Origin: a virus
Lineage: Duplodnaviria > Heunggongvirae > Uroviricota > Caudoviricetes
IMG/VR virus record: IMGVR_UViG_3300025316_001100
Length of the DNA: 64,000 bases
Strand: one strand, 5' to 3'
Shown here: piece after piece, positions 1 to 64,000 of the stretch
Layout of the letters: every line of letters starts with the position of its first letter
Position numbering within the stretch: position 1 is the first letter of the stretch
Position numbers and translations under genes: made by a program
The notes under the pieces: generated by a model
Seen by the model: only the letters and a program-made list of their open reading frames with translations
Database searches by the model: none
Told to the model about the DNA's origin: nothing

Positions 1-150
1 GTTTTTTGGGTTTTGACCGTTGTTTGGGCAGGCTTGACCGTATGGACAGGCCACACCAATGGGGCATTGCCATTAATTATTAGTTTGGTTCCAGTGGCAA
101 CCGTTGCCGCTTTAGGTTATCAAACTGTCGGCCTTCCTACTAAGGAATAA
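1..150 (+). CDS. Partial CDS (3' end) of a hydrophobic, probably membrane protein; frame 1 ends TAA at 148-150
   Basis: Open frame from the window edge, translating ...VFWVLTVVWAGLTVWTGHTNGALPLIISLVPVATVAALGYQTVGLPTKE*; followed by a GC hairpin and T-run terminator. Confidence 0.3.
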   Translation, partial: VFWVLTVVWAGLTVWTGHTNGALPLIISLVPVATVAALGYQTVGLPTKE

Positions 151-153
151 GCC

Positions 154-190
154 TTGAAGGCCCGGAAGCGGAGCTTCCGGGCCTTTATGT
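154..190 (+). terminator. Rho-independent terminator (GGCCCGGAAGC-GGAG-CTTCCGGGCC then TTTATGTTT)
   Basis: Perfect 11-bp GC stem followed by a T-rich tract on the plus strand. It lies between the plus partial CDS and the converging minus gene 185..472. Confidence 0.5.
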
Positions 191-472
191 TTCATCTGGC
201 ACATCTATGATCTTGATGTTCCTACCGTCCCAACCGCAAATCATTTCTACAATCTTTTCGGCAGGCAAGACACCTTGAGCAACCAGGGCCTCGGCAATAT
301 TCCCAGCAAATCGCTCTAATCTGGTAATGCGATCTTCAATTCCGGTGCGTCTATCATAACGATCCCCATCATCGTCACGCAATTTACGTTCAACGAAATG
401 GGCGATGTTCTCAGATCGCACCTCATTGCCTCGCCATTCAAATTGTTCTAGTGGATCAACAATTTGCTTCAC
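185..472 (-). CDS. hypothetical protein (95 aa)
   Basis: ORF in the minus-strand gene chain; basic/acidic small protein. Confidence 0.45.
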   Translation of the reverse strand: MKQIVDPLEQFEWRGNEVRSENIAHFVERKLRDDDGDRYDRRTGIEDRITRLERFAGNIAEALVAQGVLPAEKIVEMICGWDGRNIKIIDVPDET

Positions 473-474
473 TG

Positions 475-714
475 TTATTCCTCCGACGTTTTTGCACCAG
501 CAAACAGTTTACCGATACGCTTTTCAGCATAACGATTCGGATCAGAAGATCCATTATCAATACGATTCTTGGGCGTAGTGTATTCACCAAATTCGTCCAG
601 ACACACTACGGTGCCATCCTCGTTCTCCTTGACAACCATGCTCTTGTGAGAGCCAAAACGAGAGGGGTACGGGTACTTCACTGTTGCCGCTACGGGCCTC
701 GATTCCTTTGACAT
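475..714 (-). CDS. hypothetical protein (79 aa)
   Basis: ORF tightly packed with its neighbours (3-nt gap). Confidence 0.4.
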   Translation of the reverse strand: MSKESRPVAATVKYPYPSRFGSHKSMVVKENEDGTVVCLDEFGEYTTPKNRIDNGSSDPNRYAEKRIGKLFAGAKTSEE

Positions 715-737
715 TTTACTCTCTCCTTGTAATTAAA

Positions 738-1298
738 CTATTTCTTGGGCAATGGTGCAAAACACCACTTGGGTTGATAGATGATTTCAATCATCGGTCC
801 CATAACCAAAAGATCACCACCAATAGGGTCTTCCACATTTGGCTTTTCCATGCAACACGCACCAGAAACTTCAACACAGGTTGCATTTTGCAACATCAAT
901 CCATCGCTGGTCACATCTTCAAGAATACCTCGATACTGGTAACGATTGCACAATACTGCAACTTGCTGGCCTGCAAATCTCTTCTTGGCCAATTTCAGCA
1001 TGGCCTGCACTGTGGTATTTGCAGCCGGTTCTTCGTTCGTGATTTGATTTACAAATTCTGGAAGATTCGCTACTGGACCCGCAGACTCAATGCAACAAGC
1101 AGCAATTACCACCTCTCCCTTTACGTCAGATTTAGACCTACTTCCACGTCCATAAGAGCCTCCCACAATATAATCTTCTATGTCGAGGGCAATTCCATCT
1201 GACAACACCTTCAACAGAGTGCCGGTGTAATAAGTATTACTTGCCAGCACTTTGATTTTGTGACCAATACACGCTTTCAGACTATTCAATACGCTCAT
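738..1298 (-). CDS. hypothetical protein (186 aa)
   Basis: ORF with SD AAGGAG 8 nt upstream; sigma70-like promoter at 1322-1350. Confidence 0.55.
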   Translation of the reverse strand: MSVLNSLKACIGHKIKVLASNTYYTGTLLKVLSDGIALDIEDYIVGGSYGRGSRSKSDVKGEVVIAACCIESAGPVANLPEFVNQITNEEPAANTTVQAMLKLAKKRFAGQQVAVLCNRYQYRGILEDVTSDGLMLQNATCVEVSGACCMEKPNVEDPIGGDLLVMGPMIEIIYQPKWCFAPLPKK

Positions 1299-1321
1299 TG
1301 CTTTGAACTCCTTATAAGAAG

Positions 1322-1350
1322 AATATACTACAACTTATGTTACTTGTAAA
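1322..1350 (-). promoter_or_regulatory. sigma70-type promoter TTTACA-N17-TATATT (minus strand)
   Basis: Reverse complement of 1322-1350 reads TTTACAagtaacataagttgtagTATATT; upstream of the gene starting at 1298. Confidence 0.5.
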
Positions 1351-1724
1351 CTAAAACGGGGAATATCGTCACCATTCAATGGTCGCATTTCACGGGCGGC
1401 AGCCGCAAGATCCAGTCCATCCAAAAGCGGAACATCATCTGCCTCACGCTGCCGCAGATGGCTATCGTCCTCTTCCTTATTGATGGTTTCTTCCATCTTA
1501 GTGATGTCCCGAAATAGCATCCTGGCTAATGGTGATCCTTCGCTTTGAAGCTTCAAGTATTCCATCACTTCATCGTAATAAACGAGAAGGGCCATCATTT
1601 TGGCAGAACAATTACACTGATTACCGATTTCCACTTCATAATCTTCATAATTACTGCCAACACCGCCACGACAACCGCCACGGTCTTGATGATCGGTACA
1701 CTGAAGATAATGACCACGCATCAA
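1335..1724 (-). CDS. hypothetical acidic protein (129 aa)
   Basis: ORF in the gene chain. Confidence 0.45.
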   Translation of the reverse strand: MMRGHYLQCTDHQDRGGCRGGVGSNYEDYEVEIGNQCNCSAKMMALLVYYDEVMEYLKLQSEGSPLARMLFRDITKMEETINKEEDDSHLRQREADDVPLLDGLDLAAAAREMRPLNGDDIPRFSLQVT

Positions 1725-1991
1725 TCAATCTCCTAAACAGTTGGTGTTTGTATAATAGACATTCAACGGTGCTTCCGGGTGTCGAACAAACACTTTTGGG
1801 GTCAAATGTCGAACCTTACGATTGTCCACTATTCTCTTGCTGCCGTCTGGCAATACGATCCTGCTCTTACAAACCCCATCTGGTTCGTGAATCGCAGTTA
1901 CGCACTTCACCTGGACCCACTTGCCTTCGGCCTTAATATAACCGAAGACGGGATCTTTCAATTCAATAGTAAGATACATTGTATCTGCCAT
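1725..1991 (-). CDS. hypothetical protein (88 aa)
   Basis: ORF; protein-like composition. Confidence 0.5.
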   Translation of the reverse strand: MADTMYLTIELKDPVFGYIKAEGKWVQVKCVTAIHEPDGVCKSRIVLPDGSKRIVDNRKVRHLTPKVFVRHPEAPLNVYYTNTNCLGD

Positions 1992-2187
1992 TATCCATGC
2001 TCCGACCAGGGTGGTTTTCCACGTTGGACTCTTGATTGTATTCCTGATATTCTTTTCGAGCTAGAAGTGCATCTAGCATCCTTCCACGTACTGCATACTC
2101 CATATCCGACTTTATGGTGTGACCGCCTAACATGATCGCCAATACCACGGGGAGTACACACAAGCATTCGCATCATCTTCATGCTAT

Positions 2188-2216
2188 ATTATAGCCCAGA
2201 ATATGATCGTTGTAAA
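2188..2216 (-). promoter_or_regulatory. sigma70-type promoter TTTACA-N17-TATAAT (minus)
   Basis: Reverse complement gives TTTACAacgatcatattctgggcTATAAT. The downstream gene assignment is ambiguous because two overlapping ORFs (1963-2163 and 1991-2182) lie in different frames. Confidence 0.4.
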
Positions 2217-2268
2217 CAAAGCCTTGCCCGCCACGGTGGCGGGCAAGGCAGGGGCGAGAACATTGCAT

Positions 2269-2472
2269 TTATGAAAATTGTAATGTCATCGCAATGGCAA
2301 TTTTACGTTCAAAAACCATGCCACAAAATGCCGTCCACTTGGTCTTATGAGCAAAATCCATTATGATTTGCAACTCTTGAACATCTTCGACCTTGGCATC
2401 ATAATACTTAGCCAATGAAACCACATTAGCTTTTGCCTTAGCGTCTTGAAATTCAGCAGCAATCTTGAGCAT
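2269..2472 (-). CDS. hypothetical protein (67 aa)
   Basis: ORF. Confidence 0.35.
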   Translation of the reverse strand: MLKIAAEFQDAKAKANVVSLAKYYDAKVEDVQELQIIMDFAHKTKWTAFCGMVFERKIAIAMTLQFS

Positions 2473-2474
2473 GA

Positions 2475-2732
2475 TTACTTTCGACCAATGGCCTCGGCCG
2501 TAATGCGAGTAGCCTGCTTGCGATTAAAACCAGCTTTTCGCAATTCATGATAAGTCAGTCTCGCCATACGTGCTGTAGCTTTTGCCACACGTTCGCCAAG
2601 TCCGCTTTCCACAAGATATTCAGATACTTGTGCGGTGACCTCTAGCGAAGATCGCATTTGGCCAACCATTTCTTCCAGTTCTTCTTGTTCGTCTTCTTTC
2701 GACATGATCTTCTTTCTATTTAGGTGTCCCAA
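2475..2732 (-). CDS. hypothetical protein (85 aa), acidic N-terminus and basic C-terminus
   Basis: ORF. Confidence 0.45.
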   Translation of the reverse strand: MGHLNRKKIMSKEDEQEELEEMVGQMRSSLEVTAQVSEYLVESGLGERVAKATARMARLTYHELRKAGFNRKQATRITAEAIGRK

Positions 2733-3094
2733 CTTGTGCCCAAACTGGCTAATTCTTCTTTAGTCCATTCTGGTTCCGCTTCTAGTTTCCAAAGATAACA
2801 TCCTTGACTGGCACCTTTGGTGTTGGCATGACGCCAACCATACCAATAAGCTGTAGCGACCTGATTGATCGTGTTACGCAACTCATCGGACATTTCTGGC
2901 AAACCCTTGCTATCCATGCCTGACATTCCAAACACGCCAGAACTCACATTGATTGCAAATTTACCCACACGAACAAGCTGATCTTGGTGCGCAAAGCTAT
3001 TGTCTTTTGTAAAGACATGTACAGTGGCCACACCGACCAATTCATTCTTTTCGTTTGGATCTTTTTCCCACTTAATGTCAACTCTTGTATGCAT
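2720..3094 (-). CDS. hypothetical protein (124 aa)
   Basis: ORF. Confidence 0.5.
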   Translation of the reverse strand: MHTRVDIKWEKDPNEKNELVGVATVHVFTKDNSFAHQDQLVRVGKFAINVSSGVFGMSGMDSKGLPEMSDELRNTINQVATAYWYGWRHANTKGASQGCYLWKLEAEPEWTKEELASLGTSWDT

Positions 3095-3095
3095 T

Positions 3096-3334
3096 TTAAT
3101 CTATGTTTCTATTGAGAGCTTTTGTAATGATCTTGGAATCTTCCTCGCCACGGGAGGCTACGCCCAATGAGACGCTCTTGCCATAGCAATAAGCAACTAT
3201 TTTACCATCTTCTGGAACTAAGTCAACCGTCCCTGCTCCTAGCACATTTCCTCTGGACATCTGTGCGTGTTCTAAAATGGGATCAAACATCATGAATATG
3301 TTGCAACAAGAGACTTCTGTCACGATGTATTTCA
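3096..3334 (-). CDS. hypothetical protein (about 79 aa, MKYIVTEVSCC...), re-started relative to track ORF 3096..3542
   Basis: The N-terminal 70 aa of the track ORF is low-complexity. An ATGA stop/start overlap with the upstream 68-aa ORF and GGAGGA 9 nt upstream support an internal start. Confidence 0.35.
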
Positions 3335-3538
3335 TGTGATCGAACATAATTCCAAGTCCTCCACATTCCAACTGTAGAAGCCATTCACTAGCTTGTCTAA
3401 TCTGACACCGCCCAGTATGTCGGCGTAAATAAAAACAACAGTCCTGATCTGCCCCTGGCACTTTATTTGTTGATTCAGTAAAGTACCCGACTTCCACATT
3501 TGCATTAGCTTGTTCATGCCGCTTCCTTCCAGTGCCAC
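3332..3538 (-). CDS. hypothetical protein (68 aa)
   Basis: Alternative frame to 3096..3542; RBS GGAAGGAAG; ends in an ATGA overlap with the next gene. Confidence 0.35.
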   Translation of the reverse strand: MALEGSGMNKLMQMWKSGTLLNQQIKCQGQIRTVVFIYADILGGVRLDKLVNGFYSWNVEDLELCSIT

Positions 3539-3676
3539 ACACGTGGCGTTTTCTCAGCGTTGTGCGACTTCAATTCACGATGCTGGCACTGTTCGGGTTC
3601 ATATCCCCGCTTCTTGTTCCGCTTGTTATTACGGTCCAACGAGGACCGCTTATATTGCTTACCGCTCTTACCCATG

Positions 3677-3704
3677 ATTATACTACCGTTTCTCCTTTTG
3701 TAAA
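3677..3704 (-). promoter_or_regulatory. sigma70-type promoter TTTACA-N16-(GTAG)TATAAT (minus)
   Basis: Reverse complement gives TTTACAaaaggagaaacggtagTATAAT; a leader of about 130 nt precedes the 3538 start. Confidence 0.5.
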
Positions 3705-4198
3705 GCTTTCCTCCATCCAGGCGGATGAGGAGTTATATCCACCCGGTTGAACGCCGGATGATATTTCAATTCATAATCACGTGGGTTTTGTACCCGCATG
3801 ACACTCATAGTGACATATGCAATAAAATGCTTTTTGAACTTTGCCCACGTAACAATCTTGCCACGTTCAAATCGTTGAAATTGAAAGGCTTGTTCTTCGG
3901 GAAAATCTGCACTAAACATTTTATTGCTAAGAATCTTCAATCCCTTGAATGTAATTTCAGCGTCCAATTGAACGAATCCATCGCACATCAATCGAAATCG
4001 TTTCATTTCTTTGGGCGGCGGATCACCCGGCCTGCCGCACATTGGAGCAAAAGTTTCCGGGTTACGCTGGTACGCATCGTGATTGACTACATCACATCTG
4101 ATAATCAACCAGCTTTTAAGACCGATCTTATTCAGATCTTCAATCTTTTGTTCGATGGTCTTCATTTCAACTCTTTCCATAGAAAGCCACAAAGCCAA
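3683..4198 (-). CDS. hypothetical protein (171 aa)
   Basis: ORF; the start may lie at an internal Met because the annotated start overlaps the promoter at 3677-3704. Confidence 0.45.
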   Translation of the reverse strand: MALWLSMERVEMKTIEQKIEDLNKIGLKSWLIIRCDVVNHDAYQRNPETFAPMCGRPGDPPPKEMKRFRLMCDGFVQLDAEITFKGLKILSNKMFSADFPEEQAFQFQRFERGKIVTWAKFKKHFIAYVTMSVMRVQNPRDYELKYHPAFNRVDITPHPPGWRKALQKEKR

Positions 4199-4385
4199 GA
4201 ACTATTTTTTCCAGAGCCAAGAGCTTCAAATCGTCTGTATTTGCTGGACACGAAAACTCCCAGGCTCCATCGACCCAAGTCATTGTCACTGGCAATTTAG
4301 TTCTACGCAAAGCACTTTGCACCTTAGTCATTGGCCCAGTGCTATGGTATCGTAAAATCAATTGTCTTACTGATTGACTCATTAC
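4167..4385 (-). CDS. hypothetical protein (about 72 aa, start at the internal Met MSQSV)
   Basis: Track ORF 4167..4424 is trimmed so the overlap with the upstream gene becomes an ATGA junction. Confidence 0.35.
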   Translation of the reverse strand, partial: VMSQSVRQLILRYHSTGPMTKVQSALRRTKLPVTMTWVDGAWEFSCPANTDDLKLLALEKIVLGFVAFYGKS

Positions 4386-4579
4386 AAAATCTCGACTTCG
4401 ACGCTCGGCTTGATATAAGCCCATTTGGTAAGACCGCCATCATTACGAGCGATCCTAATTCGCTTACGGTCACCGTCAACATGGACATCACTCCAAGTGA
4501 CACGGCCTTTCAGCAAACGAAAACCCTTGCGATATTGCAGCTTGGGCAAATCCAAAAGCTGATGAACTCTAACTCTCAT
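4382..4579 (-). CDS. hypothetical basic protein (66 aa, MRVRVHQLLDLPKLQYRKGF...)
   Basis: C-terminal part of track ORF 4382..4696; RBS GAAGGAG directly upstream of ATGAGAGTT. Confidence 0.4.
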   Translation of the reverse strand: MRVRVHQLLDLPKLQYRKGFRLLKGRVTWSDVHVDGDRKRIRIARNDGGLTKWAYIKPSVEVEIL

Positions 4580-4580
4580 T

Positions 4581-4748
4581 TCATGCTCCTTCTTCACTAA
4601 AGATAATGATTTTGTTTTCACTGACTTCGATCTCACTGACGGTCGAACCACCAGCCGTTCCCACACTGGAAGCGTCAGTATAGACAACGATCTCAACTTC
4701 CAGTTCTGGATGTTTCAATAGTTCGGCAGCCAAGTCTTTGGCTTTCAT
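4581..4748 (-). CDS. small acidic protein (55 aa, MKAKDLAAELLKHPELEVEIVVYTD...), not in the ORF track
   Basis: Clean ORF in another frame; TAATG overlap with the upstream micro-ORF. Confidence 0.4.
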   Translation of the reverse strand: MKAKDLAAELLKHPELEVEIVVYTDASSVGTAGGSTVSEIEVSENKIIIFSEEGA

Positions 4749-4913
4749 TATTGTTGCTCCGCTGAAATTGAAAACCGGGTTTCTGTTCTGGGGTCAACCA
4801 CACTATCAGGCCCCAATATACGCCAATACTCTATTCGGCCAGTACGGGGATTTATCAAAGAAACCGTTACTTCGGCTTCTTGATTGTGTTCCTGCAATTG
4901 CTCGATCAAACGA
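4749..4913 (-). CDS. small protein (54 aa, MRNDRLIEQLQEHNQEAEV...), not in the ORF track
   Basis: ORF read manually from the minus strand; stop overlaps the next start. Confidence 0.3.
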
Positions 4914-4925
4914 TCATTTCTCATT

Positions 4926-5264
4926 TCAACAGCCCTTCATTTGCACACCAAGTAGATCGGCAAGTTCTTGCTTAAATTCCTTCTTGCCATCGTGCAGACC
5001 ATCGCCATAAGCACAACCGATCATTTCATCAACATGGGTGACAGAATGATTGTGTTGCCAACCATCCGACGTATCGTGGCCACCAAAGTCGTAGGCGGGT
5101 TTGCCATCGGTACACGTGCCAGCTATCTTACGAATGTTGAAGACGTAACCATGTATTCGCATTTCCCATAATTGACCAACAATAATCTCCTGGCAACCAA
5201 AGGCTTTCAAAACCTTGGGAGTGATACGAATACCGGGAATGGAATCATCTGTTCTGGGTTTCAT
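4926..5264 (-). CDS. hypothetical protein (112 aa), His/Asp-rich, possible metal-binding hydrolase fold
   Basis: ORF; GGHDTSDGWQHNHSVTHVD segment. Confidence 0.45.
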   Translation of the reverse strand: MKPRTDDSIPGIRITPKVLKAFGCQEIIVGQLWEMRIHGYVFNIRKIAGTCTDGKPAYDFGGHDTSDGWQHNHSVTHVDEMIGCAYGDGLHDGKKEFKQELADLLGVQMKGC

Positions 5265-5562
5265 TTTGTTCTTTCACCAATTGTTCAACAATCTTTTGTG
5301 CTTGCAAGAGCATGTACAAAGCCGGATAGTTCTCATCGCCCGGTTGAGCACTCATAAGGTGTTCACTACGATAGACGGTAATCAATGCCACATCTGGAGC
5401 ATCAGGATGTCGATAATAATACTCCCTGCTGCCACCAAGGGAAATAGACTGTTCTTTATCGTGATTTTCATGAATACCAAATCCCCTCCACGGACCAATT
5501 CGCTCGGGCTTATCCATCGAATTGATGAAGGCACAAGGCACAAATGTTACTTTCTCGTCCAT
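5245..5562 (-). CDS. hypothetical protein (105 aa)
   Basis: ORF. Confidence 0.45.
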   Translation of the reverse strand: MDEKVTFVPCAFINSMDKPERIGPWRGFGIHENHDKEQSISLGGSREYYYRHPDAPDVALITVYRSEHLMSAQPGDENYPALYMLLQAQKIVEQLVKEQNETQNR

Positions 5563-5564
5563 AT

Positions 5565-5816
5565 TTAACCCTTCTTAGTTGCAATGTGTCGCACCATATC
5601 TTCCTTACGGTACGCAGTTTGACCCCAGGCTTGATGGTGAGTATTGGTTTCCCACCCATTTTCATACCGCAACCACCACGTTCCGCCTGAACGGAATAGG
5701 ATAGCCATCATGGGCCGCATCGGCGGCTCCTTGGTATAAAGTTCGTAAAGTCCAACAGGTGTTAATGTTTTCATTGTGTTATCGGTAGTACCGTAAACCA
5801 TCATCTTTGGCAACAA
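5565..5816 (-). CDS. hypothetical protein (83 aa)
   Basis: ORF. Confidence 0.4.
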   Translation of the reverse strand: MLPKMMVYGTTDNTMKTLTPVGLYELYTKEPPMRPMMAILFRSGGTWWLRYENGWETNTHHQAWGQTAYRKEDMVRHIATKKG

Positions 5817-5992
5817 ACCATCTCTTTAGAAAACGAGTGCCCGGTTTACAACACTCCTCAATCGAAAATTCTCGATAATGAATTGCTCCATAACCGAAGT
5901 TGACTTCACTTTGCGTGGGAGGCCGATGGTACGTGACTGTCACCACATCTTCTCTTACTGGTAATGGCATGATTATTGTCCTATCTGATTTC

Positions 5993-6012
5993 TCTTATAC
6001 ACCCGGACTGAG
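5993..6012 (-). promoter_or_regulatory. conserved 20-bp intergenic element, copy 1 (minus: CTCAGTCCGGGTGTATAAGA)
   Basis: Exact family member. Its TAA supplies the stop of upstream ORF 5995..6402 (..SPGV*), and an RBS and start follow downstream. Confidence 0.6.
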
Positions 6013-6402
6013 CTTTTGTGCCGGTCGCTTCTTGGCTTTGCGGTCATTAAGTTCTCGTTGTAACCGGATAACTTCCTTATTCAACTGAATGATTTCATTT
6101 TGTCTTGACGAAAGGCACGCTTGAAAATGATCGCTACTCACATAATCAATGTCATTCCGCACATCACCCAACATCTTGAATTTCTTGATGGTGGCAGGGT
6201 CTCGACCACTCCTTTTCACAGCCTCTCGCAACGTATCTTCACCCATATCTTTGGTAACATAATATTCGACTTTAATCGGTTTCATAAACCGCTTATCGGT
6301 CAAACAACCACCCAAAAGAAACATCATAGGAACCTGATTCCTACGCTTTTTTCTTGCCTTCCACTGTCGGGCTGTAGTGCATCGAACTTTCCAAAGATAC
6401 AT
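5995..6402 (-). CDS. hypothetical protein (135 aa), coiled-coil C-terminus
   Basis: ORF ending inside the 20-bp element. Confidence 0.5.
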   Translation of the reverse strand: MYLWKVRCTTARQWKARKKRRNQVPMMFLLGGCLTDKRFMKPIKVEYYVTKDMGEDTLREAVKRSGRDPATIKKFKMLGDVRNDIDYVSSDHFQACLSSRQNEIIQLNKEVIRLQRELNDRKAKKRPAQKLSPGV

Positions 6403-6838
6403 CGTAATTTCCTTTCGATTAAATAAAAACGGACACTTGGGGGTGGTATTTCATTATTGGCGTCATTTGGTGTTATCCACTAACTACGATGCTTGCAAGT
6501 CGTCGCAGATCATCTATAACCCCATCGGCCTCCCACCTATACTACACGCCAAGGATTTATCACTCATGCGCATGGCGTCCGTCTTGTTTCAAAAAAGTAA
6601 TGGTAGGCGTACAGTTACGTCAAAGGCAGGGGTTAAACTGGCAATTACACCCTATGGGTCTTACCCACTTTGTTCAGTTCCCAATCGTGCTTCTTCGTAT
6701 GTGCCATAGCCGCCAGTGAGGTTTAGGCTTTCCAAAGTTGCTGTGATAGACGGTTCAATACCGTCCTCTTCCATTCTGGGAACGTGGCCACTCATTAAAG
6801 CTGACTTTCTAGGCCCACTACCTACCACTACTTAATTC

Positions 6839-7525
6839 TTAATTTTCACTTACTTCCTTGCCGCCAGTAATTTCATTTACTAGCCGCACACAAGCCAATG
6901 CATGGGCCAAAGTCACACCGCCCGGCAAGATCACGCTGGGCAGATTCTTGTTGGCTTCGGCCTCGGCTTGCTCCAAAAGTTCTACCGCCTGCTTAATCCT
7001 CACCTTACCCGACTTGACCAATGCAGGACTGCCATTCCTAGCACCTTCATCTTCTTGCATGATGCCTTGAATAGTAGCCAAAGCTGCACCAAAACGCACA
7101 ATGTCTGCTGCACGTTCGCTAGGGGTGGTGATTCGCACTTCGCAGTTTTCATCGCACTGCTCAGGCAAAGTAACACGGAAACAAGACTTTCGGGTATCAA
7201 TACCTTGACGCCGGGCACCACACTGGGGGCACGTCTTCACATACTCTTCTTCCTCAACCCACTTACCCTGCTTGCTCCATTCGGCATCAGGATGCTCCCA
7301 ATGTCCTTTCACCCATTTACGACCACATTGGTGACAAGTAGCACGGGGTTTGCCACCCGTAGCTTTCTCGCCCACCACATCGGCAGAAACAGATACCGCA
7401 CAATCGGACTTCGTACCATTGTCGGTATTCACTCGACACCAACCACCATTGGTATTTTGCCGACCGCCGACACTGACTTGACGATTATCGTTACCTGCCG
7501 TAATATAAACATTCATTCGAGCCAT
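6839..7525 (-). CDS. hypothetical protein (228 aa) with CxxC Zn-ribbon motifs
   Basis: ORF; CHQCG...CPQCG pairs. Confidence 0.55.
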   Translation of the reverse strand: MARMNVYITAGNDNRQVSVGGRQNTNGGWCRVNTDNGTKSDCAVSVSADVVGEKATGGKPRATCHQCGRKWVKGHWEHPDAEWSKQGKWVEEEEYVKTCPQCGARRQGIDTRKSCFRVTLPEQCDENCEVRITTPSERAADIVRFGAALATIQGIMQEDEGARNGSPALVKSGKVRIKQAVELLEQAEAEANKNLPSVILPGGVTLAHALACVRLVNEITGGKEVSEN

Positions 7526-7537
7526 GAATAATCCCTT

Positions 7538-7675
7538 TCATTTAATACAAAAACTGTAAGCAACAGCCACCCAAGCTGCCACTGCTCCTGACACAGAAAT
7601 AGCACAAGCTACCGTAGCCCCGAAGATGGTCCAATCGAATTGATTGCCGATATAAAACCAACTCAGCTTTAGCAT
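7538..7675 (-). CDS. small membrane protein (45 aa, MLKLSWFYIGNQFDWTIFGATVACAISVSGAVAAWVAVAYSFCIK), not in the ORF track
   Basis: 20-bp element, then AGGAG, then ATG 6 nt later; one predicted TM helix. Confidence 0.4.
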   Translation of the reverse strand: MLKLSWFYIGNQFDWTIFGATVACAISVSGAVAAWVAVAYSFCIK

Positions 7676-7685
7676 GACTTGCTCC

Positions 7686-7706
7686 TTGTTATACACCTGG
7701 ACTCAC
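7686..7706 (-). promoter_or_regulatory. conserved 20-bp element, copy 2 (minus: TGAGTCCAGGTGTATAACA)
   Basis: Directly followed by AGGAGcaagtcATG. Confidence 0.6.
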
Positions 7707-7916
7707 GAATCGCAACTGCCATTCAGCATCCCTCTGACCAGCCTGAAACAAGGCCCAATCGTCAGGATACAGACCAATATCATCAAACTTTGCCAAGGTT
7801 TCCTCGCACACCTGCTTTACCTTGGCCCAATCTTTCTTGTTCCTAGCTCTGGTCAAGGCAGACTTGCCAGCCCTGAACGCTTTGGTACAAGTGTCATATT
7901 GAACTTGTGTAGGCAC
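7689..7916 (-). CDS. hypothetical protein (75 aa)
   Basis: ORF ending ..SPGV* inside the element. Confidence 0.45.
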   Translation of the reverse strand: MPTQVQYDTCTKAFRAGKSALTRARNKKDWAKVKQVCEETLAKFDDIGLYPDDWALFQAGQRDAEWQLRFVSPGV

Positions 7917-8344
7917 TATTTACTCCTATGCTTTCGTATCAACTCCACGGCACTCTCTGGATCAATTTCTTCCATGCCCTGAAATCGATCTTCAATCAAT
8001 CGATTGTCTTTCATAGGCACCCACACTTCCGAAGTGTAATTGTATGGGGTACACTCTCCAACCATCCTGCCGCCAACTTCGACAAAACTGATCGAAAAAT
8101 TAACGCCACCCTTAGTTCCGTCATAGTATTCGCTTTCGCAAATTGTAAACGAAACATCAATGTCGTGATCTTCAAACTCTTCAGGATTACCGAAGTGAAC
8201 ACCAAAACTCCATTGGTGCTGATCGCCGCACATGTCTGCCGGTGCATCAACCACGAATCCAGCATCCCTTAAAGCACCCGCTGTTTTCTTTAGGATAGAC
8301 ATGATCCTAGCTTCATACTTTTTCTTGATCTGTTCAGCAGTCAT
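7916..8344 (-). CDS. hypothetical protein (142 aa)
   Basis: ORF; SD AAGGAG after the element at 8364-8383. Confidence 0.55.
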   Translation of the reverse strand: MTAEQIKKKYEARIMSILKKTAGALRDAGFVVDAPADMCGDQHQWSFGVHFGNPEEFEDHDIDVSFTICESEYYDGTKGGVNFSISFVEVGGRMVGECTPYNYTSEVWVPMKDNRLIEDRFQGMEEIDPESAVELIRKHRSK

Positions 8345-8363
8345 TTCAAATCTCCTTGCCTTG

Positions 8364-8383
8364 TGTTATACACCCGGACTCAG
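8364..8383 (-). promoter_or_regulatory. conserved 20-bp element, copy 3 (minus: CTGAGTCCGGGTGTATAACA)
   Basis: Its TGA is the stop of upstream ORF 8380..8613; SD AAGGAG follows. Confidence 0.6.
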
Positions 8384-8613
8384 CGTTGTTCCACATCCCG
8401 AAGTTTTAGCACCTTAATTGTCACCTGATCGGGGGGCACCTTAGTGCCACGCTCGGCATTGTGAACTGCCAGTCCGACGACCATGTTTTCTCGGACTTTT
8501 TTCTCTACAGCCTCTATCGCTGCATCCTGATCGTCTGCCTCCACAAAGGTAGATTGATGAGCCGCTTCGGCCCAGGCAGGACATTCAAGTGCCACACGTG
8601 CCCAATACAACAT
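8380..8613 (-). CDS. hypothetical protein (77 aa)
   Basis: ORF. Confidence 0.45.
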   Translation of the reverse strand: MLYWARVALECPAWAEAAHQSTFVEADDQDAAIEAVEKKVRENMVVGLAVHNAERGTKVPPDQVTIKVLKLRDVEQR

Positions 8614-8981
8614 TAAACAAATGTCCTTTGCAAAACGTCAATGGCCTCTTCAAGTTGATGCCGAATAAGTGACTTGTCGGCATTACGCTCGGCAGCATAT
8701 TGCTTTAGGACTTGTTTTGCAATATCCAAGGCAAAGCAATGAACCCACGGCCCATTAATTTCTTCGACTTCACTCAATACCGGACTGATGTGAATTTTCA
8801 ATTCACGGTGCAAGCCACTGGTTTTACCGTATGTATGCCAAAATCCAGCCGGTCCACCCGGTTTAGACCCGGTGGGAACCTCCAACTTGACTTCCAATTT
8901 AGAATCTAATGTACCAAGAACCTCATTTGCCTTGCTGCTAACAGCACGGCAGAATTCCTTAATAGTTCTTTTCTTTTCCAT
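8613..8981 (-). CDS. hypothetical protein (122 aa)
   Basis: ORF. Confidence 0.5.
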   Translation of the reverse strand: MEKKRTIKEFCRAVSSKANEVLGTLDSKLEVKLEVPTGSKPGGPAGFWHTYGKTSGLHRELKIHISPVLSEVEEINGPWVHCFALDIAKQVLKQYAAERNADKSLIRHQLEEAIDVLQRTFV

Positions 8982-9175
8982 TACGATGCCCTTCTACCAA
9001 GACGCAATTCCACACCAGCATCCTTTGCTAGTTTGCCTAGAGTGGGACGACTAACCTTAGTTCCCTCCCCTGCCAAAACTGCCTGGGCTCCCATCGTGCC
9101 ATGCTTTCGCACCAAGGCCACAATATGACGGGCCAAACGACCCTTATACACAACTGGACGACCTCGTTCTGCCAT
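8981..9175 (-). CDS. hypothetical basic protein (64 aa)
   Basis: ORF; SD AAGGAG; promoter at 9196-9224. Confidence 0.5.
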   Translation of the reverse strand: MAERGRPVVYKGRLARHIVALVRKHGTMGAQAVLAGEGTKVSRPTLGKLAKDAGVELRLGRRAS

Positions 9176-9195
9176 GATTCACTCCTTTGCAAAAA

Positions 9196-9224
9196 TTATA
9201 CTACGCTATCGGCTAATTGTAAAC
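9196..9224 (-). promoter_or_regulatory. sigma70-type promoter TTTACA-N17-(GTAG)TATAAT (minus)
   Basis: Reverse complement gives TTTACAattagccgatagcgtagTATAAT. Confidence 0.6.
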
Positions 9225-9233
9225 TAAGTCCAT

Positions 9234-9413
9234 TTAATCTAAAGGATCTTCTTCGTGAAGTGCAGAATCCAAGTCATTATCACGAATACGTGAATGATAC
9301 CACTTTCGCATCCCTTGCCATCGCTCAGAAGAAACACCCCACATTATTTTATCGGGAGTCTTTTCAGGATTGGCCTGATGCTTAATGTAACTTAGAAACA
9401 CAAATAGTCTCAT
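9234..9413 (-). CDS. possible small protein (59 aa, MRLFVFLSYIKHQANPEK...), not in the track
   Basis: Manual minus-strand ORF in an otherwise empty 500-bp interval; no clear SD. Confidence 0.25.
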   Translation of the reverse strand: MRLFVFLSYIKHQANPEKTPDKIMWGVSSERWQGMRKWYHSRIRDNDLDSALHEEDPLD

Positions 9414-9747
9414 TGATTAAAAATCCATAGAAACTACCACAAGTTGCGTCCATCGTGTAAAAGACACATTGCCCAACCAAGCCTGCGATAAGGACCACTG
9501 CCTGCCTATTGAATAAGATTCTTGCCCATGATTAAAGGGTACGGTTGTGGGAATTAAAATCATTTTCATTTAATTGACACCTGATCGTTATTGACCATCG
9601 CACACGACATGAACCTATTCAAAGATCCCAACATGGAAATCGCTCGTTCGTTTTTTCGACTACCAAATTGATGATTGGTACTTAACGACTTTATCTTCGT
9701 GCGCCCTATAGACCGGCCATCAAGGCATATTACTTTGAAAATGCGTT

Positions 9748-9999
9748 TCATGTACTGATTTGAAATCCCATATCGATCATTTCTTCCAAGGTCGTAATGC
9801 GAATCTTATCCTCTGGAATAGCAGCAATGATCTTGGCATTTTCCCAATGTTCCCCAAGTTGCATACGACGACACAACTGTGCAGTACAAAATACTTGGAA
9901 GTGAGGGAATTCGTTTGCATCAAAATTATCAGGATCGGCCGGAACCTTCATGCCCGCCTTCTCTGCTGCCGAAACCAACATGCCTGGAAATGCCATCAT
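9748..9999 (-). CDS. hypothetical protein (83 aa)
   Basis: ORF; RBS GGAGATAG. Confidence 0.5.
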   Translation of the reverse strand: MMAFPGMLVSAAEKAGMKVPADPDNFDANEFPHFQVFCTAQLCRRMQLGEHWENAKIIAAIPEDKIRITTLEEMIDMGFQIST

Positions 10000-10019
10000 G
10001 ATTTTCTATCTCCGTTTTT

Positions 10020-10063
10020 TGTTTGTAAAAACACTCGCCCGGCGAATGCCGGGCGAGTGTCCA
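10020..10063 (-). terminator. Rho-independent terminator on the minus strand (CACTCGCCCGGC-ATTC-GCCGGGCGAGTG then TTTTTACAAACAAAAAA)
   Basis: Perfect 12-bp GC stem with a T-run on the minus strand. Confidence 0.5.
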
Positions 10064-10182
10064 GCAGTGGTCAACTTTTACCACCACCATTTTATAAGGG
10101 TCATACGTCGTACTCACGTATCCCGCCGTGATAAGGAAAACCTAGTTAGGGTTTAACTCCCTACAGACCTTTCGATCTCCGG

Positions 10183-10476
10183 TCACGGTGCCGGTGTTTT
10201 CTTGGCCTTTTTTACAACAGCCAATAAATGTGTTGAAATTACTTTGTTCCGATTCTTGAGCCACTTATCAGGAGTGTCTAATTCAACGATTCGATTATGT
10301 GTCTTAGATCGCCAATCCCAATGGTCTTGCAAAATACGCAATACCTTAGCCGCTTCTTGCTTGCCACGGAAGTGTTTATAGCCACGCTTGTAACGAGTGC
10401 GACCGCATGGCGCACAAGGATGCTTGGCAGCAATGGCACTATTCTTAAAACGTACTAAATCACCAACTTCAATCAT
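10183..10476 (-). CDS. hypothetical basic protein (97 aa)
   Basis: ORF. Confidence 0.5.
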   Translation of the reverse strand: MIEVGDLVRFKNSAIAAKHPCAPCGRTRYKRGYKHFRGKQEAAKVLRILQDHWDWRSKTHNRIVELDTPDKWLKNRNKVISTHLLAVVKKAKKTPAP

Positions 10477-10673
10477 TGTTGTACCCGTTCAAAATCCCAA
10501 TCTACTTCCTTTTCAAACCTACGAAGTGGCTGTACAAAATCAGGAACATCCGCAGCGTCAGTGACTAGTTCATAACCCACCTGTCCAGACTCAAATTCTG
10601 TAACGGATTTAATCGTAAACACAGTTCCCATAACTTTGTGTTCCAGTTGTTCACCAACTTGATACTTGGTCAT
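10473..10673 (-). CDS. hypothetical protein (66 aa)
   Basis: ORF; ATGA coupling. Confidence 0.45.
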   Translation of the reverse strand: MTKYQVGEQLEHKVMGTVFTIKSVTEFESGQVGYELVTDAADVPDFVQPLRRFEKEVDWDFERVQQ

Positions 10674-11605
10674 ATTTTTCTAGCCTCATCCATCAGGATC
10701 GTCAAATATTGTTCCAGCTTCTCTTTGTTCCAGGCATGAACACAAACCTTAGTAGCCTTTGGAGCATCGGACTTCCAGCCCTCATCGGCATAATAGGTTG
10801 TATCATCAGCCTTGGCAACCGCAGCAATAGCCGTAGTGTCCAACTGCTTTCCAGATGGGCAAAACACTTCAATGTTATCAACCCGCTTCCTGGGTCCAAC
10901 CACAAACGTACATTCACCAATTATGAATTGATACCAAGGTTCACACTTGGCTCCACAATATTGATTCGTGATTTCAGTCGGATGTCCCAGGCCCAACTTC
11001 TCGAACAAAGGCAAAAAGTAGGCATCATGTCGAACCCTAATGGGATCAATCGGTAACGGCAGCAATTGTGAGGTCGCATTGTCGGCCAATGTCCAACGCT
11101 CTGCGCCACGGCCCGTAAAGTTCCCCAATCGAATCACCAACTCCTTCGGAATTTGGGGTGGCAAAACGGAACATTCAAAACCGATTGGGCATCTATATTC
11201 AGGCTGTTTGTCCATTTCGTAAAACGAATCGGAATACTCGCCTCTCAACTCTTTGGAAAAGGTTGTCACATCCGAATCCAAAGGCAAATCATGCTCGGCA
11301 AACCACTTGTTCTTATGAGCCAACGACATTGCATCCCTAGCCTTTTGGCACTTCTCGCCGTTGGCACGAAATGCAACCAATAGGATTTCATTAATATATC
11401 CCAAATGGTTGTCCAGCTTTGAATATTCCGATGCCGAAGCCATTTGAACAAATGCCTGATTACTACCAGCACATAAATCCAATGCTTTACGACCACAGGA
11501 TGGACATGTGAACCATTGACTGCTCACACTACCACCAAAGCTACCACCACCTGATTCCCAGGCATGGGCACCACAAACACAACTCGGACAATCTTCTGGC
11601 ATCAT
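10670..11605 (-). CDS. hypothetical protein (311 aa), Cys-rich N-terminus
   Basis: Long clean ORF; function not recognised. Confidence 0.6.
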   Translation of the reverse strand: MMPEDCPSCVCGAHAWESGGGSFGGSVSSQWFTCPSCGRKALDLCAGSNQAFVQMASASEYSKLDNHLGYINEILLVAFRANGEKCQKARDAMSLAHKNKWFAEHDLPLDSDVTTFSKELRGEYSDSFYEMDKQPEYRCPIGFECSVLPPQIPKELVIRLGNFTGRGAERWTLADNATSQLLPLPIDPIRVRHDAYFLPLFEKLGLGHPTEITNQYCGAKCEPWYQFIIGECTFVVGPRKRVDNIEVFCPSGKQLDTTAIAAVAKADDTTYYADEGWKSDAPKATKVCVHAWNKEKLEQYLTILMDEARKI

Positions 11606-11606
11606 G

Positions 11607-11819
11607 CTATTGATCTTCCTTTTGATCGAACACGCAATGGCAATCGGTACATCGGAATCGATTTTTGAACATTCGTCCCAAACTTAAAACGTATGGAATA
11701 AATTCCCGTACCGATACTGGTTCAGTATAACGAACCACTCTACCTTTGAAGATGCCCTTGTTATTAGCCCCACACTCTGGACATACTGCATTGTAGATTC
11801 CCGATTGCACAATGCTCAC
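11607..11819 (-). CDS. Zn-ribbon protein (70 aa)
   Basis: CPECG ... CTDCHC motifs. Confidence 0.4.
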   Translation of the reverse strand: MSIVQSGIYNAVCPECGANNKGIFKGRVVRYTEPVSVREFIPYVLSLGRMFKNRFRCTDCHCVFDQKEDQ

Positions 11820-12445
11820 GATTTAACCTTTACTTTTTTCGGCCTTTCGACCGTGGTTTCAATTACATCGCCAGTACGCACTACCGGCACAGACATTCTC
11901 ATGTCACAAGGACGCACTCGCAGTTCCACATTGTCCAAGTCGATCCGGCCCTTGGCCTTGACCGTTTCCTTGATGCACTTGGCAAAGGGGGCAATGCTAT
12001 CGTTCGCACGCTTTTCCCATGCCGTAACACGCTGGGCCTCAGCCTTAACTTCGTCGGCCTTGATCGTGTGACTTTCACCCTTGGCATCAAACCAAGTAAC
12101 GTCATGCACTTCCCGGCCCTCATCGGACGCACGATCCAATTCAACACAAACCGTGGCAGCACGCCGCAAATTATCCTCAAGGAAGCCGGGGCTAGTTGCC
12201 ACGACCCAGGACAAAACTTTGTCCAACTTCACACCCTTGAATCGGTCAGTTTCGTAATCCTCACCGATCTTAACATCCATTGAATATTCGATGACGCCCG
12301 AAACATGGCTCTCGCCAACGGGCAGGGGCAATTCCTCACGAATCTGGTCCGAAAGGCTCTTACCCTTACTTTGGGATGCCAGCACCTTGCCCACAAAGAC
12401 AAGATCCTGTTTCCGATCACCACTGATTTGCTGATTCTTAGCCAT
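11816..12445 (-). CDS. hypothetical protein (209 aa)
   Basis: ORF; SD AAGGAGAA; preceded by the 20-bp element and a sigma70 promoter. Confidence 0.55.
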   Translation of the reverse strand: MAKNQQISGDRKQDLVFVGKVLASQSKGKSLSDQIREELPLPVGESHVSGVIEYSMDVKIGEDYETDRFKGVKLDKVLSWVVATSPGFLEDNLRRAATVCVELDRASDEGREVHDVTWFDAKGESHTIKADEVKAEAQRVTAWEKRANDSIAPFAKCIKETVKAKGRIDLDNVELRVRPCDMRMSVPVVRTGDVIETTVERPKKVKVKS

Positions 12446-12467
12446 TTTTAGTTCTCCTTGCCCCTTC

Positions 12468-12487
12468 TCTTATACACCCGGACTGAC
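12468..12487 (-). promoter_or_regulatory. conserved 20-bp element, copy 4 (minus: GTCAGTCCGGGTGTATAAGA)
   Basis: Lies 18 nt downstream of the promoter -10 at 12506-12511 and upstream of the SD. Confidence 0.6.
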
Positions 12488-12505
12488 CTGTTGTTTCATG
12501 GGGAA

Positions 12506-12534
12506 ATTATACTACAGAATTCGGAATTGTAAAC
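12506..12534 (-). promoter_or_regulatory. sigma70-type promoter TTTACA-N17-(GTAG)TATAAT (minus)
   Basis: Reverse complement gives TTTACAattccgaattctgtagTATAAT. Confidence 0.6.
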
Positions 12535-12779
12535 TAAACCGGCATCCGGCCGTCAACGATCTGTTCTTGAATCAATACATCAGTTACTTCGTAATCTTCA
12601 AGGCAATCTTCACACCAGAAGAAATCGCCATTGTGCAATTCAGTCTTTTCAGATTGCAGAATTATGGTTTCTGGACCGTCAAGCATCCAGAGCTTTATTG
12701 AACCACAGTTCGGGCATTTGAAATTCATCTTCGTTTCCTTTGTCAGGTGGACACATCGGGGGCCATATGGGCGGCACAC
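12534..12779 (-). CDS. Zn-ribbon protein (up to 81 aa; true start probably an internal Met)
   Basis: CPNCGS ... CEDC; overlaps ORF 12679..12909, so the start is uncertain. Confidence 0.35.
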   Translation of the reverse strand: MCRPYGPRCVHLTKETKMNFKCPNCGSIKLWMLDGPETIILQSEKTELHNGDFFWCEDCLEDYEVTDVLIQEQIVDGRMPV

Positions 12780-12905
12780 CCTCGATTATAATTGGCCCAT
12801 CAATAATGGGCGGATATTGCGGTTGAGGTACAACCTTCTTATGCAATCGGTCTTGCATTGGAATCAAAGCAAAAAACACACACATCAATATTTGCGCAAA
12901 CATTT

Positions 12906-13340
12906 TCAACTCTTCTCCATTTCTTTCAAACGAGTTTTCAAATCTTCCCGCTTCATCTCACCCGGTTCAAACTGCCCAAGACGATGAATCTCGCCTGGGA
13001 ATATTGCAAAACGAGCATGATCGGCAACGTAGTCAATACCAGGAGCCGATTCCTCTAGTGTCTTTTCACACATTGCACCAATCGGTCCAAACCGAGTGAC
13101 AAAATTCCAAAACGATTCATGTTCTCCAAGAACAATAAACGCTTCGCCGGGCTTCAGACCCTTAGAAATCTTTTCCAAATCCTTTTGAGACAAGTCACCC
13201 CAACCTAGCTTCTCGCCAAGTTGATTATACCAACCACCATTATGCGATACGGATGTGCCACGCATTTGACCACAAAATAAACTAAATAGCCCATCTTTAT
13301 GCTCAAATTCATGTCCGTACAAACCCTTAGTTAGTCTCAT
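12906..13340 (-). CDS. hypothetical protein (144 aa)
   Basis: ORF. Confidence 0.55.
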   Translation of the reverse strand: MRLTKGLYGHEFEHKDGLFSLFCGQMRGTSVSHNGGWYNQLGEKLGWGDLSQKDLEKISKGLKPGEAFIVLGEHESFWNFVTRFGPIGAMCEKTLEESAPGIDYVADHARFAIFPGEIHRLGQFEPGEMKREDLKTRLKEMEKS

Positions 13341-13572
13341 TTCGTTCTCCCTTCAATTTCTCTACCAATTTGGCAACACGCCACGCTGATCCTTCTAAAG
13401 AATCCATACCTGGACCGCCGTCGATACCAGTAATAAAATTGCCACGCTGTTTGACTTCTAAAATTTGAAGCAAATAGCTAATTGCCTTTCGTTCTCGATC
13501 AGCGTTTTCAATCGGACCCATCCTAGTTTCGATAAACAATGGGCCAAAATTTGGTTTTTCGTCTACATTCAT
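13327..13572 (-). CDS. hypothetical protein (81 aa)
   Basis: ORF. Confidence 0.45.
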   Translation of the reverse strand: MNVDEKPNFGPLFIETRMGPIENADRERKAISYLLQILEVKQRGNFITGIDGGPGMDSLEGSAWRVAKLVEKLKGERNETN

Positions 13573-13766
13573 TTCTTACCCTTTTCCAAAGTCTTAGCTG
13601 TGTCGTGTGCCCGTAATCGCTCTACAATAGTTTGAAGACCGTCCACGGCAATGTTGAGCTTACGAAGATCATGCTTGCCTGTAGCTTCGTCAGCCCCTTC
13701 GGCCAGCAAATTAGCCTCAAACCAAATAGCATCCAACTCTTCTTCATTCAAAAGTTTCGGTTTCAT
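13569..13766 (-). CDS. hypothetical protein (65 aa)
   Basis: ORF; ATGA coupling. Confidence 0.4.
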   Translation of the reverse strand: MKPKLLNEEELDAIWFEANLLAEGADEATGKHDLRKLNIAVDGLQTIVERLRAHDTAKTLEKGKK

Positions 13767-13975
13767 TTGTTTTCCTTAAATTCTAAGGACACGCCTTCAC
13801 GTTTGGTAAAGTCACGAATAGTATCCAAGCAAGGACTGCTAAAGAAACAATCGGCCCAATGCTTTACAGTTCCTTCAAACATGTAAGATTCTCCACTGCC
13901 CAAACAAATAACAATCTGCTCGGCCTCAAGAGCCTCTTCTAGTTCCCAGTCTTCCATTTGTTCGATTGGTTTCAT
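13763..13975 (-). CDS. hypothetical acidic protein (about 70 aa, start at the internal Met MKPIEQ)
   Basis: Trimmed from track ORF 13763..14041 to remove a 70-nt overlap with the upstream gene. Confidence 0.4.
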   Translation of the reverse strand: MKPIEQMEDWELEEALEAEQIVICLGSGESYMFEGTVKHWADCFFSSPCLDTIRDFTKREGVSLEFKENK

Positions 13976-14181
13976 GCTGGCTCCTTGATAATACACATGT
14001 CCATTACGACTTCCCAACCAACACGCCAACGCTGGCCACACTCATTGCATTGGTACTCATCATAATTGACATGCTCTTCTGTTCTACCTACGTTCTCAGT
14101 GTGACAACCCGGCCTTGGACAACAATTAGGTCCAATGATTTGAGCTAAGGCAGATGCCTCATTCAAACTGGTCTTACTCAT
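13972..14181 (-). CDS. Zn-ribbon protein (69 aa)
   Basis: CCPRPGCH ... CNECG motifs. Confidence 0.4.
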   Translation of the reverse strand: MSKTSLNEASALAQIIGPNCCPRPGCHTENVGRTEEHVNYDEYQCNECGQRWRVGWEVVMDMCIIKEPA

Positions 14182-14729
14182 TTCGTTTCCCCCGTCAAGG
14201 TCGCCTTAACCTGGGCCAATGTTTCAACCACATTATCTAATGTGTTTTGAGCATTCGCTCGCTCTTCCTCCAAGGAAGAAATATCAACTTCAATGCCGAA
14301 GTCCCGAATGAATTGCCGGGCAATTTCGTCACTATCGAAATTCAAAGACATGTCGCCATCGCTCCAATGCAAATCGACAACACCATCCTGATATTCTTCG
14401 CCACGCCGATTCTTCATCTTGTGAAAAACCAAGTAATCAGTGGAGTGATAATCGGGCCGCAGCAAATCCCGCAATTCGGGGAAATCTTCCCAATTGCCAA
14501 GACAAATCAATCCAAATGTAGACGCACCACCATGACGACCGGCACCCTGATGAAGATACAAACGCCAAGGCTTCTTCGTCAATAGCTTCTCCCCCTTGAC
14601 AATCTCATTTGTCAACTCAACAGTTAGGGAGTCCAAAGGGTCCATCTGCTGATGCAGTGCATCAATTTGGCTTCGTAAAGCCTCACGCTCATCGGTAGCT
14701 ATTTTTAGCAGGTTTCTTAATTCGCTCAT
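14178..14729 (-). CDS. hypothetical protein (183 aa), coiled-coil N-terminus
   Basis: ORF. Confidence 0.55.
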   Translation of the reverse strand: MSELRNLLKIATDEREALRSQIDALHQQMDPLDSLTVELTNEIVKGEKLLTKKPWRLYLHQGAGRHGGASTFGLICLGNWEDFPELRDLLRPDYHSTDYLVFHKMKNRRGEEYQDGVVDLHWSDGDMSLNFDSDEIARQFIRDFGIEVDISSLEEERANAQNTLDNVVETLAQVKATLTGETK

Positions 14730-14935
14730 TTTCTTCTCCCACTCGATTGCAGTCCACGCAATGTTGCGTTCATGGACTTGATGACTTTCTTCTCACAAGC
14801 CGGGCAACGCTTCTCCATAAACACTGGAAAGCCTCCAAAAATCAATTGCTTCCGGCTTGGCTCTGTAGATAACTTGGGATGGGTCTGCCTACACATACTG
14901 CAAATAGGTTCGCCCTGTTCATTATATTCGATCAT
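14726..14935 (-). CDS. Zn-ribbon protein (about 69 aa, start MIEYNEQ)
   Basis: CSMC ... CPAC; good RBS AAAGGAAAATCATG at the internal Met, whereas the track start at 14968 has no SD. Confidence 0.4.
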   Translation of the reverse strand: MIEYNEQGEPICSMCRQTHPKLSTEPSRKQLIFGGFPVFMEKRCPACEKKVIKSMNATLRGLQSSGRRK

Positions 14936-15232
14936 GATTTTCCTTTGAAAAAGAATCGCAACAGTCATTCATGACAACCAATTTGGTCGCACCTATTTAT
15001 GAGCTAACTAGGCTACTGGTGCTGTTACTGCCTGACCATACACCTGTTGCGATTCAAGGAGGCCCTCCCCGCCATAGGCGGGGAGGGCCTAAGTCCACCT
15101 TCTTTTTGTTTCAAAATACCGGATGCCGTTCCACGCCGAACGGCTTGTTCACACAGGTCATGACACTGGTGTGGCCCACTTCGGATTAGCCTCACGGCTT
15201 CCAACTTCTCGTAACTGCACATCCGGTATTCT

Positions 15233-15250
15233 CTTATACACCTGCACTCA
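15233..15250 (-). promoter_or_regulatory. conserved 20-bp element, variant copy 5 (minus: CTGAGTGCAGGTGTATAAGAG)
   Basis: Variant with GTGCAGG instead of GTCCGGG; lies in a 430-bp gene-free region. Confidence 0.45.
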
Positions 15251-15261
15251 GGGTATTAAAT

Positions 15262-15377
15262 TGCAGATAGTGGAATCGAACCACTTTTCTCCCCCATATG
15301 GCGGGGGCGAGTTAGAGTATCCTAATTCTAGCTCCCAAAGAGACTTTAAGGATGCCCACCACATTTCTCTAATCTGC
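15262..15377 (-). ncRNA. tRNA-like structured element (TpsiC arm AGTGG-TTCGATT-CCACT and a CCCCC-GCCATAT-GGGGG hairpin carrying CAT), closed by a GCAGAT/ATCTGC acceptor-like stem. No canonical 72-90 nt cloverleaf could be completed by hand
   Basis: The minus strand reads ...GCAGATTAGAGAAATGTGGTGGGC...CGCCCCCGCCATATGGGGGAGAAAAGTGGTTCGATTCCACTATCTGCA. It is flanked by two copies of the 20-bp element. Confidence 0.3.
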
Positions 15378-15383
15378 TACATG

Positions 15384-15404
15384 GTGTTATACACCGGGAC
15401 TCAC
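15384..15404 (-). promoter_or_regulatory. conserved 20-bp element, copy 6 (minus: GTGAGTCCCGGTGTATAACAC)
   Basis: Its TGA is the stop of ORF 15401..15784. Confidence 0.55.
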
Positions 15405-15784
15405 TTTGGCAACAGCCCTTCACGTTCCAGAACAGCACGGGCAACAGTGATTTCTGCTTGCCGACGACGTTCAGCCATAGCTTGCTCTTCTGTCTCTCGT
15501 TCTTTCTGTTCACGCTCGATTTCACTTTGGATATAGGTGTCCCAATTCTCTTTCGGCCCAAGCAGAACTGCTACAGGCACATTAATCCAACCCTCTTCTT
15601 CAGCACCATAAGCACCATGCCAATGCCACTTAATGGAAACAGATGTTTCATCCATCTGTACCTCACTAAAATGCTGAGCAGCAAAGTTTCTGTTCAAAAA
15701 CCGATATTGTAGAGCATAATGCTCGGCCACAGTATCGATCTCAGCTTTTTGTTTAACTAGGGCTTGATATGTTTGAATGTTCAT
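15401..15784 (-). CDS. hypothetical protein (127 aa)
   Basis: ORF. Confidence 0.55.
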   Translation of the reverse strand: MNIQTYQALVKQKAEIDTVAEHYALQYRFLNRNFAAQHFSEVQMDETSVSIKWHWHGAYGAEEEGWINVPVAVLLGPKENWDTYIQSEIEREQKERETEEQAMAERRRQAEITVARAVLEREGLLPK

Positions 15785-16020
15785 GCTGACGCTTTCAATA
15801 TTGCATTAAGGCCATCGAGCCGCTTCTGTTGTTTAATAACGATCATGCCTCGCATGTCATCCCAACAGAATAAACCATTTGTACTAATCGGTAACATTTT
15901 ACTTTCGCCCTTGAAAGTATAACAACCAAAGACACCTTCATGGTTCCATCGTTCTACAAGAACGAAATAGGAAATGTTTAGTCCAGATGATTCAAATTTA
16001 ATCCAATCGCCGGGTTTCAT
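15781..16020 (-). CDS. hypothetical protein (79 aa)
   Basis: ORF; ATGA coupling. Confidence 0.5.
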   Translation of the reverse strand: MKPGDWIKFESSGLNISYFVLVERWNHEGVFGCYTFKGESKMLPISTNGLFCWDDMRGMIVIKQQKRLDGLNAILKASA

Positions 16021-16314
16021 TTTATTCTTTCTTTTGTTAAATCTCGCCTATGCAGGACTTGCACCCACACTGCAAACTAGGATACAGCAACATACCGAAG
16101 TATTCCCTATCGTGAGTAGCTAATTAGCCTAATTTGCGTTTCCTAAGCCATTTCCCTTGGCTTTATGACCACTATTTCAAGGGCGGTTTCTAGGCGTCAT
16201 TTTTCTTAAATGTAATCAACTACCCCTTCGAAAGACTAGCTTTTCCGGCTACTGGTGAGCCGCACCCTACGATTTTCACGTTTATGGGCCACGGGGCAGT
16301 TAATCACTGATTCG

Positions 16315-16581
16315 TCAGACCTCTCCGGTGACAGATCGAACAAATGCCTTGGAATCGAAGCTATCGTGTGTATAACGCAACTTCTCGGCAAAAGATTGGG
16401 CAAGCTGTCGCTTCAACATCTTACCCAGGACAGTCAGGTTTCGCTCACGACCACTAGGATCGCTGGGGGTTCGCCCTGCATCCACCTTGTTTTGAACCGC
16501 TTCGTTGTCGAAAAACGCATCGACGCTTTCGTTGATAGCATCAGCAATAAGAATGTGGTGCTTTTTACTCATATCGGCCAC
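16315..16581 (-). CDS. hypothetical protein (88 aa; GTG start 6 nt after AAAGGAGAA)
   Basis: ORF; promoter at 16647-16674. Confidence 0.45.
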   Translation of the reverse strand: MADMSKKHHILIADAINESVDAFFDNEAVQNKVDAGRTPSDPSGRERNLTVLGKMLKRQLAQSFAEKLRYTHDSFDSKAFVRSVTGEV

Positions 16582-16646
16582 AATGTTCTCCTTTCAAAAG
16601 AGGGTTAGTGTTTCGATATTGGTGGGACGTTCGTCCCTGTTACTGA

Positions 16647-16674
16647 ATTATACTACGCTTTCAGAGTTTGTAAA
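16647..16674 (-). promoter_or_regulatory. sigma70-type promoter TTTACA-N16-(GTAG)TATAAT (minus)
   Basis: Reverse complement gives TTTACAaactctgaaagcgtagTATAAT. Confidence 0.55.
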
Positions 16675-16679
16675 GCACC

Positions 16680-17267
16680 TCAATTATCCTCTGCCCCATT
16701 CTTGATCCATCGGTCAATAGCCTTTTGGACTTTAACCCTTGTGGTAATGACAGGGTTGGTACGTCTAAACCAATTACAAAACTGTAGTAACATCTTTTTA
16801 CTGGTGTAATCGGGACTCAAAGCAATCCCCACAGCTACCACGTTCGCCACAGGCAACCACTTTTCTCGCAACGATACTTTCGCCCAACCACAATAATCCA
16901 AAGAATATTTGCGATATGCTAGAGCAAAAGGATTGCATAATCCATGACATGTTCCAGCACCATGTTCATAGCATCGCTGTCTATTGGGACAAGACCAAAC
17001 AAATTTCTTTTTGTGTGATCCTCGCACATGATTACCCCAAGTGCCATCATTCAATTCAGGTTTGCATCCATGATCTAAATCCGCTAGATCCGAATGAAAA
17101 TCTACATTGACCAATGTATCAAAATGATTTTGATTCACATGAGGCAACAATTCTTCGTGACTAATCACCAATCGTTTCGGTGCAGAAATCCGCATTACTT
17201 TTTCAAAATACTTCTGAGGAAACTCCCCTTCCCAGAAGTCTAAATCAATTGATAAATAAATACGCAT
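16680..17267 (-). CDS. hypothetical protein (195 aa), His/Cys-rich
   Basis: ORF. Confidence 0.55.
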   Translation of the reverse strand: MRIYLSIDLDFWEGEFPQKYFEKVMRISAPKRLVISHEELLPHVNQNHFDTLVNVDFHSDLADLDHGCKPELNDGTWGNHVRGSHKKKFVWSCPNRQRCYEHGAGTCHGLCNPFALAYRKYSLDYCGWAKVSLREKWLPVANVVAVGIALSPDYTSKKMLLQFCNWFRRTNPVITTRVKVQKAIDRWIKNGAEDN

Positions 17268-17280
17268 GATTTACAAACCA

Positions 17281-17445
17281 TTAATCTATGTCGGTTAGCG
17301 CACAAATACGGGCACAGTACAATTGATCTTGCAATTTCTTGATTTCAATTTGAGATCGCTCATATCGTCGGCCCCAAATAAATACCAACCACATCAATAG
17401 TGATTGCAGGATACTAAGACCTAACGCTAATACCAAATATGCCAT
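17281..17445 (-). CDS. small membrane protein (54 aa, MAYLVLALGLSILQSLLMWLVFIWGRRYERSQIEIKKLQDQL...), not in the track
   Basis: ATGA overlap with the stop of 17445..17711; one TM helix. Confidence 0.35.
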   Translation of the reverse strand: MAYLVLALGLSILQSLLMWLVFIWGRRYERSQIEIKKLQDQLYCARICALTDID

Positions 17446-17711
17446 CATCTATTGTCGTCTCGCATTTCATCAATGGTTTTAAGATTCGTAGCCCACAATC
17501 CCCCTTGGAGGAATCCCAGCCAGCGATTGGCCTTGTCCATTTTATCCTCTGCAATAATCTTGGGAATCTCCTGGCACATCCATCGTAAATGTTGGAACCT
17601 TGTTCCACCATCCGATTCTCGCACTGGCGATGCCGACACGTAAAGCAAGGCGTCGTACCGCTCCAATACCTCTAACATTTGTTCTTTATTCATGGATTCC
17701 ATCCGAAACAA
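17445..17711 (-). CDS. hypothetical protein (88 aa)
   Basis: ORF. Confidence 0.45.
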   Translation of the reverse strand: MFRMESMNKEQMLEVLERYDALLYVSASPVRESDGGTRFQHLRWMCQEIPKIIAEDKMDKANRWLGFLQGGLWATNLKTIDEMRDDNR

Positions 17712-17813
17712 AAAGGATCAACCCCCACACAATCAAGCAAATGCCCGGCCCCAAGCACCTTGCCAACAAAAAAAGTACACCAGCACACAATAACAATAAA
17801 CTGTCTTTGTTTA

Positions 17814-18086
17814 TCATCTTTGATGCGACCAAATCATTTCCTTAGCCAATTCCTTTTCTTCTTCATCTTCAATCATTACTTCAGCAAGAACAGAAAGACC
17901 TAACAGCATTTGTTCCTCCGACTCTTCCTCGCTAGGAATATAAGGGAATCTACTGTCTTTCCATTTCTTCCTACCAATACGATATGATTCCCAAATGGTA
18001 GTTTTCTTCCAAGCCTTGGGACGCCAACCATCCGTCCAAGGTTCTTGAAGATTTTTTTGAATTTTAATAGCTGTTCGCAATCTCAT
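17814..18086 (-). CDS. hypothetical protein (90 aa)
   Basis: ORF. Confidence 0.45.
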   Translation of the reverse strand: MRLRTAIKIQKNLQEPWTDGWRPKAWKKTTIWESYRIGRKKWKDSRFPYIPSEEESEEQMLLGLSVLAEVMIEDEEEKELAKEMIWSHQR

Positions 18087-18130
18087 GGCTTGTTCCTGTT
18101 ATAAAGTATCTGTCTCATAACAGAGTGCTA

Positions 18131-18168
18131 AATGAGAAAAAAGCCTCACCCGGCTTGCCGGGTGAGGC
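18131..18168 (-). terminator. Rho-independent terminator (minus: GCCTCACCCGGC-AAGC-CGGGTGAGGC then TTTTTTCTCATTT)
   Basis: Perfect GC stem plus T-run, immediately downstream of the 18182 gene end. Confidence 0.6.
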
Positions 18169-18181
18169 TATGCCTTGACTA

Positions 18182-19267
18182 CTAAACCGCAGCCAATTCG
18201 GCACCTAATGCATCGTCATCGGTAACTTCATCTTGATCTTCATAAAGATCATCATTTTGGGCATCTACGCCAGTTACGCAATTATTAAGATGACAGATGA
18301 TTGTATCAAACTCTTCTCCGTTCCGATCATATTGACGGGATGCAAAAGATCGCAAGGCCGCAGGGCTGTAATGCAGTCCAATTTCATGACCTTGTTTAAT
18401 CGTCTTTTCCATCCAAGCACAAACCGCATCGGCATCGGTACTGTTCAACTTGGGAGCATCGCCTGCCGGGGCAAGAATCAAACGATTCCCACAGCCGCAC
18501 TTTTGAAACGCTCTTGATGCCTCAATGTCAACATAGCTAGGCAGATCGAATCGATCCTTTTTAGCCGTTTCAATTTCCTCTACTGGGGGAAACTCATGTT
18601 GGCAAGAAGGGCAAACCTCTACGGTTCGGCCTACGATGATTTTGCATCCAGGGCATTCTTTTCGCCCACGACCACTCTTATCGTAGACCTCCACCTTTTT
18701 GACAAACTCTTCACTACCGCAAGCACAATGCTTGTGAACAGCCGCCATGAATTGGCTGCACTTGGCACACTGCTTTCGGCCAGGACCAGCTTCGCTATAT
18801 GTCTGGACAGCCTTGGGGGCCTTTGGTTCAACTACTCTCTTAACGAATTCAGTAGAACCACAAGCACACTTTAACAATACGCTGGCAATATACTTGTGAC
18901 AGCCCGCACACTGCTTACGACCCTTGCCCGGCTCCTCATGAAGCTGGATCGGCTTGGGGCCTAGCTGAATCGCTTTCTTAATGAATTCTGTAGACCCACA
19001 AATGCAAGCCTTCAAAATTGCACCCACATACTTGTGGCACTTGCCACACTCTTTTCGGCCTTGGCCCGGCGTGTCATAAGTGTTGATGATTTTCAGCTTT
19101 GGGGCTTTGGGTTCCTTGGGAAGCTTTGGGGCCTTGGGAGCCTTCACTACCTTTGGTGGCCTAGTCCCTCCACCCTTTACGGGGAATTGATAGCCACAGT
19201 AGCACTCCTGAAGACGAACTCCGCACGGTGTACCACATTCCTTGCAAATTTTCTTTCCAACTGGCAT
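18182..19267 (-). CDS. Multi-zinc-ribbon repeat protein (361 aa): four or more tandem units G(R/K)GRK(E/Q)CxxCxxx(10)CxCGSxEFVKK, with a KAPKxPK-rich linker
   Basis: Internal protein repeats are visible directly in the translation; function unknown. Confidence 0.6.
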   Translation of the reverse strand: MPVGKKICKECGTPCGVRLQECYCGYQFPVKGGGTRPPKVVKAPKAPKLPKEPKAPKLKIINTYDTPGQGRKECGKCHKYVGAILKACICGSTEFIKKAIQLGPKPIQLHEEPGKGRKQCAGCHKYIASVLLKCACGSTEFVKRVVEPKAPKAVQTYSEAGPGRKQCAKCSQFMAAVHKHCACGSEEFVKKVEVYDKSGRGRKECPGCKIIVGRTVEVCPSCQHEFPPVEEIETAKKDRFDLPSYVDIEASRAFQKCGCGNRLILAPAGDAPKLNSTDADAVCAWMEKTIKQGHEIGLHYSPAALRSFASRQYDRNGEEFDTIICHLNNCVTGVDAQNDDLYEDQDEVTDDDALGAELAAV

Positions 19268-19306
19268 GTTAAAATTCCTTGTGTAAATGGTGCCTTGAAT
19301 ACTCTC

Positions 19307-19326
19307 TCTTATACACCTGGACTGAC
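19307..19326 (-). promoter_or_regulatory. conserved 20-bp element, copy 7 (minus: GTCAGTCCAGGTGTATAAGA)
   Basis: Its TAA is the stop of ORF 19309..19698 (..VSPGV*). Confidence 0.55.
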
Positions 19327-19698
19327 TTGTTTAGCAAGGTCAGTTTCTTGAGCCAATTGTCGGCCCAGCACCAGCAACCCCTCTCTAGCGGCAAAATATT
19401 CGCCAATCTTAGTCTGGCATTCTGGATGATTTTTACCGATTCGACTAGACACCCAACAACTAGCACAACCAGAGTCCATCATGGCATTAACATATCGCCG
19501 GAACTCCAATGGATACTCGACAGCTAAGCCGATTGACAAAAGTAGCTCCTCTTCGGCATCATGAATTTCTTTCATCAGTTGGGCACAATGATCGGACATT
19601 GCCGTAGAAGGGTCTTTCAACATTTTTTGAGGATTATCCTCAGCAGCATCATGGGCCTTGCTCCACTTAACGATGGTTTCTTTCAAAAAATCATTCAT
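19309..19698 (-). CDS. hypothetical protein (129 aa)
   Basis: ORF. Confidence 0.5.
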   Translation of the reverse strand: MNDFLKETIVKWSKAHDAAEDNPQKMLKDPSTAMSDHCAQLMKEIHDAEEELLLSIGLAVEYPLEFRRYVNAMMDSGCASCWVSSRIGKNHPECQTKIGEYFAAREGLLVLGRQLAQETDLAKQVSPGV

Positions 19699-19886
19699 TT
19701 CATTTCTCTCCCAAGAGCAATACCCTCGGCAAACAGTTTTGCTTTAGGATAGGTGAAAGTTGTTTTGAATGGCCGTGAAGGGTCACCAAAAACAAAACAT
19801 GTAACGCCCATTTCCTTGTAAGCTACAACCGGCAGACCAGAAAGGTCTTGCAGAGTTTTAATTCGATCTGGCAGTATTTCTTTCAT
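19695..19886 (-). CDS. hypothetical protein (63 aa)
   Basis: ORF; ATGA coupling. Confidence 0.45.
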   Translation of the reverse strand: MKEILPDRIKTLQDLSGLPVVAYKEMGVTCFVFGDPSRPFKTTFTYPKAKLFAEGIALGREMK

Positions 19887-19896
19887 CAGTACCCTC

Positions 19897-19933
19897 TATA
19901 AAAAGACCCTGCCCGGCCTTTGGCCGGGCAGGG
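19897..19933 (-). terminator. Rho-independent terminator (minus: CCCTGCCCGGCC-AAAG-GCCGGGCAGGG then TCTTTTTATAG)
   Basis: Perfect stem plus T-run, 15 nt upstream of the 19886 start and downstream of two promoters. Confidence 0.55.
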
Positions 19934-20016
19934 TTGTCCAAGGATACTGGATGCAACTCAATTTTAACCGGGGAGCCTCATTTTGAGACGAAGTGATCCG
20001 GTGCTGCACCCAATAT

Positions 20017-20044
20017 ATTATAGCGTAGCTGGACGCAAATTCAA
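20017..20044 (-). promoter_or_regulatory. sigma70-type promoter TTGAAT-N16-TATAAT (minus)
   Basis: Reverse complement gives TTGAATttgcgtccagctacgcTATAAT. Confidence 0.45.
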
Positions 20045-20085
20045 GTCCCATCTACGCAAATTCTATCATTCTGGCCTTCAGAATG

Positions 20086-20114
20086 ATTATACTACAAATG
20101 GGGTTTCTTGTAAA
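20086..20114 (-). promoter_or_regulatory. sigma70-type promoter TTTACA-N17-(GTAG)TATAAT (minus)
   Basis: Reverse complement gives TTTACAagaaaccccatttgtagTATAAT; no ORF lies before the terminator at 19897-19933. Confidence 0.55.
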
Positions 20115-20123
20115 GATGACCAA

Positions 20124-20330
20124 TTAAGTGTCGATTCCGCCTAAAAGTCGCTCGTCATCGTCATCTTCGACATTGATTTCAAGGTTCAGGGCATCGATCA
20201 TACATTCCAGATCAGACGCCAACTCCTCTAGTGACTCAACAGTTTTGAATTTGCTCACCGACCTGTCACCCATCACCTTATCAATGGCACTCTTGGCATC
20301 CTGCTTTAATTGTTCGTGCTGATTCATCAT
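20124..20330 (-). CDS. hypothetical acidic protein (68 aa)
   Basis: ORF. Confidence 0.4.
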   Translation of the reverse strand: MMNQHEQLKQDAKSAIDKVMGDRSVSKFKTVESLEELASDLECMIDALNLEINVEDDDDERLLGGIDT

Positions 20331-20596
20331 GTCTCCAATTCTGAATCTATATGACCTCGCCTATTTCCATCAATCATGAGTCCATCCGGATTAAAAATAC
20401 ACCCATGAATGACTTCCCAACCTGGAAGTTCGGATTCGGCCCAATCGCAAGCATAGCTAAATGGCATCCGCTTAGGCAATTTATAGGTCATATAACTACC
20501 CGTACTTTCACGCTCCATCCTCACATATTCAACTGCCTGTTTCATTTTCTTTCTCCAATTCAAGAATACCTTTGCCGAAAGGAACATCCTTTTCAT
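20327..20596 (-). CDS. hypothetical protein (89 aa)
   Basis: ORF. Confidence 0.45.
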   Translation of the reverse strand: MKRMFLSAKVFLNWRKKMKQAVEYVRMERESTGSYMTYKLPKRMPFSYACDWAESELPGWEVIHGCIFNPDGLMIDGNRRGHIDSELET

Positions 20597-20669
20597 TCAA
20601 AGGTTCGCAATCACTTGCCAGCACTTGGTGAATTACCCCTCCCACAAGGGGAGGGGCTTCCAATCTAAC

Positions 20670-21893
20670 TTAACTGCTTGTCAATGCGACAAGACTTACA
20701 TTAGAACTCAATTGGCTATCCCCTGCATTCCGCAGGTTCATCATTCTTAAACCTTCGTTTAAGATATTCTTACTCGCATTGTAATCTCTATCGTGAGGCG
20801 TAAAACAATTAAAACAAGTCCAATGGCGTTCTTCCCCTAAATCACGATATCTCCATCCACATTCACTACACAATTGGGAAGATGGAAACCATCGGTCTAT
20901 TTTAATTATTTGTCTTCCATACCACTTTGCTTTATACATCAACTTTTGAACAAATGACGAGAAACAACAATCATTTAATTGGCGATGAAGTAATTTTTCT
21001 CTCCATCGCTTCTCTTTCCTTTTTTCTGGGTCTTTGTTTTTCAGCATTGATTTTACACTTAAATCTTCAATAACTATGACTTGGTTCTCATCAATTATTT
21101 TTTTAGATGTTTTGTGTAAGAAATCTTCACGAACATTACTTTGCTTTACTTTCAACTTATTTAACGCTAATTTACTTTTGTTTCTACGATTGCTTCCTTT
21201 AACTTTTCTGCTAACGGAACGAGCAAGGAAGCGTTCTCTTGACTTATATTTTGTAGTAGCAGGACGAGGATTAGCGAACCTTTCATCCTCACTACTTACA
21301 ATATATTGAACATTAAGGTCTAAACCTACAACTTTAATTACTTTGGGTAATTCTTCTATTTCTTTGACACAAGTAATAGAAACAAAGTATTGATTGGCTT
21401 TGTTTTTGCTAATTGTGGCAAACTCAATTTCACCTTCTAATGGTCGGTGAAGGATGATTGGGATGCCTTCAAGGAACTTCGGTATGACTAATTTATCATC
21501 AATCACTTTAACATTTTGTGGCACACGGAATGACTGCTTGCCGTGTCTTTTCTTAAATCGTGGGAAACCACACTTACCTTTGAATTTGCCTTGTTTCTTT
21601 AACTTACATTTTTCAAAGAAATTATCAAAGCCATTCTGTAATTGGCGTGCTGCGTATTGAAGTGATTGACTACCGACTTCCTTCAACCATTCGTATATTT
21701 GTTTCAATTCAGGAATACTTGTGGCGTTGTCATAATAATTTAATGACTTATGTTCTTCACCTTTATGAGCATCAATGCGAGAACGGAGAAACTGATTATA
21801 CAAAAACCTTACGCAACCAAAGTGTTTGGCTAAAAGTATTTGTTGTTGCTCCGTTGGATACAACCTATATTTATAGGTAAATTGATGCTTCAT
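20670..21893 (-). CDS. tnpB: TnpB/OrfB transposase-associated RNA-guided nuclease family protein (407 aa)
   Basis: N-terminal YKYRLYPTEQQQILLAKHFGCVRFLYNQFL (the OrfB helix-turn-helix signature); C-terminal CSECG...WTCFNCF...DRDYNASKNI (Zn-finger plus the RuvC-III motif). Confidence 0.8.
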   Translation of the reverse strand: MKHQFTYKYRLYPTEQQQILLAKHFGCVRFLYNQFLRSRIDAHKGEEHKSLNYYDNATSIPELKQIYEWLKEVGSQSLQYAARQLQNGFDNFFEKCKLKKQGKFKGKCGFPRFKKRHGKQSFRVPQNVKVIDDKLVIPKFLEGIPIILHRPLEGEIEFATISKNKANQYFVSITCVKEIEELPKVIKVVGLDLNVQYIVSSEDERFANPRPATTKYKSRERFLARSVSRKVKGSNRRNKSKLALNKLKVKQSNVREDFLHKTSKKIIDENQVIVIEDLSVKSMLKNKDPEKRKEKRWREKLLHRQLNDCCFSSFVQKLMYKAKWYGRQIIKIDRWFPSSQLCSECGWRYRDLGEERHWTCFNCFTPHDRDYNASKNILNEGLRMMNLRNAGDSQLSSNVSLVALTSS

Positions 21894-22135
21894 TTGTTGG
21901 GTTTTGTCGCCTTTTTAATTGGATAAACTTGTTCTAACGCCTCTCTTATGAGGTCTGAAAGCGTTAAGTTTTCATTTCTTTCAAGAGACAATTTGTGAGA
22001 CATTTGAGTTAAATGTTCTGCTTGTTCATCTTCAAAATTGACACATATCTTTTTCATACTACAATTATATAGTAATCTAATTATATTTTTCAACACTAAT
22101 TCCAAATTATTTTCACTTATTTTAGTGGCGGGCAT
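21890..22135 (-). CDS. hypothetical protein (81 aa) inside the IS region
   Basis: ORF overlapping the tnpB start by 4 nt; no recognisable TnpA (Y1 or serine) motifs. Confidence 0.3.
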   Translation of the reverse strand: MPATKISENNLELVLKNIIRLLYNCSMKKICVNFEDEQAEHLTQMSHKLSLERNENLTLSDLIREALEQVYPIKKATKPNK

Positions 22136-22407
22136 TCATCCCCTACCACAAGGGTTTGACCTAGTTCGCATTTTCACTCGCTCCGCTCGTTCAACGCTCA
22201 CAGGTCAAACATTTCTGCGAAATGTAGAGGTTTTCTGCCCGCACGACCTATAAAGCATTGGCTTGCCGTCCTTTACTCCTCCAAACCAAATATCACAATG
22301 GCCACGAAACACGCCACCACACGTATCGTTACGGATGATGCAGGCCAATGCGCCATTCGACGGCTTATATCGCACAAAATCACGAATTGTTTGCATTTGA
22401 TTTTCTC

Positions 22408-22653
22408 CTAAAAACTCAACTCACATTGAAGAAGCTTACCTTTTTCATCATGGAAAACATTTGTTGCCATTAAAGAAATTGACAAGCCTCTATGGAATGT
22501 AATTTGATAACAGGACGATCCATCTGTCTCCCATTCAGTTTCGGCATCGTATTCATCAATAGGAATGCCATAAGGCCGAAATAAATCTCTAGCCTGAACA
22601 ACCAACTGTTCGCTGATTTCTCGTTTTTCTTGATCGTCTTGGTTAATCACCAT
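22408..22653 (-). CDS. hypothetical acidic protein (81 aa)
   Basis: ORF. Confidence 0.45.
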
Positions 22654-23389
22654 TGTCTAATCCGCTTTCAATAAACCTAGTGACTTCAGTCAAAACTTGC
22701 CGATGTTTAGTGTTGTCAAAGTCTTTTAATTTGACAATAGCAGCCTCCCGTAAACGCACCAATCGAGCATTTTCGACTTCGATTGCTGTCATTTCCGGCA
22801 CCGTTAAATCAATAGGTGTCAAGGTCGCAGGATTAGACTCGCCGGGCCGGGCACTATATGCTGGGCTTTCAACAATGTTGCCGTAGTGTGGAGTAAAAGT
22901 ATCTCCCAACTGCATCATTTTAGGGAAATAAGAATGATAAATATGACCATCATTTTGACGCCGTGACAAATCATGACTCGACCACTTGCCTATCATAGCA
23001 ATAGGTTTCAACACATTGCCCTGACGACCCTCTTTATCTTCTCCGTAAACAACTTCACAACGAACAAAGTTTTCAAAACCATTATTGTAATGAAGAATCT
23101 GACCGACCTTTAGATTGGCATAAAAAGAATCTTGAACGCTCATGGACTGCTCGAACATCCGTTCCATGCCGACCGATGCAAGAATTTCTTTGGACGTAAA
23201 CACCTTACGGGTTCCGGCCCAATCACTATCGATTTCTGTGCCGTCTTGCAACTTGAATTTCTCATTAACGATTGCACACATCCATACTCCGCTACCCTTG
23301 GACAGCTTTACCTCCCATAGGGGATTACTATCGGCATAGTGATACCGAAAACGCATACCCTTACTAACTCGCTTACTAACAGTCTTCAT
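22643..23389 (-). CDS. hypothetical protein (248 aa)
   Basis: ORF. Confidence 0.55.
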   Translation of the reverse strand: MKTVSKRVSKGMRFRYHYADSNPLWEVKLSKGSGVWMCAIVNEKFKLQDGTEIDSDWAGTRKVFTSKEILASVGMERMFEQSMSVQDSFYANLKVGQILHYNNGFENFVRCEVVYGEDKEGRQGNVLKPIAMIGKWSSHDLSRRQNDGHIYHSYFPKMMQLGDTFTPHYGNIVESPAYSARPGESNPATLTPIDLTVPEMTAIEVENARLVRLREAAIVKLKDFDNTKHRQVLTEVTRFIESGLDNGD

Positions 23390-23410
23390 ATTATTGGTCC
23401 TTTCATCTTC

Positions 23411-23430
23411 CTCTTATACACCTGGACTCA
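23411..23430 (-). promoter_or_regulatory. conserved 20-bp element, copy 8 (minus: GTGAGTCCAGGTGTATAAGA)
   Basis: Followed by GGAAGATGAAAGGACCAATAATATG; its TAA is the stop of 23414..23647. Confidence 0.55.
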
Positions 23431-23647
23431 CGGCATTAAGTTGCCTAACAGCAGAAGCACTCCAACGACCAATATCGCCAACCTCGTTCCAACCACATGT
23501 ATCATCTGGATCATTTTGAGACAAACGTACAATTCGATCACTTCCTCTAGCACCAACCAAGACCCCTTTAACCTCACGCTTACATCCTGGTCCCTCAGTG
23601 CGAGTTAGACTTCCACGTTCAATTATAACTGGTGTACCGAATTTCAT
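23414..23647 (-). CDS. hypothetical protein (77 aa)
   Basis: ORF ending ..VSPGV*. Confidence 0.4.
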   Translation of the reverse strand: MKFGTPVIIERGSLTRTEGPGCKREVKGVLVGARGSDRIVRLSQNDPDDTCGWNEVGDIGRWSASAVRQLNAVSPGV

Positions 23648-23783
23648 ATTTATCTCCTATAATAAAAGTGGCAGCCTCCGGTCTACTACCCTCGACGCCC
23701 TTACGGACGAACCGGAGGCCCTTATCAACACCATTCTGGCAAACCAGTGGTGGGGTGAGGCTCACACGGCCACTATTTCAATC

Positions 23784-24119
23784 TTACCCGCATTTTTGCT
23801 TACGCACCTTATTCGCTGTCTTTACTTCACCTAGACGTTCCAGTTCAAAACAAAGCGTGGTAATGGCAACTTTATAATGAATAATTTCATTCATAATCTG
23901 CTTGACTCTAGGATTGATGGTGAACTGTTCCACCTTGCGTGCTAACGCCTTAGCAGATCTTGGCGTTCGATCCATCTTCAAAAAGACTTCTACCAAATCC
24001 ATGTCGCCACATTCACCACGGGCAATCTTACCGGCCGTACAATAGCCACAACAAGTATTGTGGTCCAATCGATAAGCCAAATGACCCTTTTGATCTTCAT
24101 TCAATTCAGAGATTTTCAT
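23784..24119 (-). CDS. hypothetical protein (111 aa), Cys-rich
   Basis: ORF. Confidence 0.5.
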   Translation of the reverse strand: MKISELNEDQKGHLAYRLDHNTCCGYCTAGKIARGECGDMDLVEVFLKMDRTPRSAKALARKVEQFTINPRVKQIMNEIIHYKVAITTLCFELERLGEVKTANKVRKQKCG

Positions 24120-24400
24120 CCTGCCGCCCTCGCTAATCTCATGTGTTTAATCTTCTCAATATCTACTACGATTTCATGCATGAGAGCAACAGCCTTACTA
24201 GCAATGTGATACGCTCCTGGCTCTTCTTCTTTCATATCCTGCAAATAATTGATGATTACTGCCACCGAAGCATCAATTGAACTGGTTTCTGGCGCAGTAC
24301 CAATGAGCCGCTTACGTTTCGCTTTAGGAGGCACAACCGCCACAGGCGGTTGTGCCTCTTGTGGCGGAAGTGACGGAATTTCAAACATCAAATCGTCCAT
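24116..24400 (-). CDS. hypothetical protein (94 aa)
   Basis: ORF; ATGA coupling. Confidence 0.5.
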   Translation of the reverse strand: MDDLMFEIPSLPPQEAQPPVAVVPPKAKRKRLIGTAPETSSIDASVAVIINYLQDMKEEEPGAYHIASKAVALMHEIVVDIEKIKHMRLARAAG

Positions 24401-25278
24401 TATTCATCACTCCAACGATTTTGTCTCTGTTCACGAAAGGTTCGCAATTGGTAAAGCTGATCTTCCATTGCCTTCATTAATTCCGTCATGGCAGGATCAA
24501 GATCATTGACTTCATATTTACGATCCACCAACACTCTAGCAACCCTTTTACCCAGTTCGGCATTAAGACACGCACACACATCGCCGTGACCCATATATTT
24601 CACATCGAACTTGGGCCGTTCTACTTCTGGACACTCATCACTTGAACGCTTTGCCCGTTTCTTAATTGCTTTAGTGGGATTTTGCAATCTGCACACTAGG
24701 GCGTCCAAACTCTCTTCAAAAGGATGCCCATTCTTATTTCTTTGAGAAACTACAGTTGCCAACGCACTACAAAATCGTTCATTAGCAATAATGTATAAAC
24801 GACCATAAAATGATCGAATGTCGTACAACATATCAGATACTTTATCCTGTTCTTGTCGCAACGCATAAAGCACTTCTTCTGATTGTTGAAGCAAATTGAA
24901 CAGTGGCGGTTCAAAATAACCGTTTTCTTCTTGTCGATCTTCCAGAACTGACATGATACGTCTAGTCAAATCTGTCGTCATGCCAATTACTGCATAGCGA
25001 ATGAAAACAGGCTGAACATCGAATTCTTCTGTTGCAACATCCGTTCGACGTTTCTTGCCAATAGATTCAATGTCACTCAGCTTATCGGCCAGCAAATCCA
25101 ATTCATCTTCAATCGGACCAGAAAGTCTCTTACGTTGATCCAAAGCTTTTGCAAACAGTTCACAGAAATTTTGATTTGCCAGCAAAAAAGCACGATTGTT
25201 AAATGGCCGGATATTAAATACCGGCTTGCGCTCAGTGGGCTGAATTTGTTCCATCATAGGTGTATCCCCTCTGACCAA
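24400..25278 (-). CDS. hypothetical protein (292 aa)
   Basis: ORF. Confidence 0.55.
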   Translation of the reverse strand: MVRGDTPMMEQIQPTERKPVFNIRPFNNRAFLLANQNFCELFAKALDQRKRLSGPIEDELDLLADKLSDIESIGKKRRTDVATEEFDVQPVFIRYAVIGMTTDLTRRIMSVLEDRQEENGYFEPPLFNLLQQSEEVLYALRQEQDKVSDMLYDIRSFYGRLYIIANERFCSALATVVSQRNKNGHPFEESLDALVCRLQNPTKAIKKRAKRSSDECPEVERPKFDVKYMGHGDVCACLNAELGKRVARVLVDRKYEVNDLDPAMTELMKAMEDQLYQLRTFREQRQNRWSDE

Positions 25279-25642
25279 TTTTTACCTTCGGTTTAATCTT
25301 CCAAAAACCACGAATGGCCTCTGGTGTGGTGTCCCAATCCCTGATGTAATGTAAAAATGCCTGTTTCCATTCTTCTGGCAATATACTCCACTCAACACGC
25401 TTCATTCCCCATTGCTGCAAATATCCATCCGAAACAGATGTGCCGCAAAGTGACGGATTGGAACTGGAATAAACATTAGCAATTGCATCCCAGTTTCCCG
25501 CTCCGCTTCTACCATTTTCCACCAGGACCATTACATATGATCCCTCACGTTCACGGTATAAACGACACTCTTCTTTTGATCTAGGCCAACCCATTATTAT
25601 TGCACCTTTTTGATTTGATTGCAGGTGGGCCAATTCGAGCAA
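25232..25642 (-). CDS. hypothetical protein (136 aa)
   Basis: ORF. Confidence 0.5.
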   Translation of the reverse strand: MLELAHLQSNQKGAIIMGWPRSKEECRLYREREGSYVMVLVENGRSGAGNWDAIANVYSSSNPSLCGTSVSDGYLQQWGMKRVEWSILPEEWKQAFLHYIRDWDTTPEAIRGFWKIKPKVKIGQRGYTYDGTNSAH

Positions 25643-26046
25643 CCGAAAAAATCTCCGTATGGACCCTTACGCTTCACCATAGGGACTCCACACTTGGGAC
25701 ATGTATGCTCTGGCAAGTTCTCTTCCCATGAATTCAATCGGTTTTGAAGATTATTCTTCCACCCGCCAACTCGGTGAACTCTTTTTGATCCACCTAGTTT
25801 TATAATTTTGCCATCCGGCAGTCTTACAAACAAATTAATTCTGATTGCATCCTCACCCACAGCACGGGATTCGCCACTTGGCCAAATACCCGTGTAAACC
25901 CTAAGACTCAATATTAGACCTTCATGGTCAACTCGCTTGCCATAAACAAGCTCAGTCGTTCCAGGTAAAGGAAGTGCCTTAAATCCCTGGGGAACAAGGA
26001 ACGCTTCCATATCTTCTTTTGAAATGTTTGTATACGTAGCAGCCAT
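25597..26046 (-). CDS. Protein with a C-terminal topoisomerase-type C4 zinc ribbon (149 aa)
   Basis: CPKCGVPMVKRKGPYGDFFGCSNWPTCN matches the zf-C4 topoisomerase DNA-binding ribbon pattern. Confidence 0.55.
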   Translation of the reverse strand: MAATYTNISKEDMEAFLVPQGFKALPLPGTTELVYGKRVDHEGLILSLRVYTGIWPSGESRAVGEDAIRINLFVRLPDGKIIKLGGSKRVHRVGGWKNNLQNRLNSWEENLPEHTCPKCGVPMVKRKGPYGDFFGCSNWPTCNQIKKVQ

Positions 26047-26070
26047 GATATTTCCTTCTTGATATAAAAG

Positions 26071-26099
26071 ATTATACTACGAAATAAAGCTTTGTAAAC
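26071..26099 (-). promoter_or_regulatory. sigma70-type promoter TTTACA-N17-(GTAG)TATAAT (minus)
   Basis: Reverse complement gives TTTACAaagctttatttcgtagTATAAT. Confidence 0.6.
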
Positions 26100-26281
26100 T
26101 AACTTTTTTCGTAGGGCACAGATGTAACATCCTTAATTGCAATATCTAGCCCTTCAATATTTAGAAGTACAAAATCTCCATCTTGGGGCTGGGGATCTTG
26201 GCCGTGTGAACATGTGGTACGCACAACGCCATTATAGGTTCTACCAGCCAACGTCCAGCTAATCTTCCCACCTACGTTCAT
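26099..26281 (-). CDS. hypothetical protein (60 aa)
   Basis: ORF. Confidence 0.35.
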   Translation of the reverse strand: MNVGGKISWTLAGRTYNGVVRTTCSHGQDPQPQDGDFVLLNIEGLDIAIKDVTSVPYEKS

Positions 26282-26462
26282 TTGAATATTTCCTTTAGAA
26301 TCATGAACATTAGACCAACACAGATAGCAACACCGCCAATCATTACGATACCTGTAATGGCATATACGATTAGCCCAATTAAAAACGTGGGATTCATCAC
26401 CAAAATCAAAACCAAGATGATGCCTGCTATTCCCACTAACACCTTACCTTCTTCTCCCACGA

Positions 26463-26723
26463 TTATCCCTTTCCTGAAAAGACACATATTGCTGCAACGA
26501 TCAATACGATAACCATAATGACTTGCATGAAACACGTGCCAAGAAACAAACTGATTATCCATTCAAACGGGCCTAGCAAAAAGACCAAGACTAATACAAC
26601 AGCCAAGATCATTAGAACTGCATTAGCCTCTCCGCTTGCAGCACCCTTACGCTTATTCTTCATGTTAATAGTCCTCTCGATCATAACGATCCATAGGATC
26701 GTATTCAGGACCGTCGTTGTCAC
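26463..26723 (-). CDS. small membrane protein (86 aa, 2 TM helices)
   Basis: Hydrophobic ORF. The adjacent track ORF 26278..26562 (also TM) overlaps it by 100 nt and probably starts at an internal Met. Confidence 0.45.
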   Translation of the reverse strand: MTTTVLNTILWIVMIERTINMKNKRKGAASGEANAVLMILAVVLVLVFLLGPFEWIISLFLGTCFMQVIMVIVLIVAAICVFSGKG

Positions 26724-27027
26724 AGTAATCGGGATCGCCCTCGACAGCCGTGGCAGTCAATGTCAGGATGTTGCCCTTCAATTCACGATCCCATGTCACG
26801 GACAAAATGCCATTCGGCAAATCAATGTCCAATTCGCTCACGAAATCGTCAGCACATTCGTTGTACCAACCAATCTCTTCATCGGTCAATTCAATCTGAA
26901 CTTCTCCATCCAAACCAGCTAAAAAATCGTAGCTAGGCAGAGGCCCAGCCCCAGCATTGGATGGGTAGTCCCCAGGATCATCCCAACGATCCATTTCAAC
27001 TTCCAACGTATTCTTAATCGTCTTCAT
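26665..27027 (-). CDS. hypothetical highly acidic protein (120 aa)
   Basis: ORF. Confidence 0.45.
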   Translation of the reverse strand: MKTIKNTLEVEMDRWDDPGDYPSNAGAGPLPSYDFLAGLDGEVQIELTDEEIGWYNECADDFVSELDIDLPNGILSVTWDRELKGNILTLTATAVEGDPDYCDNDGPEYDPMDRYDREDY

Positions 27028-28223
27028 TACAACCCTTTCATAATAGCATCTAGGTGTGCCACACGCATGGCATTTTCCACCTTAATACCAGATTCGTAAG
27101 TATTGTTATTCGGGGATTCAATCTTAAAGACCTTGCCTTCAAAAGGTTCTACTCGTACATAATGTTCACACCATGTATCACAAGTAGTACGAGCTAAGAC
27201 CTCTACAATTTCACCACCTTCTATTTTTTCTTCAACACCATCCAAATAATGGACGGTTGCTGTATTGCCACGGGTGCCCAGCACCAAGGCACGACATACA
27301 AACGTCTTCTTGTCCACTACAACGATGTCACCGATCTTAACAGCCAACCAAGGCTTCTTTTGTTTCGGTGGGGCTTCCCACTGTTTGACTCCAAAAGCCT
27401 TACAAATTTCATCTTCACTCAACATCGCCACCTGTTTATCACCCGGCTTGACCACCACTTCATGGAACGTCAAAGGATACTGAGCATACGGGTTGCCATT
27501 GACTGAATAATTCGTTTTCAAAATAACATGGGTACGAAATCCAGTCTTGTCGGGGAAAGTGATAAAAATATCGCCTTCAAAAGCACCGACACTAAATTGC
27601 CCCTTCTTCAATTCGCAAACATATTCTCCCTTAGCAACCAAAATGTCTACGACTTTACCAATAGTCTTACGAATGAAGTTTTGCACGGCATTCTCAACTA
27701 CCTCCAAAACTTCAGCCTTGATCTTGGCCTTGCCATTCTTCAACCAATTTACTTTGAAGTCTGGCCGATTTTCATCACTAATCCATTTAGTGTTCGTGTC
27801 CCGTGCCTTTTCTTGCTCAAAATACGGCAAGTCTTTCAAAGACATCAATTCAACCGGATGATTGGTATACTGGGAAATCCAGTGCAAGGCTTCACGGGCA
27901 TCGCCTTTTAACTTTCGTAGATAATCACCCGCATTGTAATACTTTTTCTTTTCAGGCATTTCAGCCAATCGCTTGGCCTCACTACGAATTAAAGTAGCCG
28001 CACCCTCACAAATCAACTGATTCGGCTTTCGATTGTCCAAGAACTTCTGAATTGCCTCAATCCGACGCTCGTACAAATAATCCTCATACGACTTCCGATG
28101 ATGGACACACAATTCTTCGATTGCTGCCTTAACGCCAGCCACAACATTAGCATGTTGGTCAACATACTGCTGTCGCAACTGCTCTTTTGTTAAGATGGGC
28201 TGTTCAGGTAATTTGATGGGCAT
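27027..28223 (-). CDS. hypothetical protein (398 aa)
   Basis: Long clean ORF with the 20-bp element and a promoter upstream. Confidence 0.6.
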   Translation of the reverse strand: MPIKLPEQPILTKEQLRQQYVDQHANVVAGVKAAIEELCVHHRKSYEDYLYERRIEAIQKFLDNRKPNQLICEGAATLIRSEAKRLAEMPEKKKYYNAGDYLRKLKGDAREALHWISQYTNHPVELMSLKDLPYFEQEKARDTNTKWISDENRPDFKVNWLKNGKAKIKAEVLEVVENAVQNFIRKTIGKVVDILVAKGEYVCELKKGQFSVGAFEGDIFITFPDKTGFRTHVILKTNYSVNGNPYAQYPLTFHEVVVKPGDKQVAMLSEDEICKAFGVKQWEAPPKQKKPWLAVKIGDIVVVDKKTFVCRALVLGTRGNTATVHYLDGVEEKIEGGEIVEVLARTTCDTWCEHYVRVEPFEGKVFKIESPNNNTYESGIKVENAMRVAHLDAIMKGL

Positions 28224-28260
28224 GATATTTGTCTCTTGTATAATGCAACTAAGTCCGCAG

Positions 28261-28281
28261 TGTGTTATACACCCGGACTCA
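28261..28281 (-). promoter_or_regulatory. conserved 20-bp element, copy 9 (minus: CTGAGTCCGGGTGTATAACAC)
   Basis: Lies 24 nt downstream of the promoter -10 and upstream of the 28223 start. Confidence 0.6.
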
Positions 28282-28305
28282 GTTTGATTTCATCTTCGCT
28301 ATAAA

Positions 28306-28334
28306 ATTATACGCTGGGGCCTGCCCCTTGTAAA
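28306..28334 (-). promoter_or_regulatory. sigma70-type promoter TTTACA-N17-TATAAT (minus)
   Basis: Reverse complement gives TTTACAaggggcaggccccagcgTATAAT. Confidence 0.55.
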
Positions 28335-28850
28335 CTAGCGGGGGTTCTCTTGCAAGAACTTTTCCACCAATTCCAAGATCAGCTTTCCCTCATCTACCTT
28401 CCGTTTTTTGGCAAGAGCCTTAAACTCCTCCAATGTCGCTTTATCCGTAAACGGAATAGCAAGTACAGCGGGATCGGCCTTCTTCGGCTTGGGATTACTC
28501 ACTTTGGGGGTGGAAGGCACGGCCTGCCATGCCTGATCGCTTTGATTGATCGCCTTGGGTTGATTGTGATCGTAATAACGAACGCCATGATTCTTCTTGG
28601 CCTTTTCGTCATTCAGTTCCTTGAGAATCTTTTTGTCCACAATCACACAAAATACATTGCCAGCCGGGCGATCATATTCATCCGGTGTTTCACCACTGGT
28701 GTTGCGTTTCTTTTCCTGCGCCCAATAAGCAACAATATATGCTTTGGCATCTTCGGGAGTTAGATGTAAACTATAGCCATCAGGGCGACTTCCCCAACCA
28801 CGTTCACTTTCTTCCCACTGTTGACACCAAGCGATTAACTGAGCGGCCAT
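28335..28850 (-). CDS. hypothetical protein (171 aa)
   Basis: ORF. Confidence 0.55.
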   Translation of the reverse strand: MAAQLIAWCQQWEESERGWGSRPDGYSLHLTPEDAKAYIVAYWAQEKKRNTSGETPDEYDRPAGNVFCVIVDKKILKELNDEKAKKNHGVRYYDHNQPKAINQSDQAWQAVPSTPKVSNPKPKKADPAVLAIPFTDKATLEEFKALAKKRKVDEGKLILELVEKFLQENPR

Positions 28851-29061
28851 TTTTATTTCCTTTCTTAACGGTTCGCATATCCACGCCTGCTTGGGATAAT
28901 AAAAAGAATCGTAGTATTTCCGATTCTTTCAAATGATCCTTCCAAAAGGCATCGACAATCCATTTCTCCAATTCATCCCGTTCAATCGTTTTGAGCCATG
29001 CTATGAATTCTTGCAACGACTCCGAATGTTCGGTGGGTGTATAATCAACGGAAGACATCAA
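28804..29061 (-). CDS. hypothetical protein (85 aa)
   Basis: ORF. Confidence 0.4.
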   Translation of the reverse strand: MMSSVDYTPTEHSESLQEFIAWLKTIERDELEKWIVDAFWKDHLKESEILRFFLLSQAGVDMRTVKKGNKNGRSVNRLVSTVGRK

Positions 29062-30125
29062 TCAAATCTCCCGCCCTGCGACCAGGACCGCACTTCGGTA
29101 TTGTGATACACTTCATACCACTTGTCGCCAAGAGCTACAGTTTCATGGTCACGGGTCAACTGACTACTCCAAGCACTTCGGTGAAACACTTTGCCTCTGG
29201 CAAAGTGTTTCACTTTTGTTTTGCCTGTGCAAGACCATCCACGACTAAGTTCATGCTTGTTGCTTCGGTCGTCTTGCCGTGGCAAAACCACAACTGCAAC
29301 ATCTTTCAAAAATGCCGTTTTACTAGCATAATCAAACTTAGCAGCCATACCGACATCATCCAGACCGGTTTCGACAAAGAACCATTCGCCTTGTCGTAGC
29401 ACTTGCTTGCCTTCCTTTTCAGCCTTGCATACTTCGGTAGGCTTGAGGCATTCAAAGGCATCTTCAATGCTCTTTGGCTTGCGTGGCAATTCGGACACGA
29501 AATAGGCACCACCATCGAGGGCGCACAAATAGTATTTCTTGTCTCGTTCGATTACAGCCGCACCAAGAATGTGCCAAACGCCATTAACTTTGGCTTCATC
29601 GCCATTCTTATATGGCATAAACATGCCTTGCTTCGGCGGCACAAATTCTTCACGCTTCTTAACAGGATAAATATCCTTGAAGTATTTCTTGGCACGTTTA
29701 TCCCAATAAACAAACTCACGACTATCGGCTCGCCAATAAAGAATGGCTGCCCTTGGATCATCCGATTCATCTGCATTAATCGGCTTACGTTTATCCTTGA
29801 GTGTCAAAGACTCAAAATGAATTCCAGCCGCTTCCAAATTGACCCTTGAAACGGTTGGGCCTTGACACGCCTTTTGTGTGTCAGATTGATGGCCGCTAGT
29901 CGTATTGCTATAGCGGTCGCCATTCTTTACAAACACGGGTTGAATTTCACCCTTATCGTTTTTCACCTCCCCGATACGCTTTGCCAAGGGGAAATGATAA
30001 CCATAACTATAGACGGTATCGCCTTCACAGAAGATCACAGAACGACCATGACTCTTCCACGATACGGCTCCACCTTGCCGAGAATTCGGTTTCTGTGCAA
30101 CAAAATTTTTGAATACGTCTGCCAT
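29058..30125 (-). CDS. hypothetical protein (355 aa)
   Basis: Long clean ORF. Confidence 0.6.
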   Translation of the reverse strand: MADVFKNFVAQKPNSRQGGAVSWKSHGRSVIFCEGDTVYSYGYHFPLAKRIGEVKNDKGEIQPVFVKNGDRYSNTTSGHQSDTQKACQGPTVSRVNLEAAGIHFESLTLKDKRKPINADESDDPRAAILYWRADSREFVYWDKRAKKYFKDIYPVKKREEFVPPKQGMFMPYKNGDEAKVNGVWHILGAAVIERDKKYYLCALDGGAYFVSELPRKPKSIEDAFECLKPTEVCKAEKEGKQVLRQGEWFFVETGLDDVGMAAKFDYASKTAFLKDVAVVVLPRQDDRSNKHELSRGWSCTGKTKVKHFARGKVFHRSAWSSQLTRDHETVALGDKWYEVYHNTEVRSWSQGGRFD

Positions 30126-30189
30126 TGATTTACCTTTCTTGTATTTCCTGTTTCAGCCCACACTGCATTACGCAGCGATTGTTACAAGA

Positions 30190-30218
30190 ATTATACTACA
30201 AAAATATTCCTTGTAAAC
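30190..30218 (-). promoter_or_regulatory. sigma70-type promoter TTTACA-N17-(GTAG)TATAAT (minus)
   Basis: Reverse complement gives TTTACAaggaatatttttgtagTATAAT. Confidence 0.6.
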
Positions 30219-30518
30219 TTAGTTCATCAAATGTGCAGGAGGTTCTCTGGCATCGAAAACCTCGTAACCGATTCTGGCAAATAGAATGATGTTTTTATAA
30301 AACCAATCATCGATTTCGCCTTGTACCAAACGAAGTTGTTTTTTGGTCTTGTCCACAACATAGGTGGTGCAATTGCCAGGGATTCCCCAAACAGCCCCGT
30401 CCTTCATCATATTGATAAGGTTCTCGGCCCATGCAACATCGCTTGGCGAAGGTGTATATTTAATCGCTGGTGGAGTTTTGCCTTGACCCCACGGCATTTC
30501 AGATGGAAAACGACTCAT
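30219..30518 (-). CDS. hypothetical protein (99 aa)
   Basis: ORF. Confidence 0.5.
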   Translation of the reverse strand: MSRFPSEMPWGQGKTPPAIKYTPSPSDVAWAENLINMMKDGAVWGIPGNCTTYVVDKTKKQLRLVQGEIDDWFYKNIILFARIGYEVFDAREPPAHLMN

Positions 30519-30623
30519 TTGCTACTCCTAATGATTGTCAGTTGAAATAAAACATTTGTAATAATGATTGAAAATATTATGCCACTATCCACCAAAAATG
30601 CTTGAACGAACCATATATAAGAT

Positions 30624-31349
30624 ATGGTTAAACACATAATTAAAATAGGCGACAGATTTAACGACCTCACAGTACAAAGCAAATCGCTCGAAAAAAAATA
30701 TCAGTGGGTTTGTAGGTGTGATTGTGGTAATGTTACAACCGTTCCACCAGCGTCACTTTATACAGGAAATACAAAAAGTTGCGGATGCAAACACAACAAA
30801 CTAAAAAAATACTTCATAAATCCAGGTGACAAATTTGGAAGGCTGACAGTCTTGGAAGCTTTGCGTAACAATCAAGTTAAATGCTTATGCGAATGTGGAA
30901 AAACAACGATAGTGAAAAAAGTGGCCCATTTACATCGTGGACATACGAAAAGTTGTGGTTGTCTCAAAGAGGAAATTCTTCATTCATTTACGCTGCCTGA
31001 TGGGCAAGCATCAAAAAATAAAACCTATAGCGTTTACAAATACTCCGCATCGCAAAGAGGTTATATTTTTGAATTAACACAAGAACAATTTGAAACACTG
31101 GCCGTACAACCTTGTTACTATTGCGGTAGGGAATTTACAGCTTCTAAGGGAAGTAATGACATGAATGGCAAATGGAAATGCAATGGCGTTGACAGAGTGG
31201 ACAATACACAAGGATATACGGTAGAAAATTGTGTCACCTGCTGTTTTCTATGTAACTACTGGAAAAGTGATTTATCATTACAAGAGTTTACTGATCATTT
31301 GGAAAGAATAATGGCAAAAAAGACTCAATGGAATAAAAGATGGCATTAA
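30624..31349 (+). CDS. HNH homing endonuclease-like protein (241 aa): two N-terminal Cys-rich repeats plus a C-terminal HNH motif
   Basis: C-terminal NGVDRVDNTQGYTVENCVTCCFLCNYWK (HNH); repeated GD(R/K)F..LTV...C.C(D/E)CG...SCGC modules; lone plus-strand gene among minus-strand genes. Confidence 0.65.
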   Translation: MVKHIIKIGDRFNDLTVQSKSLEKKYQWVCRCDCGNVTTVPPASLYTGNTKSCGCKHNKLKKYFINPGDKFGRLTVLEALRNNQVKCLCECGKTTIVKKVAHLHRGHTKSCGCLKEEILHSFTLPDGQASKNKTYSVYKYSASQRGYIFELTQEQFETLAVQPCYYCGREFTASKGSNDMNGKWKCNGVDRVDNTQGYTVENCVTCCFLCNYWKSDLSLQEFTDHLERIMAKKTQWNKRWH

Positions 31350-31586
31350 ACATCCACCTCTCATGACCAATCTCCATGTTTTGTTTGTACCAACAACATT
31401 AATGCTACTTTGATGCCGTGGCGTTTGCCCCTCCAATAATCTGGCGGCTCACCATCACGCTGAACGTCAGCGTCGTCATGCGTGCTGTCAATCATTCGTT
31501 CAAGATATGCAATCTTACCTCGAAGACACCAACGAATGAATGCCCGAACTGGCATGCCCATTGCGTAAATCAAATTGTATATCCAA

Positions 31587-31943
31587 TCAAGCATATTCTT
31601 CCTCGTACAAATCAGGAAAGGACTCTCGCATTTCTCGATCAAACTCATCAGCTTCGGCATCACATTCATCCACATACTTTTTAATCTCTGCGGATAGTTT
31701 AGCTACATCCTGTCCAGGAAACGGCCAACCTTTAATGTCAAGCCATTCCAAGTGTTCTGGCTCGGCTCCTTCGGCTAACAATCGAGCCTTTGTCTCTGCA
31801 CGGGTAGCGTCAAATTCTCTAGCGCAAATAGCACAAGGAAATTCCCAATAACCATGTTCGTCTAGTCTGCCGCTACCAAAGGTCAATCCGTCATGGATAC
31901 CAGTTGAAGTGCTACACTTGAGATTACCACATGGATGATTCAT
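31587..31943 (-). CDS. hypothetical protein (118 aa)
   Basis: ORF. Confidence 0.45.
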   Translation of the reverse strand: MNHPCGNLKCSTSTGIHDGLTFGSGRLDEHGYWEFPCAICAREFDATRAETKARLLAEGAEPEHLEWLDIKGWPFPGQDVAKLSAEIKKYVDECDAEADEFDREMRESFPDLYEEEYA

Positions 31944-32305
31944 TATTTATCTCCAAAGTTGGGCACTTCCATTTCTGCTCCACAACCAGGAATTGATCCT
32001 GGTGTAAATTCTTTCTTAACAGCCGTGGTCTTTTGTACTTTGCCACATTTCTGACAAGTACGTTGCCATTGGCGAGTATTGGCTGCCGGGACATGAACAT
32101 CTGATACAGTTGTATCCACTCCCAAATACACACCACGACTAAGATCACTAAGCACCGTATATCCCTCACGATAAATGGGCACGTATTCAACGCCGCCCCA
32201 TTCGTGTTGACATGTATGTTCAATTTCCTCCAACTGCTTCCATCTTCGATGCAGTTCGGACTCTAACTTCTTGGCTTCATCACGTATAATATGAGCATCA
32301 GACAT
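31943..32305 (-). CDS. Zn-ribbon protein (120 aa)
   Basis: CQHEWGG...CQKCGK...CGAEM motifs. Confidence 0.5.
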   Translation of the reverse strand: MSDAHIIRDEAKKLESELHRRWKQLEEIEHTCQHEWGGVEYVPIYREGYTVLSDLSRGVYLGVDTTVSDVHVPAANTRQWQRTCQKCGKVQKTTAVKKEFTPGSIPGCGAEMEVPNFGDK

Positions 32306-32984
32306 AACACACCTGATCGTTTGCTTTCAATTCGGGAAAATGGTTAATGAGATTGTCGGCCAGGGCCAACAGTTGTTCTTCTGTGCCGTTCATGCCCTGA
32401 ATACCACCACGGCAATAGTCGGCGGAATCATCAAAGATCGCCGTCAAAGTTTCAAAATGCTTCTTTTGTTTTACCTTGGGCGGCTGGATCGTAATCAACA
32501 CTCTTCCAGCACTGCCCCATATCATCGCATGACAAAACTTGTTGTCGCCAGCATGACCTCTGTCCGATGAATCGTTCCAATATTTCTTCAATTTTGGCAA
32601 CCAAATCGTGGCTTCAAATTCACGGATTTTATCATGAACCTTATCTGTAGTAGCGGAAATCCGCAACCAAATATCACGATAACGTTCGTAAGAACTGCGA
32701 ACCCAAGGAACTAAACGATGCAAGCTATCGCCATTGAATTCCACCAAATGAAGCTTAGCCATTGAAGCTTCTATCATTAGGTTGGTGGTAATCACACCCT
32801 TTTTGATGAAGTCTTGCATATCCTCGTCTTGCCTGCACACCGGGCAGATGACTTCAATAACAACATACTTCTCGCCCTGCTTCTCAAAGCAATCGATACG
32901 GTGTCCACGAAAATTCTCCAATGGAGTTTTACAACGAGTACAGTTGGTCACCGCATCTGCGTTTTCAATAATCGTAGTAGACAT
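32298..32984 (-). CDS. hypothetical protein (228 aa)
   Basis: ORF. Confidence 0.55.
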   Translation of the reverse strand: MSTTIIENADAVTNCTRCKTPLENFRGHRIDCFEKQGEKYVVIEVICPVCRQDEDMQDFIKKGVITTNLMIEASMAKLHLVEFNGDSLHRLVPWVRSSYERYRDIWLRISATTDKVHDKIREFEATIWLPKLKKYWNDSSDRGHAGDNKFCHAMIWGSAGRVLITIQPPKVKQKKHFETLTAIFDDSADYCRGGIQGMNGTEEQLLALADNLINHFPELKANDQVCYV

Positions 32985-33176
32985 TTATCGACCCTTATAA
33001 GTCTTTCTGATCCACAGATCAGGGATGCCAGCAAAAGGATCAGCACGCTCTATAAACTTTTCAATAGCGGCTTCCGCCGATTCTTGAGAAACATGAGGAG
33101 TTCTATTCAATTGATTGAATGACGAAGACTCACCATGACGCTCCTGCATTACAACAAATTCGACAATAAATTTCAT
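32985..33176 (-). CDS. hypothetical protein (63 aa)
   Basis: ORF. Confidence 0.4.
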   Translation of the reverse strand: MKFIVEFVVMQERHGESSSFNQLNRTPHVSQESAEAAIEKFIERADPFAGIPDLWIRKTYKGR

Positions 33177-33193
33177 TTTTCGCTCCGTTCTTT

Positions 33194-33427
33194 CTATTGT
33201 CTATACCCGCATTTTTTACACACCAGAACACCATATTCACAACCATAAGGAACATGGAAAGACGTGTCATCTTCTTTTATGTACTCAAAATCATGATGAG
33301 TACAACAGCCATTATCAATCGATGAATTCGCTTTATTGTGTTGATCGAATGAATGTAATTTAACCGCTATAATTCCAATGATTCCAATAATGATCAATGA
33401 AACAGTGACAATTAAACACATCATCAT
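33194..33427 (-). CDS. small membrane protein with a C-terminal Zn-ribbon (77 aa)
   Basis: N-terminal TM helix; CKKCGY motif. Confidence 0.45.
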   Translation of the reverse strand: MMMCLIVTVSLIIIGIIGIIAVKLHSFDQHNKANSSIDNGCCTHHDFEYIKEDDTSFHVPYGCEYGVLVCKKCGYRQ

Positions 33428-33792
33428 GTACCCGCCTCTTCATAAACCAATTGCATTAATGGCGACCATTGGGGACTATCGCTTTTTCTATTCATCCATT
33501 CTTTAACACTGCCCATACCGTCCCACGGTGGTGGAATGATTTGATTGGGTAACATTGCATCACCACATCGAGGACACTTATGCCGCCACAAACCAAACAT
33601 ATTCTTGTAATAATCCCCCCGATGATTTTCATCCACAATTGGCACATCTGGAATGAGATTCGTAGGAATTAAAAGTCCACAAACACAACAACAAGACAAT
33701 AAATCACCACGCAGTTGTCCAGTTGCATTGCCTAGACAGGTATTGATTTCTCTCGCCGCTTGCAGTTTTTCAGCCTCATCCTGAAATAACAT
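33424..33792 (-). CDS. Cys-rich protein (122 aa)
   Basis: ORF. Confidence 0.5.
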   Translation of the reverse strand: MLFQDEAEKLQAAREINTCLGNATGQLRGDLLSCCCVCGLLIPTNLIPDVPIVDENHRGDYYKNMFGLWRHKCPRCGDAMLPNQIIPPPWDGMGSVKEWMNRKSDSPQWSPLMQLVYEEAGT

Positions 33793-33813
33793 TGTGTTTT
33801 TTACTTTCTGTTT

Positions 33814-34053
33814 TTAGATCCAATTCCTTCTTCTTGAAATCGCACTCTGCCTACGACCACAATAACTACATGTACCAATATAATGCACAGAAATTAAAGT
33901 GTGCATCTGGATCACTTCATTTCGTCGCCATATAGAAAAATTCGCTGCCCATGTTTCTGCAAGCCACACACTTAATTCGGAATGTTCTGGGAATCGACTC
34001 CACCCTCTGTTTCCACGCCCTCCCACTCCGCACATGTAGCGTCTGAATTTCAT
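33814..34053 (-). CDS. hypothetical protein (79 aa), possibly translated from a leaderless mRNA
   Basis: The -10 of the promoter at 34060-34065 places the TSS at or next to the ATG at 34053; no SD. Confidence 0.35.
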   Translation of the reverse strand: MKFRRYMCGVGGRGNRGWSRFPEHSELSVWLAETWAANFSIWRRNEVIQMHTLISVHYIGTCSYCGRRQSAISRRRNWI

Positions 34054-34059
34054 AATGAT

Positions 34060-34087
34060 ATTATACTACAAAAAGAACCAATGTAAA
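34060..34087 (-). promoter_or_regulatory. sigma70-type promoter TTTACA-N16-(GTAG)TATAAT (minus)
   Basis: Reverse complement gives TTTACAttggttctttttgtagTATAAT; the -35 overlaps the T-tract of the upstream terminator. Confidence 0.55.
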
Positions 34088-34121
34088 CAAAACCGCCCGG
34101 CCTTGGCCGGGCGGTTTTTCC
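34083..34121 (-). terminator. Rho-independent terminator (minus: AAACCGCCCGGCC-AAG-GCCGGGCGGTTT then TGTTTACAT)
   Basis: Perfect GC stem plus T-run, after the 34127 gene end. Confidence 0.55.
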
Positions 34122-34126
34122 CAAAG

Positions 34127-34612
34127 TTATGCTCCACAGCACTGATCGAACACAGTGCGTTTTGCTACCTTTTCTGGATAGTGGCGTTCGATTTCTGGCT
34201 TGCTAGAAATGATGATTCCGTTTTCATCAGTTATAACATAAAAGCTGTGCGGGTAGATCGGCTTAAACTTCTCTCCCAGCGTCAAACCCTTGAGATTAGA
34301 CACCTGTACGGCCACATTGACTCGATAATAACGATTTCCACTACGGAAATAATTATCTGGATCAATGTCAATAGCCATAATTCGATCCAAATTATCAGGG
34401 GTGCCCAATTGAGCCTCTACCTGTACCGCAACCTTCTTGGAATAATCCGGTCGCTTAGCATCCGCCTGCAACTCAGGCTTTTGTTCGGGCGTTTCTTTCT
34501 TTGTCTTACTACAAACTCTTCCCATGATTGTTCCTCCATTAAGAATTAAGTGCATGCTCCAACATTCCTTCTGCCGTTTTGCCCAAGGGCCAATAATCAG
34601 CAGGAAGTTCAT
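34127..34612 (-). CDS. hypothetical protein (161 aa)
   Basis: ORF. Confidence 0.5.
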   Translation of the reverse strand: MNFLLIIGPWAKRQKECWSMHLILNGGTIMGRVCSKTKKETPEQKPELQADAKRPDYSKKVAVQVEAQLGTPDNLDRIMAIDIDPDNYFRSGNRYYRVNVAVQVSNLKGLTLGEKFKPIYPHSFYVITDENGIIISSKPEIERHYPEKVAKRTVFDQCCGA

Positions 34613-34731
34613 ACCGACCGCTCACAAGATGAGCTTTATGCGCCGTCCTGACAATCTTATGTCCAGCGACAGCATCCATGTGACGAAACATGACACACAC
34701 ATCCGTCACAGGATCGAAAAAACATTGTGAC

Positions 34732-35154
34732 TTAGTTTGCATCTTCACGTTTTTGTTTCCTTTCATATGCCGTTCGTAATTTCAATATTCCTGTTTGAAT
34801 GGAATGTAATTGTTTCAAATGTTCCTTTTTATCTTTAGGAAACGTCCATTCAGCTTCATCGGTAGCTTCACTGGCTTTGTACAGTTTCACCAGCATTGTC
34901 CACGTTTCATCTAACAACTCTTTGTAGCCCGTGACATCAGGCAACATCTTTCGATAAGGCCGTTGACTCTCAAGGAGAATCAAAGCAACATTGACGGGGC
35001 CAGGGGTATTCCATTGAGATTCATTGAAATTCCCCACTTGCTTTCGCAGCATTTTAACAGCTTTTTCCGCCGCCGTCAATATTGCATTTTCAATTTCTGC
35101 ATCGAGATCGCTGGCTCTGTCAGACCCGACCAAACTCATTTCAAAATAGCCCAT
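34732..35154 (-). CDS. hypothetical protein (140 aa)
   Basis: ORF. Confidence 0.5.
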   Translation of the reverse strand: MGYFEMSLVGSDRASDLDAEIENAILTAAEKAVKMLRKQVGNFNESQWNTPGPVNVALILLESQRPYRKMLPDVTGYKELLDETWTMLVKLYKASEATDEAEWTFPKDKKEHLKQLHSIQTGILKLRTAYERKQKREDAN

Positions 35155-36047
35155 TATCGATCCAGGGCCTTTCCTGCAATAAAGTCTTCGGGACTGACCA
35201 ATTTCACCTTAGCCCTTGTCGGATCGTCGGGATCAGGCTGTGAAACCCTTACGCCTGGGCCTGCTGGCAACGTGCCCATTTTCTGGGACGCATCCCGCAG
35301 ATACGATTCCATTTGACGAGCCGGATCAGGGCCTACCTTTTCCGATTCATCAAACACTTCTTTGTTCAGCTTTTCCATGTCATCTTCGTGGACATAAACG
35401 CTGAAATCCATGTCGAATTGACCAACTGAATCAATCCTGAAAATAAATCGTTCAACACCCTGTTCTTCCAGGGCCTTGCCGATCTTCTTAGGATCATCAG
35501 CCTGACCACCGTACAAACCGTTTTCAAAACCCGACTCCAACAGTTTGTAACCATGTTCAGTCGGATCAATGCCATCAATCGTGATAGCACTTCCGGTATT
35601 GCCTTCAAAAGACTGCAAATAATCTTCTGGATTTTCTTGAACACACTCCACGCATACCGGGCCATCATCGCTATCCCAGTATTGCCGGGTCCAACTGTAG
35701 CTGTCGGCTTGGCAACGCACTAGCTTGCCGCACTGTTCACAGGCAACCCATTCGTCGCTCCATTCCAATTCGACCCCCAACTTCTCAAACAACTTCGCAA
35801 TACGACCTGGGGTATCGTCAATAACCTTTGACTCATTCTTCTCACGATCCCACTCGGTAACCGTATTCCAATTGCCAGTACAGATCACACCACTATCGGG
35901 ATCGCTGTATCCTGGTTCGGCATAGCCTTCGGTATGAACCGTAATTTCATCAATCCGGCTCTCGGCCTGCCACCCCTTGGCCTTTTTCCTGGCAGCTTCA
36001 AGAATGGCAAATACACGCTTCGTAACTTGATTCTTATCTCGCTTCAT
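35154..36047 (-). CDS. hypothetical protein (297 aa)
   Basis: Long clean ORF. Confidence 0.6.
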   Translation of the reverse strand: MKRDKNQVTKRVFAILEAARKKAKGWQAESRIDEITVHTEGYAEPGYSDPDSGVICTGNWNTVTEWDREKNESKVIDDTPGRIAKLFEKLGVELEWSDEWVACEQCGKLVRCQADSYSWTRQYWDSDDGPVCVECVQENPEDYLQSFEGNTGSAITIDGIDPTEHGYKLLESGFENGLYGGQADDPKKIGKALEEQGVERFIFRIDSVGQFDMDFSVYVHEDDMEKLNKEVFDESEKVGPDPARQMESYLRDASQKMGTLPAGPGVRVSQPDPDDPTRAKVKLVSPEDFIAGKALDR

Positions 36048-36555
36048 CTTCTTGTCCCTTTAATTGAGCCGCCCGTTCTAAGGCAGCAGTTTCGGTTTCT
36101 AATACTTGATAGAGAACTTCGGACTTAATACTTTCTACATCGTAATCACTATCCCATTGTTCCCACACCAAACTACTCTTCAGCCAAAATTGTTCGTATT
36201 TACCATCGCCTGTTGGGACTAATTTCAAAATAGTAGTTAGAGGCGCACCATATGTTACATCTGGGTCGCAGCATTCTACAAATAGCGTTTCACCTTGATG
36301 TAATCGATTTCTGATTCTATTAACTTGTGTATCTGCCCGTCTATCAAGTTGCTTCAATGTGCCACGTAACTTACACTCTTGGCAATGCCAAATGCAATCG
36401 TCTTCTGACATGCTAAATCGCCAATGCCACCCGATGTTTTGTTTCATATAAACGATGTCGAGTTGCAAACCGTCTTTTGCCTCACACACAGGGCATTGCC
36501 GGGTGCGACTGTCATCGTTTTGCACGTTTCGCATTAAAGCCCATTCAGGAAACAT
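36034..36555 (-). CDS. hypothetical protein (173 aa) with CxxC pairs
   Basis: ORF. Confidence 0.55.
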   Translation of the reverse strand: MFPEWALMRNVQNDDSRTRQCPVCEAKDGLQLDIVYMKQNIGWHWRFSMSEDDCIWHCQECKLRGTLKQLDRRADTQVNRIRNRLHQGETLFVECCDPDVTYGAPLTTILKLVPTGDGKYEQFWLKSSLVWEQWDSDYDVESIKSEVLYQVLETETAALERAAQLKGQEDEAR

Positions 36556-36573
36556 AGATCACCTATTTTATAT

Positions 36574-36726
36574 GGGTAGGACAACGGAACCCGTCTGCCT
36601 TAGTAGCAGCCTCGCTGGACAGTTACTAGAACTGGTGGGTGCTGCCCCCACGGTAACTACGGCATCGGCCAGCCAATTTCCTAGCCTAGCCTCAGACTCA
36701 ACGAGCTAATTGGCCGTTGCCCTACC
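36574..36726 (-). ncRNA. Candidate structured noncoding RNA (about 150 nt) closed by a 14-bp long-range stem GGGTAGGACAACGG / CCGTTGCCCTACCC
   Basis: 165-nt intergenic interval with no ORF; near-perfect terminal inverted repeat; internal hairpins (GTGGG-GGCAGCA-CCCAC) and a GGCTAGGCTAGG repeat. Confidence 0.25.
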
Positions 36727-37084
36727 CTGCACTTTTACAATTTCGTTCATCTTCACGAAGAAGTCGTAGCCGATCTTTTCGGCATGTGTCGATTGTATCC
36801 GCAATGGCGATCAGAATTTGCTCCATCCCTTCTTGCTGGCCGATTAGCCCAAAGAAGAAATCCGCAAACACACTGTTAATGTACGGTCCCAAATCCTGAT
36901 TGTACGCTTCGTGCCGTTTGCTCAAACTCACTGACGAAGTGTAAAGGCCCCATTGCCTCGCCCATTCCATGACCACGCCTACAGCTTTGACATCGCTTAT
37001 AAAAGCCCGGTCAAGCGTTTTATCGTCCTCGCCGTGCAATTCAAATTGCTGACGAATAACATGTTTGGCTTTTGAACGATCCAT
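36722..37084 (-). CDS. hypothetical protein (120 aa)
   Basis: ORF. Confidence 0.5.
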   Translation of the reverse strand: MDRSKAKHVIRQQFELHGEDDKTLDRAFISDVKAVGVVMEWARQWGLYTSSVSLSKRHEAYNQDLGPYINSVFADFFFGLIGQQEGMEQILIAIADTIDTCRKDRLRLLREDERNCKSAG

Positions 37085-37350
37085 TATAATTGATCCAAAA
37101 TCTCTTGGGTAATTTCCACCCGCCTGTTGTGTCCTACAGTCAATACATCACCAATTTTTACTTCTATCGGTGCCGATAGATCAGTAATCGGGTTGTCATT
37201 CAGCTTAACGATGCCGCCAACAACCAACCGCCGACCCTCAGATTGACTCACTACCATTCCAGCCCTTGCTAGTAGCTTGGCCGGAAGGACGCTCTGTGTT
37301 ATACACCCGGACTCACGAAATTTCTTCTGGTCGAAAAATATTAGATCCAT
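37084..37350 (-). CDS. S4-like RNA-binding domain protein (88 aa)
   Basis: LPAKLLARAGMVVSQSEGRRLVVGGIVKLNDNPIT...IGDVLTV fits the S4 (Hsp15/TyrRS C-terminal) pattern. The 20-bp element sits inside this ORF, in the non-stop frame. Confidence 0.4.
   Translation of the reverse strand: MDLIFFDQKKFRESGCITQSVLPAKLLARAGMVVSQSEGRRLVVGGIVKLNDNPITDLSAPIEVKIGDVLTVGHNRRVEITQEILDQL
37296..37316 (-). promoter_or_regulatory. conserved 20-bp element, copy 10 (minus: GTGAGTCCGGGTGTATAACAC), the only intragenic copy
   Basis: Encodes ..RESGCIT.. within ORF 37084..37350. Confidence 0.5.
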
Positions 37351-37664
37351 TATGCTGCCTCATCTATGTTAAGGGTCACACCCAACCGATCTGCAATCTC
37401 TTGGGCACATAAATTTTCAAAAACTGCTCGAAACTGCATCGCAGGATTATTATTCATGGTTCTTGCCAAGTCCTGCGCCCACTGGGGGACATTTTCTTTG
37501 ATTTTTTGCTTATTTACTCGGCAAAGATAACATGATTCTGGATGTTCGCAGTGGTCCATGTGTCGTAGATCACGACCCAGTATCACTAGCCGATCAGCCA
37601 TTGTCATGGTTTCGCACTGTGACATACTTTCCAAGAACTTCGCAATCATTCCCATTATATTCAT
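37350..37664 (-). CDS. hypothetical protein (104 aa)
   Basis: ORF; RBS GGAGG after the element. Confidence 0.45.
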   Translation of the reverse strand: MNIMGMIAKFLESMSQCETMTMADRLVILGRDLRHMDHCEHPESCYLCRVNKQKIKENVPQWAQDLARTMNNNPAMQFRAVFENLCAQEIADRLGVTLNIDEAA

Positions 37665-37684
37665 GTCATTACCTCCTACACCTT

Positions 37685-37703
37685 CTTATACACCGGAACT
37701 CAG
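37685..37703 (-). promoter_or_regulatory. conserved 20-bp element, variant copy 11 (minus: CTGAGTTCCGGTGTATAAGA)
   Basis: Its TGA is the stop of the upstream ORF; followed by AGGTGTAGGAGGtaatgacATG. Confidence 0.5.
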
Positions 37704-37996
37704 GGTTCATCACCCTCGTCGTCCTCTGCCAAGCGATGTTCCACAAAAGAATCCAAGTGTAGGCCCTCATAAATATCGGCTACACTCATAGTTTTGCCAT
37801 TTGGCATCTTGATCTGCTCCTGCCAAATAGATTCATCCTCCATCACAACCGCTTCCGTCGCTCGTTCAATTACCTGTTGAGCAATTGGAATAAACGAATC
37901 ATGAATCGGAGGGTAATGATTTGCTGTCAAGTGCCAATGAAGAGCCTGTTCTTCGTTGGTAAAATTCAACATATCGTCAATACCTAAACGTCCCAT
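37700..37996 (-). CDS. hypothetical acidic protein (98 aa)
   Basis: ORF. Confidence 0.45.
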   Translation of the reverse strand: MGRLGIDDMLNFTNEEQALHWHLTANHYPPIHDSFIPIAQQVIERATEAVVMEDESIWQEQIKMPNGKTMSVADIYEGLHLDSFVEHRLAEDDEGDEP

Positions 37997-37997
37997 C

Positions 37998-38258
37998 TTA
38001 CTTACCTTTCTTTATTATAAACTGATCTTGCCACCACTCACATGTACCGCTGTGCATTTTATCATCATTCAAAAAACTATATCGTTCGGAATGTCCGTCG
38101 CTTATTGCATGATGAAGAGTAAATGAAGCCGATTCGAAACGATGGTTTTTCCACATATTCTTTTGAGAAAATACCGCAGAACCAAACAAAGTGAATATTT
38201 TCATCATTCTGTTCCAGGTGCAATTCGCATATGAATGTTCATTCTTGGAGCAGGCCAC
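37998..38258 (-). CDS. hypothetical protein (86 aa)
   Basis: ORF. Confidence 0.4.
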   Translation of the reverse strand: MACSKNEHSYANCTWNRMMKIFTLFGSAVFSQKNMWKNHRFESASFTLHHAISDGHSERYSFLNDDKMHSGTCEWWQDQFIIKKGK

Positions 38259-38581
38259 TGCCTCGCATCTCGGGGTACAATTTTATAACCGGCGTTTATC
38301 GCCGCTATTAACATATCCCTTATCGGTTCCGTTAAGCCACGCTCCAAATAAACGTCTATGTCATTAGTGGTTGTGGGCGAAACATATTGATCGTGTGACG
38401 TAACCAAAACTGCTTTGCCCGGCCCTGCCTTTGGATGTTCATCAGTCACAAATCCAAAAGCCATATTTGCCAAATCTAAACCACGCAATAAACTACCCTT
38501 CGTCCAAGCTGCATTCAATCTCATAGTTGTCACCATTGTTTCTCGGCAGTGCCGTAGCAATACTATTGCGATTACGGTCAT
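38204..38581 (-). CDS. hypothetical protein (125 aa)
   Basis: ORF. Confidence 0.45.
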   Translation of the reverse strand: MTVIAIVLLRHCRETMVTTMRLNAAWTKGSLLRGLDLANMAFGFVTDEHPKAGPGKAVLVTSHDQYVSPTTTNDIDVYLERGLTEPIRDMLIAAINAGYKIVPRDARQWPAPRMNIHMRIAPGTE

Positions 38582-38825
38582 ACACGAAACGAATTATAAT
38601 CATCTTGTCAACTCTTGCCGGATCGTCCGTGTCCACCTTTTTAATTCGATATAGGGCATCATAAACTGCTACCCTATTCGATGTCCTTTCAATCAATACT
38701 GCGCCACCACTATGAACCGCACAGCGTAAGTGATCGTCAATATGCTGTTTGTATTTAATCCCATAGCGTTCCCATAACCGACGAGCAGTATGAACTTGTT
38801 GTCCTTTCCGTTTTCCTTTGGCCAT
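38493..38825 (-). CDS. hypothetical basic protein (110 aa)
   Basis: ORF; overlaps the next gene in another frame. Confidence 0.45.
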   Translation of the reverse strand: MAKGKRKGQQVHTARRLWERYGIKYKQHIDDHLRCAVHSGGAVLIERTSNRVAVYDALYRIKKVDTDDPARVDKMIIIRFVYDRNRNSIATALPRNNGDNYEIECSLDEG

Positions 38826-38828
38826 GAT

Positions 38829-39053
38829 TCATTCATTGCCTCCGAACTTCTTAACTTCTTCCTGTTGCTTTATTACCGGCCATTCTACGCCTAACTCCGA
38901 CAAAATCTCTCGGGCATCACGGGTACGATTTAGCCAATCAGTAAACTGCTTAATAGGACTTGTATTGGGCATGCCTCTGGAACCGGCTGGAAGATAATGC
39001 TTTTCCGTTACCAACCGATTTCCCAATTCCATTAAAACCGCTTTGAGATTCAT
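38829..39053 (-). CDS. hypothetical protein (74 aa)
   Basis: ORF. Confidence 0.45.
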   Translation of the reverse strand: MNLKAVLMELGNRLVTEKHYLPAGSRGMPNTSPIKQFTDWLNRTRDAREILSELGVEWPVIKQQEEVKKFGGNE

Positions 39054-39124
39054 GTTTTATTCCTTATGTGGACAAATGGCCGTGCCCGCAGAGCGGGCAC
39101 GGCCTGTTACTTGCCTTCCAAAGA

Positions 39125-39153
39125 ATTATACTACACACCAGGGCAATTGTAAA
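39125..39153 (-). promoter_or_regulatory. sigma70-type promoter TTTACA-N17-(GTAG)TATAAT (minus)
   Basis: Reverse complement gives TTTACAattgccctggtgtgtagTATAAT. The 5' leader contains the GC hairpin GGCCGTGCCCGC-TCTG-CGGGCACGGCC at 39082-39108. Confidence 0.55.
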
Positions 39154-39154
39154 A

Positions 39155-39415
39155 TTACTTCTTTGCCTTAGCATATCCCTTCTTGATGACGTTGCCAAGA
39201 TAGGGGCCATCGTAGTTTGTATACGGCCCCCTGATCGGCTTCCGGTAGTTGATCGGATCATCATCGGTGCAAGGTTCAACCCACACTTCCATCTTCTTGC
39301 CACGATAACTCTTCCTCAAAGTAGCCGCTCGCTGATTAGCCGCCTTGAGGCTATCGTGAGTAGAATCAAGATTGCCATGATTCCGACTCTTGCCCTTTAA
39401 TACTTTGTGTCGCAT
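39155..39415 (-). CDS. hypothetical basic protein (86 aa)
   Basis: ORF. Confidence 0.45.
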   Translation of the reverse strand: MRHKVLKGKSRNHGNLDSTHDSLKAANQRAATLRKSYRGKKMEVWVEPCTDDDPINYRKPIRGPYTNYDGPYLGNVIKKGYAKAKK

Positions 39416-39416
39416 G

Positions 39417-39731
39417 TTAATTCTCCTTGTAATTCTTTACAATCACTTCGTCACTTACTTTGTACGCTAGGACTGCTTTTTGTTTATAATGCTTGGCCGT
39501 AAAATCCATGATTTGTTCAATTTGTTCACGGGTGCAAGACACCCTTACTGGAATTGTACTATCGATATACAAAGTCCCTTCGGGAGAAATCCATTCGCCC
39601 TTAATAGTTGGTGGATGAATTGTCAAGCCGCCACATATATCTCTCACCTTTGCATCAAATACACGGTGATGTCTAGTGCGTACCGGTCTGCCATTATTCC
39701 ACTTTCTTGGAACAAGTATTTCCCACAGCAC
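39417..39731 (-). CDS. hypothetical protein (104 aa)
   Basis: ORF. Confidence 0.5.
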   Translation of the reverse strand: MLWEILVPRKWNNGRPVRTRHHRVFDAKVRDICGGLTIHPPTIKGEWISPEGTLYIDSTIPVRVSCTREQIEQIMDFTAKHYKQKAVLAYKVSDEVIVKNYKEN

Positions 39732-39857
39732 GATTCTTTTGTCCTTCCTTATTGGGCTGTTTCACCGCCCGAATATCTTTCAATAGTTGCTGCCAACCTT
39801 CTTCGGTTTGGTTATTCATATAGCGACTTACAATTTCATATCGTTGCAAAATCATAT

Positions 39858-40127
39858 TCATTGGTCTTCATCCTCATCGTCATCTGGATCGTGACAAATC
39901 CACGCATCTCGGCCAGAGGCATTGTCTTCATGACGAATCAACGCACCGATCGTTTCATCGCAAGCACCAGCGTAACGGCTGTCCAATTGCTCTGAATCTT
40001 CTACCACACCCAATTCTGCGGGCAAGGTAAACTCTCGTCGCAATCCCTCCGCTACATGTTCTGTATTTACGTCTTCGGGCACTTCCACCTTTACCCGAAA
40101 CAAAAAATCAATGTAATGCTGACTCAT
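39858..40127 (-). CDS. hypothetical acidic protein (89 aa)
   Basis: ORF. Confidence 0.45.
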   Translation of the reverse strand: MSQHYIDFLFRVKVEVPEDVNTEHVAEGLRREFTLPAELGVVEDSEQLDSRYAGACDETIGALIRHEDNASGRDAWICHDPDDDEDEDQ

Positions 40128-40136
40128 AGTTATGCC

Positions 40137-40328
40137 TTATCCTTCGTAGGCAGAAATACCCAAAAGCCCCACCGGAGGCCCAGCGTTTTCTGCTTCAATA
40201 ATCACTTTGGTTTTGTCGGTGAATGTAATAGTGACACAATTGATGGCATGAGTATCCACCTTCGCAATCGTCTTGCCCTTAAAAGTCTCCATATCGACTT
40301 CCTTAGGATCTTTCGTTCTCTTACTCAT
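40137..40328 (-). CDS. hypothetical protein (63 aa)
   Basis: ORF. Confidence 0.4.
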   Translation of the reverse strand: MSKRTKDPKEVDMETFKGKTIAKVDTHAINCVTITFTDKTKVIIEAENAGPPVGLLGISAYEG

Positions 40329-40531
40329 TGTCTCCCTTTCCGTAAATTACATGACCCTACCCAATCTAGTATTCTTTCTCGAAGCCATGTTGTGAACCTT
40401 CCAACTCATACAACACGACCAGCCCGTATGCAAACAAATAGAACGCTTCATTGTCGCATCCATCACAAAACATCTGGACTGACATCTGCGATTTCTACTA
40501 TGGCTTCTCGACCAATTTCTATCAAACAATC

Positions 40532-41092
40532 TCACAGCTTCAAAACCTCGCCTTTGTGGATTCGACACATGTATTCCAAGATATTCTCAACGTAATAATC
40601 TCGGTCCTGGCCCTCTTCGTATTCCGTCTTAGCACCGGGCAGCTTACATTCGTAGGCTTCTCTTTGACCAAATACTTCTGCAAATCCGCCAAGACTATAG
40701 CCGGTTTGCATATAATATTTCATCAATTCTTCGGCCGTAAAAAGACCATCATAAAAGTCGGTCCACAAATTATTCATGTCCAGGCTGGCACGAATAGACG
40801 TACAATGTCGGCCATATCCGAATTTGCCCTCGGCATGATTTACCGCAGATGATGGCGTATAAACCGGACAGAATTCTTCAATCAAATTGGTCAGCCGATT
40901 CGGTCGCCATCGCCAAGTGTCCCCCATTTCCACAATTTCGTGATTGAAGATTTCAGCAAGATCAGCCATGTCATTATAATGACCACTCGCCCGCACTTCA
41001 TCCAACGGTATCACCCGCTTAATATCCAGCGGCTTCCGCAACTCCTTACGAATGGGCTCCTGCCTCTCTTGCTCCTCTTGTAGACTATTCAT
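40532..41092 (-). CDS. hypothetical protein (186 aa)
   Basis: ORF. Confidence 0.55.
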   Translation of the reverse strand: MNSLQEEQERQEPIRKELRKPLDIKRVIPLDEVRASGHYNDMADLAEIFNHEIVEMGDTWRWRPNRLTNLIEEFCPVYTPSSAVNHAEGKFGYGRHCTSIRASLDMNNLWTDFYDGLFTAEELMKYYMQTGYSLGGFAEVFGQREAYECKLPGAKTEYEEGQDRDYYVENILEYMCRIHKGEVLKL

Positions 41093-41148
41093 TTTATCCC
41101 TTTCATGTTGCCAAACATAACAAATTTGTTATATTTGGCTACCTGTAA

Positions 41149-41526
41149 TCAATCTTCGTCCGGTTCTTCACTGTGAAGTCCCTGCTTAATCAAAGCCTCG
41201 ACACGCTCTTGCAACCAAACACGGGCATCTGGCTCGGAATCAAATCGCTGCTTAACAGCCTTCCACATCCATTGACCATCTTCGCTTTCAAACATCAGAT
41301 GAACACCCCACTTATGGTCTTTGGTATTCCAACACGGCGCACCAATATAACCTACCGACATCTTGTTTAATTTGATGTCGGTATCTGGGTACGGATGTCC
41401 CACGCCCATCAAACCGGTTTGTGCTTTTTGTTTCTTGAATGTAAATTTTGGTTTTTTCATATTTTCACCATCTCTGTAGAACGAATTGTTTTGCAAAAAG
41501 CAACAATGTGAATGCATTGCTCGCAA
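41149..41526 (-). CDS. hypothetical protein (125 aa)
   Basis: ORF. Confidence 0.5.
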   Translation of the reverse strand: MRAMHSHCCFLQNNSFYRDGENMKKPKFTFKKQKAQTGLMGVGHPYPDTDIKLNKMSVGYIGAPCWNTKDHKWGVHLMFESEDGQWMWKAVKQRFDSEPDARVWLQERVEALIKQGLHSEEPDED

Positions 41527-41705
41527 TCCACTCGTTCTTCAGTCGGCTCCCCCACACCCCACTCTTTGTCCCCAGCGTAATCTTGTCCGCATAAGGTAGA
41601 AGAGCAAGTCAGTCCATCAAAATGGACCTCGCAATGACCATCAGTAAAGGGTATTTTAATCTTGGTCGCCATATTGGATAATAGCAGCCTGACCGGCAAA
41701 GCCGG

Positions 41706-42926
41706 TCAGGCTGCCTTCACTTCAAAATCATCGGGATCATAATTACCGAAATCCAGGGCTGGAATGTCGATCTTCACCGCATCTTCGCCCAGATTCGGAA
41801 TACCCCGCTTGTTCAACTCATCAATACCCGCCATCGTCAGCGAGTAGCCCTGACTGGTCACTGCAACCAATGCAGGTTCATTCTCCGTAGCTGTCAGCAA
41901 TGGTGGCATCAGGTAATGAATCAATTCTTCCTCTTTGCAACCTGCATAAAGGATCAATCGACTACGTGGGATTGCTCCCTGTTGGCCCAATGCCGCCAAT
42001 ACCGTAATTCGCTGTCGGGTCATGCCATACGGATCAATGTCATTGTCACGGGCCACAGCCGCCGCAACCTGTTCCCAGGATACTGCGCCCTTATGGCTCT
42101 GAAGTTCGTACTCGGCCCGCATGTCAACAGCAAACGCCAGGGCTTCACGTGGAACCCGCCAGCAATACTTTGCTACCAACTTGCAAACGCTCATATCCCA
42201 ATCGGGATTTGCACGACGCACGATCTCTGCAATTTCATCCCGGCCATACAGATTCAAATAAATCTTTCGGAACCGGGTATCAAAAGCATCAAACAATAGA
42301 CCACGATCCGTGGTCGCAATAATCCAGCAAACCCTACGGCAATCGGCAGTCCAACCATCGCCCAAAGACAGCATACCGTCTTTCGGTTCGGTTGCCTTCA
42401 ACAATGCCTGCACAACCGGATTCGGCAAAGCATGTACTTCGTCAATCAATGCCACGGTTGGCGGAATGACAAAGACCCTATTCTCATCTGGGTTTAATCG
42501 CAAGGTGATGGGATCACCACCACTTTGTTCATAAGCCACACGATCAAGAACATCGGCAAATGCTTCAACAATATCCAGAGCATTTTGAACTGCCTTCGGC
42601 TGAATCTCAACATAAGGCAACAAAGTCGTCTGGCCGAACAATCGTGCCAGAGTCGTCTTACCCGCCGATGAACCACCGATCAAAGAAAACTGCTGATCGC
42701 CACCAGCATGGTTTTCACGGCCCCACATTTGGTACGCCGCCCGGCTCAATCGCCGCTTCGCCTTGTCGTTGCCCACAAACTTGGACAACGGGCAATCGGG
42801 ATTCTGATGGCTAGTCTTCCACTGACGCTGCTCGACCGACAAGCCAGTATTGAACAACAACTGGTTCTGTGGGCCGGGCTCTCGCACCAGCAAAGGACTC
42901 AAGATTGTTTTGTTACCTTTACGCAT
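41706..42926 (-). CDS. RuvB-like AAA+ ATPase (406 aa)
   Basis: Walker A GGSSAGKTTLARLF; Walker B VALIDEVHAL; sensor and arginine region IIATTDRGLL..FDTRFRK; C-terminal winged-helix segment resembling the RuvB domain III pattern. Confidence 0.55.
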   Translation of the reverse strand: MRKGNKTILSPLLVREPGPQNQLLFNTGLSVEQRQWKTSHQNPDCPLSKFVGNDKAKRRLSRAAYQMWGRENHAGGDQQFSLIGGSSAGKTTLARLFGQTTLLPYVEIQPKAVQNALDIVEAFADVLDRVAYEQSGGDPITLRLNPDENRVFVIPPTVALIDEVHALPNPVVQALLKATEPKDGMLSLGDGWTADCRRVCWIIATTDRGLLFDAFDTRFRKIYLNLYGRDEIAEIVRRANPDWDMSVCKLVAKYCWRVPREALAFAVDMRAEYELQSHKGAVSWEQVAAAVARDNDIDPYGMTRQRITVLAALGQQGAIPRSRLILYAGCKEEELIHYLMPPLLTATENEPALVAVTSQGYSLTMAGIDELNKRGIPNLGEDAVKIDIPALDFGNYDPDDFEVKAA

Positions 42927-42977
42927 TTTTCACACCTTATAGTAAAAGCCCACCCGGCACACGCCGGGTGGGCTCTC

Positions 42978-42999
42978 TGTGTTATACACCCGGACTCAG
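42978..42999 (-). promoter_or_regulatory. conserved 20-bp element, copy 12 (minus: CTGAGTCCGGGTGTATAACACA)
   Basis: Lies 4 nt downstream of a GTAGTATAAT -10 box at 43004-43013 and upstream of the RuvB-like gene. Confidence 0.55.
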
Positions 43000-43008
43000 G
43001 GTATTATA

Positions 43009-44043
43009 CTACGCAGAAGCCCTTTTGGGACGTTGTGCTTCGTAAGTTTTCTGAATCTTGGCAATCGCACTGTTGAACGCCAACCGGGTGAATCGCCGGG
43101 AATACGGCTTACCAGTATTGGGATTGATGTTGGCAGCCGCCACTGCTGTTTGCCAACCTTTTTCCCAATGCTCACCAAGCAATTCCTTGTTCGGCTGTTG
43201 GAAAGCCATCAGTACAGCATTTTCAAACGGGGTAAGAACCGTTTCTCGAATCGCACGACGTTGATCGTGATCTAGCAATTCAGGCACCGGCCGCAACTCA
43301 TCGGAAAACAACGTCTCAAATACGGCTGAATCTCCATCCACTGCACTTCCTTCATGCTTGGATGACATGCTTGTGGCATGATACGTTTCGGTCAACGTAG
43401 CTTGCACAATCGCACATTCATTTTCGTTGAATCCCAAGTATGCCGTCACTTCATCAAAGGTGGCAGGCCGATTAAAATCAGCACGGCCCTCTTCGTAAAG
43501 CATATGCAATTTACGAGCCTCATTTGACCAGGGGGACAACGGATTGGCCTTATTGACCGCACCCGCCAACTTCCTACGAACGCAATGGTACAAATAGGTC
43601 ATAAAAGCAATGTTGGTATCGGTGTAATAGTACATCGCATTGATGGCACCGATGATGCCTTCATCGTAATAATCTTGAAACGACAAGATCATTTCGGGAT
43701 GAGCCGACGCATACCGATAAGCCAATTTTTCAATGCAACGGGTATAACCACATAGAATCTCCATACGAATATCGGTTACCGCCTGAATCTTTTCCAGGGA
43801 CTTGGCATCCAACTTAATACCACGAATAGAACTCACTACGCCCTTCTTCATGGCATCAACCAGTTCGTCACGAAAGTCCGCTCGGCTGTAAGACTTACGC
43901 TTGATGTCAGCAATTTCTACAACCTGATCGTACATCTGCTTTAGGGCCTTATTACCCCGACGCATAACCTTCGCCAACTGATCCTTCCGTTCCTTAGACA
44001 AGGGCATATACGGAAGGGTTTCGTGATCGGCTACAATTCGCAT
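43009..44043 (-). CDS. sigma-70 family RNA polymerase sigma factor-like protein (344 aa)
   Basis: Region 2-like FQDYYDEGIIGAINAMYYYTDTNIAFMTYLYHCVRRKLAGAV (compare DLIQEG.IGL.KAV.KFD...FSTYA.WWIRQ); region 4-like LDHDQRRAIRETVLTPFENAVLMAF ... FTRLAFNSAIAKIQK. Confidence 0.55.
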   Translation of the reverse strand: MRIVADHETLPYMPLSKERKDQLAKVMRRGNKALKQMYDQVVEIADIKRKSYSRADFRDELVDAMKKGVVSSIRGIKLDAKSLEKIQAVTDIRMEILCGYTRCIEKLAYRYASAHPEMILSFQDYYDEGIIGAINAMYYYTDTNIAFMTYLYHCVRRKLAGAVNKANPLSPWSNEARKLHMLYEEGRADFNRPATFDEVTAYLGFNENECAIVQATLTETYHATSMSSKHEGSAVDGDSAVFETLFSDELRPVPELLDHDQRRAIRETVLTPFENAVLMAFQQPNKELLGEHWEKGWQTAVAAANINPNTGKPYSRRFTRLAFNSAIAKIQKTYEAQRPKRASA

Positions 44044-44097
44044 GATTCAAAATCTTTCTGATAAAATGGGTAACTTGTTATTTGCGTTTCCGCCTCA

Positions 44098-44117
44098 TGT
44101 TATACACCTGGACTCAC
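44098..44117 (-). promoter_or_regulatory. conserved 20-bp element, copy 13 (minus: GTGAGTCCAGGTGTATAACA)
   Basis: Upstream of the sigma-like gene; its TAA is the stop of 44100..44402. Confidence 0.55.
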
Positions 44118-44402
44118 TTGATTTTTCACCTCTTTCGCCCGAAATCGGGCCAAACCCTCAGCAAAAGCCGCTTCGGGAGTGGCACACCAGCCGCAAATGC
44201 CGGTGTTATACCAAGAACCGTTCTCAGTACCGGGCATGATACTCTTTGGCCCCTTGCTGTCAAGACCATTCCACCACGTCGGACCATTGCTCCAATCCAG
44301 AACACAGTAAAAATAGGGGGTTCTGATAGTGGAGTCGTTCCAATCCACGTTTTCGGGATCATCATCAGGGACTAAGTGAACTTCAATTTTAGGATTTTGC
44401 AT
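44100..44402 (-). CDS. hypothetical protein (100 aa)
   Basis: ORF ending ..QVSPGV*. Confidence 0.45.
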   Translation of the reverse strand: MQNPKIEVHLVPDDDPENVDWNDSTIRTPYFYCVLDWSNGPTWWNGLDSKGPKSIMPGTENGSWYNTGICGWCATPEAAFAEGLARFRAKEVKNQVSPGV

Positions 44403-44430
44403 TTTTTACTTTCATTATGAGTCTGCTCCA

Positions 44431-44450
44431 TCTTATACACCTGGACTCAC
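44431..44450 (-). promoter_or_regulatory. conserved 20-bp element, copy 14 (minus: GTGAGTCCAGGTGTATAAGA)
   Basis: Followed by TGGAGCAGACTCATAATGAAAGTAAAAAATG. Confidence 0.55.
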
Positions 44451-44456
44451 TTGATT

Positions 44457-44492
44457 TCTCTGTTGCCACAAGAATTCTTGTGGCAACAGAGA
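44457..44492. repeat. Perfect 36-bp palindrome TCTCTGTTGCCACAAG-AATT-CTTGTGGCAACAGAGA (contains GAATTC)
   Basis: 16-bp perfect stem with a 4-nt loop, between the terminator hairpin and the 20-bp element. Confidence 0.6.
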
Positions 44493-44523
44493 AATCAGCC
44501 CCCACGGCCGGGTGGCCGTGGGG
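44486..44523 (-). terminator. Rho-independent terminator (minus: CCCCCACGGCC-ACCC-GGCCGTGGGGG then CTGATTTCTCTG)
   Basis: Perfect GC stem directly after the 44540 gene end. Confidence 0.5.
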
Positions 44524-44539
44524 GCTATCATCCAGCGGT

Positions 44540-45004
44540 TTACTCAAACTGTTGGCACCAATACGGAGTGCCTTCTGGCGAAACGTAGCCAGCAATACCG
44601 ATTTTACGATAACCGGGATTGAGAATGTTGGCTCTATGACCAGACGAATTCATCCACTGGACCATTACACCATCTACAGTAGATGATCCCATTGCGATGT
44701 TTTCCGCACCATCGACTGAATGAACCATTTGTCGATTATTGGCCATCCAACCGCAATGGCGGCGAGCCCGCATATGCACAATGGGGTCCAAAATCAACGC
44801 TGCCAAACCGTATCGTTGCCGTTCGGCATTGACTTGATTAAGCAACTGGGTTTCAGTCGTATACACAGGGGCTTTGTCCACAACTGCGTTTTGAGACGCC
44901 GCCGTAGAACCCGTAGAGTTGCTATAACCCCTACGGCCCCGTGCATGAGCAACTGAACAAACACACAGACACAACACAGCACACACGATTGTTCTCAGCT
45001 TCAT
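44540..45004 (-). CDS. Secreted CAP/SCP (YkwD-like) domain protein with an N-terminal signal peptide (154 aa)
   Basis: MKLRTIVCAVLCLCVCSVAHA signal peptide; then LNQVNAERQRYGL..L......A..HC.WM......HS..GAENIA.....V..W..S.GHRANIL.P.Y...G.A......G.YW.Q.F matches the CAP pattern. Confidence 0.55.
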   Translation of the reverse strand: MKLRTIVCAVLCLCVCSVAHARGRRGYSNSTGSTAASQNAVVDKAPVYTTETQLLNQVNAERQRYGLAALILDPIVHMRARRHCGWMANNRQMVHSVDGAENIAMGSSTVDGVMVQWMNSSGHRANILNPGYRKIGIAGYVSPEGTPYWCQQFE

Positions 45005-45062
45005 TGGATTCTCCTTGTACTGAGACTATCAATAGATAACCAAACCATCCAAAAGGTTCGGT

Positions 45063-45272
45063 TCAAACGCTTGCTTTAGACAATTCTCGCCAACGGTCCA
45101 GGTGGGTAAACGCAGCGATGATAGTAAGAATATCATCCTTAGAACGAATTCCCCACAAGGCTGCTGCGCATTCACGATCAGCGACCGGCAGCTTATCAAT
45201 ACTTTCCAAGTATTCTTGGTAATTTTCAGCCGGATGCTGTTTTCGCCACTCGTACAGATGGTCACGAATCAT
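45063..45272 (-). CDS. hypothetical protein (about 70 aa, start at the internal Met MIRDHLYEW...)
   Basis: Trimmed from track ORF 45063..45353 to remove the overlap with 45262..45477. Confidence 0.35.
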   Translation of the reverse strand: MIRDHLYEWRKQHPAENYQEYLESIDKLPVADRECAAALWGIRSKDDILTIIAAFTHLDRWRELSKASV

Positions 45273-45477
45273 TTTCGTCCTCCAAATTTTCGAAACTGTT
45301 GTCGTTATCGTAAAAACGGTATTTCCTGCCCCTAAATGAAAACACCCGACCATTCAATTTACGTTGATACGTCATAGCTCCAACACTACCATCGATAACC
45401 AATCGAGCATAGATTTCTACAACGTCACTAGCAAGTCGTTTCACGCTAATGATTTGATGGGGTCTGGTAAATGGCAT
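45262..45477 (-). CDS. hypothetical protein (71 aa)
   Basis: ORF. Confidence 0.4.
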   Translation of the reverse strand: MPFTRPHQIISVKRLASDVVEIYARLVIDGSVGAMTYQRKLNGRVFSFRGRKYRFYDNDNSFENLEDENDS

Positions 45478-45806
45478 TAGATTACAATCATCTTATGATA
45501 AGCTGGATCGTTGGGATCATTAACTCGACGGAAATATTCTTCCGATTCAGTTAATTTACCTTCCAACCAATAACAGGGAACGGTAATAACGGCAAATAGG
45601 GTTCGGTTTTCAAATCGACCAACGACGTATTTACGACGAATGTTTACACCGTCAGCACCACAGGTTGCCCGCCAAGCCGTTGCAAGATTGACCGCTGCGT
45701 TCAAATCAAATTCAGCTTCAAGGACGAAGGCTTCAAATAAATGCCAATCTTCGGCCCGACCACCGGACGATTCAGAAACAACGTGAACAATATCTCGATA
45801 TTCCAT
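45477..45806 (-). CDS. hypothetical protein (109 aa)
   Basis: ORF; RBS GGAGGAATTTTTATG after element copy 15. Confidence 0.5.
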   Translation of the reverse strand: MEYRDIVHVVSESSGGRAEDWHLFEAFVLEAEFDLNAAVNLATAWRATCGADGVNIRRKYVVGRFENRTLFAVITVPCYWLEGKLTESEEYFRRVNDPNDPAYHKMIVI

Positions 45807-45825
45807 AAAAATTCCTCCGGGGCAG

Positions 45826-45844
45826 CTTATACACCCGCACTGGA
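45826..45844 (-). promoter_or_regulatory. conserved 20-bp element, variant copy 15 (minus: CCAGTGCGGGTGTATAAGC)
   Basis: Variant; precedes the RBS of 45477..45806 and lies directly downstream of the iteron block. Confidence 0.45.
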
Positions 45845-45882
45845 TGTATTAATCAAAGCGTATTTGACCTATATTCCCCAAC

Positions 45883-45953
45883 TTCATAGATTCTCGTAAA
45901 CCCATAGATTTTCCCAAACCCATAGATTTTCACAAACTCATAGATTCTGAATG
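45883..45953. repeat. Four tandem 18-bp direct repeats (iteron-like), core (C/A)NCATAGATT(T/C)T(C/G)NNAAA
   Basis: acttCATAGATTCTCgtaaa / cCCATAGATTTTCccaaa / cCCATAGATTTTCacaaa / ctCATAGATTCTGaatg, read directly from the sequence. Confidence 0.65.
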
Positions 45954-46151
45954 ATTGGGCAATGGTGAATCTTGTGCTCTTGGCATTGGCCAACATCGTG
46001 TATCCCAACCTGCTAGCCACCCAAGGCAATCGAATAGCCAATCTAAAAATACGCAAAGATATTGAAATAGATTTCGCAATAACAGACAGGGAAGTGTCGC
46101 TGCATACAAAATAATCAAAATTGGCACGGCAATCATTTGAATAATAATCAT
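45930..46151 (-). CDS. small membrane protein (73 aa)
   Basis: Hydrophobic ORF; its C-terminus overlaps the iteron block. Confidence 0.35.
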   Translation of the reverse strand: MIIIQMIAVPILIILYAATLPCLLLRNLFQYLCVFLDWLFDCLGWLAGWDTRCWPMPRAQDSPLPNHSESMSL

Positions 46152-46570
46152 TTTGTTATACCAACAGCCACTCTACCGGCTGGTTTGTCATCACTTGTTA
46201 CCTGATGAATACAGTAACCGCACTTGCGGCCCTTATATGTCCACGCCCCTACATTCAAAGCTCCCAATTTATCTTCAGATACAAAAAACCAACCAATATA
46301 TCTGTGTCGATGTTTCTCACGACATTCCAGCACAATGAAATTGCCAAGACAAGTTCCCACTGGAATATATTGCACCCCCACATGATCTGGAGACCAAATC
46401 TTGAGAGCATCCAGATATTCTTGCAACACATCACTCATATCATGAATCCAGATTTTCCCAATCTTTCTTGGAAGAATTTTCTGGGCTGCCGCCTTCTTGG
46501 CAAATTTCTTATGCATTTTTTTCACAAAATCATCGGCGGCTTGCAACGCTTCTTTTTCAAGTTTACTCAT
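46148..46570 (-). CDS. hypothetical protein (140 aa)
   Basis: ORF. Confidence 0.5.
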   Translation of the reverse strand: MSKLEKEALQAADDFVKKMHKKFAKKAAAQKILPRKIGKIWIHDMSDVLQEYLDALKIWSPDHVGVQYIPVGTCLGNFIVLECREKHRHRYIGWFFVSEDKLGALNVGAWTYKGRKCGYCIHQVTSDDKPAGRVAVGITK

Positions 46571-46863
46571 TATTCAGCCCGTACCTTTTCATAGATTTCA
46601 CGTTCTTCATCGTCTGCAAACTTAGTACGAATAATACCTGCTGTTTTTTCAAGTTGAAACATATGACGAGTTCGAATCGTTTCCGATTCATAATCCGTCC
46701 ACTCTGCATGGCAGGCCCTACAATTACGAACAGGCACCAAAACAAATGTCATGTCGCATTTGGGATAGAAAAACGGTTCACTTTCTTGTGTAGTGAATAC
46801 ATCTTCGCAACCGCAATTAGGACACGTAAAATCTATCCCACAGTGAGGACACAAATTACTCAT
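46570..46863 (-). CDS. Zn-ribbon protein (97 aa)
   Basis: CPHCG..CPNCGC ... CRAC motifs. Confidence 0.5.
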   Translation of the reverse strand: MSNLCPHCGIDFTCPNCGCEDVFTTQESEPFFYPKCDMTFVLVPVRNCRACHAEWTDYESETIRTRHMFQLEKTAGIIRTKFADDEEREIYEKVRAE

Positions 46864-46910
46864 TGTCGCCTTCCTGAAATTCCAACTGAAACCCTTAGAC
46901 TCAATAGGGT

Positions 46911-46939
46911 ATTGTACTACTAAACGACACTCTTGTAAA
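46911..46939 (-). promoter_or_regulatory. sigma70-type promoter TTTACA-N17-(GTAG)TACAAT (minus)
   Basis: Reverse complement gives TTTACAagagtgtcgtttagtagTACAAT. Confidence 0.5.
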
Positions 46940-46991
46940 GAGATCGACCAACACTACATATATGAAGATTCTTGGTAAAATACACAAGCTA

Positions 46992-47037
46992 GGATATATC
47001 CTACCGATATGCGGTCTGGGATATATCCTACCGATAT
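46992..47037 (+). promoter_or_regulatory. Two copies of the 19-bp operator-like repeat GGATATATCCTACCGATAT (each with the palindrome GGATATATCC), 27 bp apart, immediately upstream of the plus-strand gene 47050
   Basis: Exact direct repeat at 46992-47010 and 47019-47037; lies in a divergent promoter region. Confidence 0.55.
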
Positions 47038-47049
47038 AGAGAGGGAAAC

Positions 47050-47736
47050 ATGGAACGAGTTAGTGTAATCGAAGGAGATATCCCAGTGCTAATCGTGGCA
47101 CCTCATGGCTGCCAACAAGATGACTTCAACACTGCCTATATTGCCGAAACCGTTGCCACTGACCTTTCAGCCTATGCTGTTATTAATCGTGGATGGGAAA
47201 AATCTGATAAGGTAGATTGCTTTAAGGATAAAGCCAATTGCAATAATGTTCCACACTGTCATGAATATGTGGTAAAAGATGAATTCCTAATGCCCATTAT
47301 GCGATACGTTGTCCAAATTTCAAAATTCAGTCGCTTTACCTACATCTTTTATATTCATGGAATGAAAGATGATATTAAAAAGCAATTCCCTGATCTCCAA
47401 ATCATCATCGGTTGTGGTAAGGGTAAGTTTCAATCATTCCCCAGTTGTGATGAATGCCGTAAAGACGCCTTTGTTTCATTTTTAATTAACAAAGGTGTTA
47501 AAGCTTACGAAGGCGTTGATGGCCAATATGCTGGTAAAGATCCTAATAACATGAATCAATTATACCGAAAATGGTATCCTAATTCTGATGTTCATAGTAT
47601 GCAGTTAGAAATTGTGAGAAGTTGCCGCACACCAAAGTGTGCGGCAACTTCTATGGCTACCAACATTTCTAGAGCGATTAGTGATTTAGTAGCAATCAGC
47701 GATCATGGTTTTAGCCGAATTATTGTAAGTCCATAG
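47050..47736 (+). CDS. hypothetical protein (228 aa), plus strand; possible amidohydrolase-like fold
   Basis: Clean ORF with RBS AGAGAGGGAAAC; IVAPHGCQQDD and HG.KDD segments suggest a metal-dependent hydrolase, but this is unconfirmed. Confidence 0.5.
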   Translation: MERVSVIEGDIPVLIVAPHGCQQDDFNTAYIAETVATDLSAYAVINRGWEKSDKVDCFKDKANCNNVPHCHEYVVKDEFLMPIMRYVVQISKFSRFTYIFYIHGMKDDIKKQFPDLQIIIGCGKGKFQSFPSCDECRKDAFVSFLINKGVKAYEGVDGQYAGKDPNNMNQLYRKWYPNSDVHSMQLEIVRSCRTPKCAATSMATNISRAISDLVAISDHGFSRIIVSP

Positions 47737-48259
47737 GAACATTCCCAAGAATCTGCTTCTGTTCATCAGTTAAACGAATTCTAGTGGGAATTTTATCTAC
47801 AGACCAATTACTTTGAATATAAACCACTTCTGCATTAGGAGCAATTTGTTGCAAACTTGCAAAGTTGTTGTTGTTCAACACTCCCAAAACCCACACCCGA
47901 TGTTCTAGTTCTTTAGTTTTTGCCACGATCCCATTAACAGTGTTTGTTAACATTTCCGAACCTTGATCTGGTCTAAGATCTAACTTCACTGGTTGCTGTT
48001 CCATCGGAGCAGTATCCAGTTGCTCCATTTGTTGTACTTGCGACTCTGGCACTACATTTTTATTAGTATGATACTGTAACGCCAAATAAATAAACGCTCC
48101 TAATGCCACAATCGCTATCAATAGAAACATTGTAGCTAAAACTTCGTGAGCCACTTGTGGCTTAACAACAGCCGGAATCGGCTGAGGCGATGGCAACGGA
48201 GCCGGATCTGTTGCCGCCATCTGCCTCTTTAATTCTTCTACCCATTTTGATTTGGACAT
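47720..48259 (-). CDS. membrane-anchored protein (179 aa), one TM helix
   Basis: ORF; RBS GGAGGAATTATG; hydrophobic stretch LATMFLLIAIVALGAFIYLAL. Confidence 0.55.
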   Translation of the reverse strand: MSKSKWVEELKRQMAATDPAPLPSPQPIPAVVKPQVAHEVLATMFLLIAIVALGAFIYLALQYHTNKNVVPESQVQQMEQLDTAPMEQQPVKLDLRPDQGSEMLTNTVNGIVAKTKELEHRVWVLGVLNNNNFASLQQIAPNAEVVYIQSNWSVDKIPTRIRLTDEQKQILGNVPMDLQ

Positions 48260-48467
48260 AATTCCTCCAACGGTTATACTAATAGAATAGTTAAAATCTT
48301 AAAAATTATTTCACATAAAAAATGCAGAATATGTTACCTCCCTACAAAAACTCTACCACCCATTCGTTAAGAAATGTTTTGTTGTTAAAACAAAAAATCC
48401 CAAACAGCCCGATGAATATTTTAGCAGCCTACGATTTTTCTCCAATGCATGCCCAATCTTTACAGAA

Positions 48468-49001
48468 ATGCGAAAAAAATGGTACAAAGAACCTTTTGTT
48501 CGCAGAAGCAAAAAAATAGTCCCATCTGATTTAATTTTAACATGGAGAATCGCTGCATTGTGGGCCTGCGATGATGGTACTAATAATCATAAAATACGCA
48601 CGTTTAGATTGTCCACTAATTGTTTTTCTGAAACTGATGTTTGTTTTCTCATTACTAGATTAGATAATGACCTTGGTGTAAAAGCACGCATGAATATGGA
48701 ACGTAATCAACCAACAATTACCATGTGCGGAGCAAATGCTGAAAAATTTATAGATGGCATCAAACGCTACATACCGTGGTCTTGCCTGCAATACAAATTA
48801 AAGTGGCGTCCGAGTCTTAACCCAAACACTTCTGGCATTATTGGCGTAAGTAAGGTTGGTAGATATTGGCAAGCTCATATTATGATAAATGGAATTAAAA
48901 AATTCCAACACTTTAATACAAAAGAAGAAGCAATTCTAATACGAAAGGAATGGGAAAATGATAAATTATTGGTTAGAGAAAGACAAAGCAGAACAAGCTA
49001 A
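48468..49001 (+). CDS. Putative homing endonuclease with a LAGLIDADG-like motif and a C-terminal AP2 DNA-binding domain (177 aa)
   Basis: IAALWACDDGTNN (LAGLIDADG-like); C-terminal GIIGVSKVGRYWQAHIMINGIKKFQHFNTKEEAILIRKEWE matches the phage AP2 domain pattern; plus strand against a minus-strand background. Confidence 0.45.
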   Translation: MRKKWYKEPFVRRSKKIVPSDLILTWRIAALWACDDGTNNHKIRTFRLSTNCFSETDVCFLITRLDNDLGVKARMNMERNQPTITMCGANAEKFIDGIKRYIPWSCLQYKLKWRPSLNPNTSGIIGVSKVGRYWQAHIMINGIKKFQHFNTKEEAILIRKEWENDKLLVRERQSRTS

Positions 49002-49227
49002 AGCAGTCCACTCATTTACAATCACCACAGGTGCAAACCACTATTGTGGGTGTGGAAATGTAACCTATACTTGCGGTGTGGGAACATATCATTGTGGCAA
49101 TATTATAATGAATGTACTTCCTTCTTGCGTGCCTTGTGGAAGCGGTTCAGTTTATTGTGGCAACGTGCCTGTTTATGGCAATTGTAGCTTTACATATTCT
49201 GAAAACGTTTGTAGCATTACCTGTTAA
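48958..49227 (+). CDS. small Cys/Gly-rich protein (89 aa)
   Basis: ORF followed by a bidirectional terminator; repeated CG(N/S)V motifs; uncertain. Confidence 0.3.
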   Translation: MINYWLEKDKAEQAKAVHSFTITTGANHYCGCGNVTYTCGVGTYHCGNIIMNVLPSCVPCGSGSVYCGNVPVYGNCSFTYSENVCSITC

Positions 49228-49237
49228 TTAAATAAAC

Positions 49238-49270
49238 AAACCCACCCGGCCAAAGGCCGGGTGGGTTTTA
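49238..49270. terminator. Bidirectional Rho-independent terminator (ACCCACCCGGCC-AAA-GGCCGGGTGGGT, T-runs on both sides)
   Basis: Perfect GC stem between the converging plus gene (end 49227) and minus gene (end 49297). Confidence 0.6.
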
Positions 49271-49296
49271 ACGATCAATGGTGGAGCATTGATCAA

Positions 49297-50178
49297 TTAG
49301 TTTGCAGGAACACCAACGGTTTCCTTTTTGACTTCGGTCGGACCAAGAGCCTTTTCGACCGGAACAAAAGTAATTTGTCCAACTTCACCGTTGCTATTGC
49401 CAAGAGCAGATTGAGAAATGCCCGCCAGTCGGTCAAACTCATTACTCGCATTAGTATCTAATGCATACTTGAGGAATTCATCTTCCGATTGCTTTGCCTC
49501 GACACCGGCCAATTTCTGGCTGATCTTAGCTTCAGAAGTAATACGCCGACGCATATCCTGCAATCGTTGAAGTGTTTCGCCACTGCGACTTTGACTGATA
49601 CCAGAAATGATATCATTCGCTTCCTTTTCTTGCTTGGCGATTTCAACATCGGCTACAGTTGCGTCCTTCTGTTCTTTGATTTTGCCGAGTTCACGAATCA
49701 TGCCTTGCATGGTCACTTCGTAACCCGTCAACTGTTTGGCCGATTCTTCCAACTCATCGTGAAGACGAGAAGCTTCTGTCTTCTTGCTGCTCAAGGTTGA
49801 AGTGGCATCTTTGAAACCCCCAGAGCAACGCAAATAATCTGCATCCACCTGAATTTCTGCATCGCTCTTACCTTGAGACTTTAGCAATTGTGCTCGCTTT
49901 TGTCCCATTGCCAAAGCACCGGCCATAATCTTTTCCTGCTTGGCAACATCCTGGTCTAGTTCCGCAAGACGATCTTGCTTCTTCAACTGAACAGACATAA
50001 TGCCAGCTACCGCTCGTTTTACTTCTTGGATACGAGTGCGATGTTCGGTTTCCACAGCATCAAACTGTGCCCGAATCGCTGTCGGACTGGACTCCCAAAC
50101 TTGAGACCAGTAATCGAAATTTCCGGTCAGAGTGTAGAGAATCGCACGAATCAATCTACCAAACGCCTTAAACATCAC
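49297..50178 (-). CDS. PspA/IM30 (Vipp1)-like coiled-coil protein (293 aa)
   Basis: The N-terminus MMFKAFGRLIRAILYTLTGNFDYWSQVWESSPTAIRAQFDAVETEHRTRIQEVKRAVAG parallels the PspA N-terminus ([40 protein letters not shown]...). The remainder is long heptad coiled-coil. Confidence 0.4.
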   Translation of the reverse strand: MMFKAFGRLIRAILYTLTGNFDYWSQVWESSPTAIRAQFDAVETEHRTRIQEVKRAVAGIMSVQLKKQDRLAELDQDVAKQEKIMAGALAMGQKRAQLLKSQGKSDAEIQVDADYLRCSGGFKDATSTLSSKKTEASRLHDELEESAKQLTGYEVTMQGMIRELGKIKEQKDATVADVEIAKQEKEANDIISGISQSRSGETLQRLQDMRRRITSEAKISQKLAGVEAKQSEDEFLKYALDTNASNEFDRLAGISQSALGNSNGEVGQITFVPVEKALGPTEVKKETVGVPAN

Positions 50179-50202
50179 TCAACTCCTTCTACTTGGTTAA
50201 AC

Positions 50203-51159
50203 CTATTGAGAACCTAAAACTCTATCACACTTTACAGAACTTGTCAATCCTTGATAAAGAGTGAAAAACGCTCCATTGAAAGGAAAATCAAAACACTCAC
50301 CTTCTTGTTTTATTGGAAATAATACCGTACCTCTCTTAATGCAAGCCACCGGCACCAATTCCTTGCTAATACTGTCATAGACAGACATGCCCACCAAAGC
50401 ACCGCCAGGAGTTTTCAAAACATGCAAATCACAATTTGCAATTAACCCCTCAATTTTCACTGCTGAATGTTCTATTCTCGGCACTTCCAATTCTTTTCTG
50501 CGATTGACGATTAAATTCGTTAATGCTCGCTTGCCAATTTTATCTTTATTGGCATCAAACAATTGTCGCAATTCTCTAATTGCATCCAAAGACAAATTAC
50601 ATGATGCTTTTAGATTATTGCAAATTGCACACATGCTCTGATAATTTGAGAATTCATTTCTGCCGCCTATTGATGCTGGACAGATATGATCCTTAGTCAT
50701 CAGCACCAATTCTCCATTTTCTTCTGCATACAGATTGAAATGTGGAGCTTTATCATTTGGGTGCATCTCCAATAGCATTTTTGTTCCTTCAATGCCACAG
50801 GCTGCACAATTACGATTGGCGTGAAAGACAAAGTAACGGTGCGAATTCATTCGTACTAAATATTGTTTCTTACCAGCCGCATATTCTTTTTTTGTATCTG
50901 TGTGGGTAATGAAAGGCAACACTTCTTCTGGAGTAAACTCGCCCAAAACAAGCCTATATGTTTTTTGTTTCCGCTGAGCAATTTGTGAAATTCTAGTTAA
51001 AGTGAATGGCGGAACAAGAATGTTGCCTAGCTGCTCGGCAGCCAACTTCATTAAATCTTGTCCTGCTCCCTCTATCTCAAAATCCCACTCGACGATTGCT
51101 CTCGCCTTATATCGTTTCGTCATGATTGCATTAAGTGTATCAAAAATCCTAAACCCCAC
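50203..51159 (-). CDS. HNH endonuclease-domain protein (318 aa)
   Basis: CAACGIEG....DHICPASIGGRNEFSNYQSMCAICNNLK is an HNH motif. Confidence 0.5.
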   Translation of the reverse strand: MGFRIFDTLNAIMTKRYKARAIVEWDFEIEGAGQDLMKLAAEQLGNILVPPFTLTRISQIAQRKQKTYRLVLGEFTPEEVLPFITHTDTKKEYAAGKKQYLVRMNSHRYFVFHANRNCAACGIEGTKMLLEMHPNDKAPHFNLYAEENGELVLMTKDHICPASIGGRNEFSNYQSMCAICNNLKASCNLSLDAIRELRQLFDANKDKIGKRALTNLIVNRRKELEVPRIEHSAVKIEGLIANCDLHVLKTPGGALVGMSVYDSISKELVPVACIKRGTVLFPIKQEGECFDFPFNGAFFTLYQGLTSSVKCDRVLGSQ

Positions 51160-51530
51160 AACAACAATGGACGCAGAAATAAATTGCCCAGTAATATACC
51201 GCCCCTATAGGCTCTTTTGTTTATATCCTGAGAATCATTTCCTTCTGCAAATCGCTCGAACGTACTACCGAACAATCCTGCAATAACCACTAATCCAATT
51301 GCTACAGTTAAATGAGGCGTAGCGACACCAAACGCTGGAGTAACAAACCACATCCACAATTTTCTTAGCACAAATCCTTTTAACACATAAGCCAAAGCAA
51401 ACACTACCGCTACAAAACATCCCTGCTGTAGTATACTTCCATAATTTGCTTTTACTATTTCGGATACTGGCTGATCCTTACATATTGGGTCCATACATAC
51501 CGCCTTTTTGATATAAGAGTGATGTAACAC
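51120..51530 (-). CDS. integral membrane protein (136 aa, 3-4 TM helices)
   Basis: Hydrophobic ORF. Confidence 0.5.
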   Translation of the reverse strand: MLHHSYIKKAVCMDPICKDQPVSEIVKANYGSILQQGCFVAVVFALAYVLKGFVLRKLWMWFVTPAFGVATPHLTVAIGLVVIAGLFGSTFERFAEGNDSQDINKRAYRGGILLGNLFLRPLLLWGLGFLIHLMQS

Positions 51531-51568
51531 TGATTATATCATAGACGGTAATAATAGCCAAGTAAAAA

Positions 51569-52192
51569 TTACTGTACCATTTTCCACGGTGGCATAAATG
51601 GATAATCAAAAAATCTACCAGTCTCCTGATCAATTGAATTGCGAACATCACGAATGGGACAACCGGGTGGAAAACCCTTTACCGGCCATTCATTCAAAAA
51701 TCCATTAAATGTCACAAGCCAATATTTGCCTCGGAAAAATGCGAATTGATTTGTATAATTCTTCTGCCACCAGGGGTCCACAATATAGCAAGAAGTAGAC
51801 ATAAGCCGTACCCTTTCACCCCAAGGTTGCTCATGACCACTCTCCACTAAAAATCGATAACTGTCCCCCTCTGTGTCGTGACGGAAGGCATCGTGAACAC
51901 CGAAAATAGTAGACCAATCATCACACACATAAAACAATTCGTAGGAGTCATATTCAACTCCTCCCAATTTATTCAACAATACTTTAGCATGAGGATTACG
52001 TGGTCTGCCCGTTTCATCCAACGGGATCGGCACCTCTCGCAATTTGTTTCTTGGATAAGCGATTTCAATATCTAATCGCCATTTTCCTTCAGGACAGGGA
52101 TAGTCCGCACATCGCTCTGCTCTCCATCGTTCCCAATTCTGGTAATGAAGATACATTTTCCCATCCGGTCCTATTGTCTCGAATGGTTGCAT
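51569..52192 (-). CDS. hypothetical protein (207 aa)
   Basis: ORF. Confidence 0.5.
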   Translation of the reverse strand: MQPFETIGPDGKMYLHYQNWERWRAERCADYPCPEGKWRLDIEIAYPRNKLREVPIPLDETGRPRNPHAKVLLNKLGGVEYDSYELFYVCDDWSTIFGVHDAFRHDTEGDSYRFLVESGHEQPWGERVRLMSTSCYIVDPWWQKNYTNQFAFFRGKYWLVTFNGFLNEWPVKGFPPGCPIRDVRNSIDQETGRFFDYPFMPPWKMVQ

Positions 52193-52201
52193 GTTAGGGC
52201 C

Positions 52202-52330
52202 TCATTTATCTTTACGTTTCCACCAACTTGAAATCAATTTGTCCCACACAAAACTCACCGTTGCTCCTAAAATAGCCAGTGTTACTGTTGTAATGACACT
52301 AGCCGTAGTAAGAAAATTACGTTTTTTCAT
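52202..52330 (-). CDS. small membrane protein (42 aa, MKKRNFLTTASVITTVTLAILGATVSFVWDKLISSWWKRKDK), not in the track
   Basis: RBS GGAGCAATTATG; one TM helix. Confidence 0.4.
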   Translation of the reverse strand: MKKRNFLTTASVITTVTLAILGATVSFVWDKLISSWWKRKDK

Positions 52331-52463
52331 AATTGCTCCAAGAAGTTAAAGGCAGCCGCCCGGCCGTGAATGCGATTACTCGCAGGGCCAAGCTGAGTCG
52401 GCGGTTCACCCCCGCACACATTCACAGGGAATTGATTTCACGACCGGACAGTTGCCTCTTTAT

Positions 52464-54068
52464 TTACTTCCCAGACTGCACATTTATCACAGGGGTAATC
52501 CCCTTGAGATCCGTCCAAAGAGTACCAGGGCCAGAATAAATCATCTTCAAATCAATGTCATCTGGCAATCCTGTAGCAAATTGCCACTGCGTATAAGCCG
52601 ATGGATCACCAAAAGCCTTAACGGCCAATTCAAACAACTGTGCCTTGGCTTCCTGCTGCAACCGTTTGGAAGCGTTCTCGGCCTCACCGATAGCGACCAC
52701 CTTTTGAGCTTCGATATCGGCCACCTTCCTATCAACAGCAGCAATCATCTTCTCCGTTTCAGCGGCCGTAGTATCAGCAGTCTTTTGGCCTTCGGCATTG
52801 ACATTGGCAACCAATTTCTTGGTGCCTTCCGTAATTTTTGCCGCTTCCAATTTAACAGTCTGTTCGGCAGCACGCAACTTCATTTCAGTCTTGGCTGTAG
52901 TCGCTTCCTGGGTACGTGTCAAAGCCAATTCGTCGGCAATGTAGCCCTTTTGAATAGGTTCTCGCACGTCCTTCGGAATGTAAATGTGACGCACTAAACC
53001 GTACAATAAACTAATGTTCTTTTCTTTCAACACTTTATTGAAAGATTTATCAACATCCTCTTGGAATTTTTGTCGGCTATCACCCACAAGCAATTCCACG
53101 GCTCCCAATCTCGATCCATTGTTACGACAAATAGATTCGCATTGAGGAATAATCACTTTGCTTTCCACAGCGGCCAAATTACCAAAACGACTGATAATGT
53201 CTGGGCACTGATCAGGCAGCACTCCCCACACAGCACTGAAGTCCATTTGAATCTTGAATCCATCGCTCGAAGGGAATGTAATGCCTGTATTCACTACTGG
53301 CATACATTCTCCGCTGGCGTCAACTAGAACTTGATTCTGCTGGTTGACTTGCTTCTCGGTCGAAATCTCTTTGGCATTATAACCAATAGAAACAATATCG
53401 ATTTGCATCTCACGGGGATTGATCGGATAAAGGCCAGGAGGCAATGTATCCTTTTGAATTCCCGCTTTACGACCAAGAGCAGTGTTGTCTGTCAAATACG
53501 TGACCACGCCAACATAACCAGGGTTTATATGCACCCAACCAGCGTGCTTCATTTGTGGTATTTGTTGAGAGCCAACATTCGTCTCTTCAGTTCTAACGAC
53601 CTTTACTTCGTAACCATACGGATTGATACGATACCGTCCAGGTCCGAATGTACGTCGCAAAATACCCTTTTGTGTAGTGGCCCCAAGATCACCATCAACC
53701 AAAAATTGACCACTAGGCAAATCGTTGCCCAATTTACTGGTAACAATGGCCAATTCACCGGGCTTCACCACAACGTCGTCAACCACTGTTCGTTCCCACC
53801 AAACGGGACAATAAAAATGACGACCAGGGCCGGGCATGTCACACTTTACACCAATCTCACCCTCTTTGGCAAAATTGCCAGCAGCAGCATACTTGTTGCC
53901 CAACGTAAAAAACAACGGTCCCTTATACCGCAACATAAGACTTTGACCGGGTTCAACGTAAACTCGATTAACAGTCCAGTCGAAGAAAAAGTAAGAGCAG
54001 AACAGGGCAATTACGCCCAGGCCCACACTAGCAAGCAAACAACCCTTGGTTTCATCTCTCAAACTCAT
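52464..54068 (-). CDS. SPFH/band-7 (flotillin/HflKC-like) membrane protein, paralog B (534 aa)
   Basis: N-terminal TM helix; internal PG-YPINP repeats; C-terminal Ala/Glu/Gln-rich coiled-coil (AETEKMIAAVDRKVADIEAQKVVAIGEAENASKRLQQEAKAQ). Paralogous to 54084..55628. Confidence 0.5.
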   Translation of the reverse strand: MSLRDETKGCLLASVGLGVIALFCSYFFFDWTVNRVYVEPGQSLMLRYKGPLFFTLGNKYAAAGNFAKEGEIGVKCDMPGPGRHFYCPVWWERTVVDDVVVKPGELAIVTSKLGNDLPSGQFLVDGDLGATTQKGILRRTFGPGRYRINPYGYEVKVVRTEETNVGSQQIPQMKHAGWVHINPGYVGVVTYLTDNTALGRKAGIQKDTLPPGLYPINPREMQIDIVSIGYNAKEISTEKQVNQQNQVLVDASGECMPVVNTGITFPSSDGFKIQMDFSAVWGVLPDQCPDIISRFGNLAAVESKVIIPQCESICRNNGSRLGAVELLVGDSRQKFQEDVDKSFNKVLKEKNISLLYGLVRHIYIPKDVREPIQKGYIADELALTRTQEATTAKTEMKLRAAEQTVKLEAAKITEGTKKLVANVNAEGQKTADTTAAETEKMIAAVDRKVADIEAQKVVAIGEAENASKRLQQEAKAQLFELAVKAFGDPSAYTQWQFATGLPDDIDLKMIYSGPGTLWTDLKGITPVINVQSGK

Positions 54069-54083
54069 GATTAGGTTCCTTTC

Positions 54084-55628
54084 TTAATTCTTAGAGGGTG
54101 TAATAGGAGTGTTCGCCGCTGGAGTCGTAGTCCATTGACGTTTGGAATCAAACGTCCTGAATACATCCATGAGCGGACTATCCTGTGTATTGACCATCAT
54201 GCCCTTAAAGGCTGGGGCCAACTTCTTGTAAAGCGTCCAACGAGCAAATTCATTACCGTTATTTCCAAACGCCGCAATAGATCGCTTCCAACCAGCAGCC
54301 TCGGCTTCATTAGCAAACATAACAACGTCTGCCTTGGCTTTGCCAGTGGCCATAATGGCTGCCGCTTGATCTTTAGCTGCAAGCAATTGTTGCTCGGCAA
54401 CAGCCAATCGTTTTTGGGCTTCAATTACAGCCACTTCCTGCCGTTGCAAAGCTTGTGTAGTTACAGCAACCACAGCTTGGTCAGCAGCAACTTTAGCTTG
54501 CTTCTGCAACACCGTCGCCTTTTGTACGGCCAAATCCTGCTCCGAAGCTTGCTGCGCAATCTCTTTTGTAAATTGCGATTCTTGCTGTAAAGCGATTTGT
54601 CGTCTACGAACCGGATCAGCAATTTGTTCCGGTGGCCGAATGGTTGTAATCAATGCCTGGATCACTTCGATGCCTTGTGCGCCGCAAGTAACCTTCATTG
54701 CCGTTTGAAAATCTTCTTGGAACGTCACACGGGTATCCCCAGTAATAAATTCTTTACCAGAATGGTTTGATCCCTTGAGACGAGTATAAGCACGTGCATT
54801 GGGTAGAATAACTTTGGCAATTACCTCTTCATCCAATGCCTTACCACTACGCTCTTCATTGAAAAGAATGTAGGTAGTCGGTGCAGTCTCGGGCTTCACC
54901 CTAAATTCAATAATACCCTCAAGACTGACCCAAAAACCATCTCTAGTCGGGAAGCCAATATCTTGCAAATTGTATCGTTGACTTCGACAATCAATCAAAC
55001 GAGTTTCTTGCACATACGGATTCAAATAATATGTGCCCGGCTCCAAACAATCAGCTTGTACTCCACGACAATCCTTGGGCGACAAAATTTGATTGGCTTT
55101 TTCAGGCATCGTTGCGGCCAAATTGGTAAGCAACCCCTTATACCCAGCAGGAATACTTACGGGATCATGCAATTCAATCATTTCTGCATAATCATTTCTG
55201 ACAGGCGTAGTGCCTTGAATAAAACCATTGATTGGATATCGTCCAGGTCGCAATACTTCAGGAACAATACCCTTTTGCGTTTCTTTCCATGCAATCAATT
55301 CACCGGCTGCAAGGTCTTCGCCATAAATACGAATGCGAACACCCAACTTGCCTTCGGGAATTTCAACCTGCGGCACCACTTCAGAATCCCAAACATAAGG
55401 ATTGTAGTAATACCGACCTTCAGTAAGTACATCCTTCTGAACACCCTTATAATCTTGAGTGGGGGCAATAATCATGCCCGGCTCCAGATCATTGCCAGTC
55501 TTTTTCATCAGAATGGCCATGTGCTTGGCAGGCACGTCAATCCGCATCTCGGAATACATCCACCAAGGCGTAATCACAACAAACGCTACAAGAATCGCAA
55601 TCCAAATCCAAATCTTTGAGGAGTCCAT
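54084..55628 (-). CDS. SPFH/band-7 (flotillin/HflKC-like) membrane protein, paralog A (514 aa)
   Basis: N-terminal TM helix; SPFH-like core (FPTRDGFWVSLEGIIEFRV...); flotillin-like AQ/AEA coiled-coil (KQAKVAADQAVVAVTTQALQRQEVAVIEAQKRLAVAEQQLLAAKDQAAAI...ANEAEAAGW). Confidence 0.5.
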   Translation of the reverse strand: MDSSKIWIWIAILVAFVVITPWWMYSEMRIDVPAKHMAILMKKTGNDLEPGMIIAPTQDYKGVQKDVLTEGRYYYNPYVWDSEVVPQVEIPEGKLGVRIRIYGEDLAAGELIAWKETQKGIVPEVLRPGRYPINGFIQGTTPVRNDYAEMIELHDPVSIPAGYKGLLTNLAATMPEKANQILSPKDCRGVQADCLEPGTYYLNPYVQETRLIDCRSQRYNLQDIGFPTRDGFWVSLEGIIEFRVKPETAPTTYILFNEERSGKALDEEVIAKVILPNARAYTRLKGSNHSGKEFITGDTRVTFQEDFQTAMKVTCGAQGIEVIQALITTIRPPEQIADPVRRRQIALQQESQFTKEIAQQASEQDLAVQKATVLQKQAKVAADQAVVAVTTQALQRQEVAVIEAQKRLAVAEQQLLAAKDQAAAIMATGKAKADVVMFANEAEAAGWKRSIAAFGNNGNEFARWTLYKKLAPAFKGMMVNTQDSPLMDVFRTFDSKRQWTTTPAANTPITPSKN

Positions 55629-55646
55629 ACAAATTCCTTTCTTGAG

Positions 55647-55937
55647 TTAGTGGGACTCTGGCTGGTCCTGAATTTTCGGCACATTGACATAATCAAGCAC
55701 CGGTTTCTCACAGGCTTCCAGCATTTTTTGAAGAATATCCTTTGTCACATCCAGGCTTTCACCTACAACCGCTTGTGCATGCAAAGAATAACTTTGCACA
55801 TTTTCTTCGGCATCATAATAAACTTCATGAATGCCGAACCATGTTTCATCCTGCCCGCCAACATTCGGCACCCAATCTGGGTTCCGGTCAACGTGCTTCA
55901 TTACTCGATAATTCCAATGCATATGGTACTCTCCCAT
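55647..55937 (-). CDS. hypothetical protein (96 aa)
   Basis: ORF. Confidence 0.45.
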   Translation of the reverse strand: MGEYHMHWNYRVMKHVDRNPDWVPNVGGQDETWFGIHEVYYDAEENVQSYSLHAQAVVGESLDVTKDILQKMLEACEKPVLDYVNVPKIQDQPESH

Positions 55938-55957
55938 ATTAAACCTCTTTCAGCACT

Positions 55958-55987
55958 AATTGTACTACGGTGAACACCGCTTGTAAA
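55958..55987 (-). promoter_or_regulatory. sigma70-type promoter TTTACA-N18-(GTAG)TACAAT (minus)
   Basis: Reverse complement gives TTTACAagcggtgttcaccgtagTACAAT. Confidence 0.45.
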
Positions 55988-55988
55988 A

Positions 55989-56243
55989 CTAGATTTTTTT
56001 ACGATTTTCAAACTTCTCCAATAGTGCTTGCACACGATCAATAAGAAGATCTGGTGTCCCAAAGTCGGGGTGATGACAAAAATGATTAAGAACGTGATCT
56101 ACGGATAGCAACACTTCCATGACCTCGTTTGCCAATTCACCGTTCACACAAGATTCACCAGTACGCAATAATGCGACTTTCTGATACGGACCTTCCATAA
56201 TACGCTCCTTGGGGTAAGCTAGAGAGCATATCAGGTTTCCCAT
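55989..56243 (-). CDS. hypothetical protein (84 aa)
   Basis: ORF. Confidence 0.45.
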   Translation of the reverse strand: MGNLICSLAYPKERIMEGPYQKVALLRTGESCVNGELANEVMEVLLSVDHVLNHFCHHPDFGTPDLLIDRVQALLEKFENRKKI

Positions 56244-56255
56244 CCCAAGTCAATA

Positions 56256-57200
56256 TCACTTGAAAAACTCGGCCTGATCGACAAACTGCATGCTAGCCCG
56301 GAGTGCGCCCGTCTTGTCTGTCGTGGAATCCCCCACGAAAATGCACTCGCTAGGTTGTAATTTCCAATTCCTGATGTGGTGAATGAAAAGTCCAGACTGC
56401 GGCTTACGACAATAGCAAGTCATTGGTGGAATCCGATGAGGACAAAACAGAGTGTCGATTTCCACGCCCAACAATTTACAAGTATGGGCAAACATCGCTT
56501 CTGCTTCGGCATGGGTAAATTCATTTTTGGCAATAGCCGATTGATTCGACGCACCAAGCAAGTGATAACCTTTCTTCTTCCATGCTTTGAGAACAGCCGT
56601 TCGATTAGGAAGAATTTCAATCTCGTCCTTGGCAACCGGATATACCTTTGCTCCCTTTGATTTACGAAGCGTGTCATCAAAGTCAAGAATAATTGCCTTA
56701 TTGACAAAATCCTTAGGATATGGACGACGCTCGAAATGATGTTTCTCAATTCGTGCGAATCCTTCTGTCGTCGTCGGTTTTTGAAATTCTTTACGATACT
56801 TGAAAAGCACAGCCACAGGAAACATATTGGGATCGTCTTTTACGGCTTTCAAATCATCCTGCGTGAAGAAGATTTCGCCATAACGATCCCACATGCGATT
56901 CAACGCATTGATCTGTGCGTCTTCAATGCTGGTGTCCATTAATTTACAAACAACAACGGCCTTCCTCTTCGTGGCTTGCTCAATAAATGGCTTACGGCTT
57001 TCAACGGTGGGAAATGTATTGTCAAGGACTACATTCTTGCCATCAGATAAAGCAGCCACCATCTGCGGCACAAGATCGATAACCTTACCGCCTGTAATGT
57101 CTCGACTAAGATGTATATGACCTTGTTTCTTGTAATCCTCGGTAACTGTCGATTTGCCAGAGGCCGGGCATCCACAAATAAGAACAACTTCTTGGGTCAT
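56256..57200 (-). CDS. Polynucleotide 5'-kinase / 3'-phosphatase (T4 PseT/Pnkp-like, 314 aa)
   Basis: N-terminal P-loop LICGCPASGKST (kinase); C-terminal HAD phosphatase motifs ILDFDDTL (DxDxT) and FVGDSTTD. Confidence 0.8.
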   Translation of the reverse strand: MTQEVVLICGCPASGKSTVTEDYKKQGHIHLSRDITGGKVIDLVPQMVAALSDGKNVVLDNTFPTVESRKPFIEQATKRKAVVVCKLMDTSIEDAQINALNRMWDRYGEIFFTQDDLKAVKDDPNMFPVAVLFKYRKEFQKPTTTEGFARIEKHHFERRPYPKDFVNKAIILDFDDTLRKSKGAKVYPVAKDEIEILPNRTAVLKAWKKKGYHLLGASNQSAIAKNEFTHAEAEAMFAHTCKLLGVEIDTLFCPHRIPPMTCYCRKPQSGLFIHHIRNWKLQPSECIFVGDSTTDKTGALRASMQFVDQAEFFK

Positions 57201-57213
57201 AATGATCTTTCTT

Positions 57214-58347
57214 TTAACCAGGAATGTAAGCAGTCTGCATGGTCAATATATTGCCAGGACTGTCTTTGGCGTTAAGTAAATAAGACGTAGGATCAAGCAA
57301 ATAATCCCATTTGGGAGCATCTAATTTCCAAGAATGAGAAGCCGATGTTCTTTCCCGTTCGTACAACTCCACATGGAGCATCGCACGGGAATGGCCGGGA
57401 ACGTCGGGACGTTCCCGGCCTTCTTTCACAACTGGTGTTACCGTGCCAATAAAATCACCAGCCCGCACAATATCGCCGGGTTTCCATTTTTCATAAACTT
57501 GGATTTCGCCATAACACACAATTCCACTGGGGCCTTCGACTAAAACGCAATCCGTATCGTTCCACCAAGGCGAATTATCCTGCGGTCCTGTAAACATTTC
57601 CTTGCCAACCACTCGGCCATCTTCCACCGCTTGTACAAAAGTGCCTTGGGCACAATAAAGATCCACACCAGTATGATGGGAGTGTTTACGTGCAAATCCA
57701 AAAGCCCCTGGATGATAACCACAAGGAATGCCTGGGCAGTTGGTCAATGGAAATCTCCATCGCAAACAATCTTTTGTTTGCTGTACGATGTCACTAATGT
57801 TGGCCATCGCACCATTACCTTCATCGTTGCAAGCCAGCATCTTAGTTTGTGGATCGACTCGTTTCCAACCCATGCCAAACAAAGTACGCATATTTTTTTG
57901 CGTAATCTCGTTTTGAAGCATCATGGTATTCATAGCCGGTGCATAAATGATCGGCCGTGTATAATCCCATGCTGCAACCGTGCTAGTTAAAATATTATCC
58001 GCCAATCCATTGGAAACCATACCCAACGTATTGTATGTGATTGGTGCAATGACCAATACCCCTGCCCATTTTCTTAGACCGATGTGAACTACCGGATCAC
58101 CCTTCTTCTGCCAAACCTTCGTGCCATGCGGCGTAGTCCATTCATTAAAATCAGTGAATACTTGAATATCTTTGTGCCCAGCAATATATGCCTGTGCATT
58201 TTCGTCGTGAAAGATGTCATTTTCAAAAAAATAACGACCCTTGTCGGTAGTGACAACTCTTACGTTGCCAAGCTCCCGAAGGGTAACCGCTAATTTTTTA
58301 GTAAGTGTCGCTGCAACACTACCGGTAACACCAAGTAAAATATTCAT
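57214..58347 (-). CDS. HFCD-family flavoprotein (phosphopantothenoylcysteine decarboxylase CoaC-like) fused to a C-terminal degenerate M23/LytM peptidase-like domain (377 aa)
   Basis: N-terminus MNILLGVTGSVAA..., VLVIAPITYNTLGMVSNGLADNILTS..PAMNTMM...ACNDEGNGAM (CoaC/Dfp N-domain pattern). C-terminus HHTGVDLY..GTFVQAVEDGRVV...GDFIG..AMLHVELYE...DPTSYLL (M23 fold, HxH degenerated to MLH). Confidence 0.65.
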   Translation of the reverse strand: MNILLGVTGSVAATLTKKLAVTLRELGNVRVVTTDKGRYFFENDIFHDENAQAYIAGHKDIQVFTDFNEWTTPHGTKVWQKKGDPVVHIGLRKWAGVLVIAPITYNTLGMVSNGLADNILTSTVAAWDYTRPIIYAPAMNTMMLQNEITQKNMRTLFGMGWKRVDPQTKMLACNDEGNGAMANISDIVQQTKDCLRWRFPLTNCPGIPCGYHPGAFGFARKHSHHTGVDLYCAQGTFVQAVEDGRVVGKEMFTGPQDNSPWWNDTDCVLVEGPSGIVCYGEIQVYEKWKPGDIVRAGDFIGTVTPVVKEGRERPDVPGHSRAMLHVELYERERTSASHSWKLDAPKWDYLLDPTSYLLNAKDSPGNILTMQTAYIPG

Positions 58348-58614
58348 GATCTACTCATTCTTTCCCCATGTGCCCACCGAGACATACACTGATTAACTCG
58401 CCAAGCACCACACCACGGTCGATGCCAATGAGATTCACGGGTATTACTAAAACAAATAGTCCACGGGTAAATGACCATCATTTTTTTGTTCTCGTTTCTT
58501 GTTTCCACCTGGACATATAACTGCCAAATCGCCAACAACCGGGCCATCTGCGATGCCAAAAAGCTTCACGTCCATTACAAGCGAATGATAGTGTGACAGG
58601 CCATGCTTTGCGAA

Positions 58615-59400
58615 TCATTTCAAGCTTTCTCGATGTCTTAATCCAGCAGCCGCTCCCGTAACTACCACTTTTGCTAAAAAATTTGGATCACTTATTTGCT
58701 GGTGATAAACTTGTGGCTCATTAGGACATGCGGCACAACCGAATACATCATCTTTCTCATCGGCATACACCAACGTCAAACAATGCGCATTGTTTTTCAT
58801 ATCCCTTAAATCGTTTGCAACAATCATATCGCAATGATTGCTACGAATACTATGTTGAGCCGCTTCAATCAATTGTTCATCTGTAGAGTCCACCAACAGT
58901 TTGAATCCGACCAAATATGTTCGTGGATACCACGATTTAACTTGGCTAATGATCTTAGGCAAAGCTACCAAAGGAATGTTCATTTCAGCTACACTCGACC
59001 GCATCTTGCCCTCTACGATAGCTGCTGCACCATAGTCCGATACAGCCGCCGCAAGAATTACAATATCTGGCCTGCCGCCCATTACTGCTGCCTTTAACTG
59101 TATGTGATAATCATCAAAGGTGCGATATTCAAATTCCCAATAAGACGTGTGATGGGCTGCATACAATTCATAAATTTCACCTGTCCGCTGCATGGCTACT
59201 GCAAGGCTCTCACGATCAAAATTTACCCTAGTAGAAAATGGAGACTTTGAATCTTTGGCCTTTAGAAATGTTACCTTGTGCCCGGCCTTCAATGCTTCGG
59301 TCGCAATCTTAGCACCAAATGTTCCACTGCTCATGTTCGTAATATCACGGACACGATCAATTGAAATTTTTGTCCCACCAGATGTAATTAAAATGTTCAT
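58615..59400 (-). CDS. coaB: Phosphopantothenate-cysteine ligase (CoaB domain, 261 aa)
   Basis: ILITSGGTKISIDRVRDITNMSSGTFGAKIATEALKAGHKVTFL matches the Dfp C-domain motif ([34 protein letters not shown].VTLV). Confidence 0.7.
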   Translation of the reverse strand: MNILITSGGTKISIDRVRDITNMSSGTFGAKIATEALKAGHKVTFLKAKDSKSPFSTRVNFDRESLAVAMQRTGEIYELYAAHHTSYWEFEYRTFDDYHIQLKAAVMGGRPDIVILAAAVSDYGAAAIVEGKMRSSVAEMNIPLVALPKIISQVKSWYPRTYLVGFKLLVDSTDEQLIEAAQHSIRSNHCDMIVANDLRDMKNNAHCLTLVYADEKDDVFGCAACPNEPQVYHQQISDPNFLAKVVVTGAAAGLRHRESLK

Positions 59401-59621
59401 TGTTGGCTCTCCGTTCTACCTCGACCAAAAGCTTGACACATGGGTGATCTTGATGATATAGATCGCCTATGAATTACATCAATTCCAATTACTTTAGAAG
59501 AATAATATGACGCATCTGAACAACCGCCTATAATGATCCATCTTCTATAAGTTTTCATGAAATCATCAGCCCAGCCAAATGAATAACCGGTAATGAATCC
59601 ACGATTTACTGAAAAAATCAC
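59397..59621 (-). CDS. hypothetical protein (74 aa)
   Basis: ORF preceded by a copy of the 37-bp direct repeat. Confidence 0.35.
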   Translation of the reverse strand: MIFSVNRGFITGYSFGWADDFMKTYRRWIIIGGCSDASYYSSKVIGIDVIHRRSISSRSPMCQAFGRGRTESQQ

Positions 59622-59649
59622 GCCACATGACCTCGTTCGTAAAATCTAT
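59613..59649. repeat. 37-bp direct repeat, copy 1 (AAAAATCACGCCACATGACCTCGTTCGTAAAATCTAT)
   Basis: Identical to 59878-59914 except for one base; located at a gene 5' region. Confidence 0.6.
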
Positions 59650-59864
59650 TAATTCAAGTGAACTTCACCACGTCCTTTTGTTTCACAAACCACTTTTGTC
59701 ACTCCGTCAACTTCTGTTTTAACAATCCTTACTGGATTGCTTGGATAGTGTGAATCCATGCAGTCTACATAACCCTGACAATAAATTTTGTTTTTACACT
59801 CCGTAAATGATATTTTTACCCATCCAAGTCCAGGATGATTCATTTCAACATGAAACATAGTCAT
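59649..59864 (-). CDS. hypothetical protein (71 aa)
   Basis: ORF preceded by repeat copy 2. Confidence 0.35.
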   Translation of the reverse strand: MTMFHVEMNHPGLGWVKISFTECKNKIYCQGYVDCMDSHYPSNPVRIVKTEVDGVTKVVCETKGRGEVHLN

Positions 59865-59877
59865 TTAGACCTCTTGC

Positions 59878-59914
59878 TAAAAATCACGCCACACGACCTC
59901 GTTCGTAAAATCTA
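59878..59914. repeat. 37-bp direct repeat, copy 2
   Basis: See copy 1. Confidence 0.6.
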
Positions 59915-60165
59915 TATGATTGCACCACTTGAGTCCATATAGATTGCATCGTCATATCCGACCTTCCAAGATGGAATCCTAATCTCCAACACGAATTAGA
60001 CATTAAATAATGTATAGTCATGTCAGGATTGAATATAATACCTGCTGTAGATGCTCCCTCTCTACGATTCTCTGACCAGCAAGCAGAGTTCGGATACCTA
60101 TTGGATGCCAAAAACATGACTACGGCTCTATAACCATTTGGGTTCCAACGCCACAATGCGGACAC
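59884..60165 (-). CDS. hypothetical protein (93 aa)
   Basis: ORF. Confidence 0.35.
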   Translation of the reverse strand: MSALWRWNPNGYRAVVMFLASNRYPNSACWSENRREGASTAGIIFNPDMTIHYLMSNSCWRLGFHLGRSDMTMQSIWTQVVQSYRFYERGRVA

Positions 60166-60306
60166 GGGCCATGAAACTTCAAAACATCGTAAGCACCACT
60201 AATAGAATCAAAATTGATCCAACCACTTTGCCTATGACAACAAAAATTACATTGCGTTACAAGCTTGCTACATCCAAAAATGTGTCGCATTATCCAGTTA
60301 GTCATT

Positions 60307-61347
60307 TTAGATTCCAAAAACATCGCAAAATTCCTCTGCGATATCTAGGATCTCTTCTTTACGATCCAGACCATCGATCAAATGTTGGGGGAAGATACTC
60401 ATGCCATTTACAGCACCAAGCATCGCACCCACAATTGCTCCATTGGTATCGGCATCGCCACCCACGCTAACTGTATCATACAAAGTCTCAATGCCATGCG
60501 GGTTACGCAAAAACATCATATAGGTCAAAGGCATATTCCAATAGCAGCAAAATCGCTGACCACCTTCGCCCATAAACTCTTCAACGATCCTGGGAATATT
60601 ATACTCTCGATACGCTTCTAGTAAAGCAAATCGCTGAGTAATATCATCAGTTTCGGGATCGGTGTTCAACCGACCTTCGGCACACCATTGCTTACCACGT
60701 AGGCCCGCACGTTTGATGGTAGCAGCAAATGCATCTGAATCAAACGGATCAGCAGCAAGACAATAAAATGCCGCCATAACTTGAGCAAATGCTGAACACA
60801 ATGACATTTCAGTGTAGTGCGTCATGAAATTCAAATTCTTGACAAACTGAAATGCTTCCAGAGCAATCTTGTCACGTTCAACCGGTTCTGGATTGTTGCC
60901 TTTAATCAATTGATAAAGAACAGCCGATACCGGACTAATCTTCATGGGCAAACCATTACCCTTGCCCCGGCCTTCATTCTTCAATCCACTCTTTGACCAA
61001 TGCACGCCATTAGCCAAACTACGGATAGCTTCTCTGGTTGTTCCACCCCAAGCCTTTGAATTTTCTTTGAGAGCTTCGATATGCGTTTCAGCCTGGGCGT
61101 CCATATCAAAGCTTTTGGCTTTAATCAGGCCCTTGGCGACAGCCAATGTCAATTGAGTGTCATCTGATGTACAACCGGCTTTCACGCCATTATGCCACTT
61201 ATGTCCAGTAGGATCTTGATATGTTGTAATGCGACCGTACTTTTCTTTTATTTGATCCGCAGACCAACATTCTACCGGCAATCCAAGACTGTCGCCAACA
61301 GCCGTTCCAATAAAAACAGCTTTTACTCTATCACGCATTGATACCAT
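60307..61347 (-). CDS. ADP-ribosylglycohydrolase family protein (346 aa)
   Basis: N-terminus FIGTAVGDSLGLPVE (G..GDALG.P.E motif); C-terminus VSVGGDADTNGAIVGAMLGAVNG (GGDTDT...G.L.GA motif). Confidence 0.75.
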   Translation of the reverse strand: MVSMRDRVKAVFIGTAVGDSLGLPVECWSADQIKEKYGRITTYQDPTGHKWHNGVKAGCTSDDTQLTLAVAKGLIKAKSFDMDAQAETHIEALKENSKAWGGTTREAIRSLANGVHWSKSGLKNEGRGKGNGLPMKISPVSAVLYQLIKGNNPEPVERDKIALEAFQFVKNLNFMTHYTEMSLCSAFAQVMAAFYCLAADPFDSDAFAATIKRAGLRGKQWCAEGRLNTDPETDDITQRFALLEAYREYNIPRIVEEFMGEGGQRFCCYWNMPLTYMMFLRNPHGIETLYDTVSVGGDADTNGAIVGAMLGAVNGMSIFPQHLIDGLDRKEEILDIAEEFCDVFGI

Positions 61348-62218
61348 GATTTATCTCCAATAACGTTTGATAAGCCTTGAGTTTTCTCGCCAAACAAACA
61401 GTGGCGTTTTTATATAAAAAATTACACACTGTATTGATTTGCCTATTACCATGCACCCTAAGAGTAAAGTTGTTGTTCTTTCTGCGTTTGTGCCGCTTGT
61501 TGATTTCGTAACGCACTCCCAGTGTGTCGAAATGACTTCCTATTGCCAGCAACATTTCCTTGGTGGATACTATAGAAAAACATGCTGCACGACTCTTGCG
61601 TTGTTTACGCTTATAGAATGTTAAAGATCCATCTCCGTCAAAGTACCCACGAATAAAATGATGGTGTAAACACTGCGGTATTTCTGGAAATTTCAAAACA
61701 AACGTCTTGCGTGGCACACACCCCAACTTTTCCAAATCAGCACACAGCTTCTTACTCACCACATAAATTGCCACCCTATTCTGAGTATTTTTCTTCTTGG
61801 ATTTATATTCCTTTACATTCACGTGTCCGCACAACAACCAACCCGATATTATTTCGAGTATATCTCTGTCCTGTTTGGCCAATGAGACTTCCAGCCGTCT
61901 ACCGCTATTACATCCATCGGCAAACAAAAATCCCAAACAATACGCCTTCTCTTCCGAGTCAATTGATTCAAAAAACGTGTCGCATACCGGAAATTTTCTA
62001 CGTGTCACCTCTTGCGGTATCACTTCTAGGCCCAATCGCCTAAATCCATGCCGCAAAGCATAAATAGATACCTTACGTGTTTTAGCAAAACGTGACAATG
62101 GCCACGTTTTCAAACCCATATAATCTTCATAAAGACTATGGATTTTTTCATCTGAGTACATTTTTGCAGTCATGCTATTATATAGTAGCGTGACTGCAAA
62201 AATTATCTGCGTATACAC
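61331..62218 (-). CDS. LAGLIDADG-family homing endonuclease (two-motif, 295 aa)
   Basis: AYCLGFLFADGC (motif 1) and FIRGYFDGDGSL (motif 2); overlaps the ARH gene start by 17 nt. Confidence 0.75.
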   Translation of the reverse strand: MYTQIIFAVTLLYNSMTAKMYSDEKIHSLYEDYMGLKTWPLSRFAKTRKVSIYALRHGFRRLGLEVIPQEVTRRKFPVCDTFFESIDSEEKAYCLGFLFADGCNSGRRLEVSLAKQDRDILEIISGWLLCGHVNVKEYKSKKKNTQNRVAIYVVSKKLCADLEKLGCVPRKTFVLKFPEIPQCLHHHFIRGYFDGDGSLTFYKRKQRKSRAACFSIVSTKEMLLAIGSHFDTLGVRYEINKRHKRRKNNNFTLRVHGNRQINTVCNFLYKNATVCLARKLKAYQTLLEINHGINA

Positions 62219-62555
62219 CGCACTATTATTTTGCGGTTTTTTCTCCTAGCGTCCACCACGGTTGTACCAACCCATAGCGGCTTTTTTACTTTTGAAACTT
62301 CCAGTACAGTGATTACGGCTATATCGAAGCCACCATTTCCTTTTGTAATTAAAAAAGTCCACTCCGTTTTTGAATGGAAGTAAACGACCTTCAATCACAA
62401 TGAGTTTAGTGGGGTTTTTTCCAGGCCACCAAACTTTACTTTTGACAATTGTATCTTTTGTGACCACGATTATCCCAATTCGCTAGCAATAGCTTCTAAT
62501 TCCATTAGACTCCATAATTTTTACTGGATTCTAGAACCGAATTTACACGATACAC

Positions 62556-62930
62556 TCACTTCTCCAACTCCTTCGCCAGCTTCAAAATGATTTTACGATC
62601 TTCCTCGGAAAAACGAGAAAGTTGTTTCGCAGCATGTAACAACTCACGGGCATCCTTTCGATCCACAACTTGCTTACGCAATTTAGATGGATCTTTCGGT
62701 CCCTTCCAACGATCCGAAGTAAAATCGTAACACTGTTTACGAACAACTCTTGTTTCTTGAATGGTCACTTGAACGATTCCACACTCAGCTACACAAGGCT
62801 GAAATCTTTCAAGATCTTTCTTAGAAGGATAAACACGTACACCACCACTAGCCGTACCAGTTTCCTCCTCCCAATCAATCAAATCCATGTAACCAGCAAT
62901 GGTCGTATTAGTTTTTTTAGTTTTTGCCAT
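62556..62930 (-). CDS. hypothetical protein (124 aa)
   Basis: ORF. Confidence 0.5.
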   Translation of the reverse strand: MAKTKKTNTTIAGYMDLIDWEEETGTASGGVRVYPSKKDLERFQPCVAECGIVQVTIQETRVVRKQCYDFTSDRWKGPKDPSKLRKQVVDRKDARELLHAAKQLSRFSEEDRKIILKLAKELEK

Positions 62931-63786
62931 GTGCTATATCTTTCTCCGCAAAGACAACAGTGTCGTTAAGATCAACAGGAATGGGATTACCATGCAAACC
63001 AAAATGCACAACATATTTCCCAGGCAACAAACGAGTGGCCAACACACCCGCTTCCTTTTGAACAAAATTACCTTCATCATCTGCTACGTAAATGTCCGTC
63101 ATCATTTCATTAGCAGTTACCACCAACCGATGATACGATTCCTTCTGCTTGAACATAGCCCAACATCGTTCCCACAAGAACAAAATAGGCCATGCCTTTG
63201 CTGAAATGTACGCATCCTTAAATTCACCCTGCCGTCTACTTAAATCACGCACCTGGGCCGGTGAAAGAATCAACGTTTCGATATCTTCATGAGTCTCTTG
63301 ATTGATATCGCTTAAATCGCCAGTTGCTACCGTGAATAAAATCTGTACTGATTCGTCGGACAAACCAGATGAAGAAAAAAGAACTGGACTAATAATTTCA
63401 AAACCATTAGACTTCAAGCCAGTTTCTTCAAACAACTCTCGCTCCGCAGTTTCCTCAACCGTTTCATTCGCATCTACAATGCCTGCGGGAAAAGCGTATT
63501 CATAACCGCCCAGCGGCACTCGCATTTCTTTGAGAACCACCAAATGTATTTCGTCACCCACTGCAATGCCCGGTACGATTATAGCGGCATCCGGCACCAA
63601 ATGTTCCTGTTGCTGTGGACCTCCACCTACCGCTTTAGACAAAAGGGGTCGTGACCTTCTGGAAGCAAAAGTCCACGTCCCCTTTTTACCATTTTGTTCA
63701 AAATTTGCTCGCCACAAATTAAGGAACCGGTCGGGTGGTGTATTCACACAATCGAGGCTTGTAAATTTGACCGTTTTCATCATCAT
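62917..63786 (-). CDS. Nudix hydrolase (ADP-ribose pyrophosphatase-like, 289 aa)
   Basis: The Nudix box GGYEYAFPAGIVDANETVEETAERELFEETGL matches Gx5Ex7REUxEExGU. Confidence 0.7.
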   Translation of the reverse strand: MMMKTVKFTSLDCVNTPPDRFLNLWRANFEQNGKKGTWTFASRRSRPLLSKAVGGGPQQQEHLVPDAAIIVPGIAVGDEIHLVVLKEMRVPLGGYEYAFPAGIVDANETVEETAERELFEETGLKSNGFEIISPVLFSSSGLSDESVQILFTVATGDLSDINQETHEDIETLILSPAQVRDLSRRQGEFKDAYISAKAWPILFLWERCWAMFKQKESYHRLVVTANEMMTDIYVADDEGNFVQKEAGVLATRLLPGKYVVHFGLHGNPIPVDLNDTVVFAEKDIAHGKN

Positions 63787-64000
63787 CCTCCTCGTCGTAT
63801 TCTATTCCTAATCCCTCTAATAAAACGGTCGTTAAAAAAAGTGAATCTTCTTCACCATCAGTAACGACCGTAACAAGAGAAGACAACCTTGTATTATTGG
63901 TGTTTACCCAATTTTCAACAGCATAACTCGCTGCTTTCAATGCCGAAACTTGTTCTACCCCCACTGTCAAATCACCACATTCCACTGCGTAATTTATCAT
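63719..64000 (-). CDS. hypothetical acidic protein, partial (N-terminus beyond the window)
   Basis: ORF running off the window end. Confidence 0.4.
   Translation of the reverse strand: MINYAVECGDLTVGVEQVSALKAASYAVENWVNTNNTRLSSLVTVVTDGEEDSLFLTTVLLEGLGIEYDEEDDDENGQIYKPRLCEYTTRPVP

Follow-up and report, generated by a model that had tools for sequence, protein, structure and literature searches.

A repeated gene-strand element in a tailed-phage genome as a probable promoter for a phage-encoded sigma factor

The minus-strand genes of this large, uncultivated tailed phage are interspersed with a short, highly conserved sequence, raising the question of what function the repeat serves and which protein reads it. 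In the window (the whole 64-kb stretch of DNA analysed), a search allowing ≤3 mismatches recovered 14 copies of TGAGTCCRGGTGTATAASA, all with ≤2 mismatches and every one on the minus strand, where dinucleotide-preserving shuffles predict 0.03 copies by chance. A looser search adds a fifteenth, weak copy with four mismatches (Table 1). The copies span positions 5993 to 45843, lie on the gene strand in 15 of 15 cases, and contain the motif GGTGTATAA, which has 15 minus-strand matches vs one on the plus strand. The first-pass annotation had likewise counted 15 copies in the orientation of the minus-strand genes, at coordinates that all fall within 2 nt of those given here. No copies were found in 1-5.9 kb or 46-64 kb, so that its proposal of a boundary between two genomic modules holds within this window; the sole candidate outside 5.9-46 kb, at 55006, was rejected, having five mismatches and no core. 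The repeat had been described as a 20-bp element, but its conserved part is narrower, comprising positions 3-19 (AGTCCnGGTGTATAAS at 3-18, followed by A19). Positions 1-2 are variable in a relative, mostly spelling stop codons, giving an element of 17-19 bp with weak conservation extending to position 26. No multi-copy occurrence was detected in 185,579 bacterial and archaeal genomes.

Table 1. Element copies and associated features in the window.
Feature	Coordinates	Strand	Context
Element copy, TCAG variant	5993-6011	-	ORF 5995-6402 stops at TAA; ORF 5779-5970 starts 22 nt downstream
Element copy, exact	7687-7705	-	Upstream ORF stops at TAA; 45-aa ORF starts 11 nt downstream
Element copy, exact	8364-8382	-	Upstream ORF stops at TGA; ORF 7916-8344 starts 19 nt downstream
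Element copy, TCAG variant	12468-12486	-	19 nt downstream of consensus sigma70-type promoter (12506-12533); ORF 11816-12445 starts 22 nt downstream
Element copy, 1 mismatch	15232-15250	-	9 nt past tRNA-like gene; downstream ORF doubtful; terminator-like hairpin directly 3′ of equivalent copy in relative L015
tRNA-like gene	15260-15379	-	Perfect T-arm and acceptor stem; apparent target of copy 15385
Element copy	15385-15403	-	Position 25 is 5′ end of tRNA-like gene; no downstream ORF; upstream ORF 15401-15784 stops at element TGA
Element copy, TCAG variant	19307-19325	-	Upstream ORF stops at TAA; ORF 18182-19267 starts 39 nt downstream; L015 departs from window directly after this copy
Element copy, exact	23412-23430	-	Upstream ORF stops at element TAA (SPGV*); ORF 22643-23389 starts 22 nt downstream
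Element copy, exact	28263-28281	-	ORF 27027-28223 starts 39 nt downstream
Element copy, exact	37297-37315	-	Within S4-domain ORF 37084-37350; stop-free frame reads ESGCIT
Element copy, 2 mismatches	37684-37702	-	ORF 37700-37996 stops at element TGA; ORF 37350-37664 starts 19 nt downstream
AAA+ (clamp-loader-like) gene	41706-42926	-	Adjoins sigma gene; own element copy 42980
Element copy, exact	42980-42998	-	4 nt downstream of GTAGTATAAT box; followed by 12-bp-stem hairpin (42947-42974), then SD and ATG of AAA+ gene
Sigma70-family protein, divergent, 344 aa	43009-44043	-	Candidate factor reading element
Element copy, exact	44098-44116	-	54 nt upstream of sigma gene; upstream ORF stops at element TAA; position kept in L021, L035 and L037
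Element copy, exact	44431-44449	-	Preceded by two hairpins, one of them a strong terminator (44496-44527); start of ORF 44100-44402 28 nt downstream
Intrinsic-terminator-like hairpin	44496-44527	-	14-bp stem, T-rich tail; upstream of copy 44431
Element copy, weak, CCAGTGCGGGTGTATAAGC	45825-45843	-	ATG of ORF 45477-45806 18 nt downstream

The element is probably a phage-specific promoter, used by host core RNA polymerase in complex with the product of 43009-44043, a phage sigma factor; promoter activity, start site, cognate factor and timing are all predicted here from comparison of sequences. TATAAS (positions 13-18) would serve as the -10 hexamer and the invariant AGTCCnGGTG would occupy -22 to -13, corresponding to the spacer plus an extended -10. 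This block may mostly stand in for a -35, leaving a weak G..WA trace at the canonical distance, and transcription would start ∼7 nt downstream at C25/R26. Sequence logos of both phages compared show weak G(-11), W(-8) and A(-7) at the -35 location and conservation of C25/R26, which fits -1/+1; no further conserved promoter element accompanies the repeat in these logos. The window also contains 13 near-consensus host-type promoters (TTTACA-N16/17-TATAAT), which together with the distinct element point to two classes of promoter. In the window, C or G but never T stands at position 18; in a relative, phage B, two of 63 copies have T there. This position would correspond to -7, where host sigma70 needs T, which argues against recognition by host sigma70. 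In a second relative, phage C, 11 of 16 TGTATAAS sites take the form CCGAACC-N17-TATAAG and the other five the form AGTyCnGATGTATAAS. TGTATAAS thus appears to be the -10 of a bipartite promoter with a GAACC -35 and a 17-bp spacer, suggesting that the TATAAS half of the element is likewise a -10. The host-type promoters, the base at position 18 and the phage C architecture all favor the earlier proposal of a second-class promoter independent of the sigma70 type.

On the evidence of profile and structure comparison, ORF 43009-44043 is a divergent sigma70-family factor. The ORF itself has no Pfam match, and its assignment comes from other searches: it matches SigH in the PDB (E = 1.9e-6), its profile retrieves only sigma factors from the PDB, with alignments running from region 2 toward region 4 (FliA residues 38-204 of 247; RpoD residues 374-587), the top Foldseek matches are all sigma chains, and its homologues carry precomputed Sigma70_r2 Pfam assignments. 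BLAST found no similarity to any cultured-phage record. The sigma gene has a copy of the element ahead of it in the window and in L021, L035 and L037, and adjacency of the sigma and AAA+ genes is conserved; since each of the two carries a copy, the module would form a feedback loop. The element is found alongside sigma orthologues of 89, 67, 54 and 35% identity (35-100% including the window), while lineages at 25-29% sigma identity have different strand-specific elements, CTGTACCCA and GCAGCTGTAC. Counts of aaCTGTACCCAa and ttGCAGCTGTAC in these lineages (29 and 25% sigma identity) are in both cases eight on the gene strand and none on the other. These differing elements occupy the positions that the element has in the window, ahead of the sigma gene and of the AAA+ gene, and TGTA is common to the elements of all lineages. 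The element therefore seems to track the sigma lineage, although the same pattern would also be expected for another lineage-specific factor. Together with the sigma-only profile matches and the copy preceding the sigma gene, this supports the naming of 43009-44043 as candidate factor for the TATAAG-like half in the first-pass annotation. Should the hairpin at 44496-44527 terminate efficiently, no conserved host-type promoter would remain to serve the sigma gene, which counts against reading by this sigma factor, as does phage B, where no sigma homologue was found in the 42.5 kb examined or in a pattern scan of limited sensitivity over its 130.8-kb IMG/VR contig.

That the promoter is instead read by another factor is rather unlikely. 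The reader could be a phage RNA polymerase, T7-like or other, encoded outside the window, or host sigma70 holoenzyme under the control of an AGTCC-binding phage activator, in the manner of sigma70 appropriation by T4 MotA/AsiA. As judged from its layout, the element, an uninterrupted 17-19 bp, is unusual for a sigma-type promoter and looks more like the promoter of a single-subunit RNA polymerase: like T7-type promoters (-17 to +6) it is a contiguous ∼20 bp, has TATA near the likely start, and shows weakly conserved bases beyond, to position 26. Several copies have complete 12-bp-stem hairpins beginning at position 21-22, which a start at 25-26 would truncate, counting against the start site proposed above; these hairpins, and ATGs at positions 20-22 of some copies, fit a start near position 17-20. 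The undetected sigma homologue in the phage B sequence would agree with a different reader, and the pairing of two upstream-half variants with one -10 in phage C would fit an extra factor. Against this, no RNA polymerase gene, single-subunit or other, is present among the 95 window ORFs, phage C uses the block as a -10 with a -35 17 bp upstream, an architecture typical of the sigma family, three lineages have the element in front of the sigma gene, with which it co-varies, and C/G at -7 disfavors the host sigma70 variant.

The element also lies at junctions of gene exchange between relatives. Relative to the window, L025 has a 359-nt insertion carrying one extra gene (109 aa) flanked by two copies, with alignment blocks that end in the copy at 8364-8382. 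L030 differs from phage B by a 470-nt deletion whose 19-nt overlap is the element, and one of the copies in L030 is chimeric, combining two from phage B; cassette order in phage B differs from that in L031 or L028, and phage B has a tandem duplication of a 60-nt hairpin-plus-element unit. Recombination between identical copies flanking single genes would thus add, remove and reorder genes among related phages, and the element appears to mark sites of gene gain, loss and reshuffling. Absence from relatives of conserved gene order, which the first-pass annotation would have taken as pointing to a recombination scar, is not what was found: the element is present in related phages, also at recombination junctions. 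These junctions are what would be expected if the element were primarily a recombination site for mobile single-gene cassettes (attC-like as in integrons, or the target of a dedicated recombinase) with secondary promoter activity, but this is improbable. Neither an inverted repeat nor a predicted structure is present in the element, the window ORFs include no integrase or recombinase family, most indels between the window and close relatives lie away from the element, and homologous recombination between repeats of 19 bp or more accounts for the junctions, as for T4 PeSLs (PMC2839356). It also has -10/-35 anatomy and precedes RNA genes. Recombination between copies would then be a secondary consequence of repeated promoters.

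The gene context of the copies bears on whether the element acts in DNA or in RNA. Upstream ORFs stop inside it in eight of 15 cases, five at TAA (positions 15-17, ...SPGV*) and three at TGA (positions 1-3), so that it does double as a stop codon as first described; in phage B the overlap is 32 of 57. The promoter would be packed against the preceding gene, which often ends in a stop at positions 1-4 or at TAA 15-17. The earlier placement of 14 copies 5-40 nt upstream of an SD and start codon was overstated: a start codon lies within 40 nt for 10 or 11, the remainder comprising two copies 53-54 nt from a start (sigma and AAA+ genes), one before the tRNA-like gene, and one intragenic. The intragenic copy, previously placed at 37296 (here 37297), does encode residues 12-18 of an 88-aa ORF whose Pfam S4 match covers residues 25-63. 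Also as described, three copies lie 4-24 nt past a sigma70 -10 box, with TATAAT 4, 19 and 24 nt upstream of 42980, 12468 and 28263, respectively.

Gene-sense orientation, overlap with stop codons, and the location of two copies just past sigma70-type -10 boxes, hence transcribed, would suit RNA processing, or stop-and-restart translation, at the element within polycistronic transcripts from sigma70-type promoters, and GGTG could act as SD for the rare ATGs at positions 20-22. Such an RNA-level role is nevertheless very unlikely. RNAalifold predicts no pairs in a consensus structure, and start codons lie anywhere from 0 to >50 nt away (usually 20-22 nt in phage B); the few ORFs that begin at position 20-22 lack an SD, which fits either an earlier transcription start or translation from read-through RNA. 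The element precedes RNA genes, both a tRNA-like gene in the window, identified as tRNA-Ile(gat) with a 21-nt intron and long variable arm by ARAGORN with the intron option and missed by other runs, and, 115 nt upstream, a tRNA-Glu gene in phage B, so it is not tied to translation. Copies also follow terminators, as at 44431; in phage B, 14 of 62 come after a strong hairpin vs ∼3 expected, and in L031 copies are preceded by hairpins with T-runs. Phage B has ∼63 gene-strand copies in 42.5 kb, ahead of nearly every gene, and over that length no host-type promoter or other promoter candidate was found, and phage C has a bipartite promoter version of the element. An operator function, with a repressor or another regulator binding beside unrecognised weak promoters, is equally doubtful: ∼17 bp of high conservation is typical of protein-binding sites and the placement is intergenic, but the element is not palindromic, contains its own TATAA -10-like block, has no conserved promoter element beside it, and would place an operator at nearly every gene of phage B.

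The T4 late promoter, TATAAATA, is recognised by gp55 together with gp33 and the sliding clamp. An element served by the candidate phage sigma would resemble it as a -10-only promoter beginning TATAA and dependent on a divergent sigma factor, whose gene here adjoins the conserved clamp-loader-like AAA+ gene. The consensus sequences diverge after TATAA, however, a long conserved block lies upstream in the present element, the sigma is full length (regions 2 to 4) in contrast to the truncated gp55, and a role of the AAA+ protein in transcription is hypothetical.

A parallel in element design is phiEco32 (PMC8948821; PMC4331800). Its sigma factor gp36, reportedly without homology to region 4, recognises one element, tAATGTAtA, and the measured starts are 6-8 bp beyond it. 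In both phages, here by prediction, host core RNA polymerase is directed by a phage sigma to a single, highly conserved, -10-centred element with little or no -35, a TGTATA core is common to both, host sigma70 early promoters occur in the same genome, and the phiEco32 start spacing would land near position 23-25 of the present element. The latter is longer (17-19 vs 9 bp), with its AGTCCnGG upstream half, and more frequent (15 copies in 40 kb, and ∼63 in 42.5 kb in the relative, vs six in phiEco32), and its candidate sigma has a C-terminal region-4-like segment. With regard to mobility, the copies resemble the PeSLs of T4-type phages, promoter-early stem-loop mobile regulatory cassettes (PMC2839356; PMC4122927), in being short, conserved promoter units (predicted here), often with a stem-loop, before single small ORFan genes in variable regions, with indel or replacement junctions of close relatives inside the unit and shuffled gene order. 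PeSLs carry strong early promoters of the host sigma70 type, to which the present element does not belong, and a stem-loop accompanies only the 14 phage B copies noted above, on the upstream side, and one or two of 15 in the window.

The most apt description of the element is a new and unusually long putative promoter consensus, belonging to a divergent sigma factor that an uncultivated group of large phages encodes. A pattern search of the window with TGAGTCCRGGTGTATAASA at up to three mismatches returned 14 copies, minus strand throughout, against 0.03 expected from shuffled sequences, and a looser search added a weak copy at 45825; the list in the first-pass annotation is thus borne out, with coordinates matching to within 2 nt. 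The same pattern search found none in the intervals 1-5.9 kb and 46-64 kb. In the anchored logo the window copies form a single contiguous block (positions numbered 1-19, with the core AGTCCnGGTGTATAAS at 3-18), in which A3, G4, T5, C7 and G9-A17 are invariant and which is accompanied by a weak A-rich patch at approximately -8 to -6 and a weak rrAGCr over positions 21-26. RNAalifold gave 0 pairs in or around the element. Its 14-mers occurred in no paper in a literature search, and bacterial and archaeal genomes contained merely 13 single matches that were judged to be due to chance. Collection scans detected it also in a family of contigs from freshwater and sediment; a relaxed 14-base pattern run against IMG/VR added ∼100 chance singletons, its sole gain being the extension of one array, that of phage B, to the contig end.

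Phage B (IMGVR_UViG_3300022555_003222, matching the 172-kb contig Ga0118677_10000093) is a second uncultivated phage, in which each 14 kb holds 21-22 copies and the 42.5 kb examined ∼63, all on one strand at a median spacing of 479 bp, such that one stands before almost each small gene and is followed by a stereotyped leader, agnaGCagaAAGGAAaCCAAncATG. By tblastx phage B and the window have essentially no proteins in common, and orthologous positions are therefore not comparable between them. The first-pass annotation also held that the element doubles as the stop codon of the preceding gene, and in the window upstream ORFs do end at its TAA (n = 5, ...SPGV*) or its TGA (n = 3). This is general, since positions 1-2 of the phage B copies vary but mostly spell TGA, TAA or (x)TAG and 32 of 57 upstream ORFs end within the element; the stop codons are interpreted as the result of a promoter being packed extremely tightly against the gene before it. 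The copy at 37297, likewise claimed to be intragenic, does lie inside a gene: gene callers place the start of the 88-aa S4 ORF at 37350 (ATG), and its Pfam S4 domain (residues 25-63) begins just past the residues encoded by the copy.

Several features are those of a sigma-type promoter. All copies are co-oriented with the genes and carry, upstream of them, a -10-like hexamer with A as its second base; within this TATAAS, positions 13-17 are invariant in 15/15 window copies and in nearly all of the ∼62-63 phage B copies. Where a -35 region would sit, the logos of both phages retain no more than weak G(-11), W(-8) and A(-7), and GAAAY is found at -35 distance in four of the 15 window copies. C25/R26, where -1/+1 would fall, is conserved in both; this and a tRNA-like gene that begins at position 25 of one copy are indirect hints of transcripts starting 5-9 nt past the -10 hexamer. 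The decisive comparison for the promoter reading, at the level of sequence, is with phage C (IMGVR_UViG_3300018080_000116), whose sigma homologue is 35% identical. Of its 16 TGTATAAS sites, all on the gene strand, 11 have the form CCGAACC-N17-TATAAGGGGGCGA and the remaining five the form AGTyCnGATGTATAAS. This layout of -35, 17-bp spacer and -10 argues that TATAAS acts like the -10 hexamer of a sigma-type promoter, and the AGTCCnGG block is then a putative alternative upstream half of the promoter. A sigma54-type -24/-12 promoter can be dismissed, as GG at 9-10 and GC at 24-25 lie 15 nt apart and sigma54 needs 12.

The element is not tied to translation, as two copies precede tRNA or tRNA-like genes: no ORF lies downstream of the window copy at 15385, where a tRNA-like gene has its 5′ end at position 25 of the element, and in phage B 115 nt separate a copy from a tRNA-Glu gene downstream. 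With the intron option, ARAGORN reads the former as tRNA-Ile(gat), with a long variable arm and an intron of 21 nt; neither a default ARAGORN run nor Rfam at the gathering score returned anything on the window, and both missed it. The tRNA-like gene has a perfect T-arm and an acceptor stem of 6-7 bp and is conserved in the relative L015, and a weak cyano_tmRNA-like match (E = 0.2) overlaps it. The 115-nt leader of the tRNA-Glu gene is also conserved (gtgccgcc...cccctaaccttgtc...aggggcggttg).

A further argument for a promoter is that copies follow putative terminators. In phage B, 14 of 62 copies come after a strong, GC-rich hairpin whose tail is rich in T (∼3 expected), compared with one of 15 in the window, where a terminator-like hairpin lies upstream of the copy at 44431; copies in the relative L031 likewise come after hairpins with T-runs. 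Several copies are followed by complete 12-bp-stem hairpins from position 21-22, and a few ATGs lie at 20-22, both of which would fit a start nearer position 17-20. These near-identical hairpins (gatcgttccgcc...ggcggaacgatc and variants) begin 2-3 nt past the element and have no T-run; they may be 5′-end stabilisers or mobile hairpin modules. An ORF-free stretch of ∼85 nt (ttgagcagaagggcattacttgggatggtcgatatgcgaagcc...agagcggggttcccgtag) after a phage B copy has been retained in a divergent relative and possibly encodes a small RNA. In L015, a strong hairpin that resembles a terminator and has a T-run (ataccggatgccgtt...aacggcatccggtatttt) begins 3 nt past an element copy; the orthologous stretch of the window is without this hairpin.

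The ORF at 43009-44043 is a predicted sigma factor. A Pfam scan of the ORF gave no match at E = 0.01, but it matches the PHROG annotated as 'sigma factor', region 2 was matched to SigH (PDB 3mzy; E = 1.9e-6, residues 123-186; profile E = 1.8e-7), and the homologues P0002, P0004 and P0005 carry precomputed Sigma70_r2 (PF04542) assignments. A profile of seven sequences retrieved sigma factors alone from the PDB (SigH, FliA at 38-204 of 247 and RpoD at 374-587 of 613), in alignments that run from region 2 toward region 4, and the C-terminus aligns as a region-4-like segment, LTxFExAVL...GWQxxVA...TGKPYSR. All top Foldseek matches to the AlphaFold model were sigma chains, but with low TM-scores, and as the model is poor (pLDDT 62.5, with region 2 <50 and the C-terminal part >80) the fold search is counted as weak support. 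Against 50,697 phage records tblastn with the sigma protein matched LR756511 alone, with no homology to the phage sigma factor gp36 of phiEco32. In phage B no sigma homologue was found in the 42.5 kb searched or, by a pattern scan of limited sensitivity, in the 130.8-kb IMG/VR contig, which together cover part of the 172-kb contig.

That this sigma factor reads the element is an inference whose best argument is co-variation together with conserved self-placement. In every lineage the sigma gene is followed by a clamp-loader-like AAA+ gene, and upstream of the sigma gene the element is better conserved than any other stretch in the window, L021, L035 and L037. It is present with sigma orthologues of 89, 67, 54 and 35% identity and absent from the two lineages in which identity falls to 29% (L038) and 25% (LR756511); these have instead aaCTGTACCCAa and ttGCAGCTGTAC, respectively, each in eight copies on the gene strand versus 0 on the other and each upstream of both sigma and AAA+ genes. 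Sigma and promoter thus appear to have diverged together in four lineages, with AGTCCnGGTGTATAAS, GAACC-N17-TGTATAAG, CTGTACCCA and GCAGCTGTAC as the respective forms, and TGTA is common to all element variants. The promoter interpretation proposed in the first-pass annotation is accordingly strengthened by comparative evidence, from both the phage C architecture and this co-variation. The sigma to AAA+ order of the window recurs in L035, L037, L038 and LR756511, both genes carrying their own lineage's promoter-like element. Several of the aaCTGTACCCAa and ttGCAGCTGTAC copies lie 27-65 nt upstream of start codons, and both elements are candidate promoters that the divergent sigma orthologues would read.

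A second promoter class can be recognised in the window. K-mer counting found ten minus-strand occurrences of GTAGTATAAT, and 13 copies of aGTTTACAA-N12/13-GTAGTATAAT, spread over 1322-55959 and confined to the gene strand, correspond to TTTACA, a 16-17 bp spacer and TATAAT; the same consensus is found in the relatives L035, L037, L038, L025 and L032. These are putative near-consensus promoters of the host sigma70 type and probably early promoters. The element itself lacks the T at the end of the -10 hexamer and the TTGACA-like -35 that a host sigma70 would recognise: position 18 (-7 if TATAAS is the -10 hexamer) is C/G in 15/15 window copies and in 60/63 phage B copies, with T in 2/63. Because the host-type class coexists with it in the window, the element represents a distinct promoter class, and with both in one region expression units become readable from the sequence. 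No sigma70-type promoters were found in the 42.5 kb of phage B. A putative terminator lies upstream of the sigma gene, and the single good sigma70-like site there, TTGACA-16-TATCAT, was rejected as an early promoter of this gene, being conserved in neither L035 nor L037.

Among characterized systems, a measured precedent is gp36 of phiEco32, which reads tAATGTAtA as a single element and starts transcription 6-8 bp beyond it (PMC8948821). The element resembles the gp36 promoters in being a single conserved block with TGTATA and, in the window, with at most weak traces of a -35, although the sigma factor here is not homologous to gp36 and its C-terminal segment and FliA/RpoD alignments extend toward region 4; unlike usual sigma promoters, the block is unusually long and contiguous. 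The mechanism class is familiar, but the system is clean and testable. Next to nothing is known of how uncultivated huge phages programme their transcription, and element and sigma factor form a concrete candidate promoter/factor pair for a freshwater and sediment huge-phage group. The apparently co-divergent sigma/promoter lineages offer a natural series for the evolution of sigma specificity, and an orthogonal sigma factor with a 17-19 bp promoter could serve as a tightly specific expression part.

In addition, the element is best described as having a putative side role in gene shuffling, similar to that of the promoter-early stem-loop cassettes (PeSL) of T4-type phages (PMC2839356, PMC4122927). 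As in those phages, the junctions of indels and replacements that set close relatives apart fall within the element, among small ORFans. A PeSL combines a strong sigma70-like promoter with a stem-loop terminator, but here the promoter is phage-specific rather than of the sigma70 type and a stem-loop need not be present. L025 is identical to the window apart from an insertion of 359 nt that holds one gene and is flanked by two copies, both alignment blocks ending in the window copy 8364-8382. Relative to phage B, L030 lacks 470 nt, the 19-nt overlap being the element itself, and its copy at 3621 is chimeric, joining the flank upstream of one phage B copy to the leader of the next. The order of homologous cassettes in L031 and L028 differs from that in phage B, in which a 60-nt unit of hairpin, element and leader is also tandemly duplicated. 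With a copy per gene in a relative and junctions falling in the element, the T4 notion of a 'mobile regulatory cassette' can be carried over to a promoter specific to the phage. In the window phage such shuffling is a minor effect, since most indels relative to close relatives are not at the element. A more ambitious reading, which we consider unlikely, is that the sigma-regulon promoter is at the same time the substrate of an organised system of dozens of single-gene cassettes. Each cassette would carry an identical 19-bp promoter whose invariant TAA or variable first bases supply the preceding gene's stop, and exchange within the element could excise, insert or reorder any cassette with the frames and expression of its neighbours intact; if true, this would constitute an integron-like accessory-gene store without an integrase. 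Integron attC sites, which need imperfect inverted repeats that fold and a tyrosine-recombinase integrase nearby, were rejected, with 0 predicted pairs and no recombinase family among the window ORFs.

Positions of promoter-like sites, hairpins and other features in the window and in related loci
Feature	Genome or locus	Position	Strand
GTAGTATAAT boxes	window	1322, 3677, 9195, 12506, 16647, 20086, 26071, 30190, 34060, 39125, 43003, 46911, 55959	-
aaCTGTACCCAa	L038	981, 4294, 5920, 7761, 8440, 9956, 10960, 13527	+
ttGCAGCTGTAC	L001 (LR756511)	10172, 17729, 18148, 19869, 29581, 33489, 33608, 34858	+
Promoter-like gaCCGAACCtttt-N10-GTGTATAAGGGGGCGA, bipartite, 11 copies beside 5 AGTyCnGATGTATAAS	L101, L138 (phage C)	1859-8750, 4884-13950	
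Sigma and AAA+ gene pair	window	41706-44043	-
AAA+ gene	window	41706-42926	-
TTGACA-16-TATCAT (rejected)	window	44236-44263	
Terminator hairpin	window	44496-44527	
12-bp-stem hairpins	L002 (phage B)	10680-10730, 8285-8330, 7250-7297, 3565-3609	
12-bp-stem hairpin	L004 (phage B)	10420-10466	
Duplicated 60-nt unit	L002 (phage B)	5803-5881	-
∼85-nt conserved stretch	L002 (phage B)	∼9450-9535	
∼85-nt conserved stretch	L030	1063-1150	
∼85-nt conserved stretch	L028	∼710-795	
tRNA-Glu leader	L004 (phage B)	8142-8256	-
tRNA-Glu leader	L031	∼2520-2660	-
tRNA-like gene	window	15260-15379	-
cyano_tmRNA-like match	window	15240-15285	
Terminator-like hairpin	L015	6308-6355	+
Orthologous stretch	window	∼15190-15231	
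TnpB / IS605 OrfB gene	window	20670-21893	-
TnpB segment	window	20628-22249	
Homing-endonuclease-type gene (example)	window	61331-62218	-

The window genes are small and, with few exceptions, lie on the minus strand. No phage record matched a 7-kb piece of the window in a megablast search, and the AAA+ and sigma-like proteins match LR756511 alone, a 595-kb unannotated 'uncultured phage' record; an IMG/VR search for related loci with the single sigma and AAA+ proteins as queries returned none. The window phage itself recurs in several metagenome assemblies. The 95 window ORFs scanned include homing endonucleases, TnpB, NUDIX, SPFH, CoaBC-like and similar accessory functions, with no RNA polymerase (T7-type single-subunit enzyme included), structural gene or recombinase family among them. 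Several are homing-endonuclease-type genes (HNH, LAGLIDADG and endonuclease VII families), which are typical of large lytic phages. A tie between the element and the TnpB / IS605 OrfB gene (Pfam OrfB_IS605, Cas12f1-like_TNB) was rejected, as the nearest copies are >1 kb away and the borders of the TnpB segment carry none. L015, a close relative, lacks this ∼1.6-kb segment, an absence that points to IS insertion in the recent past, and L035 has TnpB elsewhere.

Follow-up and report, generated by a model that had tools for sequence, protein, structure and literature searches.

We identified a 118-nt gene in the non-coding part (14936-15400) of a locus in a 64,000-nt stretch of viral DNA (hereafter the window), and this gene probably specifies an expressed, structure-constrained, tRNA-like RNA derived from an initiator tRNA, with an extra hairpin arm in its D-loop. 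Two readings of it are left: a structural variant of tRNA not described before, or a tRNA copy in slow decay. The region is best explained as two transcription units, one consisting of a copy of a promoter-like motif (P6) and the RNA gene and the other of a second copy (P5) and a gene for a 69-aa protein. The motif copies, the tRNA-like RNA, and the protein genes all lie on the minus strand (Table 1). The original prediction had described a gene-free region in which two copies of a short element flank a tRNA-related RNA. All of the features that it listed were real and lay at or within 2 nt of where it had placed them, including element copies 6 and 5, and its core idea of a flanked tRNA-related RNA stands. 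However, the elements are promoter-like, every feature is on the minus strand, and a conserved 69-aa gene occupies 14726-14935, which confines the non-coding part to 14936-15400.

Table 1. Features of the locus and their positions in the window
Feature	Position	Strand	Basis or remark
tRNA-like gene, A1 to A73, 118 nt, initiator-type tRNA(CAU) with extra D-loop arm	15261..15378	minus	manual numbering equals the ARAGORN cloverleaf after arm deletion
Acceptor 5' strand AGCAGAU (1-7)	15372..15378	minus	6 Watson-Crick pairs with 15268-15263; A1 x A72 mismatch
U8, A9, D-stem 5' strand GAGA (10-13), D-loop AAUGUGGU (A14, G18, G19, U20)	15358..15371	minus	sequence and ARAGORN drawing
Extra 43-nt hairpin arm between D-loop positions 20 and 20a	15315..15357	minus	deletion of exactly this segment gives a tRNA-Met call
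U20a, A21, D-stem 3' strand ACUC (22-25), G26	15308..15314	minus	sequence and ARAGORN drawing
Anticodon arm CCCCC-GCCAUAU-GGGGG (27-43)	15291..15307	minus	anticodon CAU at 15300-15298
Variable loop AGAAA (44-48)	15286..15290	minus	5-nt spacing, as in class I tRNAs
T arm AGUGG-UUCGAUU-CCACU (49-65)	15269..15285	minus	sole exact GGTTCRAWTCC match in the window
Acceptor 3' strand AUCUGCA (66-72) and discriminator A73 (15261)	15261..15268	minus	sequence and ARAGORN
P6, phage promoter-like motif GTGAGTCCCGGTGTATAAC	15386..15404	minus	19 nt; full-consensus copy; ends 7 nt before A1
Upstream 127-aa gene, function not assigned	15401..15784	minus	stop codon inside P6, which overlaps it
Predicted 5' leader ACCAUGU, U at -1	15379..15385	minus	sequence; RNase P would remove it
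P5, promoter-like variant CTGAGTGCAGGTGTATAAG	15233..15251	minus	upstream of the 69-aa gene
Long hairpin closed by AUACCGGAUG/CAUCCGGUAU, then UUUG	15112..15229	minus	fold and comparison with the L016 lineage
13-bp GC hairpin in the 5' UTR of the 69-aa gene	15061..15089	minus	conserved in L016, where the loop is inverted and one pair has changed in a compensatory way (C-G to U-A)
Segment closed by 12-bp inverted repeat GAAUCGCAACAG/CUGUUGCGAUUC, then UUUUUC	14953..15056	minus	repeat real
Shine-Dalgarno AAGGA (14945-14941) and 69-aa CxxC...CxxC gene, ATG 14935-14933	14726..14945	minus	called as 69 aa on other contigs

As read from its sequence, the gene specifies the full architecture of a tRNA apart from the D-loop arm. 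The closure of the segment by GCAGAT (15377-15372) and ATCTGC (15268-15263), the T arm AGTGG-TTCGATT-CCACT, and the arm CCCCC-GCCATAT-GGGGG, all three described originally, were confirmed. The acceptor stem is contiguous with the T stem, the T loop is a canonical 7-nt loop, and an 18-nt stretch of the T arm matches the T arms of annotated phage tRNAs. The D arm is not of normal size, as its loop holds the 43-nt hairpin, though the GAG/CUC stem and U8, A9, A14, G18, G19, and A21 are present, as is G26. The D-stem pairs G10-C25, A11-U24, and G12-C23 are found both in the window and in the variant of the gene carried by a close lineage (L016). The anticodon arm of both variants has a 5-bp stem, a 7-nt loop, and a purine at position 37; the two variants differ at positions 33 (C in the window, U in L016) and 37. 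G32 and U38 can pair, which shrinks the anticodon loop to 5 nt, and A15 and A48 do not make a standard Levitt pair. The gene does not encode CCA, and neither does a real tRNA-Glu gene of a related phage.

The original prediction could fold no normal cloverleaf here; the obstacle turned out to be the 43-nt hairpin in the D-loop. Default ARAGORN found 0 tRNA genes in the window and 0 in L016, and Rfam gave no match at the gathering score, or at E<=10 other than cyano_tmRNA at 13.7 bits. The absence of a tRNA or Rfam hit, named originally as an outcome that would speak against the RNA, was thus formally obtained, but it reflects the insertion and not missing tRNA architecture. With the arm set aside, everything else is canonical: ARAGORN called tRNA-Met(CAT) with scores of 109.1 for the window and 108.6 for L016, with the same cloverleaf as the one drawn manually; the real tRNA-Glu of the related phage scored 113.2. 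We also scanned 1035 deletions of at least 20 nt in the D region of each variant, and a tRNA was called by ARAGORN in 175 of them for the window and 107 for L016, mostly tRNA-Met among the matches listed. A tmRNA was considered and rejected, as the tmRNA mode of ARAGORN found none and the cyano_tmRNA match is a weak local one over the T arm, far below its gathering score of 70. Neither the 64-kb window nor ~10 kb of sequence to the left of it yielded a further tRNA, and the suggestion that the gene is a relic of a tRNA cluster was rejected accordingly.

The extra arm consists of a closing helix, GGGCAUCC(U)/(A)GGAUACUC, and an inner hairpin, CUCU-UUG-GGAG, and its sequence is not repeated elsewhere in the window or the loci compared. 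The proposed structure of the RNA had a free energy of -35.8 kcal/mol, against -37.6 kcal/mol for the minimum-energy fold of the window variant, which is a four-way junction. The UAGAG/CUCUA helix of that minimum-energy fold was rejected, since it acquires an A.C mismatch in L016. The RNAalifold consensus of the variants preferred a different, non-tRNA fold.

The identity set of E. coli MetRS comprises the CAU anticodon, A73, G2-C71, and C3-G70. The tRNA-like gene has both CAU and A73, as initiators do, and it also has G2, C3, G70, C71, A72, A11-U24, and G12-C23, with positions 1 and 72 mismatched; the numbering and this comparison with initiators were made after the sequence had been seen. 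A11-T24 and G12-C23 have been reported as complete discriminators of fMet, and C1, G2, C3, G70, C71, A72, and A11-U24 as features of formylation (PMC1635315). Both variants carry the two D-stem pairs, and the acceptor end is A1xA72, the usual form being C1xA72, followed by G2-C71 and C3-G70. The initiator hallmark R29G30G31/Y39C40Y41 is absent; the gene has C29C30C31/G39G40G41 instead, so that three G/C pairs are flipped.

The 19-nt motif is promoter-like, and it is predicted to be a phage promoter from its position, copy number, and orientation. At up to three mismatches it has 12 matches in the window, all in the orientation of the genes, where 0.01 would be expected by chance, and three weaker copies bring the total to 15. 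Behind 13 of the 15 copies, a Shine-Dalgarno sequence and an ATG follow within about 12-60 nt, and P6 is the sole copy in the window without an ORF or the 5' UTR of an ORF behind it. As a conserved block directly upstream of many genes, the motif recurs all along this genome and also in a viral contig of 131 kb that is related to it (dozens of copies); it is dense in IMGVR_UViG_3300022555_003222, and a variant of it, AGTGCNGG, lies upstream of genes in the related phage. No RNA polymerase family was found among the Pfam matches of the window proteins. The possibility that the two elements mark the boundaries of a mobile unit was rejected, both being promoter-like sites.

The remainder of the region, with P5 and the hairpins, is best explained as a long and variable 5' UTR that belongs to the zinc-ribbon-like gene of 69 aa, whose homologues are 91% (L016) and 72% (a third lineage, L022) identical. 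The L022 lineage has a homologous promoter, the same gene, and the same 17-mer AGTTACGAGAAGTTGGA, which in the window lies inside the long hairpin and in L022 in the 5' UTR, but it does not have the tRNA-like gene; in L016, the 42 nt around P5 are identical. Judged by this comparison, P5 is the ancestral promoter of the 69-aa gene. The long hairpin is a candidate terminator of the P6 unit and/or a candidate 5' stabilizer of the P5 mRNA. It holds a 76-nt internal segment that is absent in L016, whose counterpart is a simple hairpin of 16 bp with UAUUUUG behind it; the closing stem and the tail are the same in the window, where they enclose the 76-nt insert. A simple scan for terminators missed this hairpin because its limits on loop and stem exclude it. 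The 13-bp GC hairpin described originally was found again at 15089-15061, and GC hairpins just 3' of promoters are recurrent in this phage group. The 12-bp inverted repeat is also present (15056-15045 with 14964-14953), but its pairing is not conserved, because its left arm falls within a stretch of 38 nt that is missing from L016. A 65-aa ORF at 15025-15222 was rejected, its frame being destroyed in L016 by the 76-nt indel.

Searches for homologues of the flanking genes recovered three lineages only, namely the window type, the L016 type, and the L022 type. The source genome is huge-phage-like, and the phage is present in lakes represented by JGI 3300009175 and 3300009502 and by the BUCK21 and GROS21 sample sets of ENA. 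When exact patterns (T arm plus acceptor, the arm, and variable loop plus T arm) were run against viral contigs, JGI metagenomes, and 185,579 species genomes, only the known L016-type contig was recovered. When the region and the tRNA without its arm were compared with 50,697 phage records by BLAST, only 18-nt T-arm matches were returned, and across all fetched loci a covariance model (R1) recognized only its two source sequences. A generic pattern of fMet plus a D-loop insert, run in IMG/VR, gave only a normal tRNA after a chance match.

The gene might alternatively be a decaying pseudogene, that is, a phage tRNA-fMet that was inactivated by the 43-nt D-loop insertion and is now drifting, with its structure as a remnant. 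This is the main rival of our reading, though we regard it as rather unlikely. The C33 of the window copy, at a position where U is nearly universal, G32/U38, and the flipped 29-31:39-41 pairs all fit decay, as do the failure of the default detectors and the lack of a homologue elsewhere in the collections searched. The T stem of L016 is also weakened (A-U, U.U, U-A, G.U, G-C), through the change of 52-62 from G-C to G.U in addition to that at 50-64 (see below), although ARAGORN still accepts it, and the minimum-energy fold of L016, from which the T arm is missing, beats the cloverleaf by 6.6 kcal/mol. Finally, the gene has diverged by 11% between the lineages, against 4.8% for a 3.4-kb upstream block. 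However, divergence across the locus is patchy, from 0 to 16 per 100 nt, and the 11% is therefore no evidence of drift. For the same reason, faster-than-neutral evolution of the gene was rejected, the local excess being uninterpretable. Special conservation of a 294-nt gap (16021-16314) was rejected as well, because the gap lies within a 500-nt near-invariant patch that also covers coding sequence.

The pattern of the substitutions argues against decay. The window and L016 differ at 13 positions of the gene, and three pairs are changed on both sides: 6-67 from A-U to G-C, with the partners 106 nt apart, 28-42 from C-G to U-A, and 50-64 from G-C to U.U. The first two of these are compensatory. 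In a simulation with random placement, the probability of at least 3 such double-hit pairs was 0.001-0.003, a value that comes from two variants only. Standard pairs made up 97% of pair cells, versus 38-47% when the partners were slid by 1-3 columns, and in a shuffle control of the pairing values the observed level was reached in 102 of 500 shuffles; the covariation statistics are thin because only two sequence variants exist. The term "degenerate" used in the original prediction is only partly apt, because paired positions co-varied. None of the 13 substitutions falls at U8, A14, G18, G19, A21, G53, T54-C56, A58, or C61, and the universal tertiary nucleotides are all unchanged. All three substitutions in the arm are in its closing helix (C.A to C-G, G.U to G-C, and C-G to U.G), where they keep or improve the pairing and strengthen the helix. 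Moreover, the gene is free of indels between the lineages, despite indels of 76, 38, and 3 nt in the adjacent UTR, and a full-consensus promoter has been kept 7 nt upstream of it.

If the RNA is expressed as we propose, P6 would drive a stand-alone 118-nt RNA gene, and transcription would begin at the end of the motif, since the Shine-Dalgarno/ATG begins 1-8 nt after other copies. RNase P would remove a 7-8-nt leader at U-1/A1, the 3' trailer would be cut after A73, and CCA would be added, as none is encoded. The P6 transcript would stop at the downstream hairpin and U tract. The mature RNA would retain the extra arm, which would leave the D-loop and stand out where the L-shape has its elbow. 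Given the MetRS identity set and the reported formylation marks (the 1x72 mismatch and A11-U24), the most likely role would be that of a phage-made initiator tRNA variant. Such an RNA could supply initiation during infection, or it could serve as a mimic or decoy. The remodelled anticodon stem-loop and the extra arm might distinguish it from the host initiator, for example for host nucleases that cut tRNA-fMet. Huge phages have been reported to encode tRNAs, IF1, IF3, and S21 (PMC7162821), phage tRNAs with altered anticodon loops have been proposed to escape host tRNA nucleases (PMC10264068), and the anticodon stem-loop of tRNA-fMet is a cleavage target of VapC toxins (PMC4705866). A T4 Pnkp-like kinase-phosphatase is also encoded in the window.

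The stronger claim that the gene encodes a natural five-armed tRNA, an initiator-type tRNA-Met with a D-loop helix that is processed, charged, and used, we consider unlikely. If it were true, the arm and the remodelled anticodon stem-loop would make this a private initiator of the phage, which might be insensitive to host tRNA-fMet nucleases or might be read by a phage factor steering ribosomes to phage messages.

A cis-acting role as a t-element, in which the cloverleaf within a longer transcript would recruit RNase P and RNase Z and so set the ends of the flanking mRNAs, appears improbable. The element does lie between two co-oriented genes, with no terminator found between the upstream gene and the element, and t-elements supply a plant mitochondrial precedent for the shaping of mRNA ends (PMC1920247). 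An acceptor and T domain suffice for this role, which fits the tolerated D-loop arm and the odd anticodon loop. However, a promoter copy of its own precedes the RNA by 7 nt and the gene downstream is served by P5, and with separate promoters no punctuation is needed. The compensatory change in the anticodon stem and the kept CAU loop would be needless for a pure RNase P/Z signal, and the initiator-specific D stem and acceptor marks are left unexplained. The T arm, which this role needs most, is the part that is weakened in L016.

It is more doubtful still that the arm is an intervening sequence, cut out with rejoining of the halves (e.g., by enzymes that heal and seal RNA ends), so that a normal tRNA of 75 nt results. 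Exact excision does give a canonical tRNA, and the T4 Pnkp-like kinase-phosphatase of the window is of a type that heals RNA ends. ARAGORN -i also reported an "intron" here, but in a different model: a tRNA-Ile(GAT) with a 21-nt intron in the anticodon loop, in which the CCCCC hairpin serves as a long variable arm. This model was rejected since it loses an anticodon-stem pair in L016, and ARAGORN -i made a false call inside a coding gene at 12072-12216. We preferred the D-loop-arm model because L016 gains pairs in it and loses one in the other. As for the arm itself, 43 nt is far below the size of group I or group II introns, its junctions are flush with an 8-9-bp helix with no bulge-helix-bulge motif, and RNA ligase and splicing endonuclease families are absent among the Pfam matches of the 125 window proteins. 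The intron-containing tRNA suggested originally was abandoned, as the L016 substitutions break the Ile(GAT) model and the arm falls short of the length of a group I intron.

The 3' portion of a host tRNA gene is frequently duplicated in phage attachment sites. An attachment site or a captured fragment of a host tRNA gene, for which this general precedent is the argument, is nevertheless very improbable: both tRNA halves are present, beyond the 3' part alone, no integrase family was among the Pfam matches of the window, and the 3' half was not found in two scans of the 185,579 species genomes. Chance resemblance in a UTR rich in GC hairpins can practically be dismissed, for although the region is hairpin-rich (z = -5.2 for the folding of the whole 446 nt) and both the numbering and the descriptor (a TTCRANN-loop T arm, preceded at a distance of 4-5 nt by a 5-bp/7-nt arm and, another 10-100 nt upstream, by a 6-bp acceptor closure) were devised after the site had been seen, the descriptor matched only this site in the window and nothing in 200 dinucleotide shuffles, the T loop is the sole exact consensus match in 64 kb, one deletion suffices for an ARAGORN default score of ~109 in two diverged variants, and paired positions co-vary.

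The shape of tRNA is among the most conserved features in biology. To our knowledge, the exceptions are the loss of an arm, as in mitochondria, and an enlarged variable arm, as in class II tRNAs and tRNA-Sec. A tRNA body that keeps all the nucleotides of the tertiary contacts and adds a D-loop hairpin would, if real, be a new structural solution, and charging of the RNA, if it occurs, would show that a large appendage is tolerated at the elbow of the L. Because its body is initiator-like, the RNA would bear on how huge phages control translation initiation and on the arms race with tRNA-cleaving defences. Since the gene is invisible to default ARAGORN and Rfam, counts of phage tRNAs may miss such genes; under the five-armed reading there would be a class of tRNA genes unseen by current gene finders, and delete-and-rescan, a simple procedure, recovers this one. 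Should the gene be a pseudogene, it would be a modest curiosity.

Comparison with known systems places the locus as follows. T7-type phage promoters have a conserved block of about 17-19 nt that ends at the start site. The motif described here resembles them in being a 17-19-nt block with strict gene orientation, a Shine-Dalgarno/ATG 1-8 nt after it, and many copies per genome, while its sequence is presumably unrelated to the T7, T3, or SP6 consensus. Group I introns are found in the anticodon loops of bacterial tRNAs. As in intron-containing tRNA genes, extra sequence here interrupts the gene and hides it from gene finders, but the insert is 43 nt long, lies in the D-loop, and has neither a group I core nor a bulge-helix-bulge motif; no intron family was found in the Rfam search of the locus. 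Archaeal tRNA introns with bulge-helix-bulge motifs occur at non-canonical positions (PMC3241643), and the same problem of detection by gene finders has been met in Patescibacteria (PMC13011429). The t-elements, tRNA-like sequences by which the ends of plant mitochondrial mRNAs are shaped (PMC1920247), likewise place a mimic of the acceptor and T arm between genes, as does the tRNA-like domain of tmRNA, but they are without the full D arm and the CAU anticodon arm. Class II tRNAs, with their long variable arm, and tRNA-Sec are similar in that the body tolerates an extra helical arm outside the acceptor/T and D/anticodon stacks, and they differ in that they carry the additional arm in the variable region or have a longer D stem (reviewed in PMC7609411). 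Among 12 of the 30 passages of that review on the D-loop, D-arm, or insertions, none describes a hairpin inserted into the D-loop.

The closest likeness in identity elements is to bacterial tRNA-fMet, with which the RNA shares CAU, A73, G2-C71, C3-G70, A72, an unpaired 1x72, A11-U24, G12-C23, three consecutive G/C pairs by the anticodon loop, U8, A14, G18G19, A21, and the canonical T loop. It differs from bacterial tRNA-fMet in its 43-nt D-loop hairpin, in having A1 and not C1, in the 29-31:39-41 pairs, which are C-G and not G-C, in G32, U38, C33 (one lineage), A46, and A48, and in being missed by ARAGORN and Rfam. With a normal phage initiator tRNA (L057 4008-4082) it has the xGCAGxx-TA-GAG opening in common. 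Phage tRNAs known to us have the standard four-arm shape and are found by standard tools, whereas the RNA described here has five arms and is not part of a cluster. Like phage-encoded tRNAs (PMC7162821), including those whose anticodon-loop changes have been proposed to evade host tRNA nucleases (PMC10264068), it belongs to a large phage-like genome, has a phage promoter-like motif, and lacks an encoded CCA, and its anticodon loop departs from the host-type consensus and varies between close lineages at positions 33 and 37.

The tRNA-like gene (15378-15261, minus strand, 118 nt) has a complete tRNA architecture with an extra arm in its D-loop. The original prediction had listed a tRNA-like RNA, repeated elements, a GC hairpin and an inverted repeat in this region, all of which are present within 2 nt of where it put them and make sense when read on the minus strand. 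It had also called the region gene-free, which holds for the non-coding stretch 14936-15400, but 14726-14935 contains a conserved 69-aa gene. ARAGORN and Rfam, among the checks it had proposed, found nothing at the tRNA-like gene in the window when ARAGORN was run at default settings, nor did default ARAGORN in L016, the sister lineage carrying the gene; full tRNA architecture was seen once the 43-nt arm was removed. From the acceptor strand to the anticodon arm, 1035 deletions of at least 20 nt were tried per variant, and default ARAGORN called a tRNA in 175 of the 1035 for the window and 107 of the 1035 for L016, the calls listed being mostly tRNA-Met(CAT) with ~42-50 nt removed. Exact deletion of the 43-nt hairpin 15357-15315 gave ARAGORN scores of 109.1 (window) and 108.6 (L016); the genuine tRNA-Glu of a related phage scored 113.2. 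The core nucleotides are all present: U8, A14, G18G19, A21, G10-C25 with G45, G26 with A44, G53-C61, T54-Psi55-C56 and A58. The extra arm enters after position 20, in the length-variable part of the D-loop. For the window sequence the arm-bearing cloverleaf has -35.8 kcal/mol versus a minimum of -37.6, and the minimum-energy fold, likewise a four-way junction, shares its acceptor, anticodon and T arms. A generic descriptor combining the 3' half with a remote acceptor strand, devised after the site was seen, gave one match in the window and none in 200 shuffles, and also recovered the real tRNA-Glu as a control. No second tRNA with such an arm was found in viral contigs, JGI metagenomes, 185,579 species genomes or 50,697 phage records, and none of the 12 passages listed, out of 30, on D-loop, D-arm and insertion in a 2020 review of non-canonical tRNAs (PMC7609411) describes a hairpin inserted in the D-loop. 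Phage tRNA genes, initiators included, are commonplace, unlike a tRNA body whose D-loop bears a helical arm.

Features of the window and of comparison loci (parts of the tRNA-like gene are numbered from A1 = 15378; motif copies are in + strand coordinates)
Feature	Position	Strand	Sequence or remark
Acceptor 5' strand	1-7		AGCAGAU
Positions 8, 9	8, 9		U8 A9
D stem 5'	10-13		GAGA
D-loop, first part			A14 A15 U G U G18 G19 U20
Extra arm			43 nt, between first and last D-loop parts
D-loop, last part			U A21
D stem 3'	22-25		ACUC
Position 26	26		G26
Anticodon arm	27-43		CCCCC-GCCAUAU-GGGGG
Variable loop	44-48		AGAAA
T arm	49-65		AGUGG-UUCGAUU-CCACU
Acceptor 3' strand	66-72		AUCUGCA
Discriminator	73		A73
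Motif copies, window	5994-6012, 7688-7706, 8365-8383, 12469-12487, 15233-15251 (P5), 15386-15404 (P6), 19308-19326, 23413-23431, 28264-28282, 37298-37316, 37685-37703, 42981-42999, 44099-44117, 44432-44450, 45826-45844
GC hairpin after motif, window	~42975-42930	-
GC hairpins after motif, comparison locus L001	~10730-10690, 8330-8290, 3610-3570	-
GC hairpin after motif, L003	~10465-10425	-
TnpB (IS605 OrfB / Cas12f-like), window	20670-21893	-
Related TnpB, L022 lineage	L024 2037-3251, L025 2937-4142, L026 1897-3144
HNH endonuclease	50203-51159	-
Tandem SPFH/Band 7 proteins	52464-54068, 54084-55628	-
314-aa protein	56256-57200	-	N-terminal P-loop kinase (AAA_33), C-terminal PNK3P/HAD phosphatase
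Flavoprotein (CoaC-like) domain fused to M23 peptidase	57214-58347	-	adjoins DFP protein
Separate DFP (CoaB-like) protein	58615-59400	-
ADP-ribosylglycohydrolase	60307-61347	-
LAGLIDADG endonuclease	61331-62218	-
NUDIX hydrolase	62917-63786	-
tRNA-Glu(UUC), L003	8070-8141	-	normal, no encoded CCA
Two degenerate promoter-like copies (GAGTTCAGATGTATAA), L003	8330-8255	-	~110 nt upstream of tRNA-Glu

Paired positions of the tRNA-like gene co-vary between the window and L016, the sole other readable variant, the remaining contigs being identical to one or the other. Thirteen substitutions, of which 12 are transitions, separate them within the gene. Both sides changed in pairs 6-67 (A-U to G-C, 106 nt apart), 28-42 (C-G to U-A) and 50-64 (G-C to U.U), and random substitution placement yields at least three doubly hit pairs with P = 0.001-0.003; pair 52-62 is changed from G-C to G.U in L016. 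All three arm substitutions lie in its closing helix (C.A to C-G, G.U to G-C, C-G to U.G). No universal tRNA nucleotide is changed, and there are no indels in the gene versus three in the adjacent UTR. These patterns speak for selection on the structure. Against it, the T stem of L016 is weak, its best fold giving up the T arm; RNAalifold preferred a different consensus fold for the two variants, and a shuffle control, uninformative with two sequences, reached the observed values in 102 of 500 shuffles. The gene diverges by 11%, compared with 4.8% for the upstream 3.4 kb, a rate from which we draw nothing because divergence along the locus is patchy (0-16 per 100 nt).

The patchiness extends over 18850-14750, where stretches of 200-500 nt carrying 0-1 substitutions are interspersed with others carrying 7-16 per 100 nt, and identity falls from ~95% upstream of the intergenic region to ~82% downstream. 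Frequent recombination, with a boundary in the intergenic region, could explain such a mosaic. The 294-nt gap 16021-16314 (minus strand), the third-largest non-coding stretch by a rough gene call (fold z = -2.4, no promoter motif), differs from L016 at 2 of 306 aligned positions, but this says nothing of function because the ~500-nt near-zero-divergence patch around it also covers coding sequence.

The 19-nt motif (C/G)TGAGTCCNGGTGTATAA(C/G) occurs 12 times in the window at up to 3 mismatches, versus 0.01 expected, every time in gene orientation, and three weaker copies bring the number to 15. A Shine-Dalgarno sequence and ATG follow within ~12-60 nt in 13 of the 15, and at one copy AAGGAG begins 1 nt past the motif end. 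The motif is common to the window, IMGVR_UViG_3300022555_003222 and the more distant L022 lineage. On a 131-kb IMG/VR contig it stands upstream of dozens of genes, including the P5 variant AGTGCNGG, with ATG just 1-8 nt past some copies. These features fit a phage-specific promoter whose start site would fall where the conserved block ends. The motif is unlikely to be an ordinary sigma-70 -10 box, because it always ends in C or G rather than T and Shine-Dalgarno or ATG can begin 1-8 nt later. No polymerase reading the motif was identified in the window. P6, a consensus promoter-like site ending 7 nt before the tRNA-like gene, differs from every other window copy in having no ORF, and no 5' UTR of an ORF, after it.

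In a survey of CAU tRNAs from 234 bacterial genomes, A11-T24 and G12-C23 were complete fMet discriminators, C3-G70 was usual in Met and fMet but not Ile, and the formylation features were C1, G2, C3, G70, C71, A72 and A11-U24 (PMC1635315). The tRNA-like gene carries G2-C71, C3-G70, A72, A11-U24, G12-C23 and A73, with an unpaired A1 facing A72, and shares its opening, xGCAGxx-UA-GAG, with a normal phage initiator tRNA from IMG/VR. As for the third initiator hallmark, the three pairs adjoining the anticodon loop are C-G, not G-C; the loop has G32, U38 and, at position 33, C in the window and U in L016. Because of these flipped pairs and loop nucleotides, the gene appears to be initiator-derived rather than a member of the initiator family. 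Transcription would start at the end of P6, RNase P would cut off a short leader at U-1/A1, a 3' cut after A73 would precede CCA addition, and the hairpin and U tract further downstream would terminate the transcript. Since CAU, A73, G2-C71, C3-G70, the 1x72 mismatch and A11-U24 are kept, we speculate that the RNA is methionylated, perhaps formylated, as a phage version or mimic of the initiator; CAU, A73, G2-C71 and C3-G70 make up the E. coli MetRS identity set. Such a role is made plausible, not tested, by huge phages carrying tRNAs and initiation factors (PMC7162821), by the proposal that altered anticodon loops let phage tRNAs evade host nucleases (PMC10264068), and by VapC toxins cutting the anticodon stem-loop of tRNA-fMet (PMC4705866).

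The main risk to a functional reading is a pseudogene, that is, a well-preserved tRNA remnant known from two sequence variants. It would account for the odd anticodon loop and the weak L016 T stem but leaves the doubly hit pairs, the indel-free gene and the retained promoter unexplained, and we consider it unlikely though deserving of weight. A pure RNase P/Z punctuation signal is clearly less probable, being unnecessary given two promoters and leaving the conserved anticodon arm and initiator marks unexplained. That the arm is an intervening sequence that gets cut out, in line with the intron-containing tRNA first proposed, is more doubtful again: clean excision speaks for it, but the arm lacks the length of a self-splicing intron and has no bulge-helix-bulge motif, and the ARAGORN -i call is a mis-model contradicted by L016. 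That option also miscalls inside a gene, reporting a tRNA-Ser(CGA) with a 60-nt intron (score 102.9) at 12072-12216 (minus strand) within the conserved 209-aa gene 11816-12445, a likely false positive that shows its error rate. An attachment site is highly improbable, with two species-genome scans against it and no integrase among the Pfam hits of the window, and the suggested relic of a tRNA cluster was discarded, there being no other tRNA in ~74 kb.

Downstream of P5, the 69-aa CxxC...CxxC protein starts at an ATG at 14935 with AAGGA ahead of it. The non-coding region is far more structured than shuffled sequence (fold z = -5.2), and the hairpins in 15229-14953 are part of the gene's long, variable 5' UTR. 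P5 is probably the ancestral promoter of this gene, since L022 and its relatives have a P5 homologue, the 17-mer AGTTACGAGAAGTTGGA, a GC hairpin and the gene homologue without the tRNA-like gene. In L016 a simple 16-bp stem with UAUUUUG behind it takes the place of the long hairpin, inside which the window has 76 additional nt; the loop 17-mer is kept at 15216-15200 (minus strand) within that segment. L016 also lacks 38 nt including the left arm of the 12-bp inverted repeat, and keeps the GC hairpin stem through a C-G to U-A change. Stable hairpins directly after the motif recur in this phage group: many copies have a strong GC hairpin within a few nt, such as AGCCCACCCGGC-GUGU-GCCGGGUGGGCU or GAUCGUUCCGCC-NNN-GGCGGAACGAUC, apparently a common element of 5' UTRs in the group that might stabilise the 5' end or act as an attenuator. 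In the L022 5' UTR (3205-3275, plus strand), ACCCAACCGGC could pair with upstream GCCGGGUGGGU or downstream GCCGGUUGGGU, a predicted attenuator-like arrangement. A weak match to the eukaryotic snoRNA sn2343 in Rfam at 14906-14980 (minus strand; 24.1 bits versus a gathering score of 60, E = 0.003; 20.6 bits for a similar L016 match) spans the beginning of the 69-aa gene together with its ribosome-binding site and was taken as chance.

The window consists of small, tightly packed genes, nearly all on the minus strand, and its GC skew stays strongly negative along the whole length. Most products have no family; those that do carry a large-phage signature (HNH, LAGLIDADG, a T4 Pnkp-like kinase-phosphatase, a NUDIX hydrolase, an ADP-ribosylglycohydrolase, two SPFH proteins and TnpB). 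The closest phage-record match is one AAA protein of a 595-kb uncultured phage (45% identity), and proteins of the flanking genes occur on metagenome contigs of stratified boreal lakes, the longest recorded being 374 kb. The 64-kb window has no structural genes, so that we can only infer a huge-phage-like genome. The TnpB genes of the L022 lineage lie at varying positions near a homologous 181-aa gene, which suggests recent mobility within this phage group. The 314-aa protein shares its domain order with T4 polynucleotide kinase-phosphatase, which heals RNA ends in tRNA repair; the window showed no RNA ligase family.

A comparable layout is present in L003, a related 131-kb viral contig. Its tRNA-Glu(UUC) is followed by a AGTGCAGG-type motif copy, and the order of promoter-like copies, tRNA-Glu and AGTGCAGG-type copy resembles that of P6, the tRNA-like gene and P5 in the window.
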